Assembly: GCA_963588175.1 (NCBI GenBank) | Contig: CAVAGP010000003.1 | Coordinates: 34,871-98,870, forward strand | Origin: Faecalibacillus sp. | Lineage (GTDB): Bacteria; Bacillota_I; Bacilli_A; RFN20; CAG-826 | Reading direction: 5' to 3' | Length of the DNA stretch: 64,000 nt | Part shown: piece by piece, positions 1-64,000 of the stretch | Layout of the letters: each line of letters starts with the position of its first letter | How positions within the stretch are numbered: position 1 is the stretch's first letter | Notes under the pieces: model-generated | The model's database searches: none | Told to the model about the DNA's origin: nothing | Seen by the model: the letters and a program-made list of their open reading frames with translations, nothing else | Position numbers and translations under genes: made by a program

Positions 1-341
1 GTAGCCATTTCGATCTTTTTACGGCCGTATTCGCCTTGCTTTGACAACTCGGTCAAGGCAGGCAAAACGTCCTTGGAGAGAAGCTGAATAATAATCTGGC
101 CTGTGATGTATGGCGAGACTCCGAGCGCGAAGACGGAGAAGTTCGATAGTGCTCCGCCTCCGAGTAAATCCATGATCGCTAACGCAGATCCACTTGAGGT
201 CAATTGAGATTTCAAGTTGGTCGCGTCAACGCCTGGAACTGTAATGGCCGCCCCGATCCTGAGGACAAAGAGGATCATAATCGTGAAGAAAATACGGTTG
301 ATGATTTCTTTGTTTTTTAAGATCGAGACGAATTTTTTCAT
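1..341 (-). CDS. secY: Preprotein translocase SecY, N-terminal 113 aa only; the gene continues past the window start
   Basis: The reverse-strand translation from the ATG at 341-339 gives [43 protein letters not shown]...LGVSPYITGQIIIQLL, which is SecY-like. It lies immediately downstream of rplO, as in the spc operon. Confidence 0.85.
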   Translation of the reverse strand, partial: MKKFVSILKNKEIINRIFFTIMILFVLRIGAAITVPGVDATNLKSQLTSSGSALAIMDLLGGGALSNFSVFALGVSPYITGQIIIQLLSKDVLPALTELSKQGEYGRKKIEMA

Positions 342-787
342 TACTTGATTACCTCAGTTGTGCCGCCCTTTGCAGCAATAGCATCTGCTGCGGACTTGGA
401 GAATGCATGAGCCTTGACTGTGAGACTCTTTTCGAGTGTACCACTTCCAAGGATCTTAATTCCATCATAAGCTTCTTTTACGAGACCAGTCTCGATCAAA
501 AGCTCTGGGGTAACGACTGCTCCGTCATCAAACTTGTTGAGGACAGAGAGATTGACAACTGCGTATGTCTTCTTGTTGATGTTTTTGAAACCAAATTTAG
601 GAAGTCTACGAGCTAAAGGCATCTGGCCACCCTCGAAGCCGTGCTTCTTGGTGTGGGCATGAGCGCCCTGGCCCTTCTGACCCTTACCAGCGGTCTTTCC
701 GTTTCCGGTGCCGCGGCCTTGGCCTTTGCGGAAGTGTTCCTTTTTGGAACCTTCAACTGCGACTAAATTTTCTAAGGATGTAGCCAT
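341..787 (-). CDS. rplO: 50S ribosomal protein L15
   Basis: 148 aa, Gly/Lys-rich N-terminus. It has the L15 motifs (GRGxGxGKTxGxGxKGQ). ATG at 787-785. Confidence 0.95.
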
Positions 788-789
788 TT

Positions 790-1458
790 TTATTTGCCTC
801 CTTTAGGTGCTTCAAGACCACGAAGAGCCAAGACTTTGTCTTTGTTCTTGAGATCCTGTAAGCCAGCGTGTGTTGCACGGATGACGTTGATAGGTGTACG
901 TGAACCATAGACCTTTGAGACAACGTTCTTGATGCCGCAAAGCTCTAAGACTGCACGGACAGCGCCGCCAGCGACGATTCCAGTGCCTTCAGGTGCTGGT
1001 TTAAGGAAGACGCGGGTCTTTCCGAATACGCCCCAAACTTCATGAGCAATTGTTCCACCTTTGACAATCTTGATGCCATAGATTTTCTTCTTTGCTGATG
1101 TGAGGGACTTCTTGATTGCATCTGGGACTTCAACAGACTTTGCAAGTCCGAAGCCATAATGTCCTTTGCCATCGCCGACGACGGTGAGAGCATCGAAACG
1201 CATGTGCTTGCCACCTTTTGTGGTGGTTGAGATTCTGTTGATGTTAACAACACGATCTGTGAACTCGTCTTCTTCACGTCTGAAGCCGCCACGGCCGCCA
1301 CGTCTTTCACCTGGACGTCCTTTGTGGTCGCCAAATTTACGTGAGCCTGGACGCTCAGCGGATCTTGATCCCTGAGGGTCACGGTTTGGGTTGCCTGTAG
1401 GATTGGACTTCTTTACTTCTTCTGCTGGAGCAGCAACGATAGTTTTGTTTTCTTCCAT
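790..1458 (-). CDS. rpsE: 30S ribosomal protein S5 with a ~65-aa Arg/Gly/Pro-rich N-terminal extension
   Basis: The S5 core is [49 protein letters not shown]. There is no internal Met before the core, so the extension is translated. Confidence 0.9.
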
Positions 1459-1470
1459 TGTAAATTCTCC

Positions 1471-1827
1471 TTAGAACTGGAGTCCTCCTTCTCTTGCGCC
1501 ATCTGCGAGGGCGGCGACACGTCCATGATAGACATATCCGCCTCTGTCGAAGACGACTGTTTTGATGCCAGCGGCCAAAGCCTTCTTTGCGAGGTCTGCG
1601 CCGACTTTGGCAGCAGCTTCGCAGTTGCCGCCATTGGCTAATTTGAGCTGAGTTGATGAGCTTGATGCTAATGTCGCACCCTTGACGTCATCGATAATCT
1701 GAGCTTCGATGTGCTTGTTAGAGCGGAAGACGACAAGACGTGGCATTTCTGCTGTTCCGGAGACTTTCTCACGGACACGAGCGTGTCTTCTCTGACGAAC
1801 GCTATTTCTGGATTCCTGTTGAATCAT
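1471..1827 (-). CDS. rplR: 50S ribosomal protein L18
   Basis: 118 aa. The N-terminal RRHARVR and the C-terminal [14 protein letters not shown] are L18 signatures. Confidence 0.95.
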
Positions 1828-1842
1828 TTGTCTATCCTCCTA

Positions 1843-2400
1843 TTACTTCTTGCCGGCAGCACGCTTACCGACCTTCTTGATCATCTTCTGGCCGACGTAG
1901 TGGACACCTTTGTTGCCATAGACGTCTGGTCTATGTGTATCATAGATAGCTGCAGCTGTCTGTCCGACATCTTCTTTTGAGCAGCCCTCGACTGTGATGT
2001 GTGTCTCGTCCTTGCAGGTGATCTTTGTGTATTTTCCGATTGGCTGAACTTCGACCATGTGTGAGTAACCAAGGAACATCGTGACTGCTGTGCCTTTCAT
2101 CTGGGCGCGGTAACCTGTACCTGCGATCTCGAGTTCCTTCTTCCAACCCTCAGTTACGCCTTTGACTGCGTTGTGGAGGTTGGCAGCTGTTGTGCCGTGG
2201 TCTTTTTGAGCCTGTCTCATGTTGAATTCGTTTGCGTTTAATTTGACATGAGCCGCGCCATCAGCAACCTCGACGCTGACGTCCGACGGGATGTGGACGC
2301 TTACTTCGCCTTTGGAGCCTTTAATGATGGCAACGTTACCATTTAATTCAAAGGTAACGCCTGCTGGAAGAGCGATGGGTTTTAATCCAATTCTTGACAT
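1843..2400 (-). CDS. rplF: 50S ribosomal protein L6
   Basis: 185 aa, with the SRIGLKPI start typical of L6. Confidence 0.95.
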   Translation of the reverse strand: MSRIGLKPIALPAGVTFELNGNVAIIKGSKGEVSVHIPSDVSVEVADGAAHVKLNANEFNMRQAQKDHGTTAANLHNAVKGVTEGWKKELEIAGTGYRAQMKGTAVTMFLGYSHMVEVQPIGKYTKITCKDETHITVEGCSKEDVGQTAAAIYDTHRPDVYGNKGVHYVGQKMIKKVGKRAAGKK

Positions 2401-2422
2401 AAATCTCTTCTCCTAAATTAAA

Positions 2423-2818
2423 TTACCAAACATAGCAGAGAACTTCGCCACCGACGTTGGCCTTGCGGGCTTCTGCGTCTGTGAGGATGCCTTTGCTTGT
2501 GGAAACGATAGCGATACCTAAGCCTTTGAGAACCTTTGGAAGTTTGTCGCATTCGACGTTGATTCTAAGACCTGGCTTTGAAATCTTCTTTAAACCTGAG
2601 ATTACGCGCTCGCCATTTGCGCCGTATTTAAGGGTGACTGTGAGGGTTTTCTTTGCGCCTTCACCTTCAACTGCGAATTCGCTGATGTAGCCTTCTTTTT
2701 TGAGGATACGTGCGATTTCAGCTTTCATTTTGCTGCTTGGCATGGAAACAGTTTCGTAACGAAGTGCATTTGCATTTCTGATACGTGTTAACATGTCTGC
2801 GATTGGATCTGCGTTCAT
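2423..2818 (-). CDS. rpsH: 30S ribosomal protein S8
   Basis: Start placed at the internal ATG ([16 protein letters not shown], canonical S8 N-terminus) with a GGAGG Shine-Dalgarno. The longer ORF in the track is an upstream read-through. Confidence 0.9.
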
Positions 2819-2838
2819 TTTTCTGTCTCCTTCCTTAA

Positions 2839-3024
2839 TTACCAGCTTGCCTTCTTCATGCCTGGGATTTCGCCTTTGTAAGCTAATTCTCTTAAGCAGA
2901 TACGGCATACTCCAAACTTGGAGAGAACACCATGGACTCTGCCGCAGCGTGAGCAGCGGGAGTATTCACGGCATTTGAATTTCTGAGGTCTGGACTGCTT
3001 GACCTTTAATGATGTTTTAGCCAT
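2839..3024 (-). CDS. rpsZ: 30S ribosomal protein S14, type Z (zinc-binding)
   Basis: 61 aa with CxxC...CxxC ([12 protein letters not shown]...CRIC). Confidence 0.9.
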
Positions 3025-3038
3025 TGTTCTAGATCTCC

Positions 3039-3584
3039 TTATTTCTTGAATGGCATACCGAGCATTTCAAGCAATGCGTATGCTTCTTCGTCTGTGTTAG
3101 CGGTTGTGACGATGACAACGTCCATACCACGAACCTTAGCAACCTTATCATAATCGATTTCAGGATAGATTAACTGTTCCTTGACGCCGAGCGTGTAGTT
3201 GCCATGTCCGTCGAATGCGTTCTTTGAAACGCCACGGAAGTCTCTGACGCGTGGGAGAGAGATGGAGACTAACTTATCGTAGAATTCATACATTCTTTCG
3301 CCGCGGAGAGTGACTTTGCAGCCGATTGCCTGGCCTTCACGAAGTTTGAAGGTAGCGATTGACTTCTTAGCTTTTGTTACGACTGGCTTCTGACCGGAGA
3401 TGATTGTTAAATCGTTAACTGCATCTTCGAGAGCCTTTGCGTTCTGTGTTGCGTCTCCAACACCCATGTTAATAACGATCTTAACAAGTTTTGGAGCCTG
3501 CATTGGGGTTGTGTAGCCGAACTTCTTTGAGAGAGCAGGAACTACTTCATTTTTCCAATAGGCTTTAACTCTATTTTCTGCCAT
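3039..3584 (-). CDS. rplE: 50S ribosomal protein L5
   Basis: 181 aa, L5 family. Confidence 0.95.
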
Positions 3585-3600
3585 TTTTCATTCCTCCTAC

Positions 3601-3909
3601 TTATTTGTGTTCAAGAGATTCGCCCTTTGCGTTGACACGAATCTTCTTTCCGTCGACCACTTTGTGGTGGACGCGTGTGGCTTTCTTTGTCTTTGGATCG
3701 AGAATCGCAACGTTTGATGCATCGATTGGGCAATAGATGTCTAAGACGCTTCCTTCGCCGCCATTCTGACCTTTTTTGTGTTTCTTGTGGACATTGACGC
3801 CCTCAACAACGACCTTATTGAGCTTTGGGAATGCCTTCTGGACGATTCCGACTTTGCCCTTGTCGCTTCCGGAGAGGACGATGACTTTATCACCAGTTTT
3901 GATGTTCAT
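3601..3909 (-). CDS. rplX: 50S ribosomal protein L24
   Basis: 102 aa, KOW motif (GDKVIVLSGSDKGKVG). Confidence 0.9.
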   Translation of the reverse strand: MNIKTGDKVIVLSGSDKGKVGIVQKAFPKLNKVVVEGVNVHKKHKKGQNGGEGSVLDIYCPIDASNVAILDPKTKKATRVHHKVVDGKKIRVNAKGESLEHK

Positions 3910-3925
3910 TGTCTATTCCTCCTGA

Positions 3926-4294
3926 TTATAAGACCTCTGGTGCAAGGGAGATGATTTTCATATAACCCTTATCACGGAGTTCACGGGCAACTGGTCCGAA
4001 GACACGTGTGCCGATTGGATTTCCATCGCCGTCGATGATGACAACCGCATTGTCGTCGAATGCGATGCAGGATCCGTCTTTACGAGCTACCGCGCGCTTT
4101 GTGCGGACGATAACGGCGTGGACGACCTGTCCTTTTTTGACTTTACCACTTGGGAGAGCGTCTTTGACTGCGCAAAGGACGACATCGCCGATTGTGGAGG
4201 ATTTCTTGTGGGAACCACCATACTGGTGGAAAATGCGAACTAATCTCGCACCGGAGTTGTCTGCTACGACAAGATTTGACTCATTCTGAACCAT
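3926..4294 (-). CDS. rplN: 50S ribosomal protein L14
   Basis: 122 aa, [17 protein letters not shown] start. Confidence 0.95.
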
Positions 4295-4297
4295 ATC

Positions 4298-4603
4298 TTA
4301 TTCTCCTTCCTTAGCTTCGAGTGCAGCTTCGACCGCTTCAACATTGTCTGTTGCAGCTTTCTGGTCGATGGAGACTAATCTGAAGCGTTTTAATTTTGAG
4401 AGTGGGCGGCAGCCAGCGATTGTGACGATGTCTCCAAGCTTGGCTTCGTTGTTCTCATCGTGCGCATAATACTTCTTGGAGTATTTGACACGCTTTGTGT
4501 AAAGGGGATCGTTTCTCTTTGTTGCGACTTCAACGACAATTGTCTTGTTCATCTTTGTGCCGACAACTGTTCCCTTGAAAGTGTTTCTTGAATTTCTTTC
4601 CAT
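4298..4603 (-). CDS. rpsQ: 30S ribosomal protein S17 (short acidic C-terminal tail)
   Basis: 101 aa, S17 core RNxRKTxxGxVVS-like. Confidence 0.9.
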
Positions 4604-4617
4604 GGTGATCTCCTTTC

Positions 4618-4818
4618 TTATCTCTTGATCTGAAGCTCTTTTTCACGCTTCACTGTCTCGGCTCTAGCGATATCCTTGCGGACATTGTGGAGCTCGTTTG
4701 GTGTTTCGAGGGTACCGACTGCTGCTTTCTGAGTGAGCTCGAACTGCTTCTGGTGAAGCTCTGCGATTCTCTGATTGAGTTCAGCAACGGTGAGTTCTCT
4801 AAGTTCTTTGACTGTCAT
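4618..4818 (-). CDS. rpmC: 50S ribosomal protein L29
   Basis: 66 aa, helical, [16 protein letters not shown]. Confidence 0.9.
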
Positions 4819-4821
4819 GAC

Positions 4822-5232
4822 TTAGTCCTCCTTTCCAACAACTTTGCAGTTGATTGGAAGCTTGAAGGCAGCTTGTCTTAATGCGTTCTTGGCGATCTCT
4901 GCATCGATTCCGCCGATTTCGAATAAGATGCGGCCTTTTTTGACGACTGCTACCCATCCTTCTGGTGATCCTTTACCGGAACCCATACGAACTTCAGCAG
5001 GCTTCTTTGTTTTTGCGAGGTGAGGGAAGATTCTGATCCATACCTTGCCTGAACGGTCTGTATATCTTGATAAGACCTTACGAGCGGCTTCGATCTGATG
5101 ATCGGTGATGTATTCACCTTCTTCAGCCTGTAAACCCCATTCGCCGAAAGCAACATAGTTGCCTTTGGTCGCGACGCCTTCGTGGCTTAATCCATGAGGA
5201 CGGCGATATTTAACACGCTTTGGCTGTAACAT
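4822..5232 (-). CDS. rplP: 50S ribosomal protein L16
   Basis: 136 aa, [13 protein letters not shown] start. Confidence 0.95.
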
Positions 5233-5915
5233 TATTTCCTTCCTCCTTCTGGCTTATCAGCCTTTTTGACTGAGGCTTTGTTTGTTGATCTGCAAATCCA
5301 GACTTTGACGCCGATGCAGCCATATTCTGTGTTGGCTGGAACTGCGGCATAGTCGATGTCTGCACGATAGGTCTCTAGTGGGACAACGCCCTCTTTATAA
5401 CCTTCACGTCTAGCGATTTCAGCACCGCCTAAACGTCCCTGGCACTGGGTCTTGCAACCTTCAGCACCGGCTTTTCTCATTCTCTGAAGAGCCTTCTTCT
5501 GAGTTGATCTGAATGATTGTCTGTTCTCAAGTTCGGATGCGATCCACTTTGCAATCAATGTTGCATCAAGATCTGGGTTCTTAACCTCAACGACTTTGAG
5601 GGAAACATCGCCTGATTTGACGACTTTCTTGAGAGCTGCGACTGCTGCTTTGATGTTTGTGTCATCCTGTCCGAGGAATGCTCCTGGACGAGCAACATAT
5701 GCGACGACTGAGACGTTAGCGCCTTTGTCGTTCTTGACTCTTGAGATGTCGATGTGTGATGTCATGGCGACTTTGAGCATTGGCTCTAATGTCTTACGAA
5801 TCTTGACATCTTCATCAAGGAATTTTGCGAAGTCTTGTTTGGAAGCATACCAATTAGCATTCCAACCGCGGTTGACGCCAACTCTAAGACCTACTGGATT
5901 AACTTTCTGTCCCAT
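5232..5915 (-). CDS. rpsC: 30S ribosomal protein S3
   Basis: 227 aa, [13 protein letters not shown] start, KH domain. Confidence 0.95.
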
Positions 5916-5927
5916 TGTGTTTCCTCC

Positions 5928-6545
5928 TTACTTCCTTTCCTTAACTGTTACGCGGATATGCGCGCTTCTCTTTAATAATCCTGATGATGAGCCTTTGCCT
6001 CTTGGCATGAATCTCTTCATCTTGACGCCATCACCAACCTGGATTTCTGCAACGTAGAGCTTATCTCCGTCGAGATGGAAGTTGTGGGTTGCGTCTGCTG
6101 CTGCAGCCTTGATGACCTTTGCAACTGGTGCGCTAGCTGCCTTATTGACATTAGCGAGGATTGCAAGAGCCACATCGACATCCTTGCCTCTTACGATGTC
6201 TGCGACTAGGCGGACTTTGCGTGGGGTGACTCTGACGTCTTTAGCAACTGATGTTGCCTCTGTGACTGCTGGTTTAGCAGGTTTTACTGGCTCAGCTTTG
6301 ACTTCTGCTTTAGGAGCAGCTTTCTTAGCTGGGGCCTTCTTTGCGGCTGGCTTCTTGGCTGAGGTATCTTCAGCAACTGCTGGAGCAGCCTCTTCTGCCT
6401 TAGGAGCAGCGGCCTTCTTTGTTGTCTTCTTTGCAGCTGTTGAAGTTGTTGTCTTCTTTGCAGCGGCTTTCTTAGGAGCAGCTTTCTTAGCAGCTGTTTC
6501 TTCTGTTGCTTCAGTAGCAGCAGCTTTTTTCTTTGTTTCTGCCAT
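5928..6545 (-). CDS. rplV: 50S ribosomal protein L22 with a ~95-aa Ala/Lys/Pro-rich (histone H1-like) N-terminal extension
   Basis: The L22 core (RKVRLVADIVRGKDVDVALAIL...) starts near residue 95. There is no internal Met, and the ATG sits at 6545-6543. Confidence 0.9.
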   Translation of the reverse strand: MAETKKKAAATEATEETAAKKAAPKKAAAKKTTTSTAAKKTTKKAAAPKAEEAAPAVAEDTSAKKPAAKKAPAKKAAPKAEVKAEPVKPAKPAVTEATSVAKDVRVTPRKVRLVADIVRGKDVDVALAILANVNKAASAPVAKVIKAAAADATHNFHLDGDKLYVAEIQVGDGVKMKRFMPRGKGSSSGLLKRSAHIRVTVKERK

Positions 6546-6558
6546 TATCGTTTACTCC

Positions 6559-6843
6559 TTATTTTCCTGCCTTATCACCGGCGTTGTTGCCGTGATGGCC
6601 TGTGAAGGTACGCGTAGGTGCGAATTCACCTAATTTGTGTCCGACCATATCTTCTGTGACATAGACGGTGATGTGCTCTTTGCCGTTATAAACTGCAAAG
6701 GTGTGTTCGACGAATGCTGGATAGATGGTCGAACGGCGTGACCATGTTTTGATGATCTCTTTCTTGCCGGCCTTATCGAGAGCATCGACCTTCTTTAAGA
6801 GGTATGCGTCCACGAATGGTCCTTTTTTGCTAGAACGTGACAT
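6559..6843 (-). CDS. rpsS: 30S ribosomal protein S19
   Basis: 94 aa, [12 protein letters not shown] start. Confidence 0.95.
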
Positions 6844-6860
6844 AGTTCGATCTCCTTTCC

Positions 6861-7694
6861 TTATTTATCATTTCTACGTCTCACGATGAGCTTTGTAGAA
6901 TGCTGTTTGTTGTGACGGGTCTTGACTCCCATCGCTTTCTTACCCCAAGGGGTGCGTGGTGCATCACGTCCGACCGGACACTTACCTTCACCACCACCAT
7001 GAGGGTGGTCGCATGGGTTCATTGCTGAACCACGGACTGTTGGTCTGATGCCCATGTGTCTGATCTTACCTGACTTACCAACGTTGATTAAGCTGTAGTC
7101 TTCGTTGCCGACTGAGCCGATTGTTGCACGGCAGACAGCGAGCACTTTTCTCATTTCGCCTGAAGCGAGTCTCAACATGACATACTTGCCTTCGGAGCCA
7201 AGCACCTGTGCGCTTGTTCCGGCAGCACGGCACATTTGTCCGCCTTTGCCTGGCTTTAATTCGATATTGTGGACAACAGAGCCATCTGGAATGTTCTTCA
7301 ACTGGCAGCAGTTGCCAACCTTGATATCGGTTGCTTCACCAGAGACGATCTTGTCTCCGACGCTTAATCCTTTTGGAGCGAGGATGTAACGTTTCTCACC
7401 ATCTGCATATGTGACTAAGCAGATGAATGCTGTTCTATTTGGGTCGTATTCAAGTGTTGTAACTGTTCCGACGATTCCGTCTTTGTTACGCTTGAAGTCT
7501 ACGATTCTGTAGCGTGTCTTATTGCCACCGCCGATATGACGGCAGGTGATCTTTCCTGTATTGTTGCGGCCGCCTGTGTGTTTCTTAGGGGCTAACAATG
7601 ATTTTTCAGGAGCTACTTTGGTTAATTCGCTATAATCCATTGTCGACATTGCGCGACGAGCTGGAGTATATGGGCGATATGTTTTGATTGCCAT
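6861..7694 (-). CDS. rplB: 50S ribosomal protein L2
   Basis: 277 aa, [14 protein letters not shown] start. Confidence 0.95.
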
Positions 7695-7749
7695 TTTCTT
7701 TCTCCTATAGTGGATGCTTTATAAGTAATTGATACTTAAGGGTGTTTCC

Positions 7750-8109
7750 TTACTCTTTGAAGAAGTCAACTGCATTTCCTTCTGCGAGGGAAACGATTGC
7801 CTTCTTATATCCGCCGACCACGCCTTTATAACGGCCGCCGCGTGATTTTTCTTTTGCATTGACTGTGATGATCTTGACATCGACAACCTTTGCTTTGTAG
7901 AGACGCTCGAATGCGTCTTTGATCTCAGTCTTGTTAGCAAGAGGTGCGACTTTGACGGTGACCTTGTTCTGGGCATCGAGAAGTGCATAGCTCTTTTCTG
8001 TGAAGATTGGAGCGAGGATGACCTCATAATCGTGAGCTGTTGGAGCTGCGAATGAGGCTGCCTTCGTCTCTTTGACTGGCTCTGCCTTGACTGCTTCCTT
8101 CTTTGCCAT
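7750..8109 (-). CDS. rplW: 50S ribosomal protein L23 (short N-terminal extension)
   Basis: 119 aa, L23 core DYEVILAPIFTEKSY. Its ATG overlaps the rplD stop by 1 nt. Confidence 0.9.
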   Translation of the reverse strand: MAKKEAVKAEPVKETKAASFAAPTAHDYEVILAPIFTEKSYALLDAQNKVTVKVAPLANKTEIKDAFERLYKAKVVDVKIITVNAKEKSRGGRYKGVVGGYKKAIVSLAEGNAVDFFKE

Positions 8110-8750
8110 TATTTAAGTCCTCCTTCAAGCGCCTTTACTGATTCTTTTGCCATGACGACGACGTCGGCATATAAGACATCGTAAACGCTAACGTTTCCAA
8201 GGCCTAAGAGCGTGACGTTCTCAAGGTTTCCTGCTGAATAGACGAAGTTGACGTCTGCATCATCATAAACGACTGAGACTTTGCCTGTTGCCTTGATAGC
8301 ATTGAGTGCTGCGAGAGCATTCTTTGTTGAGATTGCATCCATGCTGAGCGAATCGACGACGATTAACTTCTTTTCTGCAACCTTCTGTGATAAGACGGTC
8401 TTCATCGCGAGTGCGTGAGCCTTCTTATTTTGGGAGACGGTGTAGTTCTGGTTTCCGTCTGGTCCGAAGACCTTGCCGCCACCGACCCAGATTGGGGAAC
8501 GTGTGGAACCAGCTCTGGCACGTCCTGTGCCTTTCTGTCTCCATGGCTTCTTGCCACCGCCACTTACTTCGTGGCGCTTTTTTGTTTTTGCAGTTGCCTG
8601 ACGTGCATTTGCCAACTGAGTGACAACTGCGTCGTGGACTGGCTGCTCATTTGCATCGGCGATGCCGAATACAGATGCTGACACTTTGATGTCTTCGACT
8701 TTTTCTCCAGCGAGGGAAACGACTGGGAGAGTGATTTTCTTATCTGCCAT
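8109..8750 (-). CDS. rplD: 50S ribosomal protein L4
   Basis: 213 aa, L4 family. Confidence 0.95.
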   Translation of the reverse strand: MADKKITLPVVSLAGEKVEDIKVSASVFGIADANEQPVHDAVVTQLANARQATAKTKKRHEVSGGGKKPWRQKGTGRARAGSTRSPIWVGGGKVFGPDGNQNYTVSQNKKAHALAMKTVLSQKVAEKKLIVVDSLSMDAISTKNALAALNAIKATGKVSVVYDDADVNFVYSAGNLENVTLLGLGNVSVYDVLYADVVVMAKESVKALEGGLK

Positions 8751-8755
8751 TTTCG

Positions 8756-9436
8756 TTATTCTCCTTTCTGGTAGTTAACGAGTGCCTTAACTTCTGGTTT
8801 GCCCTTCTGTGTAAGGATTGCGCTTCTGATCATAACTAATGATTTCTTTGCGCCTGGAACGCCACCCTTGACAAGGATGTATCCCTTTTCGCTGTTAGAC
8901 TCGATAACAGTGATGTTTTGGACAGTGCACTGTCTTGGTCCCCAGTGGCCTGACATAAGCTTTCCTGGGATGACTCTGTTGTTGCAACGGCCATTGTTTG
9001 CCAATGAACCGATCTGTCTGTGATATCCGGAACCATGGCCTTTAGGACCGATGTGCTTTCCGTATTTCTTGATGACGCCGCTATAGCCATGGCCTTTTGT
9101 GGTGCCGATGACATCAACGACTTCTCCAGCAGCGAAGATTCCGCAATCGATTGTCTCTCCGACATTCTTTGCATAAACTTCGTCGCCCTTAAGCTCATAA
9201 ATATACTTCTTTGGGCTTACTCCGGCTTTCTTGAAGATGCCTAATTCGCATTTGTTGGCTCTCTTCTCGGCCTTGTCTTCATATCCGATTTGGATTGCTT
9301 CATAGCCGTCTTTCTCATTTGTCTTCTTAGCGATGACGGTGTTAGGCAAGACCTCGATAACAGTGACTGGATACATTGTTCCGTCGGCTGCAAAGACTTC
9401 AGTCATGCCCATTTTTCTTCCGATGATGGATTTCAT
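8756..9436 (-). CDS. rplC: 50S ribosomal protein L3
   Basis: 226 aa, L3 family. Confidence 0.95.
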   Translation of the reverse strand: MKSIIGRKMGMTEVFAADGTMYPVTVIEVLPNTVIAKKTNEKDGYEAIQIGYEDKAEKRANKCELGIFKKAGVSPKKYIYELKGDEVYAKNVGETIDCGIFAAGEVVDVIGTTKGHGYSGVIKKYGKHIGPKGHGSGYHRQIGSLANNGRCNNRVIPGKLMSGHWGPRQCTVQNITVIESNSEKGYILVKGGVPGAKKSLVMIRSAILTQKGKPEVKALVNYQKGE

Positions 9437-9454
9437 GATGATTTGGTCCTCCTA

Positions 9455-9769
9455 TTACTTTGCTGTGACATCGATATCGACACCAGCTGGAAGGTCTAAT
9501 CTTCTGATCTGGTCAACTGTTTCTTTCTTTGGATTAACGATGTCGATTAATCTCTTGTGTGTACGGATCTCGAATTGTTCACGAGCATCCTTGTACTTGA
9601 AGGTTGCACGAAGAATTGTGTAAACCTGCTTTTCGGTTGGGAGCGGGACTGGTCCGACAACTCCGGCGCCTGTGGATTTGGCCACTGCGATGATCTTCTC
9701 AACTGCGACGTCGAGGATCTTGTGGTCATAAGCTTGCAATCTGATGCGCAAGACTGTTTCTTTCGCCAT
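9455..9769 (-). CDS. rpsJ: 30S ribosomal protein S10
   Basis: Start placed at the internal ATG ([20 protein letters not shown]), which has an AGGAGGAAAA Shine-Dalgarno. The ORF track's upstream part is leader read-through. Confidence 0.9.
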
Positions 9770-9903
9770 GAATTTTCCTCCTGTAGTTTTCTTCCGGCTT
9801 GTTAATGAGTGTTCCACGCGAGTTCCCTGACGTCCCCTATAACCGACAACGGCTCTAGGTGTGTCAGCAACATCGCACTTCAACGCACACGCTAACGTTT
9901 GAA

Positions 9904-9932
9904 AATATACACGCATACATATATTCGGTCAA
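9904..9932 (-). promoter_or_regulatory. Sigma-70-type promoter of the S10 r-protein operon (TTGACC-17 nt-TATATT), leaving a ~125-nt leader
   Basis: On the minus strand, TTGACC (9932-9927) and TATATT (9909-9904) are separated by a 17-nt spacer. No other good hexamers lie upstream of rpsJ. Confidence 0.5.
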
Positions 9933-10004
9933 CACTTTTTTATAAAAAGGGCGGCATTTTGCTAAATTAGTCAATCCAAAGGTTAAGAATCCATTCCAGA
10001 AAGC

Positions 10005-10033
10005 ATTATTCAATTGTGCACTGTGCACATTTT
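10005..10033 (+). terminator. Perfect hairpin TGTGCAC-T-GTGCACA followed by TTTTTTAATTTTTT; functions as an intrinsic terminator only on the plus strand
   Basis: Read directly from the sequence. On the minus strand the hairpin is followed by AUUGAAUAAUG, not a U-run. The minus-strand A-run precedes the stem. Confidence 0.4.
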
Positions 10034-10086
10034 TTAATTTTTTGATGGTCAAAAACATCAATTTTTAAGACCAAGAAAAAAAGAGG

Positions 10087-10788
10087 TTATTTGCCTCCGT
10101 TTTCCTTTAATTTTTCTCTCTCCAAATACCCGCCATACGATATCTGACAACCGCAATATTGCTGATTATAGAGTTCGTAATGAAGCCTTAATTCGCGTGC
10201 CTTATCTATGCCTGCGTTCTTTTTGAAATCACTATAGAAATACTTGCATTTTGTGTGTTTCGCTTCGAGTTTCTTGCCGATTGAATTCATTATCTGAGAA
10301 TCTTTTTGGCGAGAGATTGTCATGACTGTGGTGAAATAATCAAAGCCGTTCTCTTCAGCGTAATCATAAGCTTCACTCATGCGTTTTTCGTAGCATAATT
10401 GACATCTGATTCCGCCTTCTCTCAAATCTTTGTAGGGAAGTAAATCTTTCATGTATTCCAAGTTGTTGTATGGCTTAACTATGAGGTTAACCTCATAACC
10501 ATAATCTCTTTTGTAGAATCCAAGGAGTTTCTTGAGTTCCTCTAAACGTCTTGCGTATTCTTCTTCCGGATAGATATTTGAGTTGTTGAAGAAAATCGTC
10601 ACATCGAAATGAGGGCACAAGAAAACAAGGGGAAAACAAGAGCAAGGTCCACAGCAAGCGTGAAGCAAAAGCTTCGGTTTAACATCCGTCCTTAAGTTTT
10701 TAAGCTCCTCTAGGCTGATTAGATAATAATTTGTCTTTTTCGGAGGGGTCTTAATCCTGGTCATTTTTCGAATAGTCGTATTTTCCAT
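10087..10788 (-). CDS. queH: Epoxyqueuosine reductase QueH (DUF208)
   Basis: Conserved HACCGPCS motif plus downstream Cys residues. The start overlaps the queA 3' end; the true start may be the Met at 10764. Confidence 0.8.
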
Positions 10789-11809
10789 AAATGAACATCG
10801 AATCTCCGAAGCTGAAGAACCTGTATTTCTCTTTTATTGCCTCATTATAGCAATGAAGCGTCCATTTTCTTCCCATGAAGGCTGAAACAAGCATAACCAA
10901 CGTGCTCTTAGGAAGGTGGAAGTTCGTGATTAGACAATCCACCGCTTTATAAACATATCCCGGCTGAATAAAGATGCTTGTAGCATCATTATCCGCTTTG
11001 AAAGAGCCAAATTTCTGATATACAGATTCAAGGGTTCTGACCGAAGTTGTGCCGATAGCGATGATTCTGCGGCCTTCCGCTTTGGCTTTGTTTAGAGTGT
11101 TGGCGGCTTCCTCTGACATCTCATATGTTTCAGAATGCATCACGTGGTCTTTGGTATCCGTGACTTTGACAGGCCTAAAGGTTCCTAAGCCAATATTCAA
11201 AGTAACGTCGACCACTTCGATTCCCATTGTCTTGATTTTCTCGAACAATTCTTTTGTGAAATGGAACCCCGCAGTTGGAGCAGCAGAGCTTCCAGGGACT
11301 TTGGCGTAAACAGTCTGGTAGTCATCGTTATTGGAACATTGCTGTTTGATATACGGTGGCAAAGGCATTTTGCCCAACTTATCGAGTATTTCTAAGAAGA
11401 TGCCATCATATATGAATCTCATATGACGAAGGCCTTCATCCAAGACTTTTACGCACTCGCACTTAAGCTCGCCGTTACCGAAAGAGCAAATGGTGCCAAC
11501 CCTTACGGAATGAGCATTTCCAACAAGGCATTCCCAAACATCGTTTTCGAGCTGTTTGAGAAGCAAAACCTCTACCTTGCCCTTGGTATCTTGTTTGATT
11601 CCGATAAGTCTGGCAGGGATGACTTTTGTGTTGTTTCTGACCAAAACATCGCCAGGTTTAAGATAATCAACAATATCAAAAAAGTGTTTGTGTTCAATCG
11701 TCTTGTGTTCTCTATCCACGACCAAAAGACGGCATTCATCCCTCACCGATGATGGAGATTGCGCAATCAATTCTTCTGGTAAATCAAAATCGAATAATGA
11801 GATGTCCAT
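10751..11809 (-). CDS. queA: S-adenosylmethionine:tRNA ribosyltransferase-isomerase
   Basis: 352 aa, [19 protein letters not shown] start typical of QueA. Confidence 0.9.
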
Positions 11810-11813
11810 TTAA

Positions 11814-12989
<1,176 letters not shown>

Positions 12990-13034
12990 CTAATTATATA
13001 GGTGAAGAAAAGAAAACGGCGTCAATCAAATGAA

Positions 13035-13063
13035 TTTAAAAAATCCGTCAATGAAAGACGGAT
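13035..13063 (-). terminator. Intrinsic terminator downstream of sdaA (stem ATCCGTC/GACGGAT plus U-run)
   Basis: On the minus strand a 7-bp hairpin is followed by UUUUUU. Confidence 0.5.
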
Positions 13064-13085
13064 ATCAATGGGTTAATATGCAAGA

Positions 13086-14324
13086 TTAGCAATGCGTTCC
13101 TTTGTTCTTTAGAACTTCCGCCAAACCGCCTTGAGCAGTCTCTTTATATTTGCTTGAAAGTGAATCACCAGTAATCTTCATTGCAGAAACAACATTGTCG
13201 AAAGACACCTGGTTTTTGTGCAAAGGCGATATATATTTAGCATAAAGGAACGCGTCATATGCACGCAATGCACCCATACCGTTTCTTTCAATGCAAGGTA
13301 TGACAACGAACCCGTCTACAGGGTCGCAACTGAGTCCGAGGAAATGCTCCATCGCGCATTCGGCAGCATATTCCATTTGATATAAAGAATTCCCGTCAAC
13401 GAAAACTAAAGCTGCCGCTGCCATGGAACTTGCCGTTCCTATCTCGGCCTGACACCCTCCAATCGACCCTGCGATGGATGCGTTTTGCTTGACGACATTG
13501 CCGATCATTCCAGCTACGTAAAGAGCGTCTCTTAATTCTTCGAGGCTTTTGCCACCGTATTTATAACCATAATACAAAACAGATGGCAAAACGCCTGATG
13601 ATCCACAAGTTGGTCCGGTCACGACTTCGCAGCCTGTTGCACTGTTCTCTGCAACCGCATAGGCGTATGAGGTAATAAGCATTTCTCTTTTGGCTTCTTG
13701 ATCGCTGATTTCGAGAGCTCTTTTTTCGATATCCCCGGCACATCTATAATACTGAAGTCTTGGATTGTCATTTGTAGGGATTTTACCAGTTCTTTTTAAA
13801 CCGTCTTCAATGCTCTTGAACATCGTTTTCAAAATAACCATCAAATCCTCATCAATTGAGGGTTTTTCAAATTTAAGACATAATTCCTTAATAGATTTTA
13901 GGCCATTTTTGCTAATATATTCCTTTATTGAGGCGAAATCTTTGAACGGATAAATATCAGGCTCATTAACGCTTAAATCATCTGGAGAGGATATTTCTCC
14001 ACCGCCAAGCGAGTAATAGACGTTTTTAATGGAGTCATTATCGATATTTGAATGGTATTCGAATTCCATTTTTAAAGGATGCTCTGTAGGTTCCAATGGT
14101 TTTAGATGGAAGTTGACGTTAAATCCATTAAGTGCGTTTGATATGGCATCCTGAGTTTTATGACCGCCACCCGTCAAAGCCAATGAACCATAAAGGCTAA
14201 CATCTATATAACCCTTATCGTCATTGAGCAGTCTTTTGAACGCTTTGGCGCAGTTTGATGGCGCAATTGTGTGAGATGATGATGGTCCTGGGCCAACTCT
14301 AAATAGTTTTGTAATGGACTTCAT
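13086..14324 (-). CDS. sdaA: L-serine dehydratase, iron-sulfur dependent, single-chain (beta+alpha fused)
   Basis: GPGPSSSHT beta-chain motif at the N-terminus, alpha-chain SSMAAAALVF...CDPV region at the C-terminus. Start placed at ATG 14324 (MKSITKLFRVGPGPSSSHT). The upstream 60 codons in the track ORF are spurious. Confidence 0.85.
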   Translation of the reverse strand: MKSITKLFRVGPGPSSSHTIAPSNCAKAFKRLLNDDKGYIDVSLYGSLALTGGGHKTQDAISNALNGFNVNFHLKPLEPTEHPLKMEFEYHSNIDNDSIKNVYYSLGGGEISSPDDLSVNEPDIYPFKDFASIKEYISKNGLKSIKELCLKFEKPSIDEDLMVILKTMFKSIEDGLKRTGKIPTNDNPRLQYYRCAGDIEKRALEISDQEAKREMLITSYAYAVAENSATGCEVVTGPTCGSSGVLPSVLYYGYKYGGKSLEELRDALYVAGMIGNVVKQNASIAGSIGGCQAEIGTASSMAAAALVFVDGNSLYQMEYAAECAMEHFLGLSCDPVDGFVVIPCIERNGMGALRAYDAFLYAKYISPLHKNQVSFDNVVSAMKITGDSLSSKYKETAQGGLAEVLKNKGTHC

Positions 14325-14416
14325 AAGAATACCTGGATTTCTTCCTACACAATAATATAAGCAAAATAAAATTTTGCCTATATTTTTACAAATAATGTCA
14401 TTATTATTTTTAATGT

Positions 14417-14908
14417 ATGAAAACGATGATCGTCTTATCCGCTTTACCAGGCAGCGGGAAAAGCACATGGAGTAGAAAATTTGTTGCAGAACATAAGAAT
14501 ACACATGTTGTAAGTTCTGACGACATCAGAAAAGAATTCTTTGGAAAAATCAACTGCTTTGATAACGAAGCATTGGTTTGGAAGACATTTCTCGACAGAC
14601 TCAATTACCCATACGATGATTCCGATGATGATGTCTATGTAATTGCAGATGCCACAAATCTCCAGAATAAATATCGTGAATACTACAACGTAAACACGCC
14701 GGGGTTTGATAAACACATTCTTGTCTTATTCGACATCCCATATGAAATATGCCTCGTCCAGAACAAGATGCGCGATTCGGAAAAAATAGTGCCTGAAACC
14801 GCGATGGAGAAATTAAGAAAAGAGATGGAAGAGCCATCTGATGAAATAATTAAGTTATACGATGAAGTAGTTCATGTGACAGAATACAACAAAACATTGA
14901 TGAAATAA
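14417..14908 (+). CDS. P-loop NTPase of the AAA_33 / polynucleotide-kinase-like family (paralog 1)
   Basis: Walker A ALPGSGKST at the N-terminus, 163 aa. Same length and architecture as the ORF at 17232. Confidence 0.6.
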   Translation: MKTMIVLSALPGSGKSTWSRKFVAEHKNTHVVSSDDIRKEFFGKINCFDNEALVWKTFLDRLNYPYDDSDDDVYVIADATNLQNKYREYYNVNTPGFDKHILVLFDIPYEICLVQNKMRDSEKIVPETAMEKLRKEMEEPSDEIIKLYDEVVHVTEYNKTLMK

Positions 14909-14961
14909 AAAAGCATCCCAATGCATGTTTGGAACGCTTTTAATTTTTAATTGAATACGGT

Positions 14962-15912
14962 TTATTTAGCTTTCTTCTTATTTGGCAATGCGATAACCGC
15001 AAGAGCAAGACACAAGAGAGCAACGCCGAAGACGATAAGCATAACGTTGTATGATACCGCCCATTTTGCATCGCTGAGGACGCCAACGTACTTATTGCAA
15101 ACGATGAAGCCGCTTGTCATGTTGCTGCTCGACCATGTGAAATTCATGATAGCAAGGGTGATTAAATCGGCAGCGGCAACAAGTGAAGCTCCTGAAACAG
15201 CGAAGGATGCGGCCTTTGCAACACCTTTTTTAGATGTAAGTTTGGAAACGATTGATGCAACTAAGATTGCAGCGCCGAGAATAGCGATTGCAACAAGCTG
15301 GAATTGAACTCTTCCAACATAAACGGTTTGGACAGTTGATGGGAGGAGGAATAATAAGCTTAAGAGAGGGAGGACAACCATCGGGACACCAGATGTCAAT
15401 CCAGCCAAGCTTAAACTTGAGATAAGAGGCGTGGAATCTTTGCCATCGAATAATTTAACTGTAGGGATATTAACAGCAATCAAGAGGGCAAGCGCAAAAA
15501 TGACACACATGACGATGACGAACCAAACCGATGATTCTCCAGCGATTATGCCATAGAACAAACCACCGTTGATGATGAAGAAGATGGCGGCAAGCCAACC
15601 TTCGGCAATGAAACATGCAAACGAATTAACAACGTCTGCATCAGAATTGTTCTTAAGAGCTTTAAGGGCATCGATAACACCTTTAACGGCAACTCCCGCA
15701 ATTGCGATACCAATAACCGCTAATTCAAAGTAAATGACATAGGAACTGGAGATGAGTTTTAACTCGTCTGAGAATTCGATGTATGTCGTATTAGCTGTAA
15801 AGTATCCAGGGACGACGAATACTCCAAAATAGATTCCTAGCGCACCAAAGGCGAGGAAGAGTAAAGTGTGAAAAACCAAGCTTAGGATTTTCGAAGTGTC
15901 TGTATATTTCAT
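14962..15912 (-). CDS. Polytopic integral membrane protein, function unknown
   Basis: Highly hydrophobic, at least 8 predicted TM segments. Start placed at ATG 15912, which has a GAGG Shine-Dalgarno; the track ORF begins at an upstream GTG. Confidence 0.5.
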   Translation of the reverse strand: MKYTDTSKILSLVFHTLLFLAFGALGIYFGVFVVPGYFTANTTYIEFSDELKLISSSYVIYFELAVIGIAIAGVAVKGVIDALKALKNNSDADVVNSFACFIAEGWLAAIFFIINGGLFYGIIAGESSVWFVIVMCVIFALALLIAVNIPTVKLFDGKDSTPLISSLSLAGLTSGVPMVVLPLLSLLFLLPSTVQTVYVGRVQFQLVAIAILGAAILVASIVSKLTSKKGVAKAASFAVSGASLVAAADLITLAIMNFTWSSSNMTSGFIVCNKYVGVLSDAKWAVSYNVMLIVFGVALLCLALAVIALPNKKKAK

Positions 15913-16013
15913 ATCCAACCTCACAAAACGACCGAACCAAAAGTGATTGCGACGCTCAATAATTAAATGCTATTCGATTTTAATAGTCAAATTATAAATT
16001 TGGAAATTTTTGC

Positions 16014-17153
16014 CTACTCTGATGCAACTAAGGCGCTTAAAAGAGCCCATGAAAGGTTAAAACCCCCGCAAATCCCATCTATATTAACCGATTCGCCAAT
16101 AAAATAGACACCTTTTTCTCTTTTTGACATAAGTTTTGAATCGAGTTCTTTTGTGCTTATTCCACCGACGGTTACCTGTGAGGATGAAAAGTCATATACA
16201 TCTTTTATTGTAAAAATAACGTTCTTCAATGCGTGTGCCCAATACTCAGGAGATTGTTTCCCTCCCTTAGGCAACAGGTAATTGATAAGTTCAGGAGAGA
16301 TGAATCCAAGCATGTATTCTTTGCTGATTTTTGCAGACGTTTTTATCATCTCGAGCAATTCACTCTCGCTATATTCAGGGAATAAATCAACATTGAGTTT
16401 TGCGTCATTAACGTTTGTGTATGATCTAGCGTAAATGGACTCAATATTAAAAATAACAATTCCGGAAATGCCATCATCTTTAAACAGCACTTCCCCTTCT
16501 TCGCTATAAACGCCCTTGCCATTGATCACTAACGAAACGGAAGCCTTGTGGCGTTGGCCTGAAATCGATTTGACTTTTTCTTTGAGAATGAATGGGCAAA
16601 GTCCTGGCACTAAAGGAGCGATATCATAACCATGGTCAGCAATCTCGTTGAATATCTCGCCGTCGCTGCCAAGTTTTGGAGTGGACGCGCCGCCCGTTGA
16701 GAAAACAACTATATCAAACGGTCCTTTATCGTTAAGGTAATAACCATTGTTTTTCTTTGAGTAAGACTCGATTCTAGTTCCGGTCAATATCTTTATCTTT
16801 TTGTCTTCCAAGAGTCTTAAAAGCTGATTCAAAAAGTTTTTGGCACTATAAGAAAGAGGATATACAAGTTCGCCTTTCTTCGTTAATGGTATTCCCCATT
16901 TTGAAAATACCGATTCCAAATAGGCATATGGATATTTATTGAGTACAGACGACATATAAGGAGCATCGTTAAAATCCCCTGGGCAAATTGATGAATTTAA
17001 AAGATTACAATGGCCATTGCCTGTTGCGAGAATCTTTCTGCCGGGTTTTGTTTCCTTTTCGAAAATGGTGATGGTGTCTTCAGGATGTCTATCTTTTCTA
17101 AGAAGAGAGTAATAGATTCCAGATGCGCCTGCACCAACCACCGCAATATTCAT
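16014..17153 (-). CDS. HI0933-like (YhiN/BaiN family) FAD-dependent flavoprotein
   Basis: VVGAGASG dinucleotide-binding motif and TGNGHCNL, a variant of the family TGNGRCN motif; 379 aa. Confidence 0.8.
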   Translation of the reverse strand: MNIAVVGAGASGIYYSLLRKDRHPEDTITIFEKETKPGRKILATGNGHCNLLNSSICPGDFNDAPYMSSVLNKYPYAYLESVFSKWGIPLTKKGELVYPLSYSAKNFLNQLLRLLEDKKIKILTGTRIESYSKKNNGYYLNDKGPFDIVVFSTGGASTPKLGSDGEIFNEIADHGYDIAPLVPGLCPFILKEKVKSISGQRHKASVSLVINGKGVYSEEGEVLFKDDGISGIVIFNIESIYARSYTNVNDAKLNVDLFPEYSESELLEMIKTSAKISKEYMLGFISPELINYLLPKGGKQSPEYWAHALKNVIFTIKDVYDFSSSQVTVGGISTKELDSKLMSKREKGVYFIGESVNIDGICGGFNLSWALLSALVASE

Positions 17154-17231
17154 GTCTATATTGTACCAATTTACGGAGCAAATGCATTTTTCCTTTTAAT
17201 AATATTAGGAAGATGGGCATAATTAGCCGGC

Positions 17232-17723
17232 ATGAAAAAGTTAATCCTAGTATGTGGCCCTGCCGCAATCGGCAAGAGTTCATTCTGCAAAAAATATCAA
17301 GCCACTCATCCTGAAGAAGATGTGAAAATCATCGCAGCAGATGAGGTGAGAAAAGAAATGTGCGGTTCATATAAAGCCTTCCCGCCAGGAAAGAATATGA
17401 AACCAGTTTATAGGAAAATGATTGAGATCATCAAAGATTTGAGCAGCAAAACTGATAACCTAACCATAATGTTAGATACAACGCTATTGTATGACGGATT
17501 AAGGCTGTATTTCATCGAGCAACTACCGATGTTCGAATATAGATGCCTTTATCTTCTCAAACTTCACGATTACAAAATTTGTTTGGTTAGGAATAAGCAA
17601 AGAATCGAAGAGAAATGGGTTCCTGACGATGTAATTCTATCCATGGCGAAGAACTATCGTGACCCTGCGCCAGAAGTTGCTGCAAAATTCAACGAATGCA
17701 AAGAATTCTATGTAGATGAATGA
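17232..17723 (+). CDS. P-loop NTPase of the AAA_33 / polynucleotide-kinase-like family (paralog 2)
   Basis: Walker A GPAAIGKSS, 163 aa. Collinear with the ORF at 14417. Confidence 0.6.
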   Translation: MKKLILVCGPAAIGKSSFCKKYQATHPEEDVKIIAADEVRKEMCGSYKAFPPGKNMKPVYRKMIEIIKDLSSKTDNLTIMLDTTLLYDGLRLYFIEQLPMFEYRCLYLLKLHDYKICLVRNKQRIEEKWVPDDVILSMAKNYRDPAPEVAAKFNECKEFYVDE

Positions 17724-17763
17724 AAAATGCGCAGGATTTGCGCATTTTTTATCGTTTTGTAGA

Positions 17764-18660
17764 TTATTTCGTAGAGCCCGATTCTTCTCTCTTGTTAATC
17801 TCTTCGTTAACCATTCTCCAAGCTTTTTCTTTACTCATCTTGTGATATCCAGGGCCCAATGTTTTGTCGAGCTCTTCATGGAATATCTTTTTGAAAGATG
17901 AGGCGGTAACAAGTTTCGGTTCTTCTTTCTTCTCAACAGGAGCAGGAACTACTGGCTCCTCTTGTACAACAATTTCGTGAACCTCTTCTTTCTTAGGCGC
18001 TTTGAAGATGACGAACTTTCTAGTTAAGTAATTGTAGATCATCGTCACGATTGTCTTGACGCAGAATACCGCGACGAAACACCAGAAGGCTATTCCGCCT
18101 TCGTTGAATAGCTCAGACCAAGAAACCCTCGTGATGTCATATGTGATGCCAACATTCCAAACAGAGTTGCAGAGGAATACTCCGCCTTCCTGAACTCCGA
18201 CTCCAATGCATAAGCCAATGAATCCGAGGAAGAAGTATGTCCAGAACGCTTTCGCGGATTTGGTGTTGACCTTCTTGTCGACATTTTGGAAAACCCAAAG
18301 GCGGGAAAGAATGAAATTAACACACGTTGAAATGATGAACCCAACCGTAATTGCAATTGCAAAGGCGACATAGAATCCCCAGTTTCCAATCTGAGATAAA
18401 TTGTTTTCGAAAACCTTGAGCATGCCAAACTGGCAGCCAAAATCAACAAGTGTGCACACTACACCAGTGACACAGAAACGAAGAATTTCCCTAAATAAAG
18501 ATTTCTTCTTTTTAGTTTTCTTTTCGTCTAAAGCTTTCTCTGCGGCATCAGCCTCAACTATTGTCGCGTTTCTCTTTTCTTCAACGCTGAGAGAAACGTC
18601 TTCAGAGGTCTCCATTTTCTTTGTTTCAACCTCAACAGCGGTTTCTTTATTCTTTTTCAT
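17764..18660 (-). CDS. GtrA-like membrane protein with a charged C-terminal extension
   Basis: Contains REILRFCVTGVVCTLVDF...FILSRLWVF, the GtrA-family pattern, and four hydrophobic helices. Confidence 0.6.
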   Translation of the reverse strand: MKKNKETAVEVETKKMETSEDVSLSVEEKRNATIVEADAAEKALDEKKTKKKKSLFREILRFCVTGVVCTLVDFGCQFGMLKVFENNLSQIGNWGFYVAFAIAITVGFIISTCVNFILSRLWVFQNVDKKVNTKSAKAFWTYFFLGFIGLCIGVGVQEGGVFLCNSVWNVGITYDITRVSWSELFNEGGIAFWCFVAVFCVKTIVTMIYNYLTRKFVIFKAPKKEEVHEIVVQEEPVVPAPVEKKEEPKLVTASSFKKIFHEELDKTLGPGYHKMSKEKAWRMVNEEINKREESGSTK

Positions 18661-18683
18661 AAATGTATTCTACCAAATTGTTA

Positions 18684-20816
18684 TTAGAGTTGGTCAATTT
18701 CTTTTAAGAAATCTTGGCTGCTAGCATCGCTTGGCATCCTCCAATCGCCTCTAGGAGAGATTGATACGGTTCCAACTTTTACTCCATCCGGGAGGCAGCT
18801 TCTCTTGAATTGGTTCTGGAAGAATCTTCTATAGAATTCTCTCAACCACTTCTTGATTGTTGCGTCATCATACGTATCTCCATGAGCCTGTTTTGCAATA
18901 TAGAACAATTTCTTTGGGCCATAACCATTTCTTAAGAAATGGAAGATAAAGAAATCATGAAGCTCATACGGTCCGATCTTGTCTTCGGTCTTCTGGGCTA
19001 TCTGACCATCTTTTCCAGTTGGAAGCAACTCAGGGCTGATTGGGGTATCAATGATATCAAGCAACGGCCTTTTGGCTTCCTCATGCATCAAAGCATAGCC
19101 ATGGCAAAGATATCTTACTAGAGTCTTTGGGATTGAGGCATTGACGCCATAATTTGACATATGGTCACCATTATACGTGCACCAGCCAAGACAAAGCTCA
19201 CTTAAATCCCCTGTGCCAATCATCAATGCGTTGAGGTCGTTTGCCATATCCATCAATACCTGGGTTCTTTCTCTTGCTTGAGCATTTTCATATGTGACAT
19301 TATGGTTTTCTTCATCATGCCCGATGTCTTTAAGGTGTTGGAGAACCGATGCTTTGATGTTGACTTCTTGGAATGTAACCCCTAAGCAATTCGCTAAATC
19401 CAAAGCGTTATCATGGGTTCTTGATGAAGTTCCAAAAGCTGGAAGGGTTACCGCGTAAATGCCTTTAAGGTCATAATGCAATTTCTTGAATGCCTCAACC
19501 GTGACAAGCAAAGCAAGCGTGGAATCAAGTCCGCCAGACAATCCAATTATCGCCCTGTTCTGCCTAACTGTTTTTAAACGCTTAACAAGCCCTTGAGCTT
19601 GGATATCCAATACGGCTTGAACTCTATTGAAATCTATCTCTTTCTCATTAGGAATGAATGGATTCTTGTCATAACGGTGATAAAGTTTATCTTTGAGTTT
19701 GATAACCTTATCAAAATAAATTGTCTGATATCCTCTTTCGATAGGGTTAGAGAATGTTGTCATCTTTCTTCTTTCAGATAATAAACGTTCTACATCGGTA
19801 TCCGCGATAGCTTTTTCCATCTCAAAAACCTTTGTTTCTGCAAGGATATTTCCGTTTTCTGCAATGATATTATGCGATGAATAAACTAAGTCGGTGGTCG
19901 ATTCCCCATCACCTGCATTCGCATAAGCGTAGCAGCAGCATAATCTTACAGAAGTGGTTGCAATCAAGTTTCTTCTGAATTCTTTCTTGCCCACCACTTC
20001 ATTAGATCCCGAAAGATTTAGGATGATGTCACATCCCGCCAAAACCAAGCCTGTAGATGGGGTCTGAGGAACCCACAAATCTTCACAGATCTCGATACCG
20101 ATCTTAATCTTCACATACGACTCATCCTGGAACATGAGTTTTGAGCCGAATGGATACTGATGGCCTCTGATGGTGATGGTTGAATTTTCTTCAGGAGCCG
20201 GGGCGAAATGGCGTGCCTCATAATACTCGGAATAATTAGGGATATTGGTTTTAGGAACAACACCCAATATCTTCCCTTTTTGCATTACGATAGCACAGTT
20301 ATAAATGCTGTTGCCCAAGCGAAGTGGAGCGCCAAACGTAAAGAAAAGATCGCTATCTTTCGTGGCCTCTCTAATATCGTCAATTGCCTTATCGGAATTA
20401 TCTAAAAGGACCGTTGTTAAAAACAAATCCCCACAGGTATAGCCCGTTAAACACAATTCAGGCAAAACCAGGATATCTACATTAATCTCATCCGCTTCTT
20501 TAACGGCTTGGATGATTCTTTTCTTATTCTCTTCAATACCACAAACGCTAACTTCAATTGATTGCGTGCATATGCGTACGAAACCTAAAGGCGTTGATTG
20601 CTCTTTAAATTCCATTGAGGATTGTCTTAGAGTTTCTGGCTCTTTGATATAATCCGTGCCGGTTGGCATTATCTTGTCGTATGTTTCCGGGGAAAGAACA
20701 ACAAGATCTAGGTAACCGTTTTTCGTAATGAACAACGTGCCATTATTTTCATTGAGGTCACTCTCTAATTTGTTTGTGTCTCTTAAGGACGAAATTGGTT
20801 GTATTTTGTTTTTCAT
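18684..20816 (-). CDS. nadE: Glutamine-dependent NAD+ synthetase (nitrilase + NAD-synthetase domains) with an in-frame N-terminal ~67-aa Phd/YefM-like domain
   Basis: The nitrilase domain has GFVRICTQSIEVS...LPELCLTGY and the synthetase domain has GLSGGLDSTLALL. Residues 1-67 (ISSLRDTNKLESDLNENNGTLFITKNGYLDLVVLSPETYDKI) resemble Phd/YefM antitoxins. There is no stop codon and no Shine-Dalgarno between the two domains. Confidence 0.8.
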   Translation of the reverse strand: MKNKIQPISSLRDTNKLESDLNENNGTLFITKNGYLDLVVLSPETYDKIMPTGTDYIKEPETLRQSSMEFKEQSTPLGFVRICTQSIEVSVCGIEENKKRIIQAVKEADEINVDILVLPELCLTGYTCGDLFLTTVLLDNSDKAIDDIREATKDSDLFFTFGAPLRLGNSIYNCAIVMQKGKILGVVPKTNIPNYSEYYEARHFAPAPEENSTITIRGHQYPFGSKLMFQDESYVKIKIGIEICEDLWVPQTPSTGLVLAGCDIILNLSGSNEVVGKKEFRRNLIATTSVRLCCCYAYANAGDGESTTDLVYSSHNIIAENGNILAETKVFEMEKAIADTDVERLLSERRKMTTFSNPIERGYQTIYFDKVIKLKDKLYHRYDKNPFIPNEKEIDFNRVQAVLDIQAQGLVKRLKTVRQNRAIIGLSGGLDSTLALLVTVEAFKKLHYDLKGIYAVTLPAFGTSSRTHDNALDLANCLGVTFQEVNIKASVLQHLKDIGHDEENHNVTYENAQARERTQVLMDMANDLNALMIGTGDLSELCLGWCTYNGDHMSNYGVNASIPKTLVRYLCHGYALMHEEAKRPLLDIIDTPISPELLPTGKDGQIAQKTEDKIGPYELHDFFIFHFLRNGYGPKKLFYIAKQAHGDTYDDATIKKWLREFYRRFFQNQFKRSCLPDGVKVGTVSISPRGDWRMPSDASSQDFLKEIDQL

Positions 20817-20853
20817 GCCAAAATATTAGCATAATTTTGACATTTGTTAATAA

Positions 20854-21924
20854 CTATCTATTGATGGCCCATTTAATAACGTCTTTGTCACTTTGGTGAG
20901 TTACAGTTTTGATTGCGTCATCAGGTGTCATCCAAGAAATTGATGACACTTCGCATTCCTGCGCAATCGTGTCGACATTTGAGGCAACCGCTCTAAAGAA
21001 TACAACTTTCTTAACGCATCCAGGGAACGGTGAATAATAAATGAAATAAGAATCGTCTCCCTGAATTTCTACATCTAGATTAGTTTCCTCTTTAATCTCT
21101 CTTAAGGCAGTGCCTTTTTCTCCATCATCACCAACTTCAACATGGCCTTTGGGGATTGAATAATGTCCGCCAGCCATATGTTCAACAAGGATTTTCCCAT
21201 CGTGGAATACCACTGCACCGCAGCTCTTTTCTTGTTTATGAAGCAAGTTGCATAATGTCGCAATCTTATCATCGCTTAAACCGATAAATTTGAAATATTC
21301 GATTGGAGAACCATATCTCTTCTTGAATTCGTCAATCACTTTAGGCAAGAAATTGACATTAGGTTCAATTACGCAAAGTGGCAACAAAGGTTTGCCATCT
21401 TTAAACGCTTTGGAATAAAGCTTAGGCAATAATGGGTAAGTAATCATATAATCGGCGCATATATCGTTGAATGATACCCCGGCTGCCCAAAGCAAAAGCA
21501 AAGAATAGGCCCCAGTTCTATCTTTCCCCGCTGTGCAGTGAATGATGCAAGGTTTCTCGCAATCTGCAATAGTTTCGAGAATTTGCTTGGAATTTGCAGG
21601 ATTTTCAAACATTTCCATATAAGATTCGACCGTGTCATCGAAATCTTTCGGAATTCTCCCTGCACCATTAACGCATATTTGATATGTCTTGATTCCAAGA
21701 ACGCCAAATGTGCAATCCGGACGATCATTGCAATTTTCCGGTGTTCTAAAATCGATAACGGTTTTAACGCCAAGCGATTGGATTTTCTTCAAATCATTTG
21801 CGGTGCCTTCACTTAAATCTCCAGATCTAAAAATGACGCCAAATGCAGTCTCACCATATTGCGTTTCATATCCACCTAAATCACGGAAGTTTTCAATTTC
21901 CTCAAAGTTATAATGTCTTGCCAT
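20854..21924 (-). CDS. Fusion protein: N-terminal Cys-based protein-tyrosine-phosphatase-like domain + C-terminal NUDIX hydrolase
   Basis: CX5R P-loop HCTAGKDRTG at around aa 130. Nudix box GHYSIPKGHVEVGDDGEKGTALREIKEETNL at around aa 255-285. Confidence 0.75.
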   Translation of the reverse strand: MARHYNFEEIENFRDLGGYETQYGETAFGVIFRSGDLSEGTANDLKKIQSLGVKTVIDFRTPENCNDRPDCTFGVLGIKTYQICVNGAGRIPKDFDDTVESYMEMFENPANSKQILETIADCEKPCIIHCTAGKDRTGAYSLLLLWAAGVSFNDICADYMITYPLLPKLYSKAFKDGKPLLPLCVIEPNVNFLPKVIDEFKKRYGSPIEYFKFIGLSDDKIATLCNLLHKQEKSCGAVVFHDGKILVEHMAGGHYSIPKGHVEVGDDGEKGTALREIKEETNLDVEIQGDDSYFIYYSPFPGCVKKVVFFRAVASNVDTIAQECEVSSISWMTPDDAIKTVTHQSDKDVIKWAINR

Positions 21925-21947
21925 AGCAATAAGTCTAATTGAACAGA

Positions 21948-21976
21948 CAAAAAAAGAAAGCCATTTTCAGGCTTTC
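21948..21976 (-). terminator. Intrinsic terminator downstream of mscL (GAAAGCC/GGCTTTC stem plus U7)
   Basis: Read directly from the sequence on the minus strand. Confidence 0.55.
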
Positions 21977-22001
21977 CATATTTGAATTATCTAAGTTTAG
22001 A

Positions 22002-22607
22002 TTACTCAGCAGCAGCTTCTTCAACTGGTTCTTCTTTCTTTGCAAGAGTTGCTTTTGCCTTTGTTTCAAGTTCAAGTCTCTTCTTTGAGAATGCGGCAGC
22101 AACCTTAACAACGATGAAGAGCGTTAACGCAACGATGAGGAATGAGATTACAGCGTTGATGAACGTTCCCCAGTCGATAACAGCGGAAAGATTGTAAGTG
22201 TATGTTGATCCGTGAAGTGTGTACTTACTTGTGAGGAATGTCTTAGCGGATTCAATAAGGTTAGGATTCTCGGTGAGGTAGTTAGGATTTGCTGCAATCT
22301 GCTCTGCGTAGTTTCCTTCTGCAACTGTTGTTGCTAATTTCTGTAAATCGGCAGCAGCGAACTTCTGTCCGATGCCGTCGATGCCTTTCTGAGCATCATT
22401 TAAAGCCGGAAGGACTGTGACTAATCCTTTTAAGCCTCCTGGAACTGCCCATGTGCATAAGCTTAATAAGATGTTGGTCAATGCTGTAACAATTGTGTTG
22501 AATGCGCCGCCGATGATGACACCAACTGCCATATCGAGAACGTTACCGCGGCTAATGAATGCTTTGAATTCGTTCCAAAGACTTTTTGCTTTGTTTTCTT
22601 TTGCCAT
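22002..22607 (-). CDS. mscL: Large-conductance mechanosensitive channel MscL with a ~60-aa insertion in the periplasmic loop
   Basis: N-terminal [23 protein letters not shown], the MscL signature. 201 aa versus about 130-150 aa for typical MscL. Start placed at the ATG with a GGAGG Shine-Dalgarno (22607). Confidence 0.8.
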
Positions 22608-22797
22608 AATGATTATGACCTCCAATTTCCGTTAGATATTCTACTATCTAAATCCGCAATTTAAAGACGGACAGGATGTTTTTTTGCAATTTGTGGTGCT
22701 TTAATCGTTTTTGATCACCGATTTTTGCGCCTTAAAACACATAAAGCGGTTTCTTGCCCGTGGTAAAAAGAAAAGGCTAAAGGTAGAATATAGAGCC

Positions 22798-23370
22798 ATG
22801 AGAGAAATAGTTTTATCAGAAGAGCAAATTAATGATGTTTGCACACGACTCGGGCGTGAATTAACAGAGGAATTAAAAAATGAAGAAAAATTCCCTGTCT
22901 TTATCGGCGTTATGAATGGGGCATTGCCATTCTTAATGGATTTAGTCAGGAAGGTGGATTTAGAGTTCTATATGGACTTTATCCAGGTTTCATCCTATTC
23001 AGGAACGCATTCAACAGGAATAGTTCAGCTGAAGAAAGACGTCAGCTTTGACCTTGAAGGAAGAACAGCGGTCATCGTTGAGGATATCGTTGATACAGGT
23101 TTATCAATGGCCTACCTCATCAATCACGTTAAATCCAAGAATCCAAAGAGAGTGTTAGTCGTCTCCCTGTTCGATAAAGAAACGTCAAGGAAAAACGATG
23201 TCAAAGTCGACTTTGCCGGAGTTAAGAATTCGGGAAATCAATTCCTCTGCGGATACGGCCTTGATTACCAAGAAATGTATAGAACAGTACCTTACGTTTT
23301 CAACCTTTCGCCTGAAGAAAAACAAAGAATTGATGCAAAATTTGCCGAAGAAAAAGAGATGAGCAAATAA
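22798..23370 (+). CDS. hpt: Hypoxanthine(-guanine) phosphoribosyltransferase
   Basis: PRTase motif VIVEDIVDTGLSM. Start placed at ATG 22798 (MREIVLSEEQI); the track ORF includes a spurious upstream extension. Confidence 0.85.
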   Translation: MREIVLSEEQINDVCTRLGRELTEELKNEEKFPVFIGVMNGALPFLMDLVRKVDLEFYMDFIQVSSYSGTHSTGIVQLKKDVSFDLEGRTAVIVEDIVDTGLSMAYLINHVKSKNPKRVLVVSLFDKETSRKNDVKVDFAGVKNSGNQFLCGYGLDYQEMYRTVPYVFNLSPEEKQRIDAKFAEEKEMSK

Positions 23371-23400
23371 AAACTCGGCTTCAAAACCGAGTTTTATTTT
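23368..23400. terminator. Bidirectional intrinsic terminator between convergent hpt and upp
   Basis: The sequence reads AAAAACTCGG-CTTCAAA-ACCGAGTTTTATTTT, i.e. an A-run, a hairpin, then a T-run. Confidence 0.6.
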
Positions 23401-23406
23401 CCTCAA

Positions 23407-24060
23407 TTAGTCGTTAACCTGAGTTCCGAAGATACGGTCACCGCAGTCGCCTAATCCAGGGCAGATATAAGCGTTGCTGTTGAGTTCTCTATCAAGAGTG
23501 CCGACATAAACCGGGATTTCTGGGAATTTCTCCGCAAACGCTTTGACGCCTTCTGGCGCGGCGATGATGCAGATGAATGTGATGTCTTTGACTCCGTGTT
23601 TGTGAAGAGATTCGACTGCATCGATTGCAGATCCGCCTGTTGCAAGCATTGGGTCAAGAAGGAAGACTTTCATCTTTGAAATGCTCTTTGGAAGCTTGCA
23701 GTAATATTCAACCGGAGTATGCGTTTCTTCGTTACGATACATTCCAAGATGACCAACGTGTGCGTTAGGAATGAGCTGTGTCATGCCATCAACCATTCCA
23801 AGTCCCGCTCTTAGGATCGGAACGAAACATATATCACGTCCTTCGACAACTGGCTGAACAGTCTTTTCGATAGGTGTCTGAATCTCAACATCCTGAGTTG
23901 GGATAGTCTTGAAAGCTTCATATCCCTCGAGAACCGCCACTTCTTTAACAAGTTGTCTAAACTGAGCGGTTGGAGTGTTGACATCTCTCATCTTAGAGAT
24001 TTTGTGTTTGAGCAAAGGATGCTGAATGAATGTGAAATTTGTGTATTTTGATAAATCCAT
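23407..24060 (-). CDS. upp: Uracil phosphoribosyltransferase
   Basis: Contains HPLLKHKISKMRD...LLDPMLATGGS, which are UPRT motifs. Start placed at ATG 24060, which has a GGAGG Shine-Dalgarno; ATG 24075 is an alternative. Confidence 0.9.
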   Translation of the reverse strand: MDLSKYTNFTFIQHPLLKHKISKMRDVNTPTAQFRQLVKEVAVLEGYEAFKTIPTQDVEIQTPIEKTVQPVVEGRDICFVPILRAGLGMVDGMTQLIPNAHVGHLGMYRNEETHTPVEYYCKLPKSISKMKVFLLDPMLATGGSAIDAVESLHKHGVKDITFICIIAAPEGVKAFAEKFPEIPVYVGTLDRELNSNAYICPGLGDCGDRIFGTQVND

Positions 24061-24326
24061 TGACCGGACCTCCATATAATCCTTATCAAGTTTAATAAGG
24101 CGGATGGAAATGAAAAGAATTTTCTTTCGATTCGTTACAAAAAATAAAAAAGCTTCGATAATCACGAAGTTTTCTCTTTGAAGTGGGTTTATCATTGTAT
24201 TATATCAAAGCCTTTTTTTCAATATGAAAACGTCTTTTTGAAAATCTTTTTAATTATTGTCATTAATTGGTTGACTTAACAAAGATATAGAGGAAAATAA
24301 CCGACGGAAAAAACGGGAGGGAGAAT

Positions 24327-24407
24327 ATGGCGCTGCTTGAAATGCTTAATACAATTCCATCTGGTGTCAGCATTTCTTTTGCCACCCCTTTAATTTCCAA
24401 ACGTTAA
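24327..24407 (+). CDS. Candidate 26-aa leader peptide (MALLEMLNTIPSGVSISFATPLISKR) upstream of the uracil permease
   Basis: It has a GGGAGGGAG Shine-Dalgarno 6 nt upstream. Its stop codon lies 6 nt before the terminator hairpin. Confidence 0.3.
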   Translation: MALLEMLNTIPSGVSISFATPLISKR

Positions 24408-24412
24408 AAATC

Positions 24413-24441
24413 GACTCGGTATCAGTGCCGAGTCTTTTTTT
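24413..24441 (+). terminator. Intrinsic terminator / attenuator in the uracil-permease leader (GACTCGG-tatcagtg-CCGAGTC plus T7)
   Basis: Read directly from the sequence. It is followed 20 nt later by the AGGAGG Shine-Dalgarno of the permease. Confidence 0.55.
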
Positions 24442-24464
24442 AGAAGATTCAGGAGGAAACATCA

Positions 24465-25940
24465 ATGGAAAAGAATCTTGTCTTAGACGTTGAAGAGAAT
24501 CCTAAGAAATTGTCTCACTGGCTCCTATTCGGAATCCAGCACGTCTTAGCGATGCTCGTGGCATGTATCACCGTGCCTCTTATCACCGGCTTGCCTATCG
24601 CAGCCACATTAATTGCCGCCGGTATCGGCACCTTATTCTACATTTTCATCACCAAAAAGAAGTCACCAGTCTTCCTCTCATCATCATTCGCTTACATCTC
24701 ACCTATGTCCTCAGCTCTTGCTGTGGGACTCATCAACAATGCCGGTGGTCAGAACTACTTTGCCCTTATCCTCGGCATGCTCTTCGTTGGAATTGTCTAC
24801 GTTGCAATCGCCATTGTCATCAAGTTCATTGGAACAAAATGGTTGGATAAAGTCCTTCCTCCGATCGTGGTCGGACCAGTAATCATGGTCATCGGCTTAG
24901 GACTTGCAACATCCGCTGTCAACAATTTAACAGGCGTTAATACGGGAAATGATGCAGATTACAACTTAATCAAAATCCTTTGCGGTCTCATCGCAATGTT
25001 TGCTACCGCATTCGCTTCCCATTACGGAAAGAACAAAATGATTGGCTTAATTCCATTCATCGTCGGCATGGGCTCAGGCTATATCGCTGCACTCTTATTC
25101 ACAATCTTCGGTTCTGTCATCGGCAAGAATGCTTACTTTGCAATCGTTGATTTCACACCATTTGAACAATTGGTCAATGGTTTCAAATCAGGTGATGCTG
25201 GCGAAATTATCGCCCAAATCTTCAACTGGAAATTATTCAAGCCAGACGATCCTGAATCGTTCATGTTCTTAAGATTCGAGGCAATCAAGAGCTTCGATTG
25301 GGCAACAATTGGCACGGTCGCATTACTCTTCATCCCAGTATCACTCGTCACTGTCTGCGAACACATCGGTGACCACGAAAACCTTGGAAACATCATTGGC
25401 CGCGACCTCTTAAATGGCGAGCCTGGTATGACCAGAACCTTAACAGGTGATGGTATCGCAACAGCCATCTCTGGTGCACTCTGCGGTGCTGCTAACACAA
25501 CATACGGCGAAAACGTCGCAGTCGTCGGAACAACAGGAATCGCATCTACAAACGTCGTTCTTCTTGCTGCCGTCATGTCTGTCGTCATTGGTTTCTTCAC
25601 GCCATTCACCGCATTGCTTGAAACAGTTCCAGCTTGTGTTACAGGCGGCGTCTCATTAATCCTTTATGGATTCATCGCTTCTTCAGGCGTTAAGATGCTC
25701 ATCTCCGAAAGAATCGACTTCGGTAAATCAAAGAACATCTTCATCGCTTCAGTTATCTTAGTCGCCGGCATCGGCGGATTAGCCTTTAACTTCGGCGATT
25801 ATGTTAAGATCACTTCAACTGCAGTTGCTATGATTCTCGGCATTGTCCTCAACTTTGCATTAGTCGACAAAGACGAGAAAAAAGCAGAAGAAAAGACAGT
25901 CGAGGCAGAAAAACCAGCGGAAGAGTCAAGAGCTGAGTAA
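24465..25940 (+). CDS. uraA: NCS2-family nucleobase permease (probable uracil permease) with a Lys/Glu-rich C-terminal tail
   Basis: 12-14 TM segments, NCS2 motifs, 491 aa. Adjacent to upp. Confidence 0.75.
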   Translation: MEKNLVLDVEENPKKLSHWLLFGIQHVLAMLVACITVPLITGLPIAATLIAAGIGTLFYIFITKKKSPVFLSSSFAYISPMSSALAVGLINNAGGQNYFALILGMLFVGIVYVAIAIVIKFIGTKWLDKVLPPIVVGPVIMVIGLGLATSAVNNLTGVNTGNDADYNLIKILCGLIAMFATAFASHYGKNKMIGLIPFIVGMGSGYIAALLFTIFGSVIGKNAYFAIVDFTPFEQLVNGFKSGDAGEIIAQIFNWKLFKPDDPESFMFLRFEAIKSFDWATIGTVALLFIPVSLVTVCEHIGDHENLGNIIGRDLLNGEPGMTRTLTGDGIATAISGALCGAANTTYGENVAVVGTTGIASTNVVLLAAVMSVVIGFFTPFTALLETVPACVTGGVSLILYGFIASSGVKMLISERIDFGKSKNIFIASVILVAGIGGLAFNFGDYVKITSTAVAMILGIVLNFALVDKDEKKAEEKTVEAEKPAEESRAE

Positions 25941-26189
25941 AATTAAATAAGCCAAAAGGTTGTTGCAAAAACATCGCAATATGCGAATATAGCAACAACT
26001 TTTTTTGTGCTTTTAGAGTAAAATGTTGTTTTGTTGTGTGATTACCACCATGACTAAAATGTCATCACATTATGGGAATCCGTTACAATCAAAAAGTAAC
26101 GTTATTGGCGTGTAGTCCACAAAGCCGGCGAAGCATTTAAACGCCGACTAATTGAATTATTACTGCAACAAATCGCCTAAAAGCACATA

Positions 26190-26420
26190 CTGGAGGCATC
26201 CGCCGGAGGGTGGAAGCCCACCACACTTAGGGCTTGAACCTAAATGTTGCTAGGTTATAATTATTTTGCTGTTTGGGTCCCCTCAGTTTTTTACTGAGAG
26301 GAGCCTTTTTATTTCAGCAATCTAACTACTATTGAGATAAGCAGCACTGCCGCAATCGCGACTAGCAGCATATCCGTTCCTTTCCCCTATCCGGCGGATG
26401 GCAGTATTAGAGCGCATAAT
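26190..26420 (-). ncRNA. Candidate structured small RNA (6S-like closed-stem architecture) or MITE-like element; strand and identity uncertain
   Basis: A perfect 11-bp long-range pairing joins CATCCGCCGGA (26198-26208) and TCCGGCGGATG (26389-26399). It encloses the hairpins GGTGG-AAGC-CCACC and CTCAGT-UUUUU-ACTGAG. On the minus strand a TATAAT lies 20 nt upstream of the closing stem. Confidence 0.3.
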
Positions 26421-26565
26421 TAATGCCCTCCATTATATTAGTAGTCGACTTTTCCAGATTTTTTCCCTAAAAAAATAAAAATTATTCAAATTTTATATAG
26501 AAAAAGGCCGTTTTTAGAACCATTCCGGTTTTTCAACAGCCCTTTTTCGGTTATTCCAATAAGGA

Positions 26566-28098
26566 TTAATCATCGGCACCCAAAGCTTCAAGACCCTTGG
26601 CATTCTTTGCCTTATCATTCTTGTGCGGAGCCTTAACGAAGACGAAGATCAAACCTGCCATAAGCATCAAGACACAAGAGTAAATCGGGAGAGCGTTCCA
26701 TGAGCCCACCGCCATGAAGATAAGTCCGATAAGGATTGGGGTCACGGATTGAGCAAGCATCGATGCGGTGTAGTATAAGGATGTGAATTTCCCAAGTTTA
26801 TCAGATGTGCAGTAGTCGGTAACAAGAGGGAAGGAACAAATATGGATGAGAGATGTTCCAAGGCCGACGATTGGAGTGATGATATAGAATGCCCACGGGA
26901 AGGAAGAATCAAATGTTGGATCAGCAGCTTGTTTAGTAAGCGCACCCACTAATGCATATGCGGCATAACCCAGAACTACCGTGCAAATTCCGGTCATAAT
27001 AGTCCATTTGCGGCCAATTTTATCCGCGATCGGGCCTGCGATCAAGAATCCGCAGACGGAGGCTGCACCGGAAAGAACCGTCATTATAGCGCCACCGCCT
27101 GATGATGTATTGAAATGGAACATCAGGTAATTTGTCTGGAATGTCTCAATTCCATTCAAGGACATAAACCAGAAGACCTCTGCAACAAGAATAAGAGCGA
27201 GGTTCCTTAAGTTATTCTTTGATAGTTTGCCACTTGTTGTGACTTGTTCAGCAGATTCGCCCATTGCGTCACCGCGAGCGATTTCCGCATCCAATTGCTC
27301 ATGCAATTTGTTCTCTTTGACCTTGATAAGCAAAAGAGTGAGCGAAGCAAGAAGCACCGCTGATGAAACGAGGAACGGAATTTCAAGCGTCCATAACGAC
27401 TTAGAGGTACCCTCCATGTATGAAGTGACAGGGATAACAATGCCAAAGATTGCCCCGATTGCACCACCGGCATATCCAACAACATTGATGATGCCATTTG
27501 CTCTACTACGCAATGGTTTTGGAGTTAAATCAGGCATCAAAGCAACGGCAGGTGAACGATATGACATCATAAACATGATAATGACAACCATAGTGCAAAT
27601 CATGCCAATCAAGGCAGCCGTAATGTTGCTGGTGTTCTCCATTCCCATATTGAAGAACAAAGGGATCAATGGCAAAACAAAGGCGGTTACAACAGACCCA
27701 ACAATTATGAATGGCATTCTTTTGCCGAGTTTTGAGTGAGTCTTATCCGACCAATTGCCAAATAACGGCATCATGAAGAGGGCGGCGATATTATCTAACG
27801 CCATGATGATTCCGACTTTCCATTGGATTTTCAGGTAATCGTTTGAGGTGATATATCCAGCCGCCAAAATATCTTTCATTTTGGTCAATCCAGCCGCGCT
27901 TGCAGCGGCTATTTTGTCAGGATAATCACTTTTAGCAAAAAGCATTGCGAGCATTGGTGAGCAATAAGTATTGTAAAGCTGCCACACCAATAAAATGCCA
28001 AAAAAGGCCAAACCAATCCAAATCGTTCTCTTCAAATAATCTTTGGAGAATTTCATTGCACCGGAGCCACTTTGGACAGAGGAGTTTTCATTTTCCAT
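26566..28098 (-). CDS. MFS transporter, GPH (glycoside-pentoside-hexuronide)-like
   Basis: 510 aa, about 12 TM segments, a GPH-like PLFGNWSDKT...GKRMPF motif. Confidence 0.7.
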   Translation of the reverse strand: MENENSSVQSGSGAMKFSKDYLKRTIWIGLAFFGILLVWQLYNTYCSPMLAMLFAKSDYPDKIAAASAAGLTKMKDILAAGYITSNDYLKIQWKVGIIMALDNIAALFMMPLFGNWSDKTHSKLGKRMPFIIVGSVVTAFVLPLIPLFFNMGMENTSNITAALIGMICTMVVIIMFMMSYRSPAVALMPDLTPKPLRSRANGIINVVGYAGGAIGAIFGIVIPVTSYMEGTSKSLWTLEIPFLVSSAVLLASLTLLLIKVKENKLHEQLDAEIARGDAMGESAEQVTTSGKLSKNNLRNLALILVAEVFWFMSLNGIETFQTNYLMFHFNTSSGGGAIMTVLSGAASVCGFLIAGPIADKIGRKWTIMTGICTVVLGYAAYALVGALTKQAADPTFDSSFPWAFYIITPIVGLGTSLIHICSFPLVTDYCTSDKLGKFTSLYYTASMLAQSVTPILIGLIFMAVGSWNALPIYSCVLMLMAGLIFVFVKAPHKNDKAKNAKGLEALGADD

Positions 28099-28238
28099 GT
28101 AGTGTCTTCCTTTTCTAATTGCATTAACTATAACACCACCCCCAAAAATATAAGAGTGGTTAAATCGGTAATTAATTATTTAAAAAGGAAAGCCACATGA
28201 TATATTTCTAGCCATAGTTTTTAAAAGGAGAACTACTT

Positions 28239-29363
28239 ATGGCGGAAGAAAATGCAGAAAACAAAGTTGGTTTCTGGGCCAATCTTAAAGATAAGGCGAT
28301 GAAAACCACCAACGGCATGGCCATTGGCTTATTCGGAACCTTAATCATCGGGACAATATTCGATTTGTTCGCAAAAATCCCTGGATTATCAATCATTTCA
28401 AGCTGGTCAACAGTCATCAAGAGTCTAATGGGAGCTGGAATTGGTTTAGGAGTGGCGCTCTCACTCAATAAAAAAGGAGTAACCGTAGTAGCCGCCATGG
28501 CATCTGGCATGTTAGGTAATTCGATGTTCAACTGGTTGCCCGTCGTTGATGCCACCGAGAATAACATCCAGTTCACGATTACCACGATTTCAGATCCGCT
28601 GTCTTGCTATATATCGGTCATTTTAGCGATGCTTGGCATCAAATACATAATGAGGAAGAAAACCCCGGTTGATTTACTACTCATCCCACTTGTGGGGCTG
28701 GCAATCGGAATGGTCTATTCCCTTTTACTATCCCAATGGATTCATCAAGTTACATTATTTTTATCACAGATAATCGAATGGAGTTTCAACATCAATGGGG
28801 TTCTCTCATTCATTATGTGCACAATTGTTTCAACATTGGTTGGCATGGCTCTAACCGCTCCAATATCCTCTGTTGCCATCTGCATTGCCATATCAATTGG
28901 CGGAACTAGACTCGCATCCATCGCCGCATTAGTTGGATGCTGCACTCAAATGCTCGGATTCGCGATTCACACTGCAAGAGATAACAAATGGGGTTCCGTT
29001 ATCGCGGTCGGAATTGGGACTTCGATGCTTCAATTCAAAAACATCATCAGAAAGCCATTGGTTTGGTTGCCAACGATTATCGTATCCGCAGTCTTGGGGC
29101 CACTAGCCCTAACATTTAATGACGCATGGTTTGCTCAAGATATGTCAACATCCGCTTTATCGGTATCAGCTGGCATGGGAACTTCAGGATTGGTCGGGCC
29201 ACTCAACTTGTGGTCCTGCACAAATTACTGTTGGCAATCTGTCGTTTGGGTAATAGGTATTTGTATACTCGCACCAATTATCCTCGTATTTTTAATCGAT
29301 TTGCTATTTAGAAAACTGGGTTGGATAAAATCTGGCGATTTCTCGCTTCAGAATGATTTATAA
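28239..29363 (+). CDS. Polytopic membrane permease, possibly PTS EIIC-like; family uncertain
   Basis: 374 aa, about 10 hydrophobic segments. The N-terminus FWANLKDKAMKTTNGMAIGLFG is reminiscent of glucose-family EIIC N-termini. No EIIB domain is present. Confidence 0.35.
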   Translation: MAEENAENKVGFWANLKDKAMKTTNGMAIGLFGTLIIGTIFDLFAKIPGLSIISSWSTVIKSLMGAGIGLGVALSLNKKGVTVVAAMASGMLGNSMFNWLPVVDATENNIQFTITTISDPLSCYISVILAMLGIKYIMRKKTPVDLLLIPLVGLAIGMVYSLLLSQWIHQVTLFLSQIIEWSFNINGVLSFIMCTIVSTLVGMALTAPISSVAICIAISIGGTRLASIAALVGCCTQMLGFAIHTARDNKWGSVIAVGIGTSMLQFKNIIRKPLVWLPTIIVSAVLGPLALTFNDAWFAQDMSTSALSVSAGMGTSGLVGPLNLWSCTNYCWQSVVWVIGICILAPIILVFLIDLLFRKLGWIKSGDFSLQNDL

Positions 29364-29401
29364 GCATAAAAAACCCTTGATTTGAAGAGTTTTTATTTTC
29401 A

Positions 29402-30607
29402 CTACATTTTGTGGTCAATTTTAACAACGAGCGTGTATCTAGTGTCGATTTGCTTTACTTTTACGCGGATTGCACTGATTGTCTTATCAATTGCAACGGC
29501 ATCGTATTCGAAAGGCACGACAAGATCGAATATAACGTTGATATTGCGTTCCCCGTTCGTGATTCTTAGGTCATGGAACGTCAGTCTTCCATCCACTTCT
29601 TCAATAGACTTTTGGATAACATTCTTAACAGTGATTATCTCGTCCGACTTGTTATCAATCGGATCCATGTGGATTGTCAGTAACAAGCCTAACGTGTTCT
29701 GGGCTTTATTTTCTAGGGCATCGATTATTTCATGCGCCTCAACAATGTCGGAATCTTGATCGACCTCACAATGCACTACCGCAAACTTTCTGCCCGGTCC
29801 ATAGTCATGAACCATTAAATCGTGGCAGCCTAAGATATGCGGGTCTTGAAGCAAAAAGTCTTCAATGGTTTTAATCTCTTCCGCACTAGCAGGCCTACCA
29901 AGCAAATCACCGATTGAACCAACGACAATTTTGATGCCATTGATAATGATGATAACGCCTATGATGATACCTATGCCTCCATCAGCATAAAAGTAATAAT
30001 CTTTAAACCAAAGATATGAGGCAATCATCACAAGAATAACCGCAATAGTTGTGAGAACATCGTTAACGGAATCTGTTGCGCTTGCAAGCAAAACAGAGGA
30101 TTTAATCTTCTTCCCTAAATAACGGTTATATAAGAACATCCATAATTTAACGAGAAGCGAAGCCGCTAAGATTCCGATTGAAATCCAAGAGAACGTCAAT
30201 TCACCGGCCTCGCCATTTATTCCTGAAATTATCTTTTCGCCAGAAGAGATGATAAGTTCAACTCCAACAACAATAATGACCATTGCCACAATCATTGTAG
30301 CGATATATTCAATCCTTCCATGACCAAACGGATGATCTTTATCCGGCTTTTTTGCACTCAGTTTTGCGGAGAAAATAGAAACGATCGATGAAAACATATC
30401 AGATAAGTTGTTGAAAGCATCAGATAAGATGGCAAGAGAGTTCATAATCACGCCTATTGTGATTTTAAGAGCGAACAAGAAGACATTGCAAATAATGCCC
30501 AGCACTCCTCCTAACGTTCCATATTTAGAGCGAATCTTAGGGTCTTCAAGATTCTTGTCTTTTCCGATGAACCACTTCTCTAGCAAACGTATCATGCAAA
30601 ATATCAT
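29402..30607 (-). CDS. Cation diffusion facilitator (CDF) family metal efflux transporter
   Basis: CDF signature LSDAFNNLSDMFSSIV...HPFGHGRIE plus a C-terminal cytoplasmic domain. Confidence 0.85.
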   Translation of the reverse strand: MIFCMIRLLEKWFIGKDKNLEDPKIRSKYGTLGGVLGIICNVFLFALKITIGVIMNSLAILSDAFNNLSDMFSSIVSIFSAKLSAKKPDKDHPFGHGRIEYIATMIVAMVIIVVGVELIISSGEKIISGINGEAGELTFSWISIGILAASLLVKLWMFLYNRYLGKKIKSSVLLASATDSVNDVLTTIAVILVMIASYLWFKDYYFYADGGIGIIIGVIIIINGIKIVVGSIGDLLGRPASAEEIKTIEDFLLQDPHILGCHDLMVHDYGPGRKFAVVHCEVDQDSDIVEAHEIIDALENKAQNTLGLLLTIHMDPIDNKSDEIITVKNVIQKSIEEVDGRLTFHDLRITNGERNINVIFDLVVPFEYDAVAIDKTISAIRVKVKQIDTRYTLVVKIDHKM

Positions 30608-30702
30608 AGTGCGATATGCAAGTTAGCGTTCTCTAAAATTTCCAAAAGAAAAACCCAAGCAAGAGGAAGAAGATATTTGCCTGGGTGTTTTCTTGATTTT
30701 AA

Positions 30703-30807
30703 TTACGCTAGGACGCTGAGGATGGTGCCTGCCACCGCTAGACCAACATATGACACAGCCATCACTATCGACGAAATCGTAATCTTTTTAACAAGTTTCT
30801 TTTTCAT
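30703..30807 (-). CDS. Small 34-aa membrane peptide (MKKKLVKKITISSIVMAVSYVGLAVAGTILSVLA)
   Basis: An AGGAGGG Shine-Dalgarno about 12 nt upstream. A basic N-terminus followed by one TM helix. An intrinsic terminator hairpin follows immediately at 30640-30702. The ORF is missing from the track because it is under 60 aa. Confidence 0.4.
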   Translation of the reverse strand: MKKKLVKKITISSIVMAVSYVGLAVAGTILSVLA

Positions 30808-30896
30808 AGATATAAGTTAGTCCCTCCTAACTACACTCATACTATATAGTTAGTTATGTCTAACTGCAAGAGATATTTTAAAAAAATGAGCAGCTT

Positions 30897-31325
30897 TTAT
30901 AACTGCCCAATTTGAGATAAATATCTTTCAAGGATTATCATTGCCGCGGCGGAGTCAATGCAAGCCTTCTGCTTTTTGCTGTTCTTGTTATTCGCATGCA
31001 ACATGGCTGAAGCCTCAACTGTTGAGTTTCTCTCGTCCACCTTATTGATATCAATCCCAGGGAATAGCGGCTCAAGTTTCTTGATGAATTTCTCCACTAT
31101 CGGAGTCATCTCACATGGGTCGCCCGACGGAAATAATGGAAGACCGATTGCAATGTGTTCAATTTTCTCCAACTCGATTGTCTTAAGGAATAATCTGATG
31201 CATTCATCATAATCTCCAGCATGAAACCTAACCTCTTTGAGAGGAGAAACAAACATGCCAGACCTAGATATGGCAATACCTAGGCTGCCTTTTCCTAAAT
31301 CAAGTCCAAGAATGTTCTTTTGCAT
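30897..31325 (-). CDS. ruvX: YqgF/RuvX Holliday-junction-resolvase-like pre-16S rRNA nuclease
   Basis: N-terminal ILGLDLGKGSLGIAIS, typical of RuvX. Confidence 0.85.
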   Translation of the reverse strand: MQKNILGLDLGKGSLGIAISRSGMFVSPLKEVRFHAGDYDECIRLFLKTIELEKIEHIAIGLPLFPSGDPCEMTPIVEKFIKKLEPLFPGIDINKVDERNSTVEASAMLHANNKNSKKQKACIDSAAAMIILERYLSQIGQL

Positions 31326-31394
31326 ACGTGAATTATATTATAAAGACATATTTTGCGCGAAATAAAGACGGCCAATCGACCGTCTTAATCAGTT

Positions 31395-31904
31395 TTATAT
31401 CTCTTTTTTGTTCTTGTTGACGTACTTGGTGAATCTAATCTCGTAGTCACCATCCATAATAGGTTCTCCAGGGTCAACAAGGACGAAATCCGGATGTTCA
31501 TCAAGGTTGGTGAAGAAGACTTCTGCACCACCATCTTTATTTACTTTTGTGAGCAGCACTTCATCAACATATGGAAGAGTTTGTCTATAGATTGATGCTC
31601 CTCCAACGACAAACACGTCATCTTTGAGCGAATACTCTTTCATTTTCTTAAGGAACTCATCGAATGTGTGAACATTCTCCACCCCTTCATAGTTATGAGT
31701 TGCATCCTGAGACAGGACAACATTTATTCTTTTGGGCAACGGCTTTGAGCCAGGGAATGAGAGCAAGGTGTTCTCGCCCATGAACACAACGTGTCCTCTG
31801 GTTGTTTCCCTGAAGTATTTCATGTCTACAGGGAGATGGAAGAGAAGGTCATTCTTCTTTCCGATGCCGTATTTGTTATCTACGCATAAAATTGATTTGA
31901 TCAT
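31395..31904 (-). CDS. folA: Dihydrofolate reductase
   Basis: Contains MIKSILCVDNKYGIGKKNDLLFHLPVDMKYFRETT, which are DHFR motifs. Confidence 0.85.
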   Translation of the reverse strand: MIKSILCVDNKYGIGKKNDLLFHLPVDMKYFRETTRGHVVFMGENTLLSFPGSKPLPKRINVVLSQDATHNYEGVENVHTFDEFLKKMKEYSLKDDVFVVGGASIYRQTLPYVDEVLLTKVNKDGGAEVFFTNLDEHPDFVLVDPGEPIMDGDYEIRFTKYVNKNKKEI

Positions 31905-31906
31905 AA

Positions 31907-32737
31907 TTAGATTGCCACCGGGATTTTCTTATCGAGTTTTTCGTATTCGTAATCGATTAATTCAAAGTCTTCTATCTTAAAGTCATAGAAATTCTTGATA
32001 TTTGGATTAATCTTGAGTTTTGGAGCAGGATGCTGAGGTTTTGCAATGATTTCCTTAACGATGTCAACGTGTCTATCATAGATATGGGCATCGCTGATAA
32101 CGTGAACCAAGGTGCCCGCTTTTAATCCGGAAACCTGTGCGAACATCATGAGCAATAATGAATATTGAAGAACATTCCAGTTGTTCGCTGTAAGCATGTC
32201 GTTGCTCCTTTGGTTGAGGATTCCATTTAAAGTATCGCCAGTGACATTGAATGTCATTGAGTATGCGCATGGATAAAGATGCATCTCATGCAGGTCCTGG
32301 AAGTTATAGATATTGGTTAAAATACGTCTAGATTGCGGGTTATGTTTCAAGTCATAAAGGACTCTGTCAACCTGGTCGAATTCGCCTTCTGGATAAATAT
32401 GTTTGATGCCTAACTGATAGCCATAGGCTTTGCCAATTGATCCGGTTTCATCCGCCCATGAGTCCCATATATGGGAATGCAGGTCATGAACGTTATTAGA
32501 CTTCTTCTGCCATATCCAGAGAAGCTCATCCAAACATGACTTGAAGGCGGTTCTTCTGATGGTCAGAATCGGCAATTCCTCCTGAAGATTGTACCTATTC
32601 ACAATGCAGAATTTCTTAATTGTGTGGGCTGGGGTTCCATCTTCCCAGTGTGGTCTAACAGGCAAATCCTTGTCAGAGAAACCTGTTTCCATTATCTCTT
32701 TCATGTTCTGAATGAAAATCTCATCTGCTTTAGACAT
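31907..32737 (-). CDS. thyA: Thymidylate synthase
   Basis: Contains the active-site Cys context LHEMHLYPCAYSMTF (canonically PCH) and RRIL...NNWNVLQY. Start placed at ATG 32737 with a GGAGGG Shine-Dalgarno. Confidence 0.9.
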   Translation of the reverse strand: MSKADEIFIQNMKEIMETGFSDKDLPVRPHWEDGTPAHTIKKFCIVNRYNLQEELPILTIRRTAFKSCLDELLWIWQKKSNNVHDLHSHIWDSWADETGSIGKAYGYQLGIKHIYPEGEFDQVDRVLYDLKHNPQSRRILTNIYNFQDLHEMHLYPCAYSMTFNVTGDTLNGILNQRSNDMLTANNWNVLQYSLLLMMFAQVSGLKAGTLVHVISDAHIYDRHVDIVKEIIAKPQHPAPKLKINPNIKNFYDFKIEDFELIDYEYEKLDKKIPVAI

Positions 32738-32845
32738 ATTTATTCCCTCCGTTCTAGGGATATTATAAAGAACCATTTAATTTATTAAAGGGGAGGGAAG
32801 CCATAACTATTATGAAAACGATTCCTGTTGGTTTAGAATATCGAT

Positions 32846-33982
32846 ATGAATTACAGCGCAATAGATAATTACATCGATTATTTGATGACCTCAAAACCGG
32901 ATATGCCTCTTTGGAATATCGAATCAATCAGGCAAGGAAAGAAACCTGCTTGGAATTACATTGATGGGTGCATGATGACCTCCCTCATCGAAATGTATAA
33001 AACAACAGGAGACAAGAAGTATCTGAACTTTGTTTTGTCATTTGTCGATTATTATGTTTTTGAAGATGGAACTATAAGAGGATATGACCCAACTAAATAT
33101 TCCACGGATGACGTATGTGAATCTCGCATTCTGTTCGATTTATATAAATATACGAATAATGATAAGTATCTAAAAGCAATTAAGATTACGTACACGCAAA
33201 TAGAAAAACACCCTAGAACCAAAGAGGGGAACTTCTTCCATAAAGCAATCTACCATGACCAAGTCTGGCTTGATGGACTCTATATGATTCAGCCCTTCTA
33301 CACCAGATACCAGACCGAATTTGGTGGATGCGATTACACCGATATCGTTAATCAATTCAAGAATGTTAAAAGAATAATGTTCAATGAAAAAGACGGTCTA
33401 TATTATCACGGGTATGACGAGTCAAGAACCCTGTTCTGGGCCGATAAAAAAACAGGTTTATCCAAAAATTATTGGCTTAGGTCAATCGGATGGTATTTAA
33501 CGGGTTTAATCGATGTTTATTCTTTTATGGATGATTCAAAAACCCAACAAAAAGCGGATATAGCAAACATTTTCCAAGATTCTATCAAGGGAATATTAAG
33601 ATACAGGGATCCTGAGACAAACATGTTTTATCAAGTGCCAAATTATCCAGGTAGAGAGGGAAATTATCTTGAAACATCCGGTTCTTCAATGATTGCCTAC
33701 GCAATATTGAAGGGGTCAAGACTTGGTGTTTTGCCGCCTGAATATAAAGATGTCGGAAAAGATATATTTGAAGGCATTGGAAAAAAATATATGTCGATTG
33801 GAGAAGATGGCTCATTAAATCTCAAAGGGATATGCCTTGTTGCTGGGCTCGGTCCTGAAAATAACAAAAGAAGAGATGGTTCATACGAATACTATATTTC
33901 TGAACCAGTCGTAGAAAATGACGCGAAAGGCGTTGGACCATTTATAATGGCCTATACAGAAATCAAAAAATTAGAAAAATAA
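32846..33982 (+). CDS. Unsaturated rhamnogalacturonyl hydrolase (GH105 / GH88-like)
   Basis: Carries the YteR/YesR-like motifs WLDGLYM, HGYDE and WLRSIGW. Confidence 0.8.
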   Translation: MNYSAIDNYIDYLMTSKPDMPLWNIESIRQGKKPAWNYIDGCMMTSLIEMYKTTGDKKYLNFVLSFVDYYVFEDGTIRGYDPTKYSTDDVCESRILFDLYKYTNNDKYLKAIKITYTQIEKHPRTKEGNFFHKAIYHDQVWLDGLYMIQPFYTRYQTEFGGCDYTDIVNQFKNVKRIMFNEKDGLYYHGYDESRTLFWADKKTGLSKNYWLRSIGWYLTGLIDVYSFMDDSKTQQKADIANIFQDSIKGILRYRDPETNMFYQVPNYPGREGNYLETSGSSMIAYAILKGSRLGVLPPEYKDVGKDIFEGIGKKYMSIGEDGSLNLKGICLVAGLGPENNKRRDGSYEYYISEPVVENDAKGVGPFIMAYTEIKKLEK

Positions 33983-34007
33983 AGACGGCCTCAACAACCG
34001 TCTTTTA

Positions 34008-34829
34008 TCACAAAAGCTTATTAATCAATTCATGGCTCGAAGAAATGTCATTGCCCGTTACTCCTTCAAATATGAACGTGGCCTCAGGACAATATTTTTT
34101 GGCATTTGCGACAATGAATCCGAAATCGATTATTCCTTTGCCTAATCCGCATTGAATCAGTTTATCTCCTTCGACATAGAAATCCTTTAAATGAAGAATT
34201 TTTATATTCTTTCCAAAGATAGTCAGAGCCTTAATGTAGATTTCCTTATAGTCCTTATAATTTCCAATATAAAGAAGATTGTATATATCAATGGTGACTT
34301 TTAGATTTGGCGAGTTAATTTCATCGTATGCTCTTTTGAGCTGATCTACCGAATAGATGACGTGCCCCCAGGCTGGTTCCATTAGAATTGTTGCCTTGTT
34401 TTCTTCCGCCACTTTAATGAGCTCATGGAAAACAGACACCGTTTCTTGGTACCCCTCCTCAGTTTGATTCTTTGGATTGTATGTCCATTTGTCATCATTA
34501 TAAGAGCCTGTTTCTGTCCCAACATATTTGCAATTAAAAATATGCGCAAATCTCAGGTGTTCTTTGAAATATTCGATGTTTTGGCGAACAAGGTCTTTAT
34601 TTGAATGAACGGGGTTAAAGTAAGCGCCAAGCATCGAAACCTCAATATTGTTATTCTTTAAAATAGCCGCTACCGCTCTTGCGTTCTCTTCATTGAATAC
34701 AGGGTAGTCTATGAATGTTTTCTTGAAGACAAGTTGGAGGTGGTTGAATTGGTTTGCTTTGGCTCTATCGATCAAATCACCAATTGTTCCTTTTGGCCCC
34801 AAGTCATGCCCACGGATACCAACTATCAT
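34008..34829 (-). CDS. Sugar-phosphate isomerase/epimerase, xylose-isomerase-like TIM barrel
   Basis: 273 aa, AP-endonuclease-2/TIM-barrel pattern (HLK, EPAWGH-like metal ligands). Confidence 0.65.
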   Translation of the reverse strand: MIVGIRGHDLGPKGTIGDLIDRAKANQFNHLQLVFKKTFIDYPVFNEENARAVAAILKNNNIEVSMLGAYFNPVHSNKDLVRQNIEYFKEHLRFAHIFNCKYVGTETGSYNDDKWTYNPKNQTEEGYQETVSVFHELIKVAEENKATILMEPAWGHVIYSVDQLKRAYDEINSPNLKVTIDIYNLLYIGNYKDYKEIYIKALTIFGKNIKILHLKDFYVEGDKLIQCGLGKGIIDFGFIVANAKKYCPEATFIFEGVTGNDISSSHELINKLL

Positions 34830-36301
34830 AAAGTGACTCCGTCTTTGAAGATGGCGATTTCTTGGAAGGAATTAATTTCGTTCTTCGTTTTTTCTCCATT
34901 AATGATGGAAACAATCCTATCTAAGAATGATTCAAAGACCTTATCCATTGATTCCCCATCAACGATTCTACCGGCATTGAAATCAATCCATCCAGCCTTA
35001 TTTGTGGCAAGTCTGGTATTGGTAGCAATCTTAACGGTTGGAACGAATGTGCCAAATGGGGTTCCGCGTCCAGTGGTGAATAAGATTAATTGGGCTCCTG
35101 CACAGGCTAAATTTGTGCAAGCAACCATGTCATTTCCGGGACCGTTCAGAAGATTTAGTCCCTTCGTGGATGCGGCATCGCCCATATAAAGAACATCCAT
35201 AACTTTGCTTAATCCCGCCTTTTGAGTGCAGCCTAATGATTTATCTTCAAGGGTTGTGATTCCGCCTTGTTTGTTGCCTGGTGATGGATTTTCATAGCAA
35301 ACTTGATGGTGATCTGCATAGTATTTTTTAAATCCGTTTATCAAATTAACGACTTTTCCAAAAGTTTCTTCGTCTTTGGCCCTATCCATTAAAATTTGCT
35401 CCGCCCCAAACATTTCAGGGACTTCGCTTAAAATGGTGATACCGCCTTTGGAAACAATATAGTCTGACATCATTCCAACAAGAGGATTGGCGCTGATTCC
35501 GGAGAAGCCATCGCTTCCACCGCATTTAAGTCCGACGGTTATGCATGATAATGGCATCTCAACGCGAACATCACCCTTCATGTTGTCGATCAATTCTTTG
35601 CAAAGCTTAGCGCCTTCCTCAACTTCATCTGGTACAGCTTGGGCTTTTAGGAATCTGACTCTCGTATGGTCATATTCACCAAGATTTTCAATGAATGGTT
35701 CAATTTGATTGTTTTCGCACCCTAAAGAAAAGACTAGGACACCACCGGCATTTGGATGGTGAACAATCTGACGCAACGTTTTTATGGTGAATTCCATGTC
35801 TCCGCCCAATTGGGAACAGCCATATGGATGTTTTGTCACTATGATTCCGTCAAATGAGGAACAATCTGCCTCTTTCATTACACGCTGCTTGATGGCTTCT
35901 GCTTGCTCATTGACACAGCCTACAAGCGGAATGATGATAAGAGAGTTTCTAATGCCACACCTTCCGTTTTTTCTCTTATAAACTTTCACAGTTTTATCAT
36001 CTATAAATTTTTGAAGTTCTTTAAATGCCGGATGATATGAATATTCAAGCTCTCCGCTGAGATTTGTGACGATATTGTGAGTATGAACATGATGACCAGA
36101 AGCGATATTTTCGGTAGCGTGCCCGATTGGATAGCCATATTTCACGACGTTCTCGCCCATCTTGATATCTTTGATAGCAACTTTATGCCCGCATGGAACA
36201 TCATCTAAAACTTTTATGTTTTCAACGATGTCTCCGATATATAAATCGGTAAGGGCAACAACCACATTATCGTGTGGGTTGATTTTGAGTGTTTTGTTCA
36301 T
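34826..36301 (-). CDS. uxaA: Altronate dehydratase
   Basis: N-terminal SAF domain plus C-terminal UxaA/GarD dehydratase region. Start placed at ATG 36301, which has an AGGAGG Shine-Dalgarno. Confidence 0.85.
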   Translation of the reverse strand: MNKTLKINPHDNVVVALTDLYIGDIVENIKVLDDVPCGHKVAIKDIKMGENVVKYGYPIGHATENIASGHHVHTHNIVTNLSGELEYSYHPAFKELQKFIDDKTVKVYKRKNGRCGIRNSLIIIPLVGCVNEQAEAIKQRVMKEADCSSFDGIIVTKHPYGCSQLGGDMEFTIKTLRQIVHHPNAGGVLVFSLGCENNQIEPFIENLGEYDHTRVRFLKAQAVPDEVEEGAKLCKELIDNMKGDVRVEMPLSCITVGLKCGGSDGFSGISANPLVGMMSDYIVSKGGITILSEVPEMFGAEQILMDRAKDEETFGKVVNLINGFKKYYADHHQVCYENPSPGNKQGGITTLEDKSLGCTQKAGLSKVMDVLYMGDAASTKGLNLLNGPGNDMVACTNLACAGAQLILFTTGRGTPFGTFVPTVKIATNTRLATNKAGWIDFNAGRIVDGESMDKVFESFLDRIVSIINGEKTKNEINSFQEIAIFKDGVTL

Positions 36302-36309
36302 GTGGCCTC

Positions 36310-37713
36310 CTATTTGTTGAAGCATCCGTCTAGATCATAATACGGGTCTAAATATTCTCTTGTGTTATAGCACATCGTCCTGAATAAGTCTTTTGACTGA
36401 TCGGGTGTAAGGCAATTGCACAATGTTTGATTGGCAAAAGCCAAATATAATCCGTTCAAGTCTCGCCTCTCAATTGCCTCAACCGTTGCATCGACATTCA
36501 AACAGCAGCGATGAACCAGATTGCACACATTGATTGGCAACTCTTTAGCGAGTATTGGCTGAATTTTATCATTGGAGAATATGCAATTTGTTTCAACAAT
36601 GCTGCCTAATGGCATTTGTGGCATCTGCCCGCGATTTGGGAAATTGACATTGGTGACTAAATCACCCATTCCGAGCAACGCTTTAAGTATTTCAACTGCT
36701 TCTTCGCTGCTCTTCTCTAAGACGAATTCCTTTTCGCCGTTAGCCATGGCAATGGTGTCCTTAATTCTTTCTTGCTGTTGTTTGATTCGAAAATCAACCG
36801 TTGTTAAACGGAAACACCACTTATCAACCGTGGCAGGGTCTTTTAGGTACCAGGTTGATGGCATGAATTCAGCGAGGTGACGATCGCCTGCCGCAGCCAA
36901 TACGCCGCATTTATTGTAAAGGTCCATTTTAACCTTATTGCCATAAGCAAACATGTCATCATGCCAAGCGAATCTACCACGTGTATCAGCATATTCATAA
37001 TACCCATCTTCAAAGTATTTCTCCTCGAATTCCGGTATTAACGACAACAAATCAATATCCTTATATCTAGCTTCGGTAATCCACGTGAAATGGTTGATTC
37101 CGCATGCGTCGGAATAGAAGTCTTTTCTCGATATCTTGATGCCTCTAGTTTCTTGTAAGACCTTGCACAAGAATTCTTGAGCATGGAATACCTCGTGGCA
37201 GCATCCAAAAGCTTTAATATCAGGATAGATTTCATAAAGTATTTTGGTGCAAGCACTCATCGGATTTGTAAAGTTAATTACCCAGGCTTTTGGACAAATA
37301 TCTTTGATTTTTTTGGCAAAATCCTCATAAATCGGCAACGTTCTCATAGCCCTAAGAACTCCACCAGGACCTGCGGTATCACCCACAGATTGATAGATTC
37401 CATAAGCTTCTGGAGCGTGAACATCACTCCTCATTTCTTCGAATGTCCCAGGCAATATGCTGATTACAACAAAATCCGCTCCATTAAGGGCTTCGTCTAG
37501 TTTTTCACAAACCTTGTATTCAAAGAACGATTTTGTCTTAGGGTTTTTGTTAATTCTTTCGCCGATTCTTTTATTTCTGTTGGCCGATTCAATATCGATG
37601 TCATACAAGGCAAGCTCACCGACAAGACCATCGGAAAGAGCAAGGTCGCCCATGAATACACGAGCCCAGGCTTTTGATCCGCCACCTATATACGCAATCT
37701 TTATTTTTTTCAT
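36310..37713 (-). CDS. GH4-family glycosidase, probable alpha-galacturonidase (LplD-like)
   Basis: NAD-binding KIAYIGGGS and the GH4 catalytic region GCCHEV. Confidence 0.75.
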   Translation of the reverse strand: MKKIKIAYIGGGSKAWARVFMGDLALSDGLVGELALYDIDIESANRNKRIGERINKNPKTKSFFEYKVCEKLDEALNGADFVVISILPGTFEEMRSDVHAPEAYGIYQSVGDTAGPGGVLRAMRTLPIYEDFAKKIKDICPKAWVINFTNPMSACTKILYEIYPDIKAFGCCHEVFHAQEFLCKVLQETRGIKISRKDFYSDACGINHFTWITEARYKDIDLLSLIPEFEEKYFEDGYYEYADTRGRFAWHDDMFAYGNKVKMDLYNKCGVLAAAGDRHLAEFMPSTWYLKDPATVDKWCFRLTTVDFRIKQQQERIKDTIAMANGEKEFVLEKSSEEAVEILKALLGMGDLVTNVNFPNRGQMPQMPLGSIVETNCIFSNDKIQPILAKELPINVCNLVHRCCLNVDATVEAIERRDLNGLYLAFANQTLCNCLTPDQSKDLFRTMCYNTREYLDPYYDLDGCFNK

Positions 37714-39149
37714 TATTTTAAGAATCCTGTCAATGCGGACTTCATGCCGTTTGCATTGATATCTTTGTAATACCCAAGAACCGTATCATGACAGTTGGAG
37801 AGTTTATTCAAGTCTTCTCCCCAGAAGTCGATATTGCCCAAAACGGATGTGACAACTTCGTCTTCTCCCTTATCCGCTAAACCGGCAAAGAAAGCTAAAT
37901 AGGATGGGTCATCTTTTAAGGCGATAACATCCCCGTTTTCGCGTTTGCCGCCATAGAATTTAATCAATGCAGCAAGAGAGAACATCGCATGTTTTGGCAA
38001 ATATCCCTTAAGTTCAAGATAATCTTTGACTGTTGGTAATACTCTGGCCTTATATTTTGAAATTGAGTTAAGGGCGATAGACATGAGTTCATGCTTCACA
38101 AATGGGTTCAAATAACGTTCGAAAACGGAATTGGCAAACGAAATCATCTGATCCTGCGGAAGTTTGATTGTCGGCACAACTTCATCGAAAACGAATTCAC
38201 GCGCGAATTTTCCAACATTTGGATCTTGAATCGACTCCATAACACAATCAATTCCGTAAAGATATGAGACTGGCACCATACAAGTGTGGCAGCCATTGAG
38301 AATCTTAACTTTGCGTTGCTTGTATGGAACGATGGAATCGGCATAGATGACATTTAAACCAACCTGATCACATGGGAATATTTCCTGGATGTGTGGCTCT
38401 TTATCAAGAACCCACAAATGGAAGATTTCGCCTTTGACAATCGAATTGTCGATATATCCCAATTCTTTCGTAATAGTTTCAATTTCATCACGTGGATATC
38501 CTGGAACAATACGGTCAACAAGGGTCGATGTGAAGTGACAAGCATTTTCAATCCAAGAGATGAAACCTACTTCAAATCCCATTATTTTCGCTAAAGCCAA
38601 GACACATTTGCGAAGTTCTTTTCCATTGTGATCGATGAGTTCGCAGCAAATGAATGATAAGCCTTTGTTCATATCGCCTGCAAAGTGATCGTAACGATGT
38701 TTTAACAAGGCCAAAACTTTGCCCGGGAACGTTTTTGGTGTGACCGCGAAATCCGTATCAGATGAATCTAGGGCGATTCCAGCTTCGGTTGTATTTGAGA
38801 TGACAACTTCCAAATCCTCAGACTCGGCGTATTTCAAAAATTTGTCGTATTCCGAATATGGGTTGATGAAATCGTCCAAAACATCAATAACCTGATGAGT
38901 TCTAACAACCTCACCATTGTTGATTCCCTGAAGGTAAAGAGTGTATAAGCCATCTTGTTTAGCGAGGTCGATAACTCTACCGGAGGCTAAAGGCTGGACC
39001 ACTACAACATGCCCATTATATTTTCCAGAATCATTCATCTTCTGGATGATCCAATCGACGAATGCACGAAGGAAGTTTCCTTCCCCGAATTGCATGACCT
39101 TTATTGGAGCGGTCCTCTTCTCAACGATTTTCGCACTTAAATTTTCCAT
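37713..39149 (-). CDS. uxaB: Altronate oxidoreductase (tagaturonate reductase)
   Basis: Mannitol-dehydrogenase-family N-terminus MQFGEGNFLRAF. Start placed at ATG 39149; the track ORF has a spurious upstream extension. Confidence 0.85.
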   Translation of the reverse strand: MENLSAKIVEKRTAPIKVMQFGEGNFLRAFVDWIIQKMNDSGKYNGHVVVVQPLASGRVIDLAKQDGLYTLYLQGINNGEVVRTHQVIDVLDDFINPYSEYDKFLKYAESEDLEVVISNTTEAGIALDSSDTDFAVTPKTFPGKVLALLKHRYDHFAGDMNKGLSFICCELIDHNGKELRKCVLALAKIMGFEVGFISWIENACHFTSTLVDRIVPGYPRDEIETITKELGYIDNSIVKGEIFHLWVLDKEPHIQEIFPCDQVGLNVIYADSIVPYKQRKVKILNGCHTCMVPVSYLYGIDCVMESIQDPNVGKFAREFVFDEVVPTIKLPQDQMISFANSVFERYLNPFVKHELMSIALNSISKYKARVLPTVKDYLELKGYLPKHAMFSLAALIKFYGGKRENGDVIALKDDPSYLAFFAGLADKGEDEVVTSVLGNIDFWGEDLNKLSNCHDTVLGYYKDINANGMKSALTGFLK

Positions 39150-39218
39150 ATAAAACCCCTTGGCTATTTCGCTTGTTCTGTTAATTAGATTGTATAACAA
39201 AAAATTCCAAACGCAATC

Positions 39219-39232
39219 TGTTGTATACAAGA
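39219..39232. promoter_or_regulatory. Operator-like near-palindrome TGTTGTATACAAGA upstream of uxaB (second half-site-like GATTGTATAACAA at 39188-39200)
   Basis: Matches the 16-mer palindrome found at 40775 and 55446. Confidence 0.45.
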
Positions 39233-39250
39233 CCATTTTGAATAATTTTA

Positions 39251-40621
39251 TTATTCGGTTTTTGGTAAGAATTTATCGAAATGCTTCCAATTGTAGACAA
39301 GGAATGGGGCTTCGAAACATATCATGGCAAACCAGCCGATCATTGTGGAAAATGCCGCAGATTGCATTGGCCCTACCGAGCATGCAACTAAAATAAACAT
39401 GGTGGCCACCCTGACCACAATCTGAACCGTTGTGGAATAGAAAACCATATTAAGTTTCCCCATGCCTCTGAAGAAACTCTGAATCGAGTTTGTTATGCAC
39501 GGCAAAATGTAGAGGAAACACATAATGGAGAGATACAAGACCCCGCTATCGACAACAAGTTCTCTATCAACCACATCAGAACCAATAAACAAATTAAATA
39601 CAGGTCTCTTAAGCAATGCGATGGTAATAGAGATCAAAACTCCATAAATAAGATTCATTGCAAAACCGGTAAGATAGCCTCTCTTGCATCTTTCTTTGTT
39701 TCCCGCTCCCCTATTCTGAGCGACAAAAATGCTTGTGGCATGTCCGAAGTTTTGGCCAGGGGCAAAGACAAAATCATCGAGTTTGGAAGCTCCTCCGAAA
39801 GCGGCAATGTAATAAGCGTCAAACTTATTTATTTGCGTGGATATGGCGTATTTGCCAACATACAAGACTATTTGCTGCATTGCCGAGGCAACGGCATAAC
39901 CTGTCGAAATTTTAAGCAACGATCCGTCAATCACATATTCTTTAGGGGATAAAACAAGCAAAGTCTTATAACGCAGCTTGCCATAAATTATTATCAAGAT
40001 TGCCGATAATATCTGCGAAGTCAAAGTGGATAAGGCAACACCAACAATCTCCATCTTGAATTGAGCGACAAATACAATATTCAAAACGATGTTAAGGATG
40101 CAAGAAACGGCAAGGAAGATGAGGGACGCTAAGGAATCACCAAGCGCACGTAAATATGAAGCGTACATGTTATAAAGGAACGAGAACACAAGGCCTAACG
40201 AAGTGATGCCTAGATAAACCATCGCATCATGCTTCAATGTCGGATCGGTGACATTGGAAAGGGCCATGATAGGCGTTAACAATAAATTGAATAGCACAGT
40301 TAGACATAGAGAAAAAATCCCGAATACAATAAGGCATGAAGCGAATTGTTTTTTCAAAGAGCATTCATCACCTGTTCCAAATAACTGGCTGGTATGAATC
40401 GCCAATCCAACGCATAACCCGGAAATAAGAGAGATGAAGATGTTGAATATTGGGCCGGCAATTGATAAAGCGGCCTGAGAATTGATTGGGTCGGCGGAAA
40501 ACCAACCCATGATAATGTAATCGAAAAGATTATAGGTAAGTTGAAGTATGCTTCCTAGAACTAAAGGCAACGAGAAAAGAAATAATTGAGGTACGATTTT
40601 TCCTTCTGTCATCTTCTTCAT
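39251..40621 (-). CDS. MATE-family efflux transporter
   Basis: 12 TM segments, MATE N-terminal pattern. Start placed at ATG 40621. Confidence 0.8.
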   Translation of the reverse strand: MKKMTEGKIVPQLFLFSLPLVLGSILQLTYNLFDYIIMGWFSADPINSQAALSIAGPIFNIFISLISGLCVGLAIHTSQLFGTGDECSLKKQFASCLIVFGIFSLCLTVLFNLLLTPIMALSNVTDPTLKHDAMVYLGITSLGLVFSFLYNMYASYLRALGDSLASLIFLAVSCILNIVLNIVFVAQFKMEIVGVALSTLTSQILSAILIIIYGKLRYKTLLVLSPKEYVIDGSLLKISTGYAVASAMQQIVLYVGKYAISTQINKFDAYYIAAFGGASKLDDFVFAPGQNFGHATSIFVAQNRGAGNKERCKRGYLTGFAMNLIYGVLISITIALLKRPVFNLFIGSDVVDRELVVDSGVLYLSIMCFLYILPCITNSIQSFFRGMGKLNMVFYSTTVQIVVRVATMFILVACSVGPMQSAAFSTMIGWFAMICFEAPFLVYNWKHFDKFLPKTE

Positions 40622-40774
40622 AACGCCGCCCCCTTCATTGAGAAATTCTATCATCAGCGCATTTTTAAGCGCATAAAAATATAGTGATGTATACAACAAA
40701 AATGAAGAAATTTATTTTTTTGTAAATAAAAAAGACACAAGAATATATACACGGCATCGTACTTTTTCGAATCT

Positions 40775-40790
40775 TTGTTGTATACAACAT
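40775..40790. promoter_or_regulatory. Operator palindrome TTGTTGTATACAACAT in the divergent MATE / lplB-like promoter region (a second copy TGATGTATACAACAA at 40685-40699)
   Basis: A 15/16 palindrome with a GT-ATAC-AC core typical of GntR(FadR)-family operators. Confidence 0.5.
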
Positions 40791-40901
40791 TTTGTAAGGG
40801 GTTTCATTTTTTGTTGAAAAAGTTCGATAAAGAGTCAAAAATTAGATAACAAAATCACACAAAACAGAGGAAGTTGCTGTTTTAACTTGTGAGGGGCACA
40901 T

Positions 40902-41948
40902 ATGAAGCAAAGTGAGTACGTAAGACTCAATCCGGAGACCAATCGCTACGAATTGGACGACGAGCAAAGAGTCAGAGATGACGTTGAGAAACACCGCTGG
41001 AAGAACAACGGCCTAACCATCTTTAAGGACTGGCGTCTTTATTTGATGCTCGTTCCAATGGTGGCTGTTTTCTTATTCTGGAGATACTTCCCAATGTATG
41101 AATTATTGGGATGTTTCAAGGTAACAGAGGTTGGCGTTGACGTTGGGGATCAGAACTACTGCGGTTACTACAACTTCATCGAGCTGATGTTCAGTAACAC
41201 AACCCAAACCACCCAATTCTGGGCCGCGTTCCGTAACACATTCCTTCTTTCATTCTATGGATTGCTATTTGGATTCCCGGTCCCTATCATCCTCGCAATC
41301 TTCTTCAATGAAATCAAATCAGATATCCTCCGTTCAGGCTATCAGGTCTTAACTTATCTTCCTAAGTTCATGTCAACGGTCGTCATGACAACACTAGTCA
41401 CGCTTCTCTTGAAGAATTCAAATCAAGTCTCTGATGCAGGTATCATCTCACAGGCGCTTGCCAAGATTGGGCTCATCTCCCAAGAAGTCGCCGATAAAGG
41501 ATTGTTGCATAATCCAAATTACTTCAGGGCCATCTACCAAATATCAGGCATTTGGGAAGGCGCAGGCTACGACTCAATCGTCTACTTCGCCGCAATCATC
41601 GCGGTTTCCCCTACTCTATATGAGGCCGCGCAAATCGATGGCGCTACGAAAATGCAGCAGATGAAGAGCGTTGTCCTCCCTTGTATTCTCTCAACCATCG
41701 TCATCATGCTGATCAACAGAATCGGGTCACTCCTATCCATAGGATACGAAAAAGTCATCTTGCTATACACAACCGACACATACGTCACTGCAGACGTTGT
41801 TTCCACGTTCGCATACCGTATCGGCCTCGAAAGCGGGTCGCAAGGAGTTGCTTCCGCCGCTGAAATGCTAAACAACATCACCGGAATGATTCTTGTAATC
41901 GGGGCTAACAGCATTGCTAGAAAAGCAAGCAATGTCTCGCTCTATTAA
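40902..41948 (+). CDS. Sugar ABC transporter permease (CUT1, LplB/MalF-like)
   Basis: 348 aa, 6 TM segments, EAA-loop region QIDGATKMQQMKSVVLP. Confidence 0.8.
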   Translation: MKQSEYVRLNPETNRYELDDEQRVRDDVEKHRWKNNGLTIFKDWRLYLMLVPMVAVFLFWRYFPMYELLGCFKVTEVGVDVGDQNYCGYYNFIELMFSNTTQTTQFWAAFRNTFLLSFYGLLFGFPVPIILAIFFNEIKSDILRSGYQVLTYLPKFMSTVVMTTLVTLLLKNSNQVSDAGIISQALAKIGLISQEVADKGLLHNPNYFRAIYQISGIWEGAGYDSIVYFAAIIAVSPTLYEAAQIDGATKMQQMKSVVLPCILSTIVIMLINRIGSLLSIGYEKVILLYTTDTYVTADVVSTFAYRIGLESGSQGVASAAEMLNNITGMILVIGANSIARKASNVSLY

Positions 41949-41961
41949 GGAGGGCTTGAAA

Positions 41962-42861
41962 ATGAAACGTAGACTAGAAGCTAGCGAATTAATCTTCAAG
42001 ATTATCTCCTACACGCTGCTTACATTATTTGCGCTCAGCTGCTTATATCCATTCATATACGCAATATCCTCTTCTATATCAGGCGCACACGCAGTTGACT
42101 ATAACGAGGTCATCCTTTTCCCAAAAGACATCCAATTTGACGCTTTCAAATCAATATTCGAAAACAATATGTTCTGGAACTCTTACGCCAACACATTGTT
42201 CTTGACATTCTTCGGAACAATCTGGGCATTAGGAGTCGCAATCCTCGGTGGTTACGCTCTCTCAAAGAAGAGATTGCTCTTCAGAAAAGGCTGGAACTTC
42301 TTCCTCGTCTTCACAATGTGGTTCTCAGCAGGTATCGTCCCACAGTACCTCAACTACTTATCAACTTACAAGGTCTTCTCATCAATCGGCATCAAAGACG
42401 TCAAATGGCTCATCGTCATCGCAATGGGTATGGCGGCCATGAACATCATTCTTTTAAGAAATGCGTTCGAAGGCGTTTCTAGTGAAATCGAAGAAGCCGC
42501 TAGAGTCGATGGCGCAACCGAGATGCAGGTTTTGACCAACGTTTACATCCCGATGAGCAAATCAACCATCGCAACAGTCGCGTTGTTTTTCGCAATCTCT
42601 AGATGGAACGGCTACTTCTGGGCTAGAGAAATGATCGCAGCCGCTCACTCACCAAATGAGCAGCCACTTCAAGTCTTCATAAGATTATTGCTTGAGGACT
42701 ACACAAATACAGATACTCTGGCAAGCTGGAACAAGAACTATTCAGCATCCTCAGCAATCTATGCACTCATCATCTGCGCAATCATCCCTATCTTGATTAT
42801 TTATCCATTCATCCAGAAATATTTTGCCAAAGGCACGAATATGGGCGGTGTAAAGGAATAA
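41962..42861 (+). CDS. Sugar ABC transporter permease (CUT1, LplC/MalG-like)
   Basis: EAA loop EAARVDGATEMQVLTNVYIP. Start placed at ATG 41962, which has an AAGGAGGG Shine-Dalgarno. The track ORF starts at an upstream TTG. Confidence 0.8.
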   Translation: MKRRLEASELIFKIISYTLLTLFALSCLYPFIYAISSSISGAHAVDYNEVILFPKDIQFDAFKSIFENNMFWNSYANTLFLTFFGTIWALGVAILGGYALSKKRLLFRKGWNFFLVFTMWFSAGIVPQYLNYLSTYKVFSSIGIKDVKWLIVIAMGMAAMNIILLRNAFEGVSSEIEEAARVDGATEMQVLTNVYIPMSKSTIATVALFFAISRWNGYFWAREMIAAAHSPNEQPLQVFIRLLLEDYTNTDTLASWNKNYSASSAIYALIICAIIPILIIYPFIQKYFAKGTNMGGVKE

Positions 42862-42908
42862 TAAAAATTTGAAAACAAAAACTTTTTTGAAAGGAGAAAA
42901 ATAAAAAC

Positions 42909-45134
42909 ATGAACAAAAAAGTTAATGGTCTAATGCTCGCATCAATAACAGCAGTCTTAGCGTTAGCAGGATGCGGACGTAACACCCCAACATCCTCTTC
43001 AGAAAAAGGCGGTGACACTCCAACATCTCAGCAGTCACAACAGACAAGCGAAGATAAAACACAGCCTGAGACATATTCAGCAAAAGCAACAAAAGCAGCT
43101 GAATTCGTCGCAAAAACTTGGAAAGGCACAGACTATCTTGAAATCAAGCAGCACCAGTGGGAGAAACTCCAGACTTACTACAAAGGACTCACAAAAACAG
43201 CAACAACAGGCACAGCCCCAAAAGTTGTTGCCGGAACTGAATTAAGAGTCGCTGGCGGTTACCAAAAGCAAAACGAAGCCATTTCATTTCAGGATGCTTC
43301 AATCACAGGCGAGGGAATCACATTGGCGGATGGTGTAACATATCACACAAATGACTTAAAGCCAACATGGGCCGCACTCGAGAAGCAACTCGGAATCGAA
43401 TTCAAAGATTTATTCAAAGGCTCAGGTTCAGCTGAAAAAGAATATAAAGCTTGGGAAAACAACCTCGAAGATGTTGATATCATCGCAGGTTCAGCCTCAG
43501 TCCTCGTCGCAGCAGGTTCGCAGGGAAAAGTCATTGACCTCAACAAGTACATGGATAAACTCCCTAACTTCAAGAACTACCTCGACAATAACCAAATCGC
43601 ACGTCTTTCCATCACCGGTTCAACAGAAGGCGATAACAAAGGCGCAATCTACTTTTCCCCATACTTCGATGGCGTTGATGATATCGAGAGAATGCCTTTG
43701 ATCAGAGCTGACATGGTCAGAAAACTGCTCGATGGCGATACAGCATATGCAGGCGCAAATAGAGACGTCAAGACAAACGGATGCACAGCATACATGCCAA
43801 CCAGCGGCAAAATCGAAGTCGAAGTCTCGGATTCAGCAGGATTGGTCTCAAAACTCACAAAAGATTACTCAAAATACGGAAACATCGTCGAGAAAATGAA
43901 TGCAGAATCTGGATTAAAGGGTGATAAGGCTGTCCAGATGTTCCGCGATTACATCGACAAAACATATGCTGGACATTACACAAAGAGATCAGACCTCTTC
44001 CTCGGCTACGACGCAGCTTGGGATGCAGATGAAATGGTCGCACTCCTCCGTTGCGCAGGCGCTTCACTAAATGACAGTGATGGCAACCCAATCACTCCAC
44101 TTTATTCACGTGAAACAGGCAACAACCAGAGAGATATCGACTTAACACGTTTCGCAGGGTCCCTCTTCGGTGCCCGTGGATTAGAGTCAAGACAGGATTA
44201 CCTCTACTTCGATTCAACAGGCACATTACATGATGCACGTCAGGAAGCAAAATCATACGATGCAATGGAAAGAATGCACGGACTTGTCACAGAAGGACTC
44301 GTTGGATTGGCAGCAGGCTCAACAAGCACCAGTGCTCTTGAAAAAGATGCAGGCATCATGTCATACGACTACAACCAGACTCAGACCGTCATGAACGCAA
44401 CAAAGCTCCAGGATGGCGAGGAATATATCGCCATCATGGTCCCAGTCGCAAAATGGTCAGATGGCAAGAAGACTGAATACAAGAGATTCACAGAATCCTG
44501 GAGATCAGTCAAGACCGATGGTTGGGCAATCTCAGCAGCGGGAGTTGAAGGCAACGAGAACAAGCTAAATGCAGCCCTTGCCTTAATCGACTTCGCCTTC
44601 TCAGTCCAGGGTCAAATCACAATGTCATATGGACCGGACTCATTCATCAAAGTCAAAGATTCATCAGTCACAGTCAAGGATTGGGATGATGTTGCCGAGA
44701 AATATGAAACATTCAATTTCAACGGAACTCAGATGCCGGTCATCAAAGATGAAACATATGCAGAACTCCAGAAATTGACAGGCGGCAACTACACCAACTA
44801 CGCAAGAAGATACCTCGGATCAACATTGAATGGATTCCCTAAATCACAGGCATTCGAATATCAGTGCACAAACGAGATAGGCAAGAAGGGTTCGGCAGTC
44901 TTGGCAACGGCAATCGGCGCAGGAACAATCAGCCACCCAGTCCTCGCAATCAACGAAGACAACATGTGGTACACATCAATTCCAACAACATTGCCTACGA
45001 CATCAGCTCAGACAGATTCATTAAAAGCCTTGACCGATATCACAACCAACTTCTCGTCAAGCAAAGGTGGAATAAACGTCTTATATAACCTGCTCTCAAC
45101 AGGCGAAACAGGCGTTGATACATTCAAGTATTAA
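42909..45134 (+). CDS. Extracellular solute-binding lipoprotein of the sugar ABC importer (LplA-like); unusually long at 741 aa
   Basis: Signal peptide plus lipobox LALAGC, followed by a Ser/Thr/Gln-rich linker and then a family-1 SBP-like body. Confidence 0.7.
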   Translation: MNKKVNGLMLASITAVLALAGCGRNTPTSSSEKGGDTPTSQQSQQTSEDKTQPETYSAKATKAAEFVAKTWKGTDYLEIKQHQWEKLQTYYKGLTKTATTGTAPKVVAGTELRVAGGYQKQNEAISFQDASITGEGITLADGVTYHTNDLKPTWAALEKQLGIEFKDLFKGSGSAEKEYKAWENNLEDVDIIAGSASVLVAAGSQGKVIDLNKYMDKLPNFKNYLDNNQIARLSITGSTEGDNKGAIYFSPYFDGVDDIERMPLIRADMVRKLLDGDTAYAGANRDVKTNGCTAYMPTSGKIEVEVSDSAGLVSKLTKDYSKYGNIVEKMNAESGLKGDKAVQMFRDYIDKTYAGHYTKRSDLFLGYDAAWDADEMVALLRCAGASLNDSDGNPITPLYSRETGNNQRDIDLTRFAGSLFGARGLESRQDYLYFDSTGTLHDARQEAKSYDAMERMHGLVTEGLVGLAAGSTSTSALEKDAGIMSYDYNQTQTVMNATKLQDGEEYIAIMVPVAKWSDGKKTEYKRFTESWRSVKTDGWAISAAGVEGNENKLNAALALIDFAFSVQGQITMSYGPDSFIKVKDSSVTVKDWDDVAEKYETFNFNGTQMPVIKDETYAELQKLTGGNYTNYARRYLGSTLNGFPKSQAFEYQCTNEIGKKGSAVLATAIGAGTISHPVLAINEDNMWYTSIPTTLPTTSAQTDSLKALTDITTNFSSSKGGINVLYNLLSTGETGVDTFKY

Positions 45135-45247
45135 TCCTGCTCTGATTTAGAAATTAAACAAAAAAACCAAGGCATCCTCAAATTGGGGGTGCCTTGGCAT
45201 CCGAATAAAAACCTATTAAAAATAGGGGATGTTGAAGAGGTGATAAT

Positions 45248-45820
45248 ATGTTTAAACCGCAAATGAAATTCCAAAAGATAATGTCCATCGCATTATTGAT
45301 CCTTGCAGCTCTGACATTTTTCTATTCCATTGGAATCGCGACCGATATCTATCCGCTGCATTTGGCGGAAGCCCTTGAAAGCGTGGATGGTTATCAATTC
45401 TTTACAGAAATCCAGCCTTATAACAAGCAAGAAGTTATTTTCTCCATTGTTGTTGTGGTAGCAAGTCTCGCACCTTTCATCTTCGCCTCAAACACAAGAC
45501 GAAAATATTACTGGGACAACTATTTGGGTTTTGGAATACAAGGCGGAGTTCTTATCGCCTATTCAATATTCACGATTGTTCAAACCACAATCTATAAAAA
45601 CAGATTCTTAACAGAAGTTGATGTCGAAGGATACAAAGCCTGGTGCGAAAAGAAGGGGCACTTCTATTCAGGCACCACAATCTGGTTCGATTTGGGCTAC
45701 GTTTTCGCCGCTCTTTGCTTAATCGCCGTCGGAATCATAGTCTTCAACATAATCTGGAAAATCAAACTCGAAAAAGCCGAGAAAGCGCTTTTGGCAGGAG
45801 GATCAAACGATGGAAAATAA
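45248..45820 (+). CDS. Small polytopic membrane protein A (190 aa), unknown function
   Basis: Four hydrophobic helices, a GAGG Shine-Dalgarno. Overlaps the next ORF by 11 nt. Confidence 0.4.
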   Translation: MFKPQMKFQKIMSIALLILAALTFFYSIGIATDIYPLHLAEALESVDGYQFFTEIQPYNKQEVIFSIVVVVASLAPFIFASNTRRKYYWDNYLGFGIQGGVLIAYSIFTIVQTTIYKNRFLTEVDVEGYKAWCEKKGHFYSGTTIWFDLGYVFAALCLIAVGIIVFNIIWKIKLEKAEKALLAGGSNDGK

Positions 45821-46304
45821 TGAAGAACTCATCAAAAACGACCCTAAAATCAAAGAGGATCGCCTTCGTTTCACCAAAAATAAGATTCCTTCATGGCTCT
45901 GCTATTTGGCAATCGTATTCGATGTCATCTATTTCATCAGCGTTTATAAAATCAACCATGAGTATTTCTACACAGGCATGATTGCGGTCTCAATCATCGC
46001 AAATCTCATCTTCATGCTTGGGGTCTTCCTCTCTAGCGAAGAGGTCAAAAACTACAAATCATCTTACGCCATCGTGATGCTAGTCTTTGCGGTGATGCAG
46101 ATAGCAAGGATATTCATCTATCCGTATAACGCCTACATCACCCAGGGGAATGACGGGGCATATGTCATCGAAATGCCCATGTTCTTATTCCTTGCCGCAA
46201 TGCTCGCATGCTCTGCCATTTCATTAATCGTCGGGGGAGTCATCGGCATCTTAAAGTCTCGCAAACACAAAAAGGCCATGGCAGATGCCCAGGCCGTTAA
46301 ATAA
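45810..46304 (+). CDS. Small polytopic membrane protein B (164 aa), unknown function
   Basis: Four hydrophobic helices, an AGGAGG Shine-Dalgarno. N-terminal motif KIPSW before TM1. Confidence 0.4.
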   Translation: MENNEELIKNDPKIKEDRLRFTKNKIPSWLCYLAIVFDVIYFISVYKINHEYFYTGMIAVSIIANLIFMLGVFLSSEEVKNYKSSYAIVMLVFAVMQIARIFIYPYNAYITQGNDGAYVIEMPMFLFLAAMLACSAISLIVGGVIGILKSRKHKKAMADAQAVK

Positions 46305-46315
46305 GGAGGTTAGAC

Positions 46316-47380
46316 ATGGCAACATTAAGCTTACAGCACCTCGATAAGATTTATGATAACAAGGTTCAGGCCGTCTTCGACTTCAATCTTGATGTCAAAG
46401 ACGGGGAATTAATCGTTCTCGTCGGGCCTTCTGGATGCGGCAAATCCACAACATTAAGAATGGTCGCCGGACTTGAGGATATCTCAGCTGGACACCTCCT
46501 AATCGATGGAAAAGACGTCACAAAAGAACCTGCAAAGAATAGAGATATCGCAATGGTCTTCCAAAACTATGCGCTTTATCCTCACATGACAATCTATGAA
46601 AATATGGCGTTTTCTCTTACCTTAAGGAAAGAAAACAAGAACATCATCCACAAGAAAGTCATGGCAGCCGCTGAAATCCTTGGCTTAACCGAGCAATTGA
46701 ACAAGAAACCAAATCAGTTATCAGGCGGCCAAAGACAGAGAGTCGCAATGGGACGTGCAATCGTCCGTAACCCGAAGATTTTCTTGTTCGATGAGCCATT
46801 ATCAAACCTCGATGCAAAATTAAGAGGATCGACAAGAAGGGAAGTCAAGCTCCTCCATAAGAGACTTGGCACCACGATGATTTATGTCACCCACGACCAA
46901 ACAGAAGCATTAACCCTTGCGGATAGAATCGTCTGCATGTCAATGGGATATGTCCAGCAAATCGGCACTCCTCTTGAATTATATGACCATCCGAAAAATA
47001 TCTTTGTCGCCTCATTCATCGGACTCCCTCCAATGAATTTGTACGACCTCGAATTAAAAGATGGCGAATTCTATCTAGAAGGCATAAAACACCACGTCAG
47101 CCAGAAGATTGCCGATGCGGTAAAAGCAAGTGGCAAGACGAAATTCGTCGTTGGAGTCAGACCAGAGGATATCATCCCGGGCAACGACTACAACCTACAC
47201 GTAACCATCAACGAGAACACCGGCCATTTCACCCTTACGCACGGAACTCTCTTCGGAAAGACATCCTGCGCTAAGTTCCGTGGATGGCAACGCTACAAAG
47301 ATGGCGATGTGGTAAGAATCAGCTTCATTCAGGAAAAAATCCATCTCTTCGACAAAGAGACGACAGAGGCGATATTCTAA
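46316..47380 (+). CDS. MalK/MsmX-family sugar ABC transporter ATP-binding protein (ATPase 1)
   Basis: Walker A GPSGCGKST, signature LSGGQRQRVA, DEPLSNLDAKLR, plus a C-terminal MalK-type regulatory domain. 354 aa. Confidence 0.9.
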   Translation: MATLSLQHLDKIYDNKVQAVFDFNLDVKDGELIVLVGPSGCGKSTTLRMVAGLEDISAGHLLIDGKDVTKEPAKNRDIAMVFQNYALYPHMTIYENMAFSLTLRKENKNIIHKKVMAAAEILGLTEQLNKKPNQLSGGQRQRVAMGRAIVRNPKIFLFDEPLSNLDAKLRGSTRREVKLLHKRLGTTMIYVTHDQTEALTLADRIVCMSMGYVQQIGTPLELYDHPKNIFVASFIGLPPMNLYDLELKDGEFYLEGIKHHVSQKIADAVKASGKTKFVVGVRPEDIIPGNDYNLHVTINENTGHFTLTHGTLFGKTSCAKFRGWQRYKDGDVVRISFIQEKIHLFDKETTEAIF

Positions 47381-47390
47381 AGGAGGCGTT

Positions 47391-47960
47391 ATGAAGGTAG
47401 CAAAGAGAAAAAAAGGAATAAAGGAATCATTCCGCAAATTCATCGTTTCCCTCAAGAGAAGGCCACACAACATTCCACTTGTGTTCATGCTCATCACATT
47501 CTTGGTGTTTGCATTGAATATGACATCGATCAGCAACACAACCGGTTATATTAACAGGAACCCCATGGGCTTATGCTCATTCGTCATCATGCTGGTATCG
47601 ATTCTGGCAATGGTCGCATTCTTAAGAGCCTTCCCTAAGAGAAAGAAACCTGTCATTTGGATGATGGTGCTTCTATACGTGATGATGGTTATTGTTATGG
47701 GCGCTGATATTTGGTATCTCTTAAAAATCCAGGCTTGGAAAGATGCAACAGCAAACTGGGCGGAAATAGTTGTTGATGGCGACCACAATTACGTTATAAC
47801 AACTTGGAATATTCTAATTGCGCATATAATAATGACTGGAATTGGCATTGCGCTAACAGCCTTGATTCCGGTCTTAGGCAAACTGTTTGGCTTAATCAAC
47901 ACCTCAGTTGACCTTGGAGAGAATGAAGGCATGACAAAAATCGAGACAGTAGACGAATAA
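47391..47960 (+). CDS. Small polytopic membrane protein C (189 aa), unknown function
   Basis: AAGGAGG Shine-Dalgarno, a basic N-terminus, motif NIPLV before TM1, four hydrophobic helices. Confidence 0.4.
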   Translation: MKVAKRKKGIKESFRKFIVSLKRRPHNIPLVFMLITFLVFALNMTSISNTTGYINRNPMGLCSFVIMLVSILAMVAFLRAFPKRKKPVIWMMVLLYVMMVIVMGADIWYLLKIQAWKDATANWAEIVVDGDHNYVITTWNILIAHIIMTGIGIALTALIPVLGKLFGLINTSVDLGENEGMTKIETVDE

Positions 47961-47962
47961 TC

Positions 47963-48592
47963 ATGGATAAGAACAACAAGGCTAAAAAAGAGGAAATGAA
48001 GCAAAAGAGCGCAGTTGACCGTTTGGTTGAAGCATCCAATGGCGACGCCAGCGGAGACGACTACGTTGAGAAAAACGAAAAGCAATATCACGCCGGATTC
48101 CTCGCAAAAATCCCAACGTGGATTAAAGCCTTACTCCTGAAATGGTGGTTTATCGGAGCGGTATGCTTCTTCTTCCTATGGGGCTTTGGCAATTACATCA
48201 CCGCCCATTGGGATAAGATACTTATCCTCGGGCTAGCATCAGGCGCCGTAACAAACCTGCTCACAAACAATCTCCTTAGACTGATTGAGCGTGAGGATGG
48301 TGAATTCAACCTCTACATGATGCTGCCAACCAAAAAGTTATGGGCCCTATTTGTAGACATTGTCTACGGCTTCGTAATAACAATACTAGTCGTTTATACA
48401 TACGAGGGCATAAACACGCTAGTTATCCAACTGAATCCAACCAAATACACCTCGGATTCAGTTCCATTAGGAGTTGAGCCATTGCTATATGGCCTCTTCT
48501 ATCTCGCATACGACATGATATTCATATGGGTTAAAAACCTGATTGTCTATCTATTCAAGAAAAATAAAGCTGCACAACTAACTCGGAGGTAA
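47963..48592 (+). CDS. Small polytopic membrane protein D (209 aa), unknown function
   Basis: Motif KIPTW before TM1 and four hydrophobic helices. Begins 2 nt after the previous stop. Confidence 0.4.
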   Translation: MDKNNKAKKEEMKQKSAVDRLVEASNGDASGDDYVEKNEKQYHAGFLAKIPTWIKALLLKWWFIGAVCFFFLWGFGNYITAHWDKILILGLASGAVTNLLTNNLLRLIEREDGEFNLYMMLPTKKLWALFVDIVYGFVITILVVYTYEGINTLVIQLNPTKYTSDSVPLGVEPLLYGLFYLAYDMIFIWVKNLIVYLFKKNKAAQLTRR

Positions 48593-48596
48593 GCTT

Positions 48597-49676
48597 ATGT
48601 CAGACATAGTTCTAAAAGACGTTAACAAAATCTATCCAAACGGATTCCATGCGGTCCACGATTTCAATCTCGAAATCAAGGATAGGGAATTCATCGTTTT
48701 CGTCGGCCCATCTGGCTGCGGCAAATCAACAACCCTCCGCATGATTGCTGGACTTGAGGAGATTTCCAAAGGCGATTTCTTGATCGATGGCGTGCGCGCT
48801 AATCATATGTCATCAATCGATAGAGGCGTTGCAATGGTCTTCCAGTCCTATGCTCTTTATCCACACCTCTCAGTTTATGATAACCTCGCATTCGGCCTTA
48901 CCTTGGCCGGCATTGACGCTGACGTCATCGATGAGAAAGTCAACAAAGTCGCAGGAATACTTGGATTAACCGATTATCTCGACCGAAAGCCAAAAGCCTT
49001 GTCAGGCGGTCAAAGACAGCGTGTAGCTGTGGGACGCGCCATCATTAGGCAAGTTGATATTTTCTTAATGGATGAGCCTCTCTCCAACCTCGATGCCAAG
49101 CAAAGGGTCACAATGAGAGCGGAAATCCTTCAGATTCATAGGCAGACCGGGGCCACAACAATCTATGTCACCCACGATCAAACCGAGGCTATGACACTCG
49201 CTGATAGAATCGTCTGCATGAAGGATGGCTATATCCAGCAAGTCGGTACTCCAGAAGAACTCTACTTCCATCCTGTCAACGTCTTCGTTGGAGGATTCAT
49301 CGGTGAGCCGCCTATGAATTTTGTCAAAGGTGACGTCAAAAATAACATCATGGCTTTTGACAATAGCAATGTGACAGTAGATTTATCCCATACAAATTAT
49401 GCACTTACTGGCGATAGATTGTTCTTCGGGTTTAGGCCGGAGAGCGTAACCATCCACGAAACTGAAAATGCCTACAAATTCCACGCAAAAGCCACATTGA
49501 CTGAAATGTTTGGCGATTCCACAAACGTATATGTCGACATTGATGGCGTCACTTTCATCATCAAGCTTGACCCGCACGATGCACCAAATATGGATGAGGA
49601 GTTTGACTTCTATGTTCCATATGAGAACGTGTATTTATTCGATGGGGAGACAGAGAACATATTAGTTCTCAAATGA
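48597..49676 (+). CDS. MalK/MsmX-family sugar ABC transporter ATP-binding protein (ATPase 2)
   Basis: Paralog of the 46316 ATPase: GPSGCGKST, LSGGQRQRVAVGRAI, DEPLSNLDAKQR. 359 aa. Confidence 0.9.
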   Translation: MSDIVLKDVNKIYPNGFHAVHDFNLEIKDREFIVFVGPSGCGKSTTLRMIAGLEEISKGDFLIDGVRANHMSSIDRGVAMVFQSYALYPHLSVYDNLAFGLTLAGIDADVIDEKVNKVAGILGLTDYLDRKPKALSGGQRQRVAVGRAIIRQVDIFLMDEPLSNLDAKQRVTMRAEILQIHRQTGATTIYVTHDQTEAMTLADRIVCMKDGYIQQVGTPEELYFHPVNVFVGGFIGEPPMNFVKGDVKNNIMAFDNSNVTVDLSHTNYALTGDRLFFGFRPESVTIHETENAYKFHAKATLTEMFGDSTNVYVDIDGVTFIIKLDPHDAPNMDEEFDFYVPYENVYLFDGETENILVLK

Positions 49677-49677
49677 T

Positions 49678-50244
49678 ATGTCTTTCCGCAAGTATAGAGC
49701 ACTTGACTTAAGCATTTGGCTAGTAATCTATCTGGTGTTTGAGTTCATCATCGTAAGAGCCGCTACAAAATGGTTTCCAGACCAGGCCTATAGCGTCTCT
49801 TTGATGTTGCCAATGCTTCTCCTCATCATGATGAGATGGGGTCCATACGTTTCTATCCATGCAGTCCTATTCGGTGCTGCTTTTGTTTTATTTAATGGTT
49901 GGCCCGGAACCTGGCAGCAATACGTCATCTACCTCATCGGGAATGGCGGTTTTATGATTACCCTTTGGTTCTTGCTAGGATTTGGGAAAGATAGAGTAAA
50001 AGGCAAATGGTATTACACCGTTTTATATGCCACCATAGGTTTTATTTCCATGGAAGTATTCCGGGGAATTGCTGCGATAATCGTTTCTAATGAGCCATTT
50101 GAGATCATCACCAGTTTCATCTTCACGGATATGCTCTCATTCGCTTTTGCTGTGATTGTTTTGTTAATTGCTAGACAAGTTCCTGGCTTGTTCCAAGACC
50201 AGGCTCAATATGTCAGAAACGTCCAAAAGGAGGCCGAAGAATAA
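49678..50244 (+). CDS. Small polytopic membrane protein E (188 aa), unknown function
   Basis: 5-6 hydrophobic segments. Its start is 1 nt after the ATPase-2 stop, and its stop overlaps the GH28 start codon (TAATG). Confidence 0.4.
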   Translation: MSFRKYRALDLSIWLVIYLVFEFIIVRAATKWFPDQAYSVSLMLPMLLLIMMRWGPYVSIHAVLFGAAFVLFNGWPGTWQQYVIYLIGNGGFMITLWFLLGFGKDRVKGKWYYTVLYATIGFISMEVFRGIAAIIVSNEPFEIITSFIFTDMLSFAFAVIVLLIARQVPGLFQDQAQYVRNVQKEAEE

Positions 50245-51764
50245 TGAAAGCTGTGTTTGTCTCTTGCGTAAGCGCTACTTTTGAACTAGATAATCAAGAT
50301 ATCTATTTCTCAGAGAAAAAATTCTCAATCAAAGTCAATGGGACCCTTTATGAAGAAGATGTTGAGACCAACGTTTTTTCCATCTTTAATTTAGAGCCAA
50401 ACAAAGACTACGAAATCGAAGCAAACGAGCAATCATGCAGCATCAAAACGCCATCCGTGAGCGAAATCGTCTCATTATTCCCTGGATGCGATTTGCAAGA
50501 GGAAATCCTAAAAGCAAAAGACAACGCTTTAATCGAACTCAACAAAGGCGATTACTATATCACTTCATTGCTTTTGAGAAACAATGTCACAATCAACATC
50601 AAGAAAGGGGCTACGCTTCTAGCCAATTTAAATCCAGATGATTATCCGGAAATCCCGCCATATTTCACCAACGAAAAAGGCGAGGAGGAAGTTTATGGCA
50701 ACTGGGAAGGAACCGCTCAAAGGATGAAACGTTCCATCGTCATGGCTCATCACGTGAAGAACGTCATACTCGTCGGAGAAGGCACAATCGATGGCCAAGC
50801 CCAGTTATCAACTTGGTGGATTGACTGTAAAAAGAAAACTCCGAGACCACACCTTATTTTCATATCCCATTCAAACCACATCTATCTGCAAGGCCTCCAT
50901 ATAATGAATTCCCCACAGTGGACAATCCATCCATTTTTCGCAAATTCTTGCGGATTCTACGATTTATTCATTGAAAATCCGAAGATTTCTCCGAATACTG
51001 ATGGTCTTGATCCTCAATCATCCAGCAATATTGAGATCATCGGGGTCCGTTTTTCCGTTGGAGATGACTGCATTGCCGTCAAATCCGGGAAGATGGATAT
51101 GGCAACTAGATACAAGAGACCGTGCGACAAAATCACCATCCGCAATTGCTGGATGCAATATGGGCATGGAGGGGTTGTTCTAGGATCTGAAATGTCTGGA
51201 GGAATCACAAACCTCAATGTAGAAAGGTGCTATTTCGACAAAACCGATAGAGGATTGAGAATCAAAACAAGGAGAGGACGCGGTAAATTAGCCATAATCG
51301 ATAACGTCTACTTCAAAGACATCAAGATGGATGGGGTTCTATCCCCAATCACGATGAATATGTTCTATTTCTGTGACCCAGATGGGAAAACAGAATACGT
51401 CTGGAGCAAAGACAAATTGCCAGTAGATGATAGAACACCATACTTAGGCAAATTCACATTCGAAAGAATCGCGGCCACGAACGCAGAACAAGCCGCGGCG
51501 TACTGCTATGGCCTGCCAGAAATGCCTATAAACGAAATAAACATCATGGATTCACGCTTCTCCTTCAAAGAGGACGCGAAGGCTGGCACTCCCGCTATGA
51601 TGAGTTTCGCCGAAGAGTGCAGAAAACAGGGTTTTGTCTTCAATAACGTCAAAACGGTAAACATCAAAAACGTGACAATTAGCGGGCATGTGGGCGATCC
51701 TATAAGAACCAGTGGGGTTGAGAAGATAACAACCGAAATGTTCAAAACGGAGGAAGAGCAATGA
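50244..51764 (+). CDS. GH28 polygalacturonase / exo-poly-alpha-galacturonosidase
   Basis: GH28 catalytic motifs NTDGLD, GDDCIAV, GHGGVVLGSE and RIKT. Confidence 0.85.
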   Translation: MKAVFVSCVSATFELDNQDIYFSEKKFSIKVNGTLYEEDVETNVFSIFNLEPNKDYEIEANEQSCSIKTPSVSEIVSLFPGCDLQEEILKAKDNALIELNKGDYYITSLLLRNNVTINIKKGATLLANLNPDDYPEIPPYFTNEKGEEEVYGNWEGTAQRMKRSIVMAHHVKNVILVGEGTIDGQAQLSTWWIDCKKKTPRPHLIFISHSNHIYLQGLHIMNSPQWTIHPFFANSCGFYDLFIENPKISPNTDGLDPQSSSNIEIIGVRFSVGDDCIAVKSGKMDMATRYKRPCDKITIRNCWMQYGHGGVVLGSEMSGGITNLNVERCYFDKTDRGLRIKTRRGRGKLAIIDNVYFKDIKMDGVLSPITMNMFYFCDPDGKTEYVWSKDKLPVDDRTPYLGKFTFERIAATNAEQAAAYCYGLPEMPINEINIMDSRFSFKEDAKAGTPAMMSFAEECRKQGFVFNNVKTVNIKNVTISGHVGDPIRTSGVEKITTEMFKTEEEQ

Positions 51765-52441
51765 TCAAATCAATTGATTCAATATATGAAGAGATAAGAA
51801 ACAAAATCATATATCTCGAATTGCCGCCCAATACCAAAATCCGCGAAGAGGATTTAGCGGAAGAATACAAGATTTCTAGGACACCGATCAGAGGCATTAT
51901 CTCCCGACTCGTTCAGGATAAGCTTTTGGTGGTAGCCCCTCAAAAGGGAACCTTTGTCACAAGAATCAACATCAAAGAAATTCATGACTATATCTTCATA
52001 AGAAAGTCCGTTGAGCTAGCAGTCATCAAAATCGTCGCGGAAGTCGCAACAGATGAGGATTTGGATGCCTTGATGGCAATACTTGATGAGCAAAAGACAA
52101 TTGCCGCCCAAGAACCTTCAATCGAGAAATCAATCGCCTTCTATAAAACCGACAACGAATTCCACCGATTGATGTTCAAAATCGCCGGGGAGGAAAACGT
52201 ATGGAACCTGGTTATTGGAGGTGTTACACCTCTTAACAGGGCTCGTATCATGGCCAATCTCAGAGACTCGGAAAGAGTCATGGCGGTCTATGAGCAGCAC
52301 CGCAAAATCGTTGATATGCTTAAAGCAAAAGATAACGAAGCCGCAATAAAAGCGTATGATGAACACCTGGATAGAGGCTTTGACGGCTTAAATCCAGTAA
52401 TCGAGCAATACAAAGACTATTTCGTCGGAGGAGAAAACTAA
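51761..52441 (+). CDS. GntR-family transcriptional regulator, FadR subfamily (wHTH + FCD domain), ExuR/UxuR/KdgR-like
   Basis: N-terminal wHTH EEDLAEEYKISRTPIRGIISRL and a C-terminal all-helical FCD-like domain. Embedded in the hexuronate operon. Confidence 0.8.
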   Translation: MIKSIDSIYEEIRNKIIYLELPPNTKIREEDLAEEYKISRTPIRGIISRLVQDKLLVVAPQKGTFVTRINIKEIHDYIFIRKSVELAVIKIVAEVATDEDLDALMAILDEQKTIAAQEPSIEKSIAFYKTDNEFHRLMFKIAGEENVWNLVIGGVTPLNRARIMANLRDSERVMAVYEQHRKIVDMLKAKDNEAAIKAYDEHLDRGFDGLNPVIEQYKDYFVGGEN

Positions 52442-52442
52442 T

Positions 52443-53855
52443 ATGGAACAATTTATGGATGAAAACTTCCTTTTAAAGACAGAGACAGCGAGAAAACTTT
52501 ATCATGAGCACGCTGAAAAGATGCCAATCTATGATTATCACTGCCATCTTCCTGTAAAAGAGATTTACGAGAATAGACATTTTGAAAATATCACAAAACT
52601 TTGGCTAGTCGAAGATCATTTCGGCGACCATTACAAATGGAGAGCGATGCGCAATAACGGAGTCGAAGAAAAATACATCACCGGAAATGCATCGGACAAA
52701 GAGAAATTCATGAAATGGGCTGAGACGATCCCATACACAGTCGGAAACCCTCTTTATCATTGGACGCATCTCGAATTGAAGAGATTCTTCGGAATCAATA
52801 CCATCTTCTCACCTAAGACCGCTGAAGAAGATTGGGAGATCATGAACAAATACCTTGCCGAACATGGAACTAGAGACATCATCGCCTCCGCTAATGTGGC
52901 AACATTATGCACAACAGACGACCCAGTTGATGACCTCCACTACCACAAGGCCATGTATCAGGATAAGACTATGAAATTCCATGTCTATCCAGCCTTTAGG
53001 CCTGACAAGGTCATCAATGTCGATTGGGATTCCTATGTCCCATACATCAAGCAATTAAGCGATGTTGTCGGATATGAAATCAAAGATTTATACACCCTTG
53101 AGAAAGCATTGAAAGAAAGAATCGAATACTTCCACGAAGCAGGATGCAGAATCTCAGACCACGCCTTAGACGTCGTCATGTATGAGGATGCCAGCGAAGA
53201 TGAAGTCGACGCAATCACGGTTAAAGCCATCAAAGGTGAGAAACTCACCCCATCTGAAATCGCAAAATACCGTGGATTCGTCATTATTTTCTTAGGAAGA
53301 CAATATCACGCTCACAAGTGGGTGCAGCAGTATCACATCAAAGCCTTGCGCAACAATAATGGCAGAATGATGAGAAGTGTCGGTGCCGATACCGGATTCG
53401 ATTCAATCAACGATGGACAAATCGCCACCCCATTATCAAAGATTCTCAATACGCTTGATTCAACAAATGAGCTCCCAAAGACCATTGTCTATTCCCTCAA
53501 CCCAAGCGATAACGAGGTGCTTGCCACTCTTGCCTTCTGCTTTGCTGAACCAGGAGTTCCAGGCAAAATGCAGTTAGGCTCAGGCTGGTGGTTCCTTGAT
53601 CAAAAAGACGGCATGGAAAAACAGTTAACCGCCCTTTCTAACCTTGGCTTATTGTCGAGATTCATCGGAATGCTTACCGATTCAAGATCATTTATCTCCT
53701 ACACGCGTCACGAATACTTCAGAAGAGTGCTCTGCAACTTCTTAGGCGACCTCGTCGAGAACGGTGAGTATCCTAACGATATGGAATTCCTTGGAAAAGT
53801 AGTTGAAGATATCTGCTATAACAATGCAAAGAGATACTTCGACGAATCAAGATGA
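52443..53855 (+). CDS. uxaC: Glucuronate (uronate) isomerase
   Basis: 470 aa, UxaC N-terminal motif FLLKTETARKLYHEHAEKMPIYDYHCHL. Confidence 0.9.
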   Translation: MEQFMDENFLLKTETARKLYHEHAEKMPIYDYHCHLPVKEIYENRHFENITKLWLVEDHFGDHYKWRAMRNNGVEEKYITGNASDKEKFMKWAETIPYTVGNPLYHWTHLELKRFFGINTIFSPKTAEEDWEIMNKYLAEHGTRDIIASANVATLCTTDDPVDDLHYHKAMYQDKTMKFHVYPAFRPDKVINVDWDSYVPYIKQLSDVVGYEIKDLYTLEKALKERIEYFHEAGCRISDHALDVVMYEDASEDEVDAITVKAIKGEKLTPSEIAKYRGFVIIFLGRQYHAHKWVQQYHIKALRNNNGRMMRSVGADTGFDSINDGQIATPLSKILNTLDSTNELPKTIVYSLNPSDNEVLATLAFCFAEPGVPGKMQLGSGWWFLDQKDGMEKQLTALSNLGLLSRFIGMLTDSRSFISYTRHEYFRRVLCNFLGDLVENGEYPNDMEFLGKVVEDICYNNAKRYFDESR

Positions 53856-54526
53856 GTACCATTTATCTAATTGGCGATTCAACCTGTCAGACCAATTTTG
53901 AGGACACCTACCCTCAAATCGGCTGGGGACAGGTTTTTCCTAGTTATGTCAAAGACTGCTATAAGGTTGTTAATCTTGCGAAAAATGGGCGTTCAACCAA
54001 AAGCTTTCGCGATGAAGGATTGTTTGAGCCATGCAAGGAAAACATAAAGAAAGGCGATTATCTTTTCATAGAATTCGGCCACAACGACGAAAAGAAAGAG
54101 GATCCAACTAGATTTACCGATCCATTTGGAAAATATCAGGAAAATCTCCTCTATTTTATAAACACCGCAAGAAGTGTTGGGGCAACTCCAATCCTCTTAT
54201 CCCCGATTTATAGAAGACACTTTGACGAAAACGGAAAAATAAAAGACAACGTCCACCTCAACTATCCAGAGGCCGTTAGACTCTTGGCGGAAAGAGAAGG
54301 CGTTATCTATATCGATATGTGTGAACTCACCAAACAATATCTATCAAAATTAGGAGACGAGGCTTCTAAAGAATTATTCATGAACTTCACTCCAGGCCTA
54401 TACCCAAATTACCCTGATGGCAAAAATGACAACACCCATTTCCGGGAAAAAGGCGCAAAGATGGTGTGCGATATACTCTCGCAAGAATTAAAAAAGAGCA
54501 AAATTACCTCCGTTCTTCTAAAGTGA
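53852..54526 (+). CDS. SGNH/GDSL hydrolase, probable rhamnogalacturonan acetylesterase (CE12)
   Basis: Block I GDSTC, block III GHND, block V DNTH. Confidence 0.75.
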   Translation: MSTIYLIGDSTCQTNFEDTYPQIGWGQVFPSYVKDCYKVVNLAKNGRSTKSFRDEGLFEPCKENIKKGDYLFIEFGHNDEKKEDPTRFTDPFGKYQENLLYFINTARSVGATPILLSPIYRRHFDENGKIKDNVHLNYPEAVRLLAEREGVIYIDMCELTKQYLSKLGDEASKELFMNFTPGLYPNYPDGKNDNTHFREKGAKMVCDILSQELKKSKITSVLLK

Positions 54527-55417
54527 TTTGACGTGAGCCCACTCAATCCTGTCTTTTGAGGCTCCAGGACCATATGATCCTTCCTCATAGAATCTTGCCC
54601 CAAGATGACGGTTTGTTCCTTCCCAAATGGAGAAACCGTCTTTTTTAACGTGAGAATCAAGATAACAATCTTTAAAGATTAGATACCCGTTATCTCTCCA
54701 AGGCCTCCCTAGATAATATGAATCATCCGATGTGCCTTCCCCTTTTAAAATCTTGCAGTGATCAAAGATAAAACCATGCTTATTGTTAAGCTCATGATTT
54801 GGTGCGGCGACCCAACTGCAGGAAGTGCCAGGCTTTTTGATAGGCAAGCAAACGATTTTACAGCTTGAGAACGTAGCCGAGGCTCCTCCAAATATGAAGT
54901 CCACCGTTCCTTCAATGACACAATTATCTAGGTAATGATGGAACTCACCAGAGTAGAATCTTTCGTCATCAGGAAGCAATGTTGCATATCTCTCAATCAA
55001 ATCAGGAGACAAAGGCCCAAGGAACAGGGTGTCTTGTTTTCCCTTGATACGGCAATTCTCCACACGAATATCATCCGCGTATAAGTGAAGCGCGACTGCC
55101 TGACCAACGATGTAGCCCTCTCCAGCATCATTCTCAATCGTCAGGTTTTTCAGTATGACATGTGGAGCTTTGACAATCATCGTATATGTCCTAAATGTCA
55201 CGTATTCCTTTCCATCCGCATGAATTTTAGTTGCGTAATCGTTATAGACCACTTTTGCCTTATTTTGCCCATCAATTACGATATTTGGCTTATCAACCAC
55301 CACTTTCTCGCGGTAAACCTCATCTTCGAGAATAATGGTTGCTGGCCCCAAAACGGCTGAAATGGCATCATTAATCGTTTTTATATCTTCGTTAACGCCG
55401 ACATGTATTGTTTGCAT
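54518..55417 (-). CDS. Pectin methylesterase (CE8)
   Basis: CE8 motifs QDTLF, GTVDFIFG, YLGRPW. The 3' end overlaps the convergent CE12 gene by 9 nt. Start placed at ATG 55417; the track ORF starts at an upstream GTG. Confidence 0.85.
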   Translation of the reverse strand: MQTIHVGVNEDIKTINDAISAVLGPATIILEDEVYREKVVVDKPNIVIDGQNKAKVVYNDYATKIHADGKEYVTFRTYTMIVKAPHVILKNLTIENDAGEGYIVGQAVALHLYADDIRVENCRIKGKQDTLFLGPLSPDLIERYATLLPDDERFYSGEFHHYLDNCVIEGTVDFIFGGASATFSSCKIVCLPIKKPGTSCSWVAAPNHELNNKHGFIFDHCKILKGEGTSDDSYYLGRPWRDNGYLIFKDCYLDSHVKKDGFSIWEGTNRHLGARFYEEGSYGPGASKDRIEWAHVKSL

Positions 55418-55445
55418 GTTTTCATTATACACATTTTCATCATTA

Positions 55446-55477
55446 TTGTTGTATACAACAAAAATTGTTATACAATT
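55446..55477. promoter_or_regulatory. Perfect 16-bp palindrome TTGTTGTATACAACAA (55446-55461) plus a tandem related site ATTGTTATACAATT (55464-55477) in the divergent pectinesterase / kduI promoter region
   Basis: Read directly from the sequence. Same motif as at 40775 and 39219. Confidence 0.55.
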
Positions 55478-55545
55478 ATCGTTAGAAAAGACACTTCACA
55501 CAAAACAATCGCGTTTTTTGTCTATGAGTGTCGATAGGAGACACA

Positions 55546-56385
55546 ATGAGAGAATTAGATGTTCGCTACGCGAATCACCCAGATGATTCCAAACACTACA
55601 CCACCGAAGAACTTCGCAGATATTATTTGATCCAAGAGGTTTTCGTTAAAGACGATATCGCTTTGACATATTCCCACCAGGATAGAATCATCGCAGGCGG
55701 GGCATATCCATTCAGCAAACCATTGAAGCTTGAAGCCGGAGATGCCTTAAGGGCGGATTACTTCCTTCAAAGAAGAGAACTTGGAATATTTAACCTTGGA
55801 GATGATGGAATCGTCTCTTGCGATGGGGTAGATTACCTGCTTCACAAGACCGACTGCTTATATGTCGGCATGGGAACAAGAGAAGTCATCTTTAAGTCAG
55901 TTGACTATGCTCATCCAGCAAAATTCTATATGGCTTCATCCCCTGCCCATAAGACATACCCAACGGTCTATCTTCCAATCGCCAAAGCAAAGAAGGTCCC
56001 ATGCGGAGACCAAGAGCATCTCAACAAGAGAACAATCAACCAGTTCATTCACTCTGACGTTTTGCAAACCTGCCAACTCGCCATGGGGTTGACCCAATTG
56101 GCTCCAGGTTCCGCTTGGAATACCATGCCATGCCATACGCATGAGAGAAGAATGGAAGTCTACTTCTACTTCGATCTTGGAGAAGACGATGTTGTCTTCC
56201 ATTTAATGGGACAGCCACAGGAAACAAGAACCATCGTCATCAAAAACGAGCAGGCAGTCATTTCCCCTTCATGGTCAATCCACGCAGGATTTGCCACAAA
56301 AAATTACACATTCATTTGGGCTATGTGCGGCGAAAACCAAACATATAACGACATGGATGTCATCAAAACAACAGATTTGAAATAA
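55546..56385 (+). CDS. kduI: 5-dehydro-4-deoxy-D-glucuronate isomerase
   Basis: Cupin fold, KduI family. Start placed at ATG 55546, which has an AGGAG Shine-Dalgarno. The track ORF starts at an upstream GTG. Confidence 0.85.
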   Translation: MRELDVRYANHPDDSKHYTTEELRRYYLIQEVFVKDDIALTYSHQDRIIAGGAYPFSKPLKLEAGDALRADYFLQRRELGIFNLGDDGIVSCDGVDYLLHKTDCLYVGMGTREVIFKSVDYAHPAKFYMASSPAHKTYPTVYLPIAKAKKVPCGDQEHLNKRTINQFIHSDVLQTCQLAMGLTQLAPGSAWNTMPCHTHERRMEVYFYFDLGEDDVVFHLMGQPQETRTIVIKNEQAVISPSWSIHAGFATKNYTFIWAMCGENQTYNDMDVIKTTDLK

Positions 56386-56400
56386 ATAAAGGAGGAAAAT

Positions 56401-57198
56401 ATGTCAAATCCATTCTCGCTAGAAGGTAAAGTCGCCCTCATCACAGGCGGTTCCTATGGAATCGGCTTCAACATCGCAAAGGCATTCCACGCAGCCGGAG
56501 CAAAGATTTGCTTCAACGACATCAATGAAGAGGCAGTCGCCAAGGGGCTTGCAAACTATAAAGAAGCAGGAATCCCGGTTCATGGATATGTCGCTAACGT
56601 CACAAACGAAGAAGAGGTTAAGAATCTCGTCGCAAAAATCGAGAAAGAAGTAGGAACAATCGACATTCTTGTCAACAACGCAGGCATCATCCGCCGCATC
56701 CCGATGACAGAGATGGATGTTAAGGATTGGAGACTTGTCATTGACATCGATTTAACCGGACCATTCATCTGCTCAAAAGCCGTTATCCCATCCATGATCA
56801 AGAAAGGCCATGGTAAGATTATCAACATCTGTTCAATGATGTCCGAACTTGGACGTGAGACAGTCTCAGCCTATGCCGCTGCCAAAGGCGGACTTAAGAT
56901 GCTCACGAGAAATATTTGCGCTGAATACGGCGAATACAATATCCAATGCAACGCAATCGGACCTGGTTATATCGCGACCCCGCAGACCGCTCCGCTTCGT
57001 GAAAAACAGCCAGATGGATCACGTCATCCATTCGACCAATTCATTTGTTCAAGAACTCCAGCCGGCCGTTGGTTAGACCCTTCAGAGCTAGGTGGACCAG
57101 CAGTCTTCCTTGCATCTGATGCATCAAACGCAGTCAATGGACATGTCTTATATGTCGATGGTGGCATCCTCGCATATATTGGAAAACAGCCTAAATAA
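56401..57198 (+). CDS. kduD: 2-dehydro-3-deoxy-D-gluconate 5-dehydrogenase (SDR family)
   Basis: TGGSYGIG cofactor-binding motif, YAAAK catalytic motif. Sits next to kduI. Confidence 0.8.
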   Translation: MSNPFSLEGKVALITGGSYGIGFNIAKAFHAAGAKICFNDINEEAVAKGLANYKEAGIPVHGYVANVTNEEEVKNLVAKIEKEVGTIDILVNNAGIIRRIPMTEMDVKDWRLVIDIDLTGPFICSKAVIPSMIKKGHGKIINICSMMSELGRETVSAYAAAKGGLKMLTRNICAEYGEYNIQCNAIGPGYIATPQTAPLREKQPDGSRHPFDQFICSRTPAGRWLDPSELGGPAVFLASDASNAVNGHVLYVDGGILAYIGKQPK

Positions 57199-57292
57199 TC
57201 GGCCAAATCAAAGTTATTTCTAAGAAAAATCACCTCTAATCCCGGATAAAAATAGGAAAGGGGTGTTTTTTTATGAAGCACGGCCAAAAAAC

Positions 57293-57336
57293 AAAAAAAG
57301 ATGCCTCGCCAAAATTAAGGGAGGCATCAATATTTT
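57293..57336. terminator. Bidirectional intrinsic terminator between convergent kduD and kdgK
   Basis: The sequence reads AAAAAAA-GATGCCTC-gccaaaattaag-GAGGCATC-AATATTTT. Confidence 0.55.
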
Positions 57337-57398
57337 GAACTTATGAGTTGACCCAATTAGCCTTTCGACTTATTGGCATAAATCAATTCTAGGCTTAA

Positions 57399-58424
57399 TT
57401 ATCTCTGAACGCGGCCGGAAGCATCACCACCCGCAAGAGCAAGAACCTCTGATTCTGAGACGAGGTTGAAGTCTCCTGGGATTGTGTGCTTAAGAGCAGA
57501 GGCTGCAACTGCAAATTCGAGAGCTTTAGCCTGGTCGCCATTATATTTGATCAAGCCATGGATTAAGCCACCGGAGAAGGAGTCGCCACCGCCGACACGA
57601 TCAACGATTGGCATGATGTCGTAGTGCTTTGATTCATAGAAGTTCTTTCCATCGTATGAAAGAGCCTTCCAGCCATTATGCGTGGCTGAGAGTGATTCTC
57701 TTAATGTCGAGACGACGTATTTGAATCCGAATGTTTCCATCATCTCTTTGAATATTCCGTAGTATCCGGAAGCGTTTGTCTCACCTTTTTCAACATTTGC
57801 CTTTGGCTCAAATCCTAAACAAAGTTTTGCGTCTTCTTCGTTGCCGATGCAGACATCAACGTATTTCATCAATGGCTTCATGACTGAAATAGCTTTTTCT
57901 GAAGTCCAAAGTTTCTTTCTGAAGTTGAGGTCGCAGGACACTGTGACGCCATGTTTCTTTGCTGCGATTAATGCCTGTCTTAAGCATTCTGCTGAAGCAT
58001 CAGAGATTGCTGGTGTGATGCCTGACCAATGGAACCATGTGGCACCTTCGAAAATCTTATCGAAATCAAAATCATCAGGTTTAGCCTCTGCGATAGAAGA
58101 ATGAGCTCTATCGTAGATAACCTTTGAAGGCCTCATAGAAGCACCTGTCTCGAGGTAATAGATGCCTAATCTGTCGCCGCCTCTAGCGATGTAATCTTTG
58201 TGAACACCATATCTTGTGAGAGCGTTGACTGCGCATTGTCCGATTTCATGTGCTGGAACCTTCGAGACGAAATATGCATCATGACCATAGTTAGCAAGAG
58301 AAACAGCAACGTTTGCCTCACCACCGCCATAGCATGCGTCAAATTCCTGACACTGAACGAATCTTGAGTTGCCCGCTGATGATAAGCGGAGCATGATCTC
58401 ACCCATAGTAACGACTTTTGCCAT
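57399..58424 (-). CDS. kdgK: 2-dehydro-3-deoxygluconokinase (PfkB family)
   Basis: 341 aa. PfkB motifs at both ends (GGGEANVAVSLA; DRVGGGDSFSGGLI). Confidence 0.85.
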   Translation of the reverse strand: MAKVVTMGEIMLRLSSAGNSRFVQCQEFDACYGGGEANVAVSLANYGHDAYFVSKVPAHEIGQCAVNALTRYGVHKDYIARGGDRLGIYYLETGASMRPSKVIYDRAHSSIAEAKPDDFDFDKIFEGATWFHWSGITPAISDASAECLRQALIAAKKHGVTVSCDLNFRKKLWTSEKAISVMKPLMKYVDVCIGNEEDAKLCLGFEPKANVEKGETNASGYYGIFKEMMETFGFKYVVSTLRESLSATHNGWKALSYDGKNFYESKHYDIMPIVDRVGGGDSFSGGLIHGLIKYNGDQAKALEFAVAASALKHTIPGDFNLVSESEVLALAGGDASGRVQR

Positions 58425-58484
58425 AATTTATCTCCTTATAAATTAAATTATCTGCTGATAATATTATACCTACAATGACACCAA

Positions 58485-58498
58485 TCTTGTACACAAGA
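58485..58498. promoter_or_regulatory. Operator-like near-palindrome TCTTGTACACAAGA upstream of kdgK
   Basis: TTGT-ACAC-AA core related to the 16-mer motif. Lies in the kdgK / GNAT-Hsp33 divergent region. Confidence 0.35.
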
Positions 58499-58570
58499 TA
58501 CGCTAAAAATATAACAAATAACGCTATGAATTTCTTTTAACGGCAATTAATCGTTTCTATAATTAGCCAC

Positions 58571-60070
58571 ATGAGCAATATCCGAGCATTTGAATTAAAA
58601 GATTTTGAGGAAGCGTCACGCATCATTAAAGATGACATGCACTTCGACACATATTTGAAAGACGATGAGATTGTTGATGCTTTCTGCCACGTGAACTTGG
58701 CTAATAGACTTAAGGAAGCAACCGAAGCGTATTCCTATATCCTAAATGGAAAACTTGTCGGTTTCTTAATCACTAAGCACGTGAATGGAAAACTGATGTA
58801 TTCAGCCACAGAGGTTGATGAATTATCAAAGCCATATTTCATTAAATTAGGGCAGCACCTATTAACGCCATTCATCGAGAAATACCAAAACCACATAAAG
58901 GAGTTGAAGAAATACCTGCCAGAGGGTCAAAAAGGCGAAATAATCCTTTTTGCCATCGATAAAAACTTCAAAAGACAGGGCTTTGGCACAGATTTATTAA
59001 GAGAATTATCAAAAAATCATAGATTGGAAAGATATTACGTAATTACGGATAGCGACTGCAATTATCAATTCTATGAAAAACACCACTTCGAATTATGCGC
59101 CCAAGGCGATATCGATTTAGGAACGGAAGTGGCGCCTAAACACCTTGTCACATTCATATATTCAAGAACGCTTTTCTATAGCGATAAGCCGCTTGAGGAT
59201 GACTACCTTGTTCGTGCTAATGCGAATGAGCAAATACTTGCCTGGGCAATCTCTTCAAGAAACCTGGTCGATCACGCTAGAGAAATCCATAACCTCTCCC
59301 CTATCTGCACTGCCGCTTTAGGACGTTCAATGTCAGCAGCCCTTATGATGGGCAACAATCTCAAGAATGAGAATGACACCATCACATTGCAATTCAATGG
59401 CGACGGCCCAATGAGAGGATTAGTCGTGACCGCCAATAACAAAGGCGAGGTTAAGGGTTATGCCAAAGCAACCGATATAATTCTCCCGCCAAATGCCGCC
59501 CAACACTTAAATGTTGGAGGGGCTATAGGAAACGGAACTCTAACGGTTATCAGAGATTACGGATTGAAAGACCCGTATGTATCAACAGTTGCACTGCAAA
59601 CTGGAGAAATTGCTGAAGACTTGGCCTTCTATTTCGCTTCGAGCGAGCAAACCCCATCAGTTGTTGCCTTAGGCGTATTGATGAAGAAAGACGCAACCGT
59701 TGATAAGGCCGGCGGAATAATCCTTCAGCTGATGCCGAATTGCCCAGAAGAGAGCATTTCCAAACTCGAGAGAAACCTCAAGAAAATGTATGCCTTAACG
59801 GATTTGTTAAAGGAAGGCATGTCACCTGAGGATATGCTGGATTTCGTACTTGAGGGATTTGATGTGAAAATCACCGAAAAGAAACCGGTTAAATTCCAAT
59901 GCAATTGCAGTAAAGAGAGAACCGAAAGAGTCCTCATCTCTATAGGCAAGAAAGAACTCCAAAAACTTAAAGACGAAGACCGTGGGGTGACACTTAACTG
60001 TCAGTTCTGCAACTCCGCTTATCACTTTACGGAAGAAGAATTGGCAAATTTGATTGACTCGATGGAATAA
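58571..60070 (+). CDS. hslO: Fusion protein: N-terminal GNAT acetyltransferase-like domain + Hsp33 redox-regulated chaperone
   Basis: GNAT motif A (FAIDKNFKRQGFGTDLLREL) at around aa 125-150. The Hsp33 body follows from around aa 205, with the C-terminal zinc centre CNCSKERTE...CQFCNSAY. Confidence 0.8.
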   Translation: MSNIRAFELKDFEEASRIIKDDMHFDTYLKDDEIVDAFCHVNLANRLKEATEAYSYILNGKLVGFLITKHVNGKLMYSATEVDELSKPYFIKLGQHLLTPFIEKYQNHIKELKKYLPEGQKGEIILFAIDKNFKRQGFGTDLLRELSKNHRLERYYVITDSDCNYQFYEKHHFELCAQGDIDLGTEVAPKHLVTFIYSRTLFYSDKPLEDDYLVRANANEQILAWAISSRNLVDHAREIHNLSPICTAALGRSMSAALMMGNNLKNENDTITLQFNGDGPMRGLVVTANNKGEVKGYAKATDIILPPNAAQHLNVGGAIGNGTLTVIRDYGLKDPYVSTVALQTGEIAEDLAFYFASSEQTPSVVALGVLMKKDATVDKAGGIILQLMPNCPEESISKLERNLKKMYALTDLLKEGMSPEDMLDFVLEGFDVKITEKKPVKFQCNCSKERTERVLISIGKKELQKLKDEDRGVTLNCQFCNSAYHFTEEELANLIDSME

Positions 60071-60108
60071 AAAAGGCGCAAATCGCGCCTTTTATTGTCG
60101 TTCAAATA

Positions 60109-60768
60109 TCAGAATATATCGCTAGGAATGTATTTTGGATCCTCACAAGTTAATCCAAGTGAGTCTTCAAACGACTTATAAGTTGGATATTCAACCGATC
60201 CAGTTCCAGAAAACTCAACAGAGCGGACATATTGGCCACCTTCTGCGAAACCCATTGCAAGCGAGACGGCAAACGGAGTGAAAGTCCCATCACTTACAGT
60301 TAGATTGTAGGAATACGAGATGCCATACACTACCGATCCCGATGTATTCATGGCGTGGCAAACCGTTCCAAAATACAAGTTCTCAGTTAGGTTTGCCCAA
60401 TATCCCCAGTACGTTGTCCAATATGGCTCCGTTCCATCTGGGTGGTAGTATTGTCGGATGGTAACCAACCCATCATCATACAGATTAATCATTACGTCAT
60501 ATAGTCTTCCGGATAATTCAGCGTTCATTTTTATAAACTGATACCACACCTCCTTATTAGAGACGTCTTCTGCGCAATATTCTGTGTAAGATTTATCCTG
60601 CCAAACCAAGTAATCAACACTTGGGGTTTTGAATGTTGCATCCGCGGTTTGCTGAGAATTATCGCCGTTAACTTGATTGTGGCCTCCAATGACGATATTA
60701 GGGATTTCACATGATGCCAAGAGGGCAAGAGACGCCCCAGCAATAAGTAACTTTTTAATGTTTTTCAT
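60109..60768 (-). CDS. Lipoprotein of unknown function, Tyr/Trp-rich
   Basis: Signal peptide plus lipobox LLASC, and a GAGG Shine-Dalgarno. Confidence 0.5.
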   Translation of the reverse strand: MKNIKKLLIAGASLALLASCEIPNIVIGGHNQVNGDNSQQTADATFKTPSVDYLVWQDKSYTEYCAEDVSNKEVWYQFIKMNAELSGRLYDVMINLYDDGLVTIRQYYHPDGTEPYWTTYWGYWANLTENLYFGTVCHAMNTSGSVVYGISYSYNLTVSDGTFTPFAVSLAMGFAEGGQYVRSVEFSGTGSVEYPTYKSFEDSLGLTCEDPKYIPSDIF

Positions 60769-60784
60769 ATGCTATACCTCCAAA

Positions 60785-61174
60785 TCAATCTCTCTTCTTG
60801 AGAACAAGAACAACATCCAATGCCACTGCTGCAACAGCAAAGGCAAGGCCGGTTAATAAATAAATTGATAGACCAATCCCTGTGATGTCCCCTGAGAAGA
60901 AGAAAGCCAAGTAAGAAACTCTTCCTCCAATCATTGCGAATAGGGAGATGACTGCTAATGCAAATGAAAGGAATGAGACGATATGCCACTTATCAAAGAC
61001 GAGAAGAATCGCTTCAGCAACAAAGGACAATGCAATGAATACTAGAACAAGCGGGACATTCTCGCTTGATTCAAAAGAGACGCACGACAAGAAATAGAAT
61101 GAGATGAATTCCAAGACGCTCACAACCATTGCCACGATAGTCAAAGGCATGGTTTTCTTTGAAATCTTAAACAT
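60785..61174 (-). CDS. Small membrane protein (129 aa), unknown function
   Basis: Start placed at ATG 61174, which has an AAAGGAGG Shine-Dalgarno 9 nt upstream. Four hydrophobic helices. Starts 1 nt after the upstream GH3-like gene stop. Confidence 0.45.
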   Translation of the reverse strand: MFKISKKTMPLTIVAMVVSVLEFISFYFLSCVSFESSENVPLVLVFIALSFVAEAILLVFDKWHIVSFLSFALAVISLFAMIGGRVSYLAFFFSGDITGIGLSIYLLTGLAFAVAAVALDVVLVLKKRD

Positions 61175-61175
61175 T

Positions 61176-64000
61176 TTATGCGGCCTCCTTTTCATCGTGT
61201 CTTTCCGATAGCACATACATGGATAATGCGCCAACAGCCGCTACCGACATAACAACGTCTAATGAGATTAGAAGAGGGCTCCACCATGGGGTCACAAAGA
61301 CAATCTTTGAGTTTTCATCAATGCCATTTACTGCATTTGTGTGAATGAAGCAATAGAAGATGCGATGGCACGCTTCTCTAGCGGCATATAGCAATGTTGG
61401 ATCGGACTTCAGACCCGCAATATTCAGCGAGGTAGATACCGTTGTCCCACTTTCTGAATTGAATGAACCATTATTTAATTCAACGGATAATCCCGCAGCA
61501 ATTGCAGCGTTTCCATCATATAAGCCAGCCGTTGGAGAGTTCATATCCGAGATAATGTAGGCCTGTGAACCCCATTCCTCGCGCAAAATCCCCGTCAAAA
61601 GGTCATATTCTTCGTTTGTACCAATAAGGCCGATACGATTGTATGAGCTCATAAGCCCTTTCATCTCACCGGTTGTGCACGGCTCCTCAAATGCTCTAAG
61701 ATAAACCTCTCTTAAAGCTTGTTCATTGGAAAAGGTTGCAATGCCGATTCTATTCTGATCCTGCTCGTTAAAAGCAAAGTGTTTAGCAACCAGAGCAACA
61801 CCTTTTTCGTTACATCCTTTTGACATCTCGATGCCAATCAAAGCAGTCAATGTTGCATCTGCACTCATGTATTCGGAAGTTCTTCCGCAATACGGAGTAC
61901 GATGAATGTTGGATCCAAATGACCAAGCCGATGCGGTGTTGGTGTATAAGCCATCTTCACCAAACATCTCACCTTTTTGTCTAGCGAGGTCTTTGTTGAA
62001 TGTCGCCGCAATAACTGAACTCGATTCATAACAAGATGCATCCATCTTAGATGCCGATAAGCTAACTCCAGCAATTTCATCTTTAATTACATCTTTGGAA
62101 GTAAGAGCAGTTTTCTCTCCAGTTGTTGGATTTATCTTCGAATAGACGAAATCGGAGCGGATTCCTGTAGGACCATCACTGCTGATAGAACTCGGGAAAA
62201 CGACAGATGGACACGCTTCGATATGACAGTTGCCTTCAGAAATAAGATTTGAAATCTCATAGATGGAAAGATTGTCTAAGATATCCTTCCAACCCTCATC
62301 ATCATAGGCTTTGCCTCTCATCGTAATAACGTTTTTGGTTTCGAGTTTCCCTGATTTGATGGCTGCGTTAACCTCATCAGAAGTCTTGTAATCCTGATAT
62401 GTTACCTCAGTTGCAGGCGCCCTCTTCTTCGTGTCATTGTATGAGGCATTCTCATATTTCTTTGTATCATTGATGCAATCAATCAAATTCTGAGTGCCTG
62501 TCATATTGATTGTTGAAGGGTAAGTTAGTAACCAGTTGTTTCTAGAAAGATAGGTGTATTTTGTTGTTGACCAATAGTTGACATCGGCGTCATCGAATCT
62601 ATTCGTGATGTCGGCGTTCGTATACTTTGACTTCGCGAATGTTGTGGAATCAAACGTGTCTTCATGCCACTTGTAAGTTAAGTTTGCATCACCATTTTGA
62701 TTCATGCCATCCGCAACGGTTTTGCCTTTGCTTGCAAGAATGTTGTTTAAGGCTTCATGCGCACTTCCACCCACTGATAGATAATAATCGCCGTCATCGA
62801 ATATGTAGGTCTTTGCCTTCGTGTAGTCATAAGAGGCAAAGTAATCAAGATTGATGTTAGCGGTTAAGGTCTCTGATGCGCCTATAGCAAGTTCTTTGGT
62901 TTTCTCGAATCCAAGCAGCTGAACCGAGGATTTTTCAACCTTGTTTGCCTTATCGTATTCAGTGTAAGGAGACTGACCATAAATCTGGACGACTTCTTTG
63001 CCGGCAAAGTTACCTGTATTCGTGACTTTGACATCGATTGAGATAGAACGATCGGCTTTATCGATCTTTGGCGTGCCAACAATCTCTTTTGAGAATGTTG
63101 TGTATGAGAGTCCGTAACCAAATGGGAAAAGAACCTCATTTGACCACTTCCACTCAGTTTGGCTCATCTCAGCACCTTTGCTGGATGTGGCTAAGCCTTG
63201 GTTCAAAACGCAGTCTTCATAACGTGTTTCGTAATATCTATAGTCAACATAGATGCCTTCTTGATAGACAACGTATTTGCTTGCCTGAGACGCCATTAAT
63301 TTATTCTGATTGGTATAGCGGAAATCGCCGAAGTTCTGCATAGCAGGTGAGGAATTGTATGATGCCGCATAAGTGTCGACCAATTTGCCGGAAGGAGAGG
63401 CTTTTCCAGCGATAACGTCTGCGAATCCATATAATCCGCGCATTCCGGCGTTTCCAAGCCTCACGATGGCGGAAATCCTGTCATTATTCACATATTCCGT
63501 AAGATTTGGGTAGAAATCCCCGGAAATGAAGATGATGACTTTCTTTGCATCGGTTATAGCGGTATCAATAAGGTCTTTCTCATCAAACGTGAGGTCAAGT
63601 TCCCCAATGGTCATATCACTTCCTTCTTGCCAATTCCTGCCAATTACGACGATTGTGGCATCGGACTCTGACATCTTTGATCTCTTCTTATTGGCATTAA
63701 GGCCAACGGAATTAAGCGCATCAACGATATCGGTTTCATTGTTTCTTATCTCTTCGGAATCAAACGTTCCACCACCGACCTTAGCCTCATACATCACTTC
63801 TTTGGAATTGAGGACGGTGACAGAGGAGGATTCCTTTAACGGCAAGATGCCATCATTTTTAAGAAGGACGGTTCCTTCTTGTCCGATGTTTCTCATAAGT
63901 TTTACCTTAGCGTTGAACATCTCATCTAAGTTGTTGTAACTAGACGTATAGTGAACGGCGTCTTTGCTAGAACCAGTGACTTTGCTGGATTTGATTCCCA
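61176..64000 (-). CDS. Large GH3-like glycoside hydrolase (partial; the N-terminus lies beyond the window end) with a C-terminal TM anchor
   Basis: The reading frame is open to 64000 (in-frame codons upstream of the first Met). A GH3 C-domain / FnIII-like segment (EGTVLLKN...GYGLSYTTF) precedes a GH3 catalytic-like segment (GRTSEYMSADATL...KHFAFNEQD), i.e. the reverse of the usual order. It ends with a hydrophobic anchor. Confidence 0.55.
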   Translation of the reverse strand, partial: GIKSSKVTGSSKDAVHYTSSYNNLDEMFNAKVKLMRNIGQEGTVLLKNDGILPLKESSSVTVLNSKEVMYEAKVGGGTFDSEEIRNNETDIVDALNSVGLNANKKRSKMSESDATIVVIGRNWQEGSDMTIGELDLTFDEKDLIDTAITDAKKVIIFISGDFYPNLTEYVNNDRISAIVRLGNAGMRGLYGFADVIAGKASPSGKLVDTYAASYNSSPAMQNFGDFRYTNQNKLMASQASKYVVYQEGIYVDYRYYETRYEDCVLNQGLATSSKGAEMSQTEWKWSNEVLFPFGYGLSYTTFSKEIVGTPKIDKADRSISIDVKVTNTGNFAGKEVVQIYGQSPYTEYDKANKVEKSSVQLLGFEKTKELAIGASETLTANINLDYFASYDYTKAKTYIFDDGDYYLSVGGSAHEALNNILASKGKTVADGMNQNGDANLTYKWHEDTFDSTTFAKSKYTNADITNRFDDADVNYWSTTKYTYLSRNNWLLTYPSTINMTGTQNLIDCINDTKKYENASYNDTKKRAPATEVTYQDYKTSDEVNAAIKSGKLETKNVITMRGKAYDDEGWKDILDNLSIYEISNLISEGNCHIEACPSVVFPSSISSDGPTGIRSDFVYSKINPTTGEKTALTSKDVIKDEIAGVSLSASKMDASCYESSSVIAATFNKDLARQKGEMFGEDGLYTNTASAWSFGSNIHRTPYCGRTSEYMSADATLTALIGIEMSKGCNEKGVALVAKHFAFNEQDQNRIGIATFSNEQALREVYLRAFEEPCTTGEMKGLMSSYNRIGLIGTNEEYDLLTGILREEWGSQAYIISDMNSPTAGLYDGNAAIAAGLSVELNNGSFNSESGTTVSTSLNIAGLKSDPTLLYAAREACHRIFYCFIHTNAVNGIDENSKIVFVTPWWSPLLISLDVVMSVAAVGALSMYVLSERHDEKEAA

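Follow-up and report, generated by a model that had tools for sequence, protein, structure and literature searches.

This locus raises the question of what is done by a single protein that joins a Cys-based phosphatase to a Nudix hydrolase, and whether its position directly beside the NAD synthase gene nadE bears on the answer. A sequence-only reading of the window (the whole 64-kb stretch of DNA analysed here) had described such a fused gene; its coordinates proved exact, with the ORF on the minus strand (Table 1), and the presence of two enzyme domains in one polypeptide was borne out by domain searches, in which PF13350 and PF00293 both scored above the Pfam cut-offs, and by intact catalytic residues. 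According to the Pfam boundaries, the Y_phosphatase3 domain runs into the NUDIX domain without a linker, and the AF2 model of the 356-aa fusion has a pLDDT of 94 and a pTM of 0.90, a value that for two domains would imply a fixed inter-domain arrangement. The same architecture is common to more than 100 protein clusters of ~360 aa each, and fusion homologues, all from uncultured gut or rumen Bacilli, were found in many samples on contigs of up to 1.4 Mb. Since homologue lengths are uniform (350-404 aa in 119 of the 120 best homologues), both motifs are kept, and the contigs are long and come from many samples, a frameshift or assembly artefact, against which the sequence-only reading had cautioned, could be ruled out; the genome survey thus shows the fusion to be genuine and conserved. 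As for loss of catalytic residues, another of its cautions, the P-loop residues H129, C130 and G133-G138 and the Nudix R-E-x2-E-E residues are invariant across 51 aligned members (alignment A1). Such genes are routinely auto-annotated as 'tyrosine-protein phosphatase' or 'phosphatase/MutT'. Because both halves belong to thoroughly studied superfamilies, the gene itself is not of a new kind. Text searches of the literature returned nothing relevant on architectures combining Y_phosphatase3 (PF13350) or DSP-PTPase with Nudix, or on 'Swiss Army Knife' with PTPase, and the Pfam PTP-SAK, Tc-R-P and PTP-NADK matches of the fusion all fell below their cut-offs. Membership of a defence system was rejected, the PADLOC match (PDC-S07, E=4.7e-5) being weak and restricted to the Nudix part.

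Table 1. Features of the fusion gene and its surroundings (positions in the window)
Feature	Position	Strand	Description	Basis
nadE	18684..20816	minus	710-aa glutamine-dependent NAD synthase with Phd/YefM-like N-terminal extension	NCBIfam PRK02628, 814 bits
Extended -10-like box	20823..20831	minus	TGCTAATAT, in the fusion-nadE gap; ends 6 nt before nadE ATG	
Fusion ORF	20854..21924	minus	Cys-phosphatase/Nudix, 356 aa; ATG at 21924, TAG at 20856-20854	
Nudix domain	20869..21237	minus	residues 230-352, ApnA-hydrolase/MutT1 class	Pfam E=2e-12
Variant Nudix box	21076..21147	minus	G260-HVEVG-D266-DGEKGTAL-R275-E276-I-K-E279-E280-T-N-L283	read from sequence
ApnA-type motif	21142..21165	minus	H254-Y-S-I-P-K259-G-H261, equivalent to HWTPPKGH of NUDT2-type Ap4A hydrolases	
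Y_phosphatase3 domain	21241..21909	minus	residues 6-228, PtpB class	Pfam PF13350, E=5.7e-46
Catalytic P-loop	21511..21540	minus	H129-C130-T-A-G-K-D-R136-T-G138	read from sequence
D97	21634..21636	minus	invariant; candidate general acid, 33 residues before Cys130	alignments
D58-x-R60	21745..21753	minus	invariant IDxR motif; second candidate acid or structural motif	alignments
Weak -10-like box	21932..21937	minus	TAGACT, ends 7 nt before fusion ATG; conserved in L001-L003	
Terminator-like hairpin	21945..21977	minus	intrinsic type, GAAAGCC-TGAAAAT-GGCTTTC + T7; after MscL, ~20 nt before fusion ATG	
MscL gene	22002..22625	minus	terminator between MscL and fusion	

The N-terminal half is clearly a phosphatase of the Y_phosphatase3 (PtpB) class. 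Its PF13350 match scores 157.9 bits against a cut-off of 22.2 and covers profile positions 2-238 of 240; profile searches of the PDB retrieved a C. difficile PTP (8dhi, E=2.5e-33) and M. tuberculosis PtpB (E=4.2e-20), and Foldseek returned 8dhj (E=4e-13, TMt 0.73-0.75) and 1ywf (E=4e-11, TMt 0.69). The sequence-only reading had named the Siw14/PFA-DSP type alongside Y_phosphatase3, but that likeness turned out to be confined to the P-loop: the Siw14/PFA-DSP class (Y_phosphatase2, PF03162) was rejected at 18.0 bits against a 27-bit cut-off, and the profile matches to Siw14 and plant PFA-DSPs (6byf, 7mok and 1xri; E=4e-5 to 9e-5) cover profile positions ~111-173 only. The CX5R P-loop (HCTAGKDRTG) that it had read in the N-terminal part is found at residues 129-138, and HCxxGKDRTG occurs in 120 of 120 full-length sequences (119 homologues plus the query fusion). 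C130 and G133-G138 are invariant both in alignment A1 and in alignment A3, which combines fusions and stand-alone orthologues, and H129 shows no variation in A1 and is conserved to at least 90% in A3. D97, invariant in fusions and stand-alone orthologues alike, may be the general acid; its counterpart in the C. difficile PTP is the D of 'EDM'. D58-x-R60 corresponds to VADLRS in PtpB and to FDYRS in the C. difficile PTP, and both invariant Asp residues are also present in the latter enzyme. For PtpB, the reported general acid is D82. At the corresponding syntenic position in a related lineage (L021) lies an orthologue with the PTP domain only, which indicates that the phosphatase does not strictly require the Nudix half.

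The C-terminal half appears, on profile and fold comparisons, to be a member of the (di)nucleoside-polyphosphate hydrolase class and not of the ADP-ribose or NADH class. Its PF00293 match spans residues 236-352 (47.7 bits against a cut-off of 21.1), and every one of the ten best PDB matches of its profile is an ApnA hydrolase or MutT1/Rv2985 (E=1e-17 to 7e-10), among them the Aquifex Ap4A hydrolase 3i7u (1.1e-17), CT771 (2.1e-15), NUDT2 (2.4e-12), Ndx1 (8.8e-11), Rv2985 (1.4e-10) and a second MutT1 structure (4.5e-10). Foldseek gave a TMt of 0.81-0.90 for ApnA hydrolases (Ndx1, TMt 0.90, rmsd 1.4) and an rmsd of ~1.6 Å for the MutT1 fold; the best NCBIfam match, the MutT1 equivalog, reached 37.3 bits against a 475-bit cut-off and covers the Nudix part only. 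As for the 'complete Nudix box' of the sequence-only reading, the catalytic R275, E276, E279 and E280 are indeed present, but the strict consensus GX5EX7REUXEEXGU fits 0 of the 120 full-length sequences, the box having a one-residue insertion, Asp for the first Glu and Asn (N282) for the final Gly. The pattern G-x5-[DE]-x8-RE-x2-EE fits 104 of the 120, with Asp at the bracketed position in all 104, and G260, E263, D266, R275, E276, E279 and E280 are invariant in the 51 aligned sequences; the box is a clade-specific variant of the form G-x5-D-x8-RE-U-x-EE-x-[GNSD]-U. Leading into the box and overlapping its start, GH[YF][SA]x[PT]KGH occurs in 119 of the 120 full-length sequences and is aligned identically to NUDT2 and CT771, and Y297 (at least 90% conserved), the aromatic Tyr ~14-17 residues past the box by which the subclass is recognised, aligns in the profile alignment with the Tyr of 'LNY' in NUDT2. 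The functional role of these ApnA-type residues is known from C. elegans and human structures. Counted against an ApnA assignment is P299, since a Pro 16 residues past the Nudix box is, by a rule of thumb said to come from Dunn et al. in 1999, a marker of ADP-ribose pyrophosphatases. NADH-type and CoA-type accessory motifs are absent from all 120 full-length sequences. For Nudix enzymes in general, sequence is a notoriously poor guide to specificity.

Taken with the classes of the two halves, our preferred reading, to which we assign a probability of about 0.45, is that the product is a cytoplasmic single-chain bifunctional phosphohydrolase with two predicted activities, which would degrade nucleoside polyphosphates in two sequential steps, Nudix first and Cys-phosphatase second. 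As suggested by its closest characterised relatives, the Nudix half would cleave a pyrophosphate bond of a nucleoside-5'-polyphosphate compound; because those relatives use them, the likeliest substrates may be Ap4A-Ap6A or other NpnN, p4A, or a damaged NTP such as 8-oxo-GTP. The Cys-phosphatase half, working through a thiophosphoryl-Cys130 intermediate, would then remove a terminal phosphate, whether from the Nudix product or from a molecule of the same phosphoanhydride-rich family, and the paired sites could carry the clearance of alarmone or house-cleaning substrates further than one site alone. The proposed catalytic set comprises the nucleophile C130 with R136 and the metal-binding R275, E276, E279 and E280, with H254, K259, H261, Y297 and K305 as the ApnA-type residues of the Nudix half. 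The substrate assignment builds on similarity to enzymes just 20-29% identical. A phosphoanhydride-rich substrate shared by both halves is plausible: Cys-phosphatases are able to hydrolyse phosphoanhydrides, since S. pombe Siw14, a Cys-phosphatase that acts redundantly with the Nudix enzyme Aps1, hydrolyses PPi, polyP and PP-InsPs (PMC10653929).

The same yeast redundancy on PP-InsPs and polyP, the cleavage of ApnA by DIPP/Ddp1-type Nudix enzymes as well, and VTC and DUF4956 genes lying ~4-5 kb upstream of the fusion in one locus (L008) would fit a polyP or inositol-pyrophosphate phosphatase pair, that is, a bacterial analogue of Siw14 plus Aps1/Ddp1 in one chain. We regard this as quite improbable, because the PTP half is not of the Siw14/PFA-DSP class, the best matches include no DIPP-type Nudix structure and the VTC linkage is found in one lineage only; moreover, PP-InsPs are, to our knowledge, not known in bacteria. 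Still more doubtful is RNA 5'-end processing, with the Nudix half removing Np4N or NAD caps or, in the manner of RppH, pyrophosphate from 5'-triphosphate RNA, and the Cys-phosphatase acting as an RNA 5'-phosphatase. Such Cys-phosphatases exist (PIR1/DUSP11, BVP), Np4N-RNA is decapped by both ApaH and RppH, and BdRppH and Dcp2 are among the matches (Foldseek E=3e-8; profile 2.5e-5 to 7.9e-5), but ApnA hydrolases match far better, no NCBIfam RppH/YtkD model matched at E<0.01, and RNA-metabolism genes are missing from the neighbourhood. Neither an Rfam match nor a tRNA was found anywhere in the 64-kb window, nor a riboswitch or other RNA clue near the fusion.

From the position of nadE, directly downstream and co-oriented across a 37-nt gap (20817-20853), the sequence-only reading had proposed co-transcription and a link to NAD/ADP-ribose turnover. 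The adjacency itself is as described, but neither proposal stood up to comparison of ~10 neighbourhoods sampled among fusion relatives. nadE abuts the fusion only in the window's own clade (L001-L003; 77-92% identity). In relatives at 45-53% identity, either the two are separated by a convergent RimK-type ATP-grasp gene (L008-L010 and L013; the PTP-only locus L021 has it too) or nadE is absent from the neighbourhood of the fusion (L004, L005, L011, L014 and L016); the ancestral arrangement is the one with a convergent gene between fusion and nadE. The intergenic sequence lacks a Shine-Dalgarno before the nadE ATG, and the -10-like box there is kept as TGnTA[AG][TA]AT in L001-L003, with neighbouring genes showing the same layout; together, the extended -10 box at the ATG and the missing Shine-Dalgarno suggest a separate leaderless nadE transcript. 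On the other side of the fusion, the terminator-like hairpin is 100% conserved in L001-L003, no Shine-Dalgarno was read before the fusion ATG, so that its start, too, is possibly leaderless, and MscL is the most persistently conserved upstream neighbour in the sampled loci. A functional operon with nadE was therefore rejected on both the neighbourhoods and the intergenic regions. The fusion appears to be an independent transcription unit, the contact with nadE a lineage-specific rearrangement, and their proximity looks like an accident of gene order with no functional link.

These results bear on whether the fusion could degrade ADP-ribose, NAD(P)(H) or a phosphorylated ADP-ribose derivative in functional connection with nadE, for example with the Nudix half cleaving NADP(H) before a 2'-dephosphorylation. 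In favour of this count the position of nadE (adjacent and co-oriented in the window and L001-L003, within one gene in L008-L010, L013 and L021), the ADPRase-like P299, weak matches to NCBIfam NAD+ diphosphatase (E=1.2e-4, 21.6 bits against a 158-bit cut-off) and to Pfam PTP-NADK (17.9 bits against 27), and RpiB beside a Metallophos-Nudix relative. Nevertheless, we find it improbable. The Nudix profile favours ApnA/MutT1, its best ADPRase match (2.5e-7) being ~10 orders of magnitude worse than the ApnA hydrolases; NudC is not among the profile matches at E<=1e-4, and its motif SQPWPFP (SQPWPFPxS) occurs in 0 of the 120 full-length sequences. Besides the five sampled lineages without nadE, the ancestral intervening gene and the promoter-like box of nadE itself, no other NAD gene (nadD, nadR, pncA/B or nadK) is linked. 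An NAD/ADP-ribose annotation drawn from nadE adjacency is thus tempting yet unsupported.

The Nudix clade of the fusion also recurs with other partners. It is joined to a CpsB/PHP-type tyrosine phosphatase in more than 45 clusters (P0228 family) and, in P0216/P0391, to a Metallophos domain of the PPP type, for which ApaH is the best named match, with 45-56% identity within the clade across these fusions and about 50% to fusion residues 230-353; a rarer protein combines a PTP with a different Nudix domain (P0148). A Metallophos-Nudix relative adjoins RpiB. The clade is also joined to GNAT, GDSL, Lgt and PNPOx-like domains, so its fusion partners are not exclusively phosphatases. The CpsB, Metallophos, P0148 and MutT1 cases indicate that Nudix-phosphatase pairing has arisen repeatedly.

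The CpsB partnership can be taken in another way, since CpsB is a protein-tyrosine phosphatase family. The two halves might work in parallel and not in sequence, a protein (pTyr/pSer/pThr) or phosphoinositide phosphatase being co-regulated in stress signalling with an independent clearance of stress nucleotides (Ap4A). In favour of this, the PTP half has as its closest relatives proteins deposited or named as protein tyrosine phosphatases (8dhi/8dhj, PtpB), the PTP-only orthologue of L021 suggests a phosphatase that works alone, and the MutT1 Nudix domain acts on the phosphoprotein NDK-P (PMC11784022). On the other hand, no BY-kinase, Hanks-type kinase or other signalling gene is linked in the ~10 neighbourhoods, two Nudix-CpsB loci likewise lack capsule and BY-kinase genes, and the tight linker-less packing in the model (pTM 0.90) suggests cooperation. 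We consider this alternative unlikely.

In relation to the preferred two-step reading, what the locus adds is the pattern: a single Ap4A-class Nudix clade has independently acquired phosphatase partners with several unrelated folds, and fusion of this kind is classically read as a sign that the joined functions are coupled. Should that coupling be genuine, it would bear on the last steps of dinucleoside polyphosphate degradation in Firmicutes-like bacteria, on the true substrates of PtpB-class 'tyrosine phosphatases' and on the role of the orphan phosphatase domain of MutT1. A bolder generalisation, rather unlikely in our view, is that an ApnA-type Nudix domain plus a phosphomonoesterase forms a recurrent, unrecognised module, put together on four or more occasions with phosphatases of unrelated fold (Cys-PTP, PHP/CpsB, PPP/Metallophos and, in MutT1, histidine phosphatase). 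If so, the PtpB- and CpsB-type 'protein tyrosine phosphatases' concerned would really be directed at nucleotides or polyphosphate and would carry out the final steps in breaking down dinucleoside polyphosphate alarmones or Np4N RNA caps, and a function would be given to the MutT1 histidine-phosphatase domain, whose activity is unknown according to the literature.

Compared with known systems, the phosphatase half shares with the C. difficile PTP (8dhi/8dhj) and PtpB (1ywf) the Y_phosphatase3 family, the HCxAGKDRTG P-loop, the NFRDxGG and IDxR motifs and a helical C-terminal subdomain. Unlike the fusion, both are stand-alone enzymes, with 20-29% identity to its PTP half, and PtpB, a drug target in M. 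tuberculosis, carries a large insertion and is secreted as a virulence factor; a search of the available literature found no paper on the C. difficile structures. For residues 230-356, the asymmetric ApnA hydrolases are the best sequence, profile and fold matches: Aquifex aq_158 (3i7u), Chlamydia CT771 (4ilq), human NUDT2 (3u53, 4ick), the C. elegans enzyme (1ktg) and the Thermus Ndx1 Ap6A hydrolase (1vc8). They have in common with the fusion the H-x3-P-K-G-H motif, the downstream Tyr and Lys and a C-terminal helix, but each stands alone as a protein of ~130-150 aa and keeps the canonical spacing of the Nudix box, whereas the fusion clade has the insertion and Asp, and identity is only 20-28%.

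Among two-component systems, the Nudix-CpsB and Metallophos-Nudix proteins combine the Nudix clade of the fusion with a phosphatase-type domain, but their phosphatase folds (PHP and PPP) are unrelated, they come from other organisms and are also uncharacterised, and the Nudix-CpsB domain order differs. Yeast Siw14 and Aps1/Ddp1 are a Cys-phosphatase and Nudix enzymes acting on the same phosphoanhydride substrates (PMC10653929), but as separate proteins where the fusion is one chain; Siw14 is of the Y_phosphatase2/PFA-DSP class, its PP-InsP substrates are eukaryotic and the fusion matches it at the P-loop only. Mycobacterial MutT1 (M. smegmatis; M. tuberculosis Rv2985; 5gg5, 9cxx) is, like the fusion, a two-domain protein that pairs the same Nudix subclass with a phosphatase, and it is described both as a hydrolase converting 8-oxo-(d)GTP to 8-oxo-(d)GDP and as a diadenosine polyphosphatase (PMC11784022; PDB title 9cxx). 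Its partner is a C-terminal RHG histidine phosphatase of unrelated fold, whereas that of the fusion is an N-terminal Cys-based PtpB-class domain, and its lineage is Actinobacteria as against uncultured Bacilli. MutT1-type membership was rejected, the fusion having no C-terminal RHG domain and PF13350 at its N-terminus as the sole non-Nudix domain. MutT1 is thus an independent precedent for the fusion, one of analogous architecture and not of orthology.

The 356-aa open reading frame lies on the minus strand exactly where the sequence-only reading had placed it and carries both proposed domains according to Pfam; Y_phosphatase2, PTP-NADK, PTP-SAK and Tc-R-P all scored under their curated Pfam cut-offs on this protein. 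Among 5.8 billion proteins searched, 502 matched at E<=1e-5, and 119 of the best 120 were 350-404 aa long with both Pfam domains. They lie on contigs of up to 1.4 Mb in assemblies from JGI, ENA, NCBI and Logan, and the fusion is a real gene, not an artefact. Close relatives occur in genome records that are MAGs of uncultured Bacilli, sampled from horse faeces, reindeer rumen and the like. The architecture has already been caught by automatic annotation, since source names, where given, read 'tyrosine-protein phosphatase [Bacilli bacterium]' or 'protein tyrosine/serine phosphatase / MutT (NUDIX family)'; our literature search found no paper on a PTP-Nudix architecture. When 1.84 billion representatives clustered at 50% were scanned with HMMER without filters, only about four full-length ones (P0063 and P0121-P0123, 40-49% identity) were recovered; the fusion is therefore confined to a single compact clade and is not a widespread architecture.

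Features of the fusion gene and its neighbours (window positions unless residues are indicated)
Feature	Position	Strand	Details
Fusion ORF	20854..21924	-	356 aa, ATG start, TAG stop
P-loop H129-C-T-A-G-K-D-R-T-G138	nt 21511-21540	-	direct sequence reading
Nudix box G260-HVEVG-D-DGEKGTAL-RE-IK-EE-TNL283	nt 21076-21147	-	direct sequence reading
Y_phosphatase3 (PF13350)	residues 6-228		Pfam E=5.7e-46, 157.9 bits
NUDIX (PF00293)	residues 236-352		Pfam E=2e-12, 47.7 bits
nadE, glutamine-dependent NAD synthase	18684..20816	-	710 aa; NCBIfam PRK02628, 814 bits
N-terminal extension of NAD synthase	~20607-20816	-	~70 aa
Extended -10-like box TGCTAATAT	20831-20823	-	conserved; ends 6 nt before nadE ATG
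Terminator hairpin + T7 between MscL and fusion	21977-21945	-	perfectly conserved
MscL, gene upstream of fusion	22002..22625	-	207 aa; Pfam
GtrA-like protein	17764-18660	-	298 aa
Uracil phosphoribosyltransferase-like ORF	23407-24195	-

The loss of catalytic residues that would have refuted the sequence-only reading was seen in neither half, with a reservation for the general acid of the phosphatase. Across an alignment of 51 sequences, N12, F13, R14, G17, G18, D58, R60, H129, C130 and G133-K-D-R-T-G138 are invariant in the phosphatase half, and E232, S234, G236, H254, K259, G260, H261, E263, D266, R275, E276, E279, E280, S298, G302 and K305 in the Nudix half; HCxxGKDRTG is present in 120/120 full-length sequences. 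Two Asp residues are candidates for the general acid, namely D58 (IDxR motif) and D97 (33 residues before Cys130), both invariant and both kept in the C. difficile protein tyrosine phosphatase; in PtpB, D82 is reported to play this role. The Nudix box had been described as complete, which holds for its catalytic residues but not strictly: none of the 120 full-length sequences fits GX5EX7REUXEEXGU, and 104 fit G-x5-[DE]-x8-RE-U-x-EE, all 104 with Asp at [DE]. This pattern is a clade-specific one-residue insertion together with Asp for the first Glu, and the last Gly is replaced by Asn in the query and in 25 of the 104. A stand-alone Nudix relative (L006, 149 aa, 54% identity to residues 230-353) has canonical spacing.

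The AF2 model based on the 51-sequence alignment had a mean pLDDT of 94 and a pTM of 0.90; a pTM this high in a protein of two domains implies that their orientation to each other is defined. No linker separates them: the helices at the C-terminal end of the phosphatase extend to residue 226, and the first strand of the Nudix domain follows directly at residue 230. Foldseek searches against the PDB matched the phosphatase half to the C. difficile PTP (8dhj/8dhi, E=4e-13, 27-29% identity) and also to M. tuberculosis PtpB, and profile comparison agreed (2.5e-33 and 4.2e-20, respectively). A Cys-phosphatase domain was thus correctly recognized, but the resemblance to PFA-DSPs that had been proposed is weak, with Siw14 and plant PFA-DSPs reaching just 4e-5 to 9e-5 in the P-loop region alone. 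For the Nudix half, Foldseek matched Thermus Ndx1 Ap6A hydrolase (TMt 0.90, rmsd 1.4 A), Aquifex Ap4A hydrolase, M. smegmatis MutT1, Chlamydia CT771, human NUDT2, C. elegans Ap4A hydrolase and M. tuberculosis Rv2985 ('a Nudix diadenosine polyphosphatase'). The best ten PDB sequences to the Nudix profile were all diadenosine polyphosphate (ApnA) hydrolases or MutT1/Rv2985 (E=1.1e-17 to 6.7e-10), and the top ADP-ribose pyrophosphatase reached 2.5e-7. In these alignments, H-Y-S-I-P-K-G-H of the fusion family corresponds to NUDT2 HWTPPKGH, Y297 to the Tyr of NUDT2 'LNY' and K305 to a Lys of 'KPK'. NADH-type (SQPWPFP) and CoA-type accessory motifs occur in none of the 120 full-length members. NudC was not among the profile's PDB matches at E<=1e-4.

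These computational results show two intact active sites, of PtpB-type and ApnA-type subclasses, within one rigid polypeptide, and the gene very probably encodes a genuine enzyme active at both. It is possible, with a probability of roughly 45%, that the two act sequentially on nucleotide polyphosphates: the Nudix site would act on (di)nucleoside polyphosphates or NTP-like compounds by cleaving a pyrophosphate bond, and a terminal phosphate would be taken off the product or related phosphoanhydride-rich molecules at the Cys130 site. Cys-phosphatases are capable of such chemistry: PPi, polyP and PP-InsPs are substrates of S. pombe Siw14, and this enzyme shows genetic redundancy with Aps1, a Nudix enzyme (PMC10653929). 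That polyP or PP-InsPs are themselves the substrates of the fusion is a very improbable reading, as is a role in RNA 5'-end processing. Parallel functions, with a protein or lipid phosphatase joined to an alarmone hydrolase, are unlikely but come next to the sequential model.

A functional link to NAD or ADP-ribose turnover had been drawn from nadE, the next same-strand ORF 37 nt downstream. The order MscL - fusion - nadE - GtrA is shared by relatives at 77-92% identity (L001-L003). At 45-53% identity, a convergent RimK-type ATP-grasp gene sits between fusion and nadE (L008-L010, L013) or is present without nadE (L004, L005, the latter with an alpha/beta hydrolase gene), and nadE is not nearby in L011, L014 and L016. 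This ATP-grasp gene is a conserved convergent downstream neighbour (L004, L005, L008-L010, L013, L016, L021), often overlapping the 3' end of the fusion by a few bases, and MscL is the most persistent neighbour. In L021, the slot syntenic with the fusion holds a PTP-only orthologue (5001-5696, 231 aa, 48% identity): MscL lies on one side, and on the other come, in order, a mobile-element-like gene, the ATP-grasp gene and nadE; since an opposite-strand AAA-ATPase/PDDEXK_9 gene begins 10 nt past the orthologue's stop, loss of the Nudix half via insertion is suggested. From the sampled orders, the ancestral arrangement is therefore NrdD ... MscL> fusion> <(hydrolase) <ATP-grasp nadE> GtrA, and loss of the ATP-grasp gene in the window's clade brought nadE next to the fusion. 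With nadE separated or absent in these relatives and preceded by its own -10-like box, the NAD link is unsupported, and we regard an NAD/ADP-ribose function as improbable.

On sequence evidence, co-transcription with the fusion, also proposed earlier, appears unlikely to be how nadE is expressed. The 37-nt gap contains neither a terminator nor a Shine-Dalgarno (SD) site. A -10 box just before the ATG without an SD site is a hallmark of leaderless mRNAs, in which the AUG must be the 5' end; this layout calls for a dedicated start site. Strong AGGAGG sites precede about half of the window's long ORFs. The block 16014-22625 has no SD sites, with (extended) -10 boxes 5-7 nt before ATG (TGGTACAAT, TGGTAGAAT, TGCTAATAT, CATAAT), and the fusion has a weaker TAGACT box, again without SD. 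The same layout was observed at 32846 and 58571 (TAGAAT, TATAAT). These patterns suggest that leaderless mRNAs are frequent in this organism. On balance, the observation behind the sequence-only reading stands and its interpretation holds in part: the domain identities, intact catalysis and a plausible phosphoanhydride substrate survive, the PFA-DSP likeness is slight, the box departs from the strict Nudix consensus and the nadE/NAD link is unsupported.

Several neighbouring features were also recorded. The NAD synthase extension is weakly Phd/YefM antitoxin-like (Pfam E=3e-4, below cut-off) and conserved in relatives (709-711 aa, aligned from residue 1); such a domain on NadE is unusual. MscL is 221-260 aa in relatives, and a large insertion is implied because the Pfam model spreads over residues 16-198. 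The GtrA-like protein has charged N- and C-terminal extensions, and at 298 aa is longer than its relatives at L008 and L013 (182-187 aa). The uracil phosphoribosyltransferase-like ORF is 71% identical to L001 over its N-terminal ~45 aa and 97% over the remainder, and probably starts at an internal Met near 'MDLSKY'. The whole 64-kb window (G+C 42.6%) contains no tRNA genes or Rfam families at gathering score.

Residues ~230-353 also matched proteins of other architectures at 45-56% identity in the HMMER representative scan. Pfam assigned these as Nudix + CpsB/CapC (PHP-type protein-tyrosine phosphatase; P0228), Metallophos + Nudix (P0216), Lgt + Nudix, GNAT + Nudix (several proteins), Nudix + GDSL hydrolase, Nudix + PNPOx-like domain, tandem Nudix, and a 390-aa N-terminal region without named domain + Nudix. 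The Nudix-CpsB fusion is a genuine family (>45 clusters with both domains, ~400-430 aa); neither of two sampled loci (L017, L019) has capsule or BY-kinase genes beside it, and one adjoins SbcCD. The Metallophos-Nudix fusion was found on 23 contigs, and its phosphoesterase half is PPP-like, with ApaH, the symmetrical Ap4A hydrolase, as top named NCBIfam match (E=7e-9, N-terminal part only). One member (P0391, L024 5001-6116) begins 8 nt after rpiB (ribose-5-phosphate isomerase B) and, because ribose-5-phosphate is a product of ADP-ribose pyrophosphatases, may serve another function, linked to sugar phosphates. In P0148, a rare protein of 390 aa, the same PTP class is joined to a different, canonical 'PGG'-type Nudix. 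Together with mycobacterial MutT1, these proteins show that this kind of Nudix has repeatedly and independently been joined to a phosphatase; non-phosphatase partners also occur, so that the signal is suggestive but not exclusive, and interest in the fusion would grow if the recurrent pairing reflected a real two-step pathway. MutT1 combines a Nudix domain with an RHG histidine-phosphatase domain 'of unknown activity' (PMC11784022). Its Nudix belongs to the same subclass as that of the fusion, whereas the partner in the fusion is a Cys-phosphatase; by analogy, the fusion can be regarded as a bifunctional Nudix-phosphatase comparable to MutT1 but made with a different phosphatase fold.

Follow-up and report, generated by a model that had tools for sequence, protein, structure and literature searches.

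A palindromic word at the promoters of a pectin and hexuronate locus, very probably bound by the FCD-type GntR regulator encoded there

The window, which is the whole 64-kb stretch of DNA that was analysed and also the extent of the genomic scan, comes from an unannotated MAG and carries a pectin/hexuronate locus. On its minus strand, 34008..40621 holds genes for a MATE transporter, uxaB (tagaturonate reductase), GH4, a uxaA-like dehydratase and a TIM-barrel protein, making up one or more candidate target units. Divergent from these, a plus-strand operon (40902..54526) encodes lplB, lplC, a 741-aa lipoprotein and five small 4-TM proteins, followed by two MalK-type ATPases, a GH28 polygalacturonase, gntR, uxaC and a GDSL esterase. 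The remaining candidate targets are a pectinesterase gene (54518..55417, minus strand), the kduI-kduD operon (55546..57198, plus strand) and kdgK, for 2-dehydro-3-deoxygluconokinase (57399..58424, minus strand). The gntR gene (51761..52441, plus strand) encodes a regulator of 226 aa, overlaps the upstream GH28 gene by 4 nt, so that the two are translationally coupled, and is followed after 2 nt by uxaC. An earlier reading made from the sequence only had called it the sole regulator gene of the locus, and no other was found in the window from 11.8 to 64 kb.

That sequence-only reading had also quoted a set of palindromic strings from the promoter regions, every one of which was located in the window as quoted. 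Operator 1, the perfect 16-bp palindrome TTGTTGTATACAACAA (55446..55461; 26.5 bits, the best match in the window to the matrix described below), lies in the divergent spacer between pectinesterase (minus) and kduI (plus), its distance to the start codon being 29 nt for pectinesterase (ATG at 55417) and 85 nt for kduI (ATG at 55546). Operator 2, TTGTTGTATACAACAT (40775..40790; one mismatch, 23.1 bits), lies in the divergent spacer between MATE (minus) and lplB (plus), 112 nt upstream of lplB, and operator 3, GTGATGTATACAACAA (40684..40699; two mismatches, 16.7 bits), precedes the MATE ATG (40621) by 63 nt, the two being 91 bp apart centre to centre. Operator 4, CTGTTGTATACAAGAC (39218..39233; three mismatches, 16.1 bits), falls between MATE and uxaB, where 98 nt separate the MATE stop from the uxaB start (39152). 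Operator 5, ATCTTGTACACAAGAT (58484..58499; 15.5 bits), is found in the spacer between kdgK (minus) and GNAT-Hsp33 (plus), 60 nt upstream of kdgK; its inner string, quoted as 58485-58498, is TCTTGTACACAAGA, and its centre is degenerate, with TACA in place of TATA. All five main sites are thus intergenic, 29-112 nt upstream of the pectinesterase, kduI, MATE, lplB, uxaB and kdgK starts, and all are housed in promoter-containing spacers of the locus.

The five main sites have the consensus T-S-TTGTATACAA-S-A, with the core TTGT-AT-ACAA, which recurs in relatives. The 16-bp operator proposed earlier is present as a palindromic word, but across relatives just its central 10-14 bp are conserved. Operators of the FadR subfamily have TKGT/ACMA boxes with a GT..AC distance of 2 or 3 nt, UxuR having 2 nt (PMC4494728). 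The core found here fits this rule, as had been suggested, but the proposed form 'GT-ATAC-AC' was wrong: TTGT-AT-ACAA supplies TKGT and ACMA boxes at a 2-nt GT..AC distance, which is the UxuR-type class (PMC4494728).

A 20-nt matrix trained on 21 sites, all from other genomes and none from the window, ranked the five main sites as the top five of the window, with the scores given above, and gave no match of at least 12 bits in positions 1-32000. In 100 Markov simulations the best score averaged 10.7 bits and reached a maximum of 17.1; sites 3-5 (15.5-16.7 bits), each taken alone, lie inside this extreme tail and are supported by position and conservation, not by score alone. Matches with at most three mismatches numbered four against 0.34 expected, a count that 0 of 100 shuffles reached, and the 8-mer TGTATACA has four copies in the 64 kb, every one at an operator site. 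Similarity between the sites is limited to the palindrome itself, RNA folds at the sites are weak (-0.9 to -5.7 kcal/mol, z-scores -1.2 to +0.1), and an Rfam search returned no match.

Phylogenetic footprinting, which had been named as a check, showed the same palindrome at orthologous promoters in more than 12 syntenic loci, whose regulators are 39-54% identical and whose GC content is about 30%. The position of operator 1 is kept in L007, L008, L010, L012-L016, L004 and L087, although in L004 the site is half-conserved; an exact TGTTGTATACAACA stands upstream of eda-kdgK-kduI-kduD in L008, L010 and L012-L016, and L017/L018 have versions with one mismatch, where an HU-like gene has been inserted and the site has remained with eda-kdgK. 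Operator 2 is kept in L088, operator 3 in L088 and L089, and operator 4 in L088, while the place of operator 5 in L007, a 96% relative, holds the perfect TCTTGTATACAAGA. In L087 (regulator 54% identical, 29% GC) there are four exact cores, all intergenic, one at PME/eda and three at uxaB/lplB, the counterpart there of the spacer that holds operator 2.

The palindromes of the syntenic loci often overlap a -35 box or spacer. At the L087 lplB promoter, TTGACA-17-TAAAAT, one operator lies inside the spacer and another abuts the -35 box, and at L087 uxaB an exact core follows TATAAT and precedes the RBS. In several loci, L008 and L012 among them, 10-13 nt separate the end of the operator from a downstream (TG)TATAAT box, so that the -35 box is covered. 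Judged from these predicted promoters, the operator positions in relatives are those of a repressor. Paired operators 91-93 bp apart occur in the window, in L088 and in L087, a spacing that is suggestive of DNA looping between paired palindromes.

The regulator has an N-terminal winged HTH (Pfam PF00392, residues 6-66, E=2.9e-16, above the gathering score) and a C-terminal all-helical FCD effector domain (PF07729, residues 80-204, E=7.8e-18); no NCBIfam model reached its cut-off. Its relatives in the PDB (7U5Q, TM0439 and Atu1419) are all FCD proteins, and this domain composition assigns it to the GntR superfamily, FCD (FadR/VanR-like) subfamily. Residues E29, S39, R40, T41, R44, D131, H135, H180 and H202 are invariant among 14 homologues. 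In alignments the last four of these (D131, H135, H180 and H202) fall on the D/H/H/H of TM0439 and 7U5Q; they are putative metal ligands of the FCD domain.

The motif also travels with the regulator. Among 68 loci picked by distant regulator homology alone, GTATAC-centred palindromes are about 10-fold enriched adjoining the regulator gene, WGTATACW occurring at 0.80/kb within 400 bp of it and at 0.083/kb elsewhere (p=2e-24). Distant homologues, 30-35% identical, have clustered exact TTGTATACAA beside their own genes in differing contexts (uxuA-SDR-PTS, TRAP-kduI-kduD, MFS transporter). In the Erysipelotrichaceae-type pectin loci L090/L091, no full-core TTGTATACAA match was found in 21 kb, where the best matrix matches scored 14.6 bits, and no GntR was found among the called genes. 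The earlier assignment of the operator to the in-locus FCD-type GntR is borne out computationally by the orthologous conservation, by this association with homologues and by contact residues equal to those of Atu1419 (below), and that regulator very probably binds the palindromic word.

We suggest, with a probability of roughly 0.72, that the five palindromes are operators of an autoregulated FCD-type GntR repressor, the product of 51761-52441, which is released by a hexuronate-pathway intermediate; actual binding, repression as the sign of control and the identity of the inducer are what we infer. A dimer or higher oligomer would place one winged HTH on each half-site, and Arg40, like Arg45 of Atu1419, would read the G of TTGT. 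When inducer is missing, the protein would block the MATE-uxaB-GH4-uxaA, lplB...GH28-gntR-uxaC-GDSL, pectinesterase, kduI-kduD and kdgK promoters, and as gntR lies inside the repressed lplB...GDSL unit it would therefore be autoregulated. A hexuronate-pathway acid, for which galacturonate, tagaturonate and the convergence product KDG are candidates, would bind the putative FCD metal site (D131/H135/H180/H202), and the protein would then leave the DNA. The locus would accordingly be a local sugar-acid switch, well supported but ordinary, in an uncultured gut-type bacterium.

Two further elements have the form TTGT-TAT-ACAA, with a 3-nt centre. One, ATTGTTATACAATT (55464..55477, plus strand), has TACAAT 16 nt after TTGTAT; the other, GATTGTATAACAA (39188..39200, minus strand; reverse complement TTGTTATACAATC), likewise shows, when read along the uxaB strand, TACAAT 16 nt behind TTGCGT. 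They have in common, on opposite strands, the identical 12-mer TTGTTATACAAT (at 55465 in the former), which occurs twice only in the 64 kb. These 'tandem related' sites had been taken for operators of the same type, a view that did not hold up, their centre being 3 nt and not 2 nt, the matrix giving them no score and L087 having no counterpart. They might still be true auxiliary operators, forming a tandem pair at each of two promoters: a main operator lies 16-31 bp from each copy, which stands on the gene-proximal side, a 3-nt GT..AC distance is the most frequent geometry in the FadR subfamily (PMC4494728), and Atu1419 likewise binds a degenerate palindrome (PMC7797058). We consider this unlikely, as the extra central base shifts the critical G in one half-site, L087 and the 30%-GC relatives have a -10 box, TGTTATAAT or GTGTATAAT, at that position, and in both copies a -35-like hexamer precedes TACAAT by 16 nt. 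Instead of being a second operator, 55464-55477 is probably the -10 region of kduI, and 39188-39200 is probably that of uxaB. A consensus promoter scan of the window gave nothing above shuffle expectation. Conservation of the elements in the 96% relative is uninformative.

A different sign of control can also be imagined for the same GntR/FCD protein, which at some promoters, lplB above all, could be an activator or dual regulator that recruits RNA polymerase from upstream. Relative to the lone predicted lplB promoter, TTGAAA-17-AAAAAT, operator 2 would be centred near -66, which is no classical occlusion site; the putative uxaB -35 box follows shortly after operator 4; and the -35 hexamers of the window promoters are weak (3/6), as at activator-dependent promoters. 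Activators do occur among FCD regulators, for instance CitO. That protein has been named as a citrate regulator (PMC8092373). Against activation, promoter predictions in the window are no better than chance, operators in relatives cover the -35 box, fall within the spacer or stand after the -10 box but before the RBS, all at near-consensus promoters, and the characterised relatives with GTATAC-centred sites, UxuR and Atu1419, are repressors (PMC8092373, PMC7797058). We therefore hold activation to be improbable, more so than auxiliary operators.

It is very improbable that the palindrome is bound by another transcription factor, encoded elsewhere, while the in-locus GntR binds something else. 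The genome was seen through 64 kb only, and the 30%-GC relatives have a putative DNA-binding PucR-type HTH_30 gene adjoining the GntR gene. The window, L007, L087 and the distant loci all bear the motif but lack this HTH_30 gene, the sole other DNA-binding gene in the relatives; moreover, the 10-fold enrichment lies beside regulator homologues picked by sequence alone, the palindrome obeys the FadR-subfamily rule and the regulator has the Atu1419 contact residues. Finally, that the repeats are non-regulatory (AT-rich palindromes that arose by chance, a small repeat element in several copies, or hairpins in RNA) has in its favour a short motif in AT-rich DNA and the single scores of sites 3-5, but this is effectively refuted already by comparative data, namely conservation at orthologous positions across genomes of very different GC content, and it also runs against the shuffle counts, the confinement of similarity to the palindrome, the weak folds and the lack of an Rfam match.

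The preferred reading, a local GntR/FCD repressor, has several precedents. The sequence-only reading had invoked ExuR/UxuR/KdgR-type GntR regulators; the likeness to UxuR/ExuR stands, but KdgR belongs to the IclR or LacI family and not to the GntR family. E. coli UxuR is a Zn-FCD repressor with fructuronate as inducer and the operator AAATTGGTATACCAATTT (PMC8092373), which agrees with the sites here in its GTATAC centre and in its GT..AC distance of 2 nt (PMC8092373, PMC4494728). Like the regulator here, UxuR/ExuR combine a GntR wHTH with an FCD domain bearing Asp/His metal ligands, and are local, autoregulated hexuronate regulators, autoregulation being proposed in the present case. By position the targets also agree, with sites upstream of uxaB-...-uxaA and uxaC in the putatively regulated operon. 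Unlike that of E. coli UxuR, the regulon here would add pectin de-esterification, polygalacturonase, an oligogalacturonide-type ABC system and the kduI/kduD branch, and the UxuR/ExuR operator TTGGTATACCAA is not matched, as the arms are TTGTA here and TTGGTA there, one base shorter per arm. Membership in the UxuR/ExuR orthologous group is ruled out by weak similarity: BLASTP against E. coli UxuR gave a 25-residue local match only (E=0.044), and an hhalign profile alignment gave 24% identity.

Agrobacterium fabrum Atu1419 (VanR-group FCD; PDB 6Z74/6ZAB) has an operator, ATGTATACAT, with the same central 8 bp, TGTATACA. In crystal structures Glu34, Ser44, Arg45, Thr46 and Arg49 contact ATGTATACAT (PMC7797058), and in an ungapped alignment (11-68/16-73) these correspond to the identical E29, S39, R40, T41 and R44; every DNA-contacting residue of Atu1419 thus recurs in the regulator here, whose putative operators have the TGTATACA core as well. 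Atu1419 is also a repressor with an FCD Zn site and paired operators in divergent promoters (PMC7797058), and it is a DNA-looping tetramer. Its targets, hydroxycinnamic-acid degradation genes, and its proposed effector, methylene-tetrahydrofolate, are unlike those proposed here; overall similarity is low (profile E=2e-13), and one metal ligand is Asn there and Asp here. The closest solved relative is 7U5Q, an uncharacterised GntR-family protein (profile E=1.2e-48) whose recognition helix, SRTPVR, was called the same as here and which has the same D/H/H/H positions; a literature search for it yielded no function, operator or effector.

Thermotoga maritima UxaR (TM0439; PDB 3FMS/3SXY) is likewise a GntR/FCD protein encoded inside a pectin/galacturonate operon. 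Its operators occur in several copies across pectin, transporter and kdgA-kdgK operons, with binding validated by fluorescence polarisation; the reported motif has an odd length of 17 nt, and no tested hexuronate or pathway intermediate released the DNA in vitro (PMC3750489). The regulator here is a distant relative of TM0439 (profile E=2e-22), and orthology with the UxaR group was rejected on the recognition helix, SFTPVR in UxaR and SRTPIR here; the Thermotoga route uses UxaE/UxaD, whereas this locus has uxaC-uxaB-uxaA. In function the regulator is an analogue of E. coli UxuR/ExuR and of Thermotoga UxaR, but it is orthologous to neither.

The GntR-type regulator of the pectin/hexuronate locus, a 226-residue protein encoded at 51761-52441 (plus strand) in the window, has a GntR winged helix-turn-helix and an FCD domain; no NCBIfam model reaches its cut-off for this protein, and no further regulator genes were found between 11.8 and 64 kb. 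The gene is translationally coupled within a GH28-gntR-uxaC unit (GH28 from 50244; uxaC from 52443, followed by a GDSL esterase gene ending at 54526) and should therefore be autoregulated. On the minus strand lie genes for a TIM-barrel protein (34008-34829), a uxaA-like dehydratase (34826-36325), GH4 (36310-37713), uxaB (37713-39152), a MATE protein (39251-40621), pectinesterase (54518-55417) and kdgK (57399-58424), and on the plus strand lie lplB (from 40902, with lplC and further genes downstream), kduI-kduD (55546-57198) and a GNAT-Hsp33 gene (from 58571).

Sixteen-nucleotide palindromes recurring in these promoter regions had been proposed as the operators of a putative regulon of this protein, and each string quoted by the sequence-only reading was found where it had been placed. 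The sequence TTGTTGTATACAACAA, allowing up to three mismatches, occurs four times in the window (operators 1 to 4, at 55446-55461, 40775-40790, 40684-40699 and 39218-39233) against 0.34 expected, a count reached in 0 of 100 shuffles, and all four occurrences of the 8-mer TGTATACA in the 64 kb fall in those sites. The centre of a fifth site, TCTTGTACACAAGA at 58485-58498 (operator 5), is degenerate. All five are intergenic and 29-112 nt from a start codon, and a 20-nt position weight matrix trained on 21 sites of other genomes ranks them as the top five of the window, at 26.5, 23.1, 16.7, 16.1 and 15.5 bits; simulated best scores averaged 10.7 and never exceeded 17.1. No match of 12 bits or more occurs in window positions 1-32000, and the matrix finds no site ahead of GH88 (32846) or between the genes of the long lplB operon. 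That the sites act as RNA elements is rejected, as the five sites form weak hairpins that do not surpass those of shuffles, and the window has no Rfam family or tRNA matches; that they belong to a repeat element is likewise rejected, as their flanks do not align. A literature search for the exact core returned vector and primer sequences only.

Phylogenetic footprinting, a check that had been named beforehand, bore the proposal out: the palindrome is kept at orthologous promoters of related loci. Relatives of the regulator are few (a word-indexed search of 5.8 billion proteins, limited in sensitivity, gave 27 matches), and the related loci obtained from contig look-ups plus a single genome scan fall into three groups. 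One is a 96% relative (L007/L088), another a 54% relative (L002/L087) on a JGI contig of 29% GC, and the third a clade of approximately 30%-GC 'Bacilli' MAGs (L004, L008-L018) with regulators of 39-53% identity and the gene order of the window. In seven loci of this clade (L008, L010, L012-L016) eda-kdgK-kduI-kduD, which diverges from the pectinesterase gene, is preceded by an exact copy of the 14-mer TGTTGTATACAACA. L017 and L018 carry TATTGTATACAACA, which stayed on the eda-kdgK side of an inserted gene for a small HU-like DNA-binding protein that follows the pectinesterase gene (about 14850-15150 in both), and L004 keeps one perfect half of the palindrome. Exact TTGTATACAA cores number four in the 21 kb of L087; all are intergenic, one at PME/eda and three in the uxaB/lplB spacer, and L007 has a perfect TCTTGTATACAAGA at the position of the degenerate kdgK site of the window.

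The link between protein and motif was examined in loci for which homology to the regulator was the sole criterion of choice. Exact cores cluster beside the genes of distant homologues (30-35% identity) in differing contexts, namely uxuA-SDR-PTS (L021), TRAP-kduI-kduD and lrgAB (L055), and an MFS transporter (L026). Carrying such related sites, these loci are unsuitable as a neutral background for the matrix. They do show enrichment by proximity to the regulator: WGTATACW is some 10 times as frequent within 400 bp of its gene as elsewhere (43 observed, p=2e-24, 68 loci), with the consensus TACTAGTATACAAGT. These 68 loci (L019-L086), whose hosts include Paenibacillus, Alkalihalobacillus, Ruminiclostridium, Cetobacterium and spirochaete genomes, have GTATAC-centred palindromes, in typical form TACTAGTATACAAGT, at 60-240 bp upstream of the regulator gene; they are a putative clade-wide autoregulatory motif covered by no model in the libraries searched.

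The helix-turn-helix aligns without gaps with that of Atu1419, placing E29, S39, R40, T41 and R44 on Glu34, Ser44, Arg45, Thr46 and Arg49, the residues that touch ATGTATACAT in Atu1419-DNA crystal structures, where Arg45 reads the essential G3 (PMC7797058). At its centre the Atu1419 operator has the same 8 bp as the core found in the window, and the E. coli UxuR operator AAATTGGTATACCAATTT (PMC8092373) has the same GTATAC centre. The palindromic architecture first described stands, with its layout corrected to TTGT-AT-ACAA, which obeys the TKGT/ACMA rule of the FadR subfamily with the 2-nt distance of UxuR (rule: PMC4494728). Footprinting, regulator-linked enrichment and matching contact residues together support the assignment of the palindromes to the in-locus GntR protein, and we put the probability that all five are its operators, as judged from sequence comparison, at roughly 0.85.

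One other candidate regulator occurs in some relatives. A PucR-type HTH_30 gene adjoins that of the GntR protein in the 30%-GC clade only (L004, L005, L006, L008-L010 and L012-L018); the window, L007, L087 and the distant loci lack it. Its 185-residue product, encoded between GH28 and the GntR gene (L004 9425-9982), would give those pectin operons a second regulator. In the pectin loci L090/L091, whose lplB is 77% identical, no GntR gene is among the genes called, full-core matches number 0 in 21 kb, and the best matrix scores are 14.6 bits.

The elements at 55464-55477, first read as a tandem related site, and at 39188-39200 have a 12-mer in common, TTGTTATACAAT. Their centre is 3 nt, the matrix does not score them and L087 lacks them; they are not supported as operators of the same type as the five. 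A -35-like hexamer precedes the TACAAT of each by 16 nt (TTGTAT, within operator 1; TTGCGT, beside operator 4), and relatives have TGTTATAAT or GTGTATAAT at their position. They are probably -10 regions; a role as auxiliary operators is less likely. On the minus strand at 55417-55433, a GTGTATAAT box ends about 7 nt before the pectinesterase ATG, with no Shine-Dalgarno sequence, which points to an mRNA with no leader or a very short one.

Of the operators at the lplB promoter of L087 (TTGACA-17-TAAAAT), one falls within the spacer and another abuts the -35 box; that of uxaB is placed between TATAAT and the ribosome-binding site. In the 30%-GC clade, 10-13 nt separate the end of the operator from a (TG)TATAAT box, so that the operator covers the -35 box. 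Such placement relative to predicted promoters is repressor geometry, and both UxuR (PMC8092373) and Atu1419 (PMC7797058) are repressors. Promoter assignments in the window itself are tentative, because in both spacer regions the number of matches to the promoter consensus did not exceed that in shuffles. There, a predicted MATE promoter (TCGAAA-17-TATATT) is flanked by operators 2 and 3, 91 bp apart, and the sole predicted lplB promoter places operator 2 near -66. The regulator has four invariant residues, D131, H135, H180 and H202, which line up with the D/H/H/H positions of TM0439 and 7U5Q, for the latter of which a literature search gave no functional paper. The inducer would be a pathway sugar acid, bound at the metal site as in UxuR. 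We regard this full repressor model as likely, though less secure than the narrower claim about the operators. The spacing of the paired operators, 91-93 bp, is kept in the window, the 96% relative and the 54%-identity relative. It seems unlikely, if conceivable, that the regulator is part of a broad uncurated metal-FCD GntR clade (Bacillota, Fusobacteriota, Spirochaetota, Pasteurellaceae), all seemingly autoregulating via CTWGTATACWAG-type palindromes and tied to KDG/hexuronate genes, with an Atu1419-like tetramer here perhaps looping the divergent MATE/lplB region between two operators.

Several neighbouring genes are also of note. Downstream of lplB/lplC (42909-50244) are encoded a 741-residue lipoprotein (lipobox LALAGC) without a Pfam hit and five conserved 160-210-residue membrane proteins without Pfam or NCBIfam hits, four of them with four predicted transmembrane segments and that at 47963-48592 with two. 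The five show no detectable mutual paralogy, and two MalK-type ATPases (48% identical) are encoded among them. This arrangement recurs in L087, L004 and L090/L091 and may represent a so far undescribed accessory module serving an oligogalacturonide ABC importer. In these pectin loci uxaA/uxaB are consistently accompanied by a gene for a xylose-isomerase-like TIM-barrel protein (PF01261; window 34008-34829, L087 6097-6933, L090 4219-5049). GH88, an unsaturated uronyl hydrolase gene at the locus edge (32777-33982), has no operator upstream, whereas in L087 it stands at the end of the regulated eda-kdgK-kduI-kduD operon. Divergent from kdgK, with operator 5 in their common spacer, a gene at 58571-60070 encodes a 499-residue protein in which an N-terminal GNAT/RimI-like region is fused to Hsp33 (HslO; residues 210-498).

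These results provide a concrete, testable operator and regulon for growth on pectin and galacturonate in Erysipelotrichaceae-like or RF39-like MAGs, an uncultured Bacilli lineage that has been little sampled. The operator could help regulon annotation in gut metagenomes, the clade-wide GTATAC signal could seed regulon reconstruction in dozens of genomes, and operator, regulator and contact residues matching a solved complex make an easy candidate hexuronate or KDG biosensor. Conceptually the mechanism is not new, being the expected kind of local sugar-acid repressor. The C. bescii 'UxaR' was rejected as a comparator, as it is a DeoR-family protein. UxuR/ExuR of E. coli and UxaR of Thermotoga are likewise local FCD-GntR regulators of hexuronate/pectin genes with several operators, although the window regulator is not their orthologue; its DNA recognition most resembles that of Atu1419.

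Follow-up and report, generated by a model that had tools for sequence, protein, structure and literature searches.

The window, that is, the whole 64,000-nucleotide stretch of DNA that was analysed, contains a run of seven tightly packed plus-strand genes flanked by a 741-aa lipoprotein gene and a GH28 gene. The ORF list confirms the layout, sizes and tight coupling given in an earlier sequence-only reading: TM(190)-TM(164)-ATPase(354)-TM(189)-TM(209)-ATPase(359)-TM(188). The small membrane proteins are called A to E here, and the ATPases ATP1 and ATP2. The genes of the locus are as follows.

40902-41948, plus strand: perm1, type I (CUT1-like) ABC permease with EAA loop YEAAQIDGATKMQQMKSVVLP
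41914-42861, plus strand: perm2, type I ABC permease with EAA loop EEAARVDGATEMQ
42909-45134, plus strand: giant lipoprotein of 741 aa with an LAGC lipobox, in substrate-binding-protein position, without known family
45248-45820, plus strand: A, 190 aa, tetraspan membrane protein, novel family
45810-46304, plus strand: B, 164 aa, tetraspan membrane protein, novel family
46316-47380, plus strand: ATP1, 354 aa, MalK/UgpC-type ABC ATPase with OB/TOBE C-terminal domain DEPLSNLDAKLR
47391-47960, plus strand: C, 189 aa, tetraspan membrane protein, novel family
47963-48592, plus strand: D, 209 aa, tetraspan membrane protein, novel family
48597-49676, plus strand: ATP2, 359 aa, the other ABC ATPase, MalK/MsmX-type, paralogous to ATP1 DEPLSNLDAKQR
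49678-50244, plus strand: E, 188 aa, six-helix membrane protein with ECF S-component fold, novel sequence family
50244-51764, plus strand: GH28, polygalacturonase-family hydrolase, usually next to D or E

The start/stop overlaps and short gaps match their earlier description: A and B share 11 nt, ATP2 and E are 1 nt apart, and E and GH28 share 1 nt. Strong Shine-Dalgarno sites had also been claimed; AGGAGG-type sites do lie upstream of A, B, ATP1, C and ATP2, but the ones preceding D and E are weak. Comparison with a 90%-identical relative gives dN/dS values of 0.02-0.09, which means strong purifying selection on all seven genes. The genes are real: about 80 related loci carry one member of each family apiece, and dN/dS is low.

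A ten-gene block is kept in at least 138 species of gut and rumen Firmicutes. The conserved unit, E-perm1-perm2-lipoprotein-A-B-ATP1-C-D-GH28, lies on one strand in 80 or more loci from Erysipelotrichaceae, Oscillospiraceae and Lachnospiraceae, and the nine-gene core from E to D is fixed, on one strand, in all complete loci of at least three families. The gene order of the window, with E after ATP2, is lineage-specific; elsewhere E precedes perm1, and ATP2 comes after GH28 or after D, or is absent. Median intergenic distances across loci are -4 nt for E/perm1, -4 for A/B, 12 for B/ATP1 and -1 for ATP1/C. The five small families occur as one copy each per locus, with no inter-family cross-hits, and none was seen outside this locus type. 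The block is always set among genes of galacturonan catabolism (GH28, GH88/105, CE8, GDSL esterase, UxaC, KduI/KduD, KdgK/KdgA); GH28 adjoins D in 52 loci, and the GH28 of the window matches Pfam Glyco_hydro_28 at 7e-38. No description of the ten-gene system was found in the literature searched. The earlier view that this is a non-standard operon design holds, and the odds are about even that the seven ORFs belong to a set of ten genes for a single dedicated pectin-fragment uptake system of gut and rumen Bacillota.

The CUT1 permeases had been placed at 40902-42861, and both genes there match BPD_transp_1 and carry EAA loops. perm1 (Pfam 2e-9; weak NCBIfam UgpA/MalF matches) is found in every complete related locus with a mean identity of 79%, and perm2 (Pfam 4e-12; NCBIfam UgpE/MalG matches) is the most conserved protein in the block, with 84%. 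The true start of perm2 is probably the ATG at 41962, giving 299 aa as in the L090 orthologue. The lipoprotein, whose orthologues of 687-932 aa come after perm2 in every locus, had been called LplA-like; its position agrees with that label, but Pfam, NCBIfam and PDB sequences gave no match for it. Mean identity is lower for the ATPases (78% and 77%) than for the permeases, a ranking that is unusual for ABC importers and is read here as the signature of a many-partner hub.

Judged by sequence, both ATPases are intact and of the MalK/MsmX/UgpC type, which bears out their earlier assignment. ATP1 and ATP2 score 450 and 434 bits, respectively, against the NCBIfam UgpC-subfamily model (cut-off 432), both with Pfam ABC_tran and OB_MalK and ATP2 also with TOBE_2. 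They are old paralogues with 48% identity, each clade having 100/100 bootstraps. ATP1 lies between B and C in 78/78 loci, and loci with a single ATPase retain ATP1, not ATP2, which in some loci is not found within 10 kb.

This paralogy agrees with the proposal of duplicated modules, in which tandem duplication of a [TM-TM-ATPase] cassette made the pattern. However, only the ATPases are paralogous. A to E are mutually unrelated and form five families by BLASTP and profile-profile comparison; neither A and C nor B and D show similarity by BLASTP, and their hhalign probability is at most 7%. In addition, the ATPase clades separated in the tree before the host families diverged, and the second 'module' is non-contiguous in most lineages. 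Tandem duplication is thus refuted for the membrane proteins by BLASTP, hhalign and locus order, and as an origin of the whole pattern it is hardly credible. Uniting B, C and D in one family likewise finds no support in profile-profile comparison and alignments; the K/N-I-P-x-W/V motif on which it was based is present in B, C and D of the window, but the B and C families as a whole do not keep its proline.

None of A to E has a Pfam, NCBIfam or PDB-sequence match. As had been thought, they are not CUT1 permeases: BPD_transp_1 matches none of them, and no coupling-helix-like EAA motif was seen. Another suggestion was that they are ordinary accessory proteins of the DUF624/YesL-YesV type. Small membrane proteins do occur in Firmicutes pectin/rhamnogalacturonan loci, for example in the yes and yte operons of B. 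subtilis, and this analogy of context speaks for the suggestion. But hmmscan at E<=1 gave no PF04854 match in the seven window proteins and 143 family members, and NCBIfam was likewise blank, so that on sequence grounds this reading is already disfavoured and very improbable.

A, B, C and D each have four hydrophobic segments and an N-in/C-in topology, according to family-averaged hydropathy and the positive-inside rule. A (77 orthologues in loci; dN/dS 0.067) has K3 and Q5 invariant at its N-terminus, RRxYY in a cytoplasmic loop and an outer loop 1 that varies, and B (dN/dS 0.079) has a conserved N-terminal DRxRY and a SEGVKNY loop. C has a conserved 22-residue basic N-terminal helix (KExxRKFIVSLKRRP); this long amphipathic helix ends in KRRP and is followed by four TM helices, of which TM3 and TM4 form an outward-pointing helical hairpin with huge coiled-coil insertions in some relatives. 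D (85 orthologues; dN/dS 0.048) has a cytoplasmic N-terminal segment of about 55 aa and conserved VTDLLTNN and GVEP motifs. Profile searches gave no family match for A and D and none above threshold for B. The best-conserved regions of all four are the cytoplasmic juxtamembrane segments, not the outer loops.

Protein E has about six hydrophobic segments by family-averaged hydropathy, the ECF S-component fold and a conserved C-terminal cytoplasmic helix. R53, N89, R129 and D151, in the outer half of the bundle, are invariant. A small-xxx-small motif in helix 1 is present in 30/63 family members; the E of the window does not have the AxxxA docking motif and carries leucine at both positions (L15 and L19). 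Unlike known S components, E matches no S-component sequence family. In most loci its gene is translationally coupled to perm1 and not to A-D.

With a probability of roughly 50%, we read the locus as encoding a single dedicated importer of oligogalacturonides in which five further membrane subunits are obligatory, the substrate being suggested by the neighbouring genes. The parts may all form one enlarged type I complex, or may divide into a type I importer and a second, ECF-like machine built on ATP1. The core would be a type I (CUT1-like) importer made of the two EAA-loop permeases, the giant surface lipoprotein as receptor and the MalK-type ATPases, with A to E attached permanently, as they are genetically and presumably also physically. 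The lipoprotein would capture oligogalacturonides and deliver them to perm1/perm2, and ATP1 would power transport, with a stoichiometry of either a homodimer or, where ATP2 exists, an ATP1-ATP2 heterodimer. A to D, whose genes bracket ATP1 and are translationally coupled to it, may form a membrane collar; on the cytoplasmic side, conserved basic N-terminal helices and loops of the four would touch the ATPases, and on the outside their loops would reach the lipoprotein, with the TM3-TM4 hairpin of C as the clearest candidate. E, normally translationally coupled to perm1, would add a second, membrane-embedded polar binding site, in which the four invariant residues would suit an anionic uronate. 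This reading draws support from the fixed one-strand core, the small or negative gaps, the single copy of each small family per locus, the low dN/dS, the galacturonan setting, the fold of E, the high conservation of the permeases, the co-varying distances given below and the retention of ATP1 in single-ATPase loci.

Pectin-fragment CUT1 importers include TogMNAB of Dickeya and AlgM1M2SS-AlgQ of Sphingomonas. In B. subtilis they are YtcQ-YteP-YtcP/MsmX and YesOPQ/MsmX (PMC5730181). The present locus shares with such systems two EAA-loop permeases, a receptor lipoprotein, MalK/MsmX-type TOBE/OB ATPases and a galacturonan catabolism setting. Whereas four components suffice there, here five more membrane proteins are always present, two distinct ATPase paralogues are usual, the receptor lipoprotein of about 700-930 aa has no SBP-family match, and the permeases exceed the ATPases in conservation.

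Some points count against a single enlarged complex. An NBD dimer has just two coupling grooves; the two permeases already claim both with their EAA loops, leaving five more couplings unexplained. ATP1 never adjoins the permease genes and always lies within A-B-_-C-D, so a separate A-D/ATP1 machine fits at least as well. Moreover, S-fold proteins can be sensors or scaffolds, as in 5TMR kinases and MreD (PMC11109136).

It is conceivable, though on balance unlikely, that two ABC machines are encoded. Two earlier suggestions are still tenable: that one ATPase serves the canonical importer and the other an unknown partner, and that a MalK-like ATPase drives a non-canonical membrane architecture. 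The type I importer (lipoprotein, perm1 and perm2) would be run by an MsmX-like ATP2 or, where ATP2 is missing, by a shared MsmX-type ATPase encoded elsewhere, while an ATP1 dimer would be coupled to A-D, whose basic N-terminal helices would let them take the place of the EcfT scaffold. E may be the substrate-capture (S) subunit of this ECF-like or tetraspan-based machine, which could import another pectin-derived solute or do mechanical work at the outer face like MacB/FtsEX. The fixed place of ATP1, with genes overlapping or nearly so, the fold and helix-1 motif of E and the architecture of C are consistent with this. So is the resemblance of ATP2 to B. subtilis MsmX, its nearest solved structure (378 bits, vs 343 for ATP1), and its mobility in or absence from the locus, MsmX ATPases of Firmicutes being unlinked and multitask (PMC5730181, PMC7658222). 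In the tree, however, ATP2 forms its own clade, branching parallel to that of ATP1, and groups with MsmX in 5/100 bootstraps. The coupling of E to perm1 also argues against two machines, and in no locus examined were A-D/ATP1 found without the permeases, or the reverse. To our knowledge, TOBE-bearing MalK-type ATPases occur only alongside type I permeases.

In comparison with ECF (type III) importers, which consist of an S component, EcfT and EcfA/EcfA', the locus has no EcfT/CbiQ-like protein (PMC11109136; PMC13543919). Its ATPases are MalK-type, not EcfA-type, and it is a polysaccharide locus with E coupled to a type I permease gene, not a vitamin or metal uptake locus. Points shared with type VII mechanotransmission systems (MacB, LolCDE, FtsEX) and their four-TM FtsX-type subunits are the four TM helices of A-D, an amphipathic N-terminal helix, present in C at least, and the outward stalk formed by helices of C, hundreds of residues longer in some relatives. 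But no member of A-D matches CbiQ/EcfT or FtsX models, nor is there a MacB_PCD sequence match; the extension is at TM3-TM4, not TM1-TM2, there is no long TM2-TM3 coupling loop, and the ATPase is MalK-type.

We consider it improbable that A-E are co-regulated bystanders and not transporter subunits, with ATP1 and ATP2 merely redundant motors of perm1/perm2. On this view E might, for example, act alone as an S-type carrier or sensor of a monomer such as galacturonate or an unsaturated uronate, and A-D might serve as membrane anchors, as regulators or in assembly, for instance of the giant lipoprotein or in the handling of pectin outside the cell. The S-fold is indeed known beyond ECF transport, in the MreD scaffold, 5TMR sensor kinases and solitary BtuM (PMC11109136), and the docking motif missing from the window's E, the lack of EAA-like motifs in A-E and the long extracellular insertions in relatives of C, which suggest a role outside the membrane, point the same way. 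Unlike MreD, 5TMR-LYT kinases and BtuM, however, E lacks a kinase or any other output domain, lies outside cell-shape operons and is restricted to this pectin ABC locus. The invariant gene order and the overlaps with ATPase and permease genes across distant lineages, the restriction of all five families to this locus type and the cytoplasmic conservation peaks of A-D also speak against bystanders.

Distances between orthologues were compared in an exploratory mirror-tree analysis of 40 related loci, in which all correlations are confounded by common phylogeny: co-variation is strongest between ATP1 and ATP2 (r 0.96; 0.71 with the common trend removed), and for the lipoprotein the co-varying partners are perm2 (0.68) and C (0.55).

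ABC importers are four- or five-part machines that depend either on a binding protein (types I and II) or on an S component (ECF). In the window, one operon, conserved in no fewer than 138 gut and rumen Firmicutes species, combines elements of both importer kinds and adds four unannotated membrane-protein families. The ORF map of the block, proposed as an oligogalacturonide uptake system, is as follows:

40902-41948, + strand: perm1, type I (CUT1-like) permease with EAA loop, BPD_transp_1
41914-42861, + strand: perm2, type I (CUT1-like) permease with EAA loop, BPD_transp_1
42909-45134, + strand: lipoprotein in the substrate-binding slot, 741 aa, lipobox LAGC, no family match
45248-45820, + strand: A, small membrane protein, 190 aa
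45810-46304, + strand: B, small membrane protein, 164 aa
46316-47380, + strand: ATP1, MalK-type ABC ATPase, 354 aa
47391-47960, + strand: C, small membrane protein, 189 aa
47963-48592, + strand: D, small membrane protein, 209 aa
48597-49676, + strand: ATP2, MalK-type ABC ATPase, 359 aa
49678-50244, + strand: E, small membrane protein, 188 aa
50244-51764, + strand: GH28, polygalacturonase-family gene directly after E

For the seven genes from A to E, the order, sizes and coordinates are identical to those of the sequence-only reading. Neighbouring genes from A to GH28 overlap or sit 1-12 nt apart, and AGGAGG-like ribosome-binding sites precede most of the seven. In a scan for promoters and terminators, the counts did not differ from those of shuffled sequence. 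The perm2 ORF as called begins at a TTG (41914) within perm1; the 299-aa orthologue in the 90%-identical relative L090 suggests that the true start is the ATG at 41962. The block is flanked by further genes:

within 36310-40699, - strand: GH4, mannitol-dehydrogenase-family (altronate/tagaturonate-type) oxidoreductase, MatE exporter
within 51761-54526, + strand: GntR/FCD regulator, UxaC, GDSL esterase

These flanking genes complete the galacturonate pathway and its regulation.

For the C family, a word-indexed protein search gave only 55 clusters and a search of 1.84 billion representatives 408, and a pattern scan with one genome per species placed C relatives in at least 138 species. The 80 retained loci all stem from assemblies of metagenomes or uncultured isolates whose sample names indicate rumen and gut; their hosts belong to Erysipelotrichaceae, Oscillospiraceae/Ruminococcaceae, Lachnospiraceae and other families. 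When all ORFs of 86 loci were classified with local HMMs, a fixed same-strand core, E-perm1-perm2-lipoprotein-A-B-ATP1-C-D, emerged, usually with GH28 next. ATP2 lies about 2 kb past GH28 in most Oscillospiraceae, immediately 3' of D in Lachnospiraceae and ahead of E in Erysipelotrichaceae, and is absent within 10 kb in L003/L004, L020, L022, L026 and L050. Only in the window and in L090 is E downstream of ATP2, and it is this placement that gives the appearance of two modules and a fifth protein. Median intergenic distances across the loci are -4 nt for both E/perm1 and A/B, 12 nt for B/ATP1 and -1 nt for ATP1/C. Compared with L090, all seven genes from A to E have dN/dS values of 0.02-0.09, and those of perm1 and GH28 are equally low.

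The sequence-only reading had described duplicated modules, each of two small membrane proteins and an ATPase. ATP1 and ATP2 share 48% identity (BLASTP). Among A-E, BLASTP found no pairwise similarity, hhalign of the family alignments reached a probability of 7% at best, and the HMMs of the five families gave zero cross-matches in the locus classification. Tandem duplication was therefore rejected, the ATPases alone being paralogous. The K/N-I-P-x-W/V motif, from which B, C and D had been grouped as one family, is present in the window's three proteins, but its proline is variable in the B and C families, and profile-profile comparison found no relation that would sustain the grouping. A weak hint of distant homology between B and C comes from an hhalign alignment of 151 columns (probability 2%) and a match of the B HMM to the C relative P0091 (E=0.0013); homology of the two families is regarded as unproven.

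The assignment of both ATPases to the MalK/MsmX type was borne out. Each carries GPSGCGKST, FQxYALYPH, LSGGQRQRV, DEPLSNLDAK and YVTHDQ, with the Walker A, Q-loop, LSGGQ signature, Walker B/D-loop and H-switch intact, and the catalytic motifs are kept across 78 ATP1 and 61 ATP2 orthologues. Pfam ABC_tran matches ATP1 at 2e-34 and ATP2 at 2e-29, OB_MalK matches the C-terminal regulatory domain of both and TOBE_2 that of ATP2, and the scores of ATP1 and ATP2 against NCBIfam NF008653 (UgpC subfamily), 450.1 and 433.8 bits, exceed the cut-off of 432. The nearest solved relatives in the PDB are MsmX, AlgS, MalK and SugC. There is no other ABC ATPase in the 64-kb window. In a neighbour-joining tree that included five solved relatives, ATP1 and ATP2 form separate clades with 100/100 support each and parallel inner branching; ATP2 does not group with B. 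subtilis MsmX (5/100). Because the ATPases of single-ATPase loci fall within the ATP1 clade, ATP1 is regarded as the motor gene that the block always keeps. ATP2 is an old co-inherited paralogue, missing nearby in some lineages. The 35 fixed differences between the clades are spread out, though somewhat more frequent beyond the D-loop, and do not settle partner choice. Distance-matrix correlations over 40 complete loci, which are exploratory and confounded by phylogeny, are strongest for ATP1-ATP2 (0.96; 0.71 after removal of the common trend), followed by perm2-lipoprotein (0.68), lipoprotein-C (0.55) and B-D (0.53).

Both permeases have PF00528 matches in addition to their EAA loops. Over the same 40 complete loci, mean identity is 84% for perm2, 79% for perm1, 78% for ATP1, 77% for ATP2, 64% for the lipoprotein, 55% for C, 53% for GH28, 52% for A and for B, 49% for E and 48% for D. 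In ABC importers the ATPases are usually more conserved than the permeases; here, across bacterial families, perm1 and perm2 rank above ATP1 and ATP2, which suggests that unusually many constraints act on the permeases. The 741-aa lipoprotein has no Pfam match at E<=0.01, SBP_bac_1/8 included, and no relevant match in NCBIfam or among PDB sequences. Its orthologues, of 687-932 aa, are likewise without annotation, and by these searches they form an orphan family. It is considered a putative binding protein because of its gene position and lipobox.

Taking these observations together, we give a probability of about 0.5 to one enlarged importer, in which A-E are obligatory auxiliary membrane subunits of a type I core, ATP1 is the motor and ATP2 is optional. 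The core would carry oligogalacturonides, a substrate proposed from the neighbouring genes. Such a single importer is favoured because E is translationally coupled to perm1, because the permeases are extremely conserved, because ATP1 is the one kept where there is one ATPase alone, and because partial systems are absent among the loci examined. That A-E are co-regulated bystanders of the transporter seems quite improbable. A further arrangement, which we regard as rather unlikely, divides the block into two machines: a type I importer running on ATP2 or on a shared MsmX-like ATPase, and a second, novel machine of A-D (perhaps with E) and ATP1 that is ECF-like or mechanotransmitting. It draws on the invariable embedding of ATP1 in A-B-_-C-D, and on the fact that an NBD dimer has only two coupling grooves, both of which the EAA loops require.

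Family-averaged hydropathy gives four hydrophobic segments for each of A-D, and an N-in/C-in topology is predicted because their N-termini, TM2-TM3 loops and C-termini are rich in Lys and Arg. In the alignments of A, B and D, conservation is highest in cytoplasmic, juxtamembrane elements, namely an N-terminal K3/Q5 and an RRxYY loop in A, DRxRY and SEGVKNY in B, and KIPxW plus an N-terminal domain about 55 aa long in D. The window's A-E have zero model matches in Pfam and NCBIfam, and Pfam searches with 27-29 members per family gave no consistent family; sub-threshold DUF6057 matches in 15 of 27 C members are regarded as compositional. The exclusion of A-E from the CUT1 permeases by the sequence-only reading is upheld, as neither the window's A-E nor 143 family members match PF00528 (BPD_transp_1) at E<=1, and no EAA loop is seen in A-E. 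Its suggestion that A-E might be DUF624 accessory proteins failed the HMM check: PF04854 is absent at E<=1 from the window proteins and from 29+29+29+27+29 family members, and the DUF624/YesL-YesV-YteU reading was rejected on this sequence evidence; the PDB matches of the fold search also included no DUF624 structure. In A-D, PF02361 (CbiQ/EcfT) is likewise absent at E<=1 in all members, and the A-D profiles retrieved no EcfT chain from the PDB sequences at E<=10; the profiles of all five families had no match among all PDB sequences. FtsX has no Pfam match in A-D. With type VII systems (FtsX/MacB), A-D share only the count of four TM segments and the N-terminal helix, whereas their loops are short, unlike the large extracytoplasmic domain between TM1 and TM2 of that family, and the ATPase here is MalK-type, not MacB/FtsE-type.

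The C relatives P0090, P0094, P0095, P0099, P0110, P0137 and P0144 have insertions of 60-700 aa precisely at the tip of the outward TM3-TM4 hairpin. These are Ala/Glu/Lys-rich and coiled-coil-like or, in P0137 (858 aa), made of repeated units, which suggests a variable extracellular stalk. Two C domains lie in tandem in P0133 and P0125, a hint at a possible dimeric or pseudo-dimeric action of C. Among 150 representatives, C-C tandems and insertions were the only departures; C was fused neither to an ATPase nor to any of the other four small proteins.

Structural inference for the system draws on two monomer models. E has about six hydrophobic segments by family-averaged hydropathy, and its predicted model has the six-helix ECF S-component fold. 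None of 29 E members matches an S-component sequence family (PF12822, PF07155, BioY and others) at E<=1, and no S-component match was found for E in NCBIfam or for its profile among PDB sequences. An AxxxA motif in helix 1 marks S components that dock on EcfT (Partipilo and Slotboom, PMC11109136). Of 63 E-family members, 30 have it; 45 carry A or G at position 15 and 26 carry A at position 19, and the window's E has Leu at both positions, L15 and L19. The locus has no EcfT/CbiQ-like or EcfA-like gene. With helix limits taken from the model, the invariant polar residues R53, N89, R129 and D151, together with W32/F33, map to the outer part of the six-helix bundle, the half in which S components have their ligand sites; the pair of invariant arginines could fit the carboxylate of a uronate. 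E also has a conserved C-terminal cytoplasmic helix (G170, E173, Q175, Y178, R181), an element that classical S components lack. An E-family profile search gave 76 clusters, all of strong members; the inspected contexts were the same block, and the search found no remote relatives elsewhere.

Tentatively, and with some doubt, the block may represent a new ABC-importer architecture. This would be either a hybrid of type I permeases, giant receptor lipoprotein, S-fold subunit, a scaffold of four different tetraspans and, as motor, a pair of MalK-type ATPase paralogues, or a self-standing A-D/E/ATP1 machine, the wiring of which may be ECF-like or mechanotransmitting, without EcfT and without a type I permease. 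With either wiring, if true, E would be the first S-component-fold protein for polysaccharide-fragment uptake coupled to MalK-type ATPases. In a review of 2026 on glycoside transporters of bacteria, ECF systems appear only in connection with vitamins and micronutrients, and the S-component-fold survey of 2024 names ECF S components, MreD and 5TMR kinases, with no sugar-ABC partner among them. Searches of the open-access literature on oligogalacturonide ABC transport, MsmX, DUF624 and S components with MalK brought up no account of this system. Should the additional proteins be genuine subunits, they would constitute a new way to build or regulate an ABC importer, and would indicate an unrecognised need in the uptake of anionic pectin oligomers by Gram-positive fibre degraders.

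The five families and the orphan lipoprotein, now annotated as 'hypothetical protein', could be used as markers of pectin-uptake loci in rumen and gut metagenomes. The surroundings of the block are always those of galacturonan catabolism (GH28, GH88/105, CE8, GDSL esterase, UxaC, KduI/KduD, KdgK/KdgA and GntR/FCD regulator). Other elements were observed beside it in individual loci:

L005 17552-19106 and L006 17552-19107: IS200/IS605 element with Y1 transposase and a TnpB/OrfB_IS605 gene with Cas12f-like TNB domain
L018 16824-20544: second, different ABC cluster behind the pectin block

The IS200/IS605 element lies a few kb 3' of the ABC block, right after its pectin catabolic genes, on two Erysipelotrichaceae contigs. 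The L018 cluster encodes membrane proteins of 127 aa and 395 aa, a perm1-like permease, and a 359-aa MalK-like ATPase whose branch is very long.
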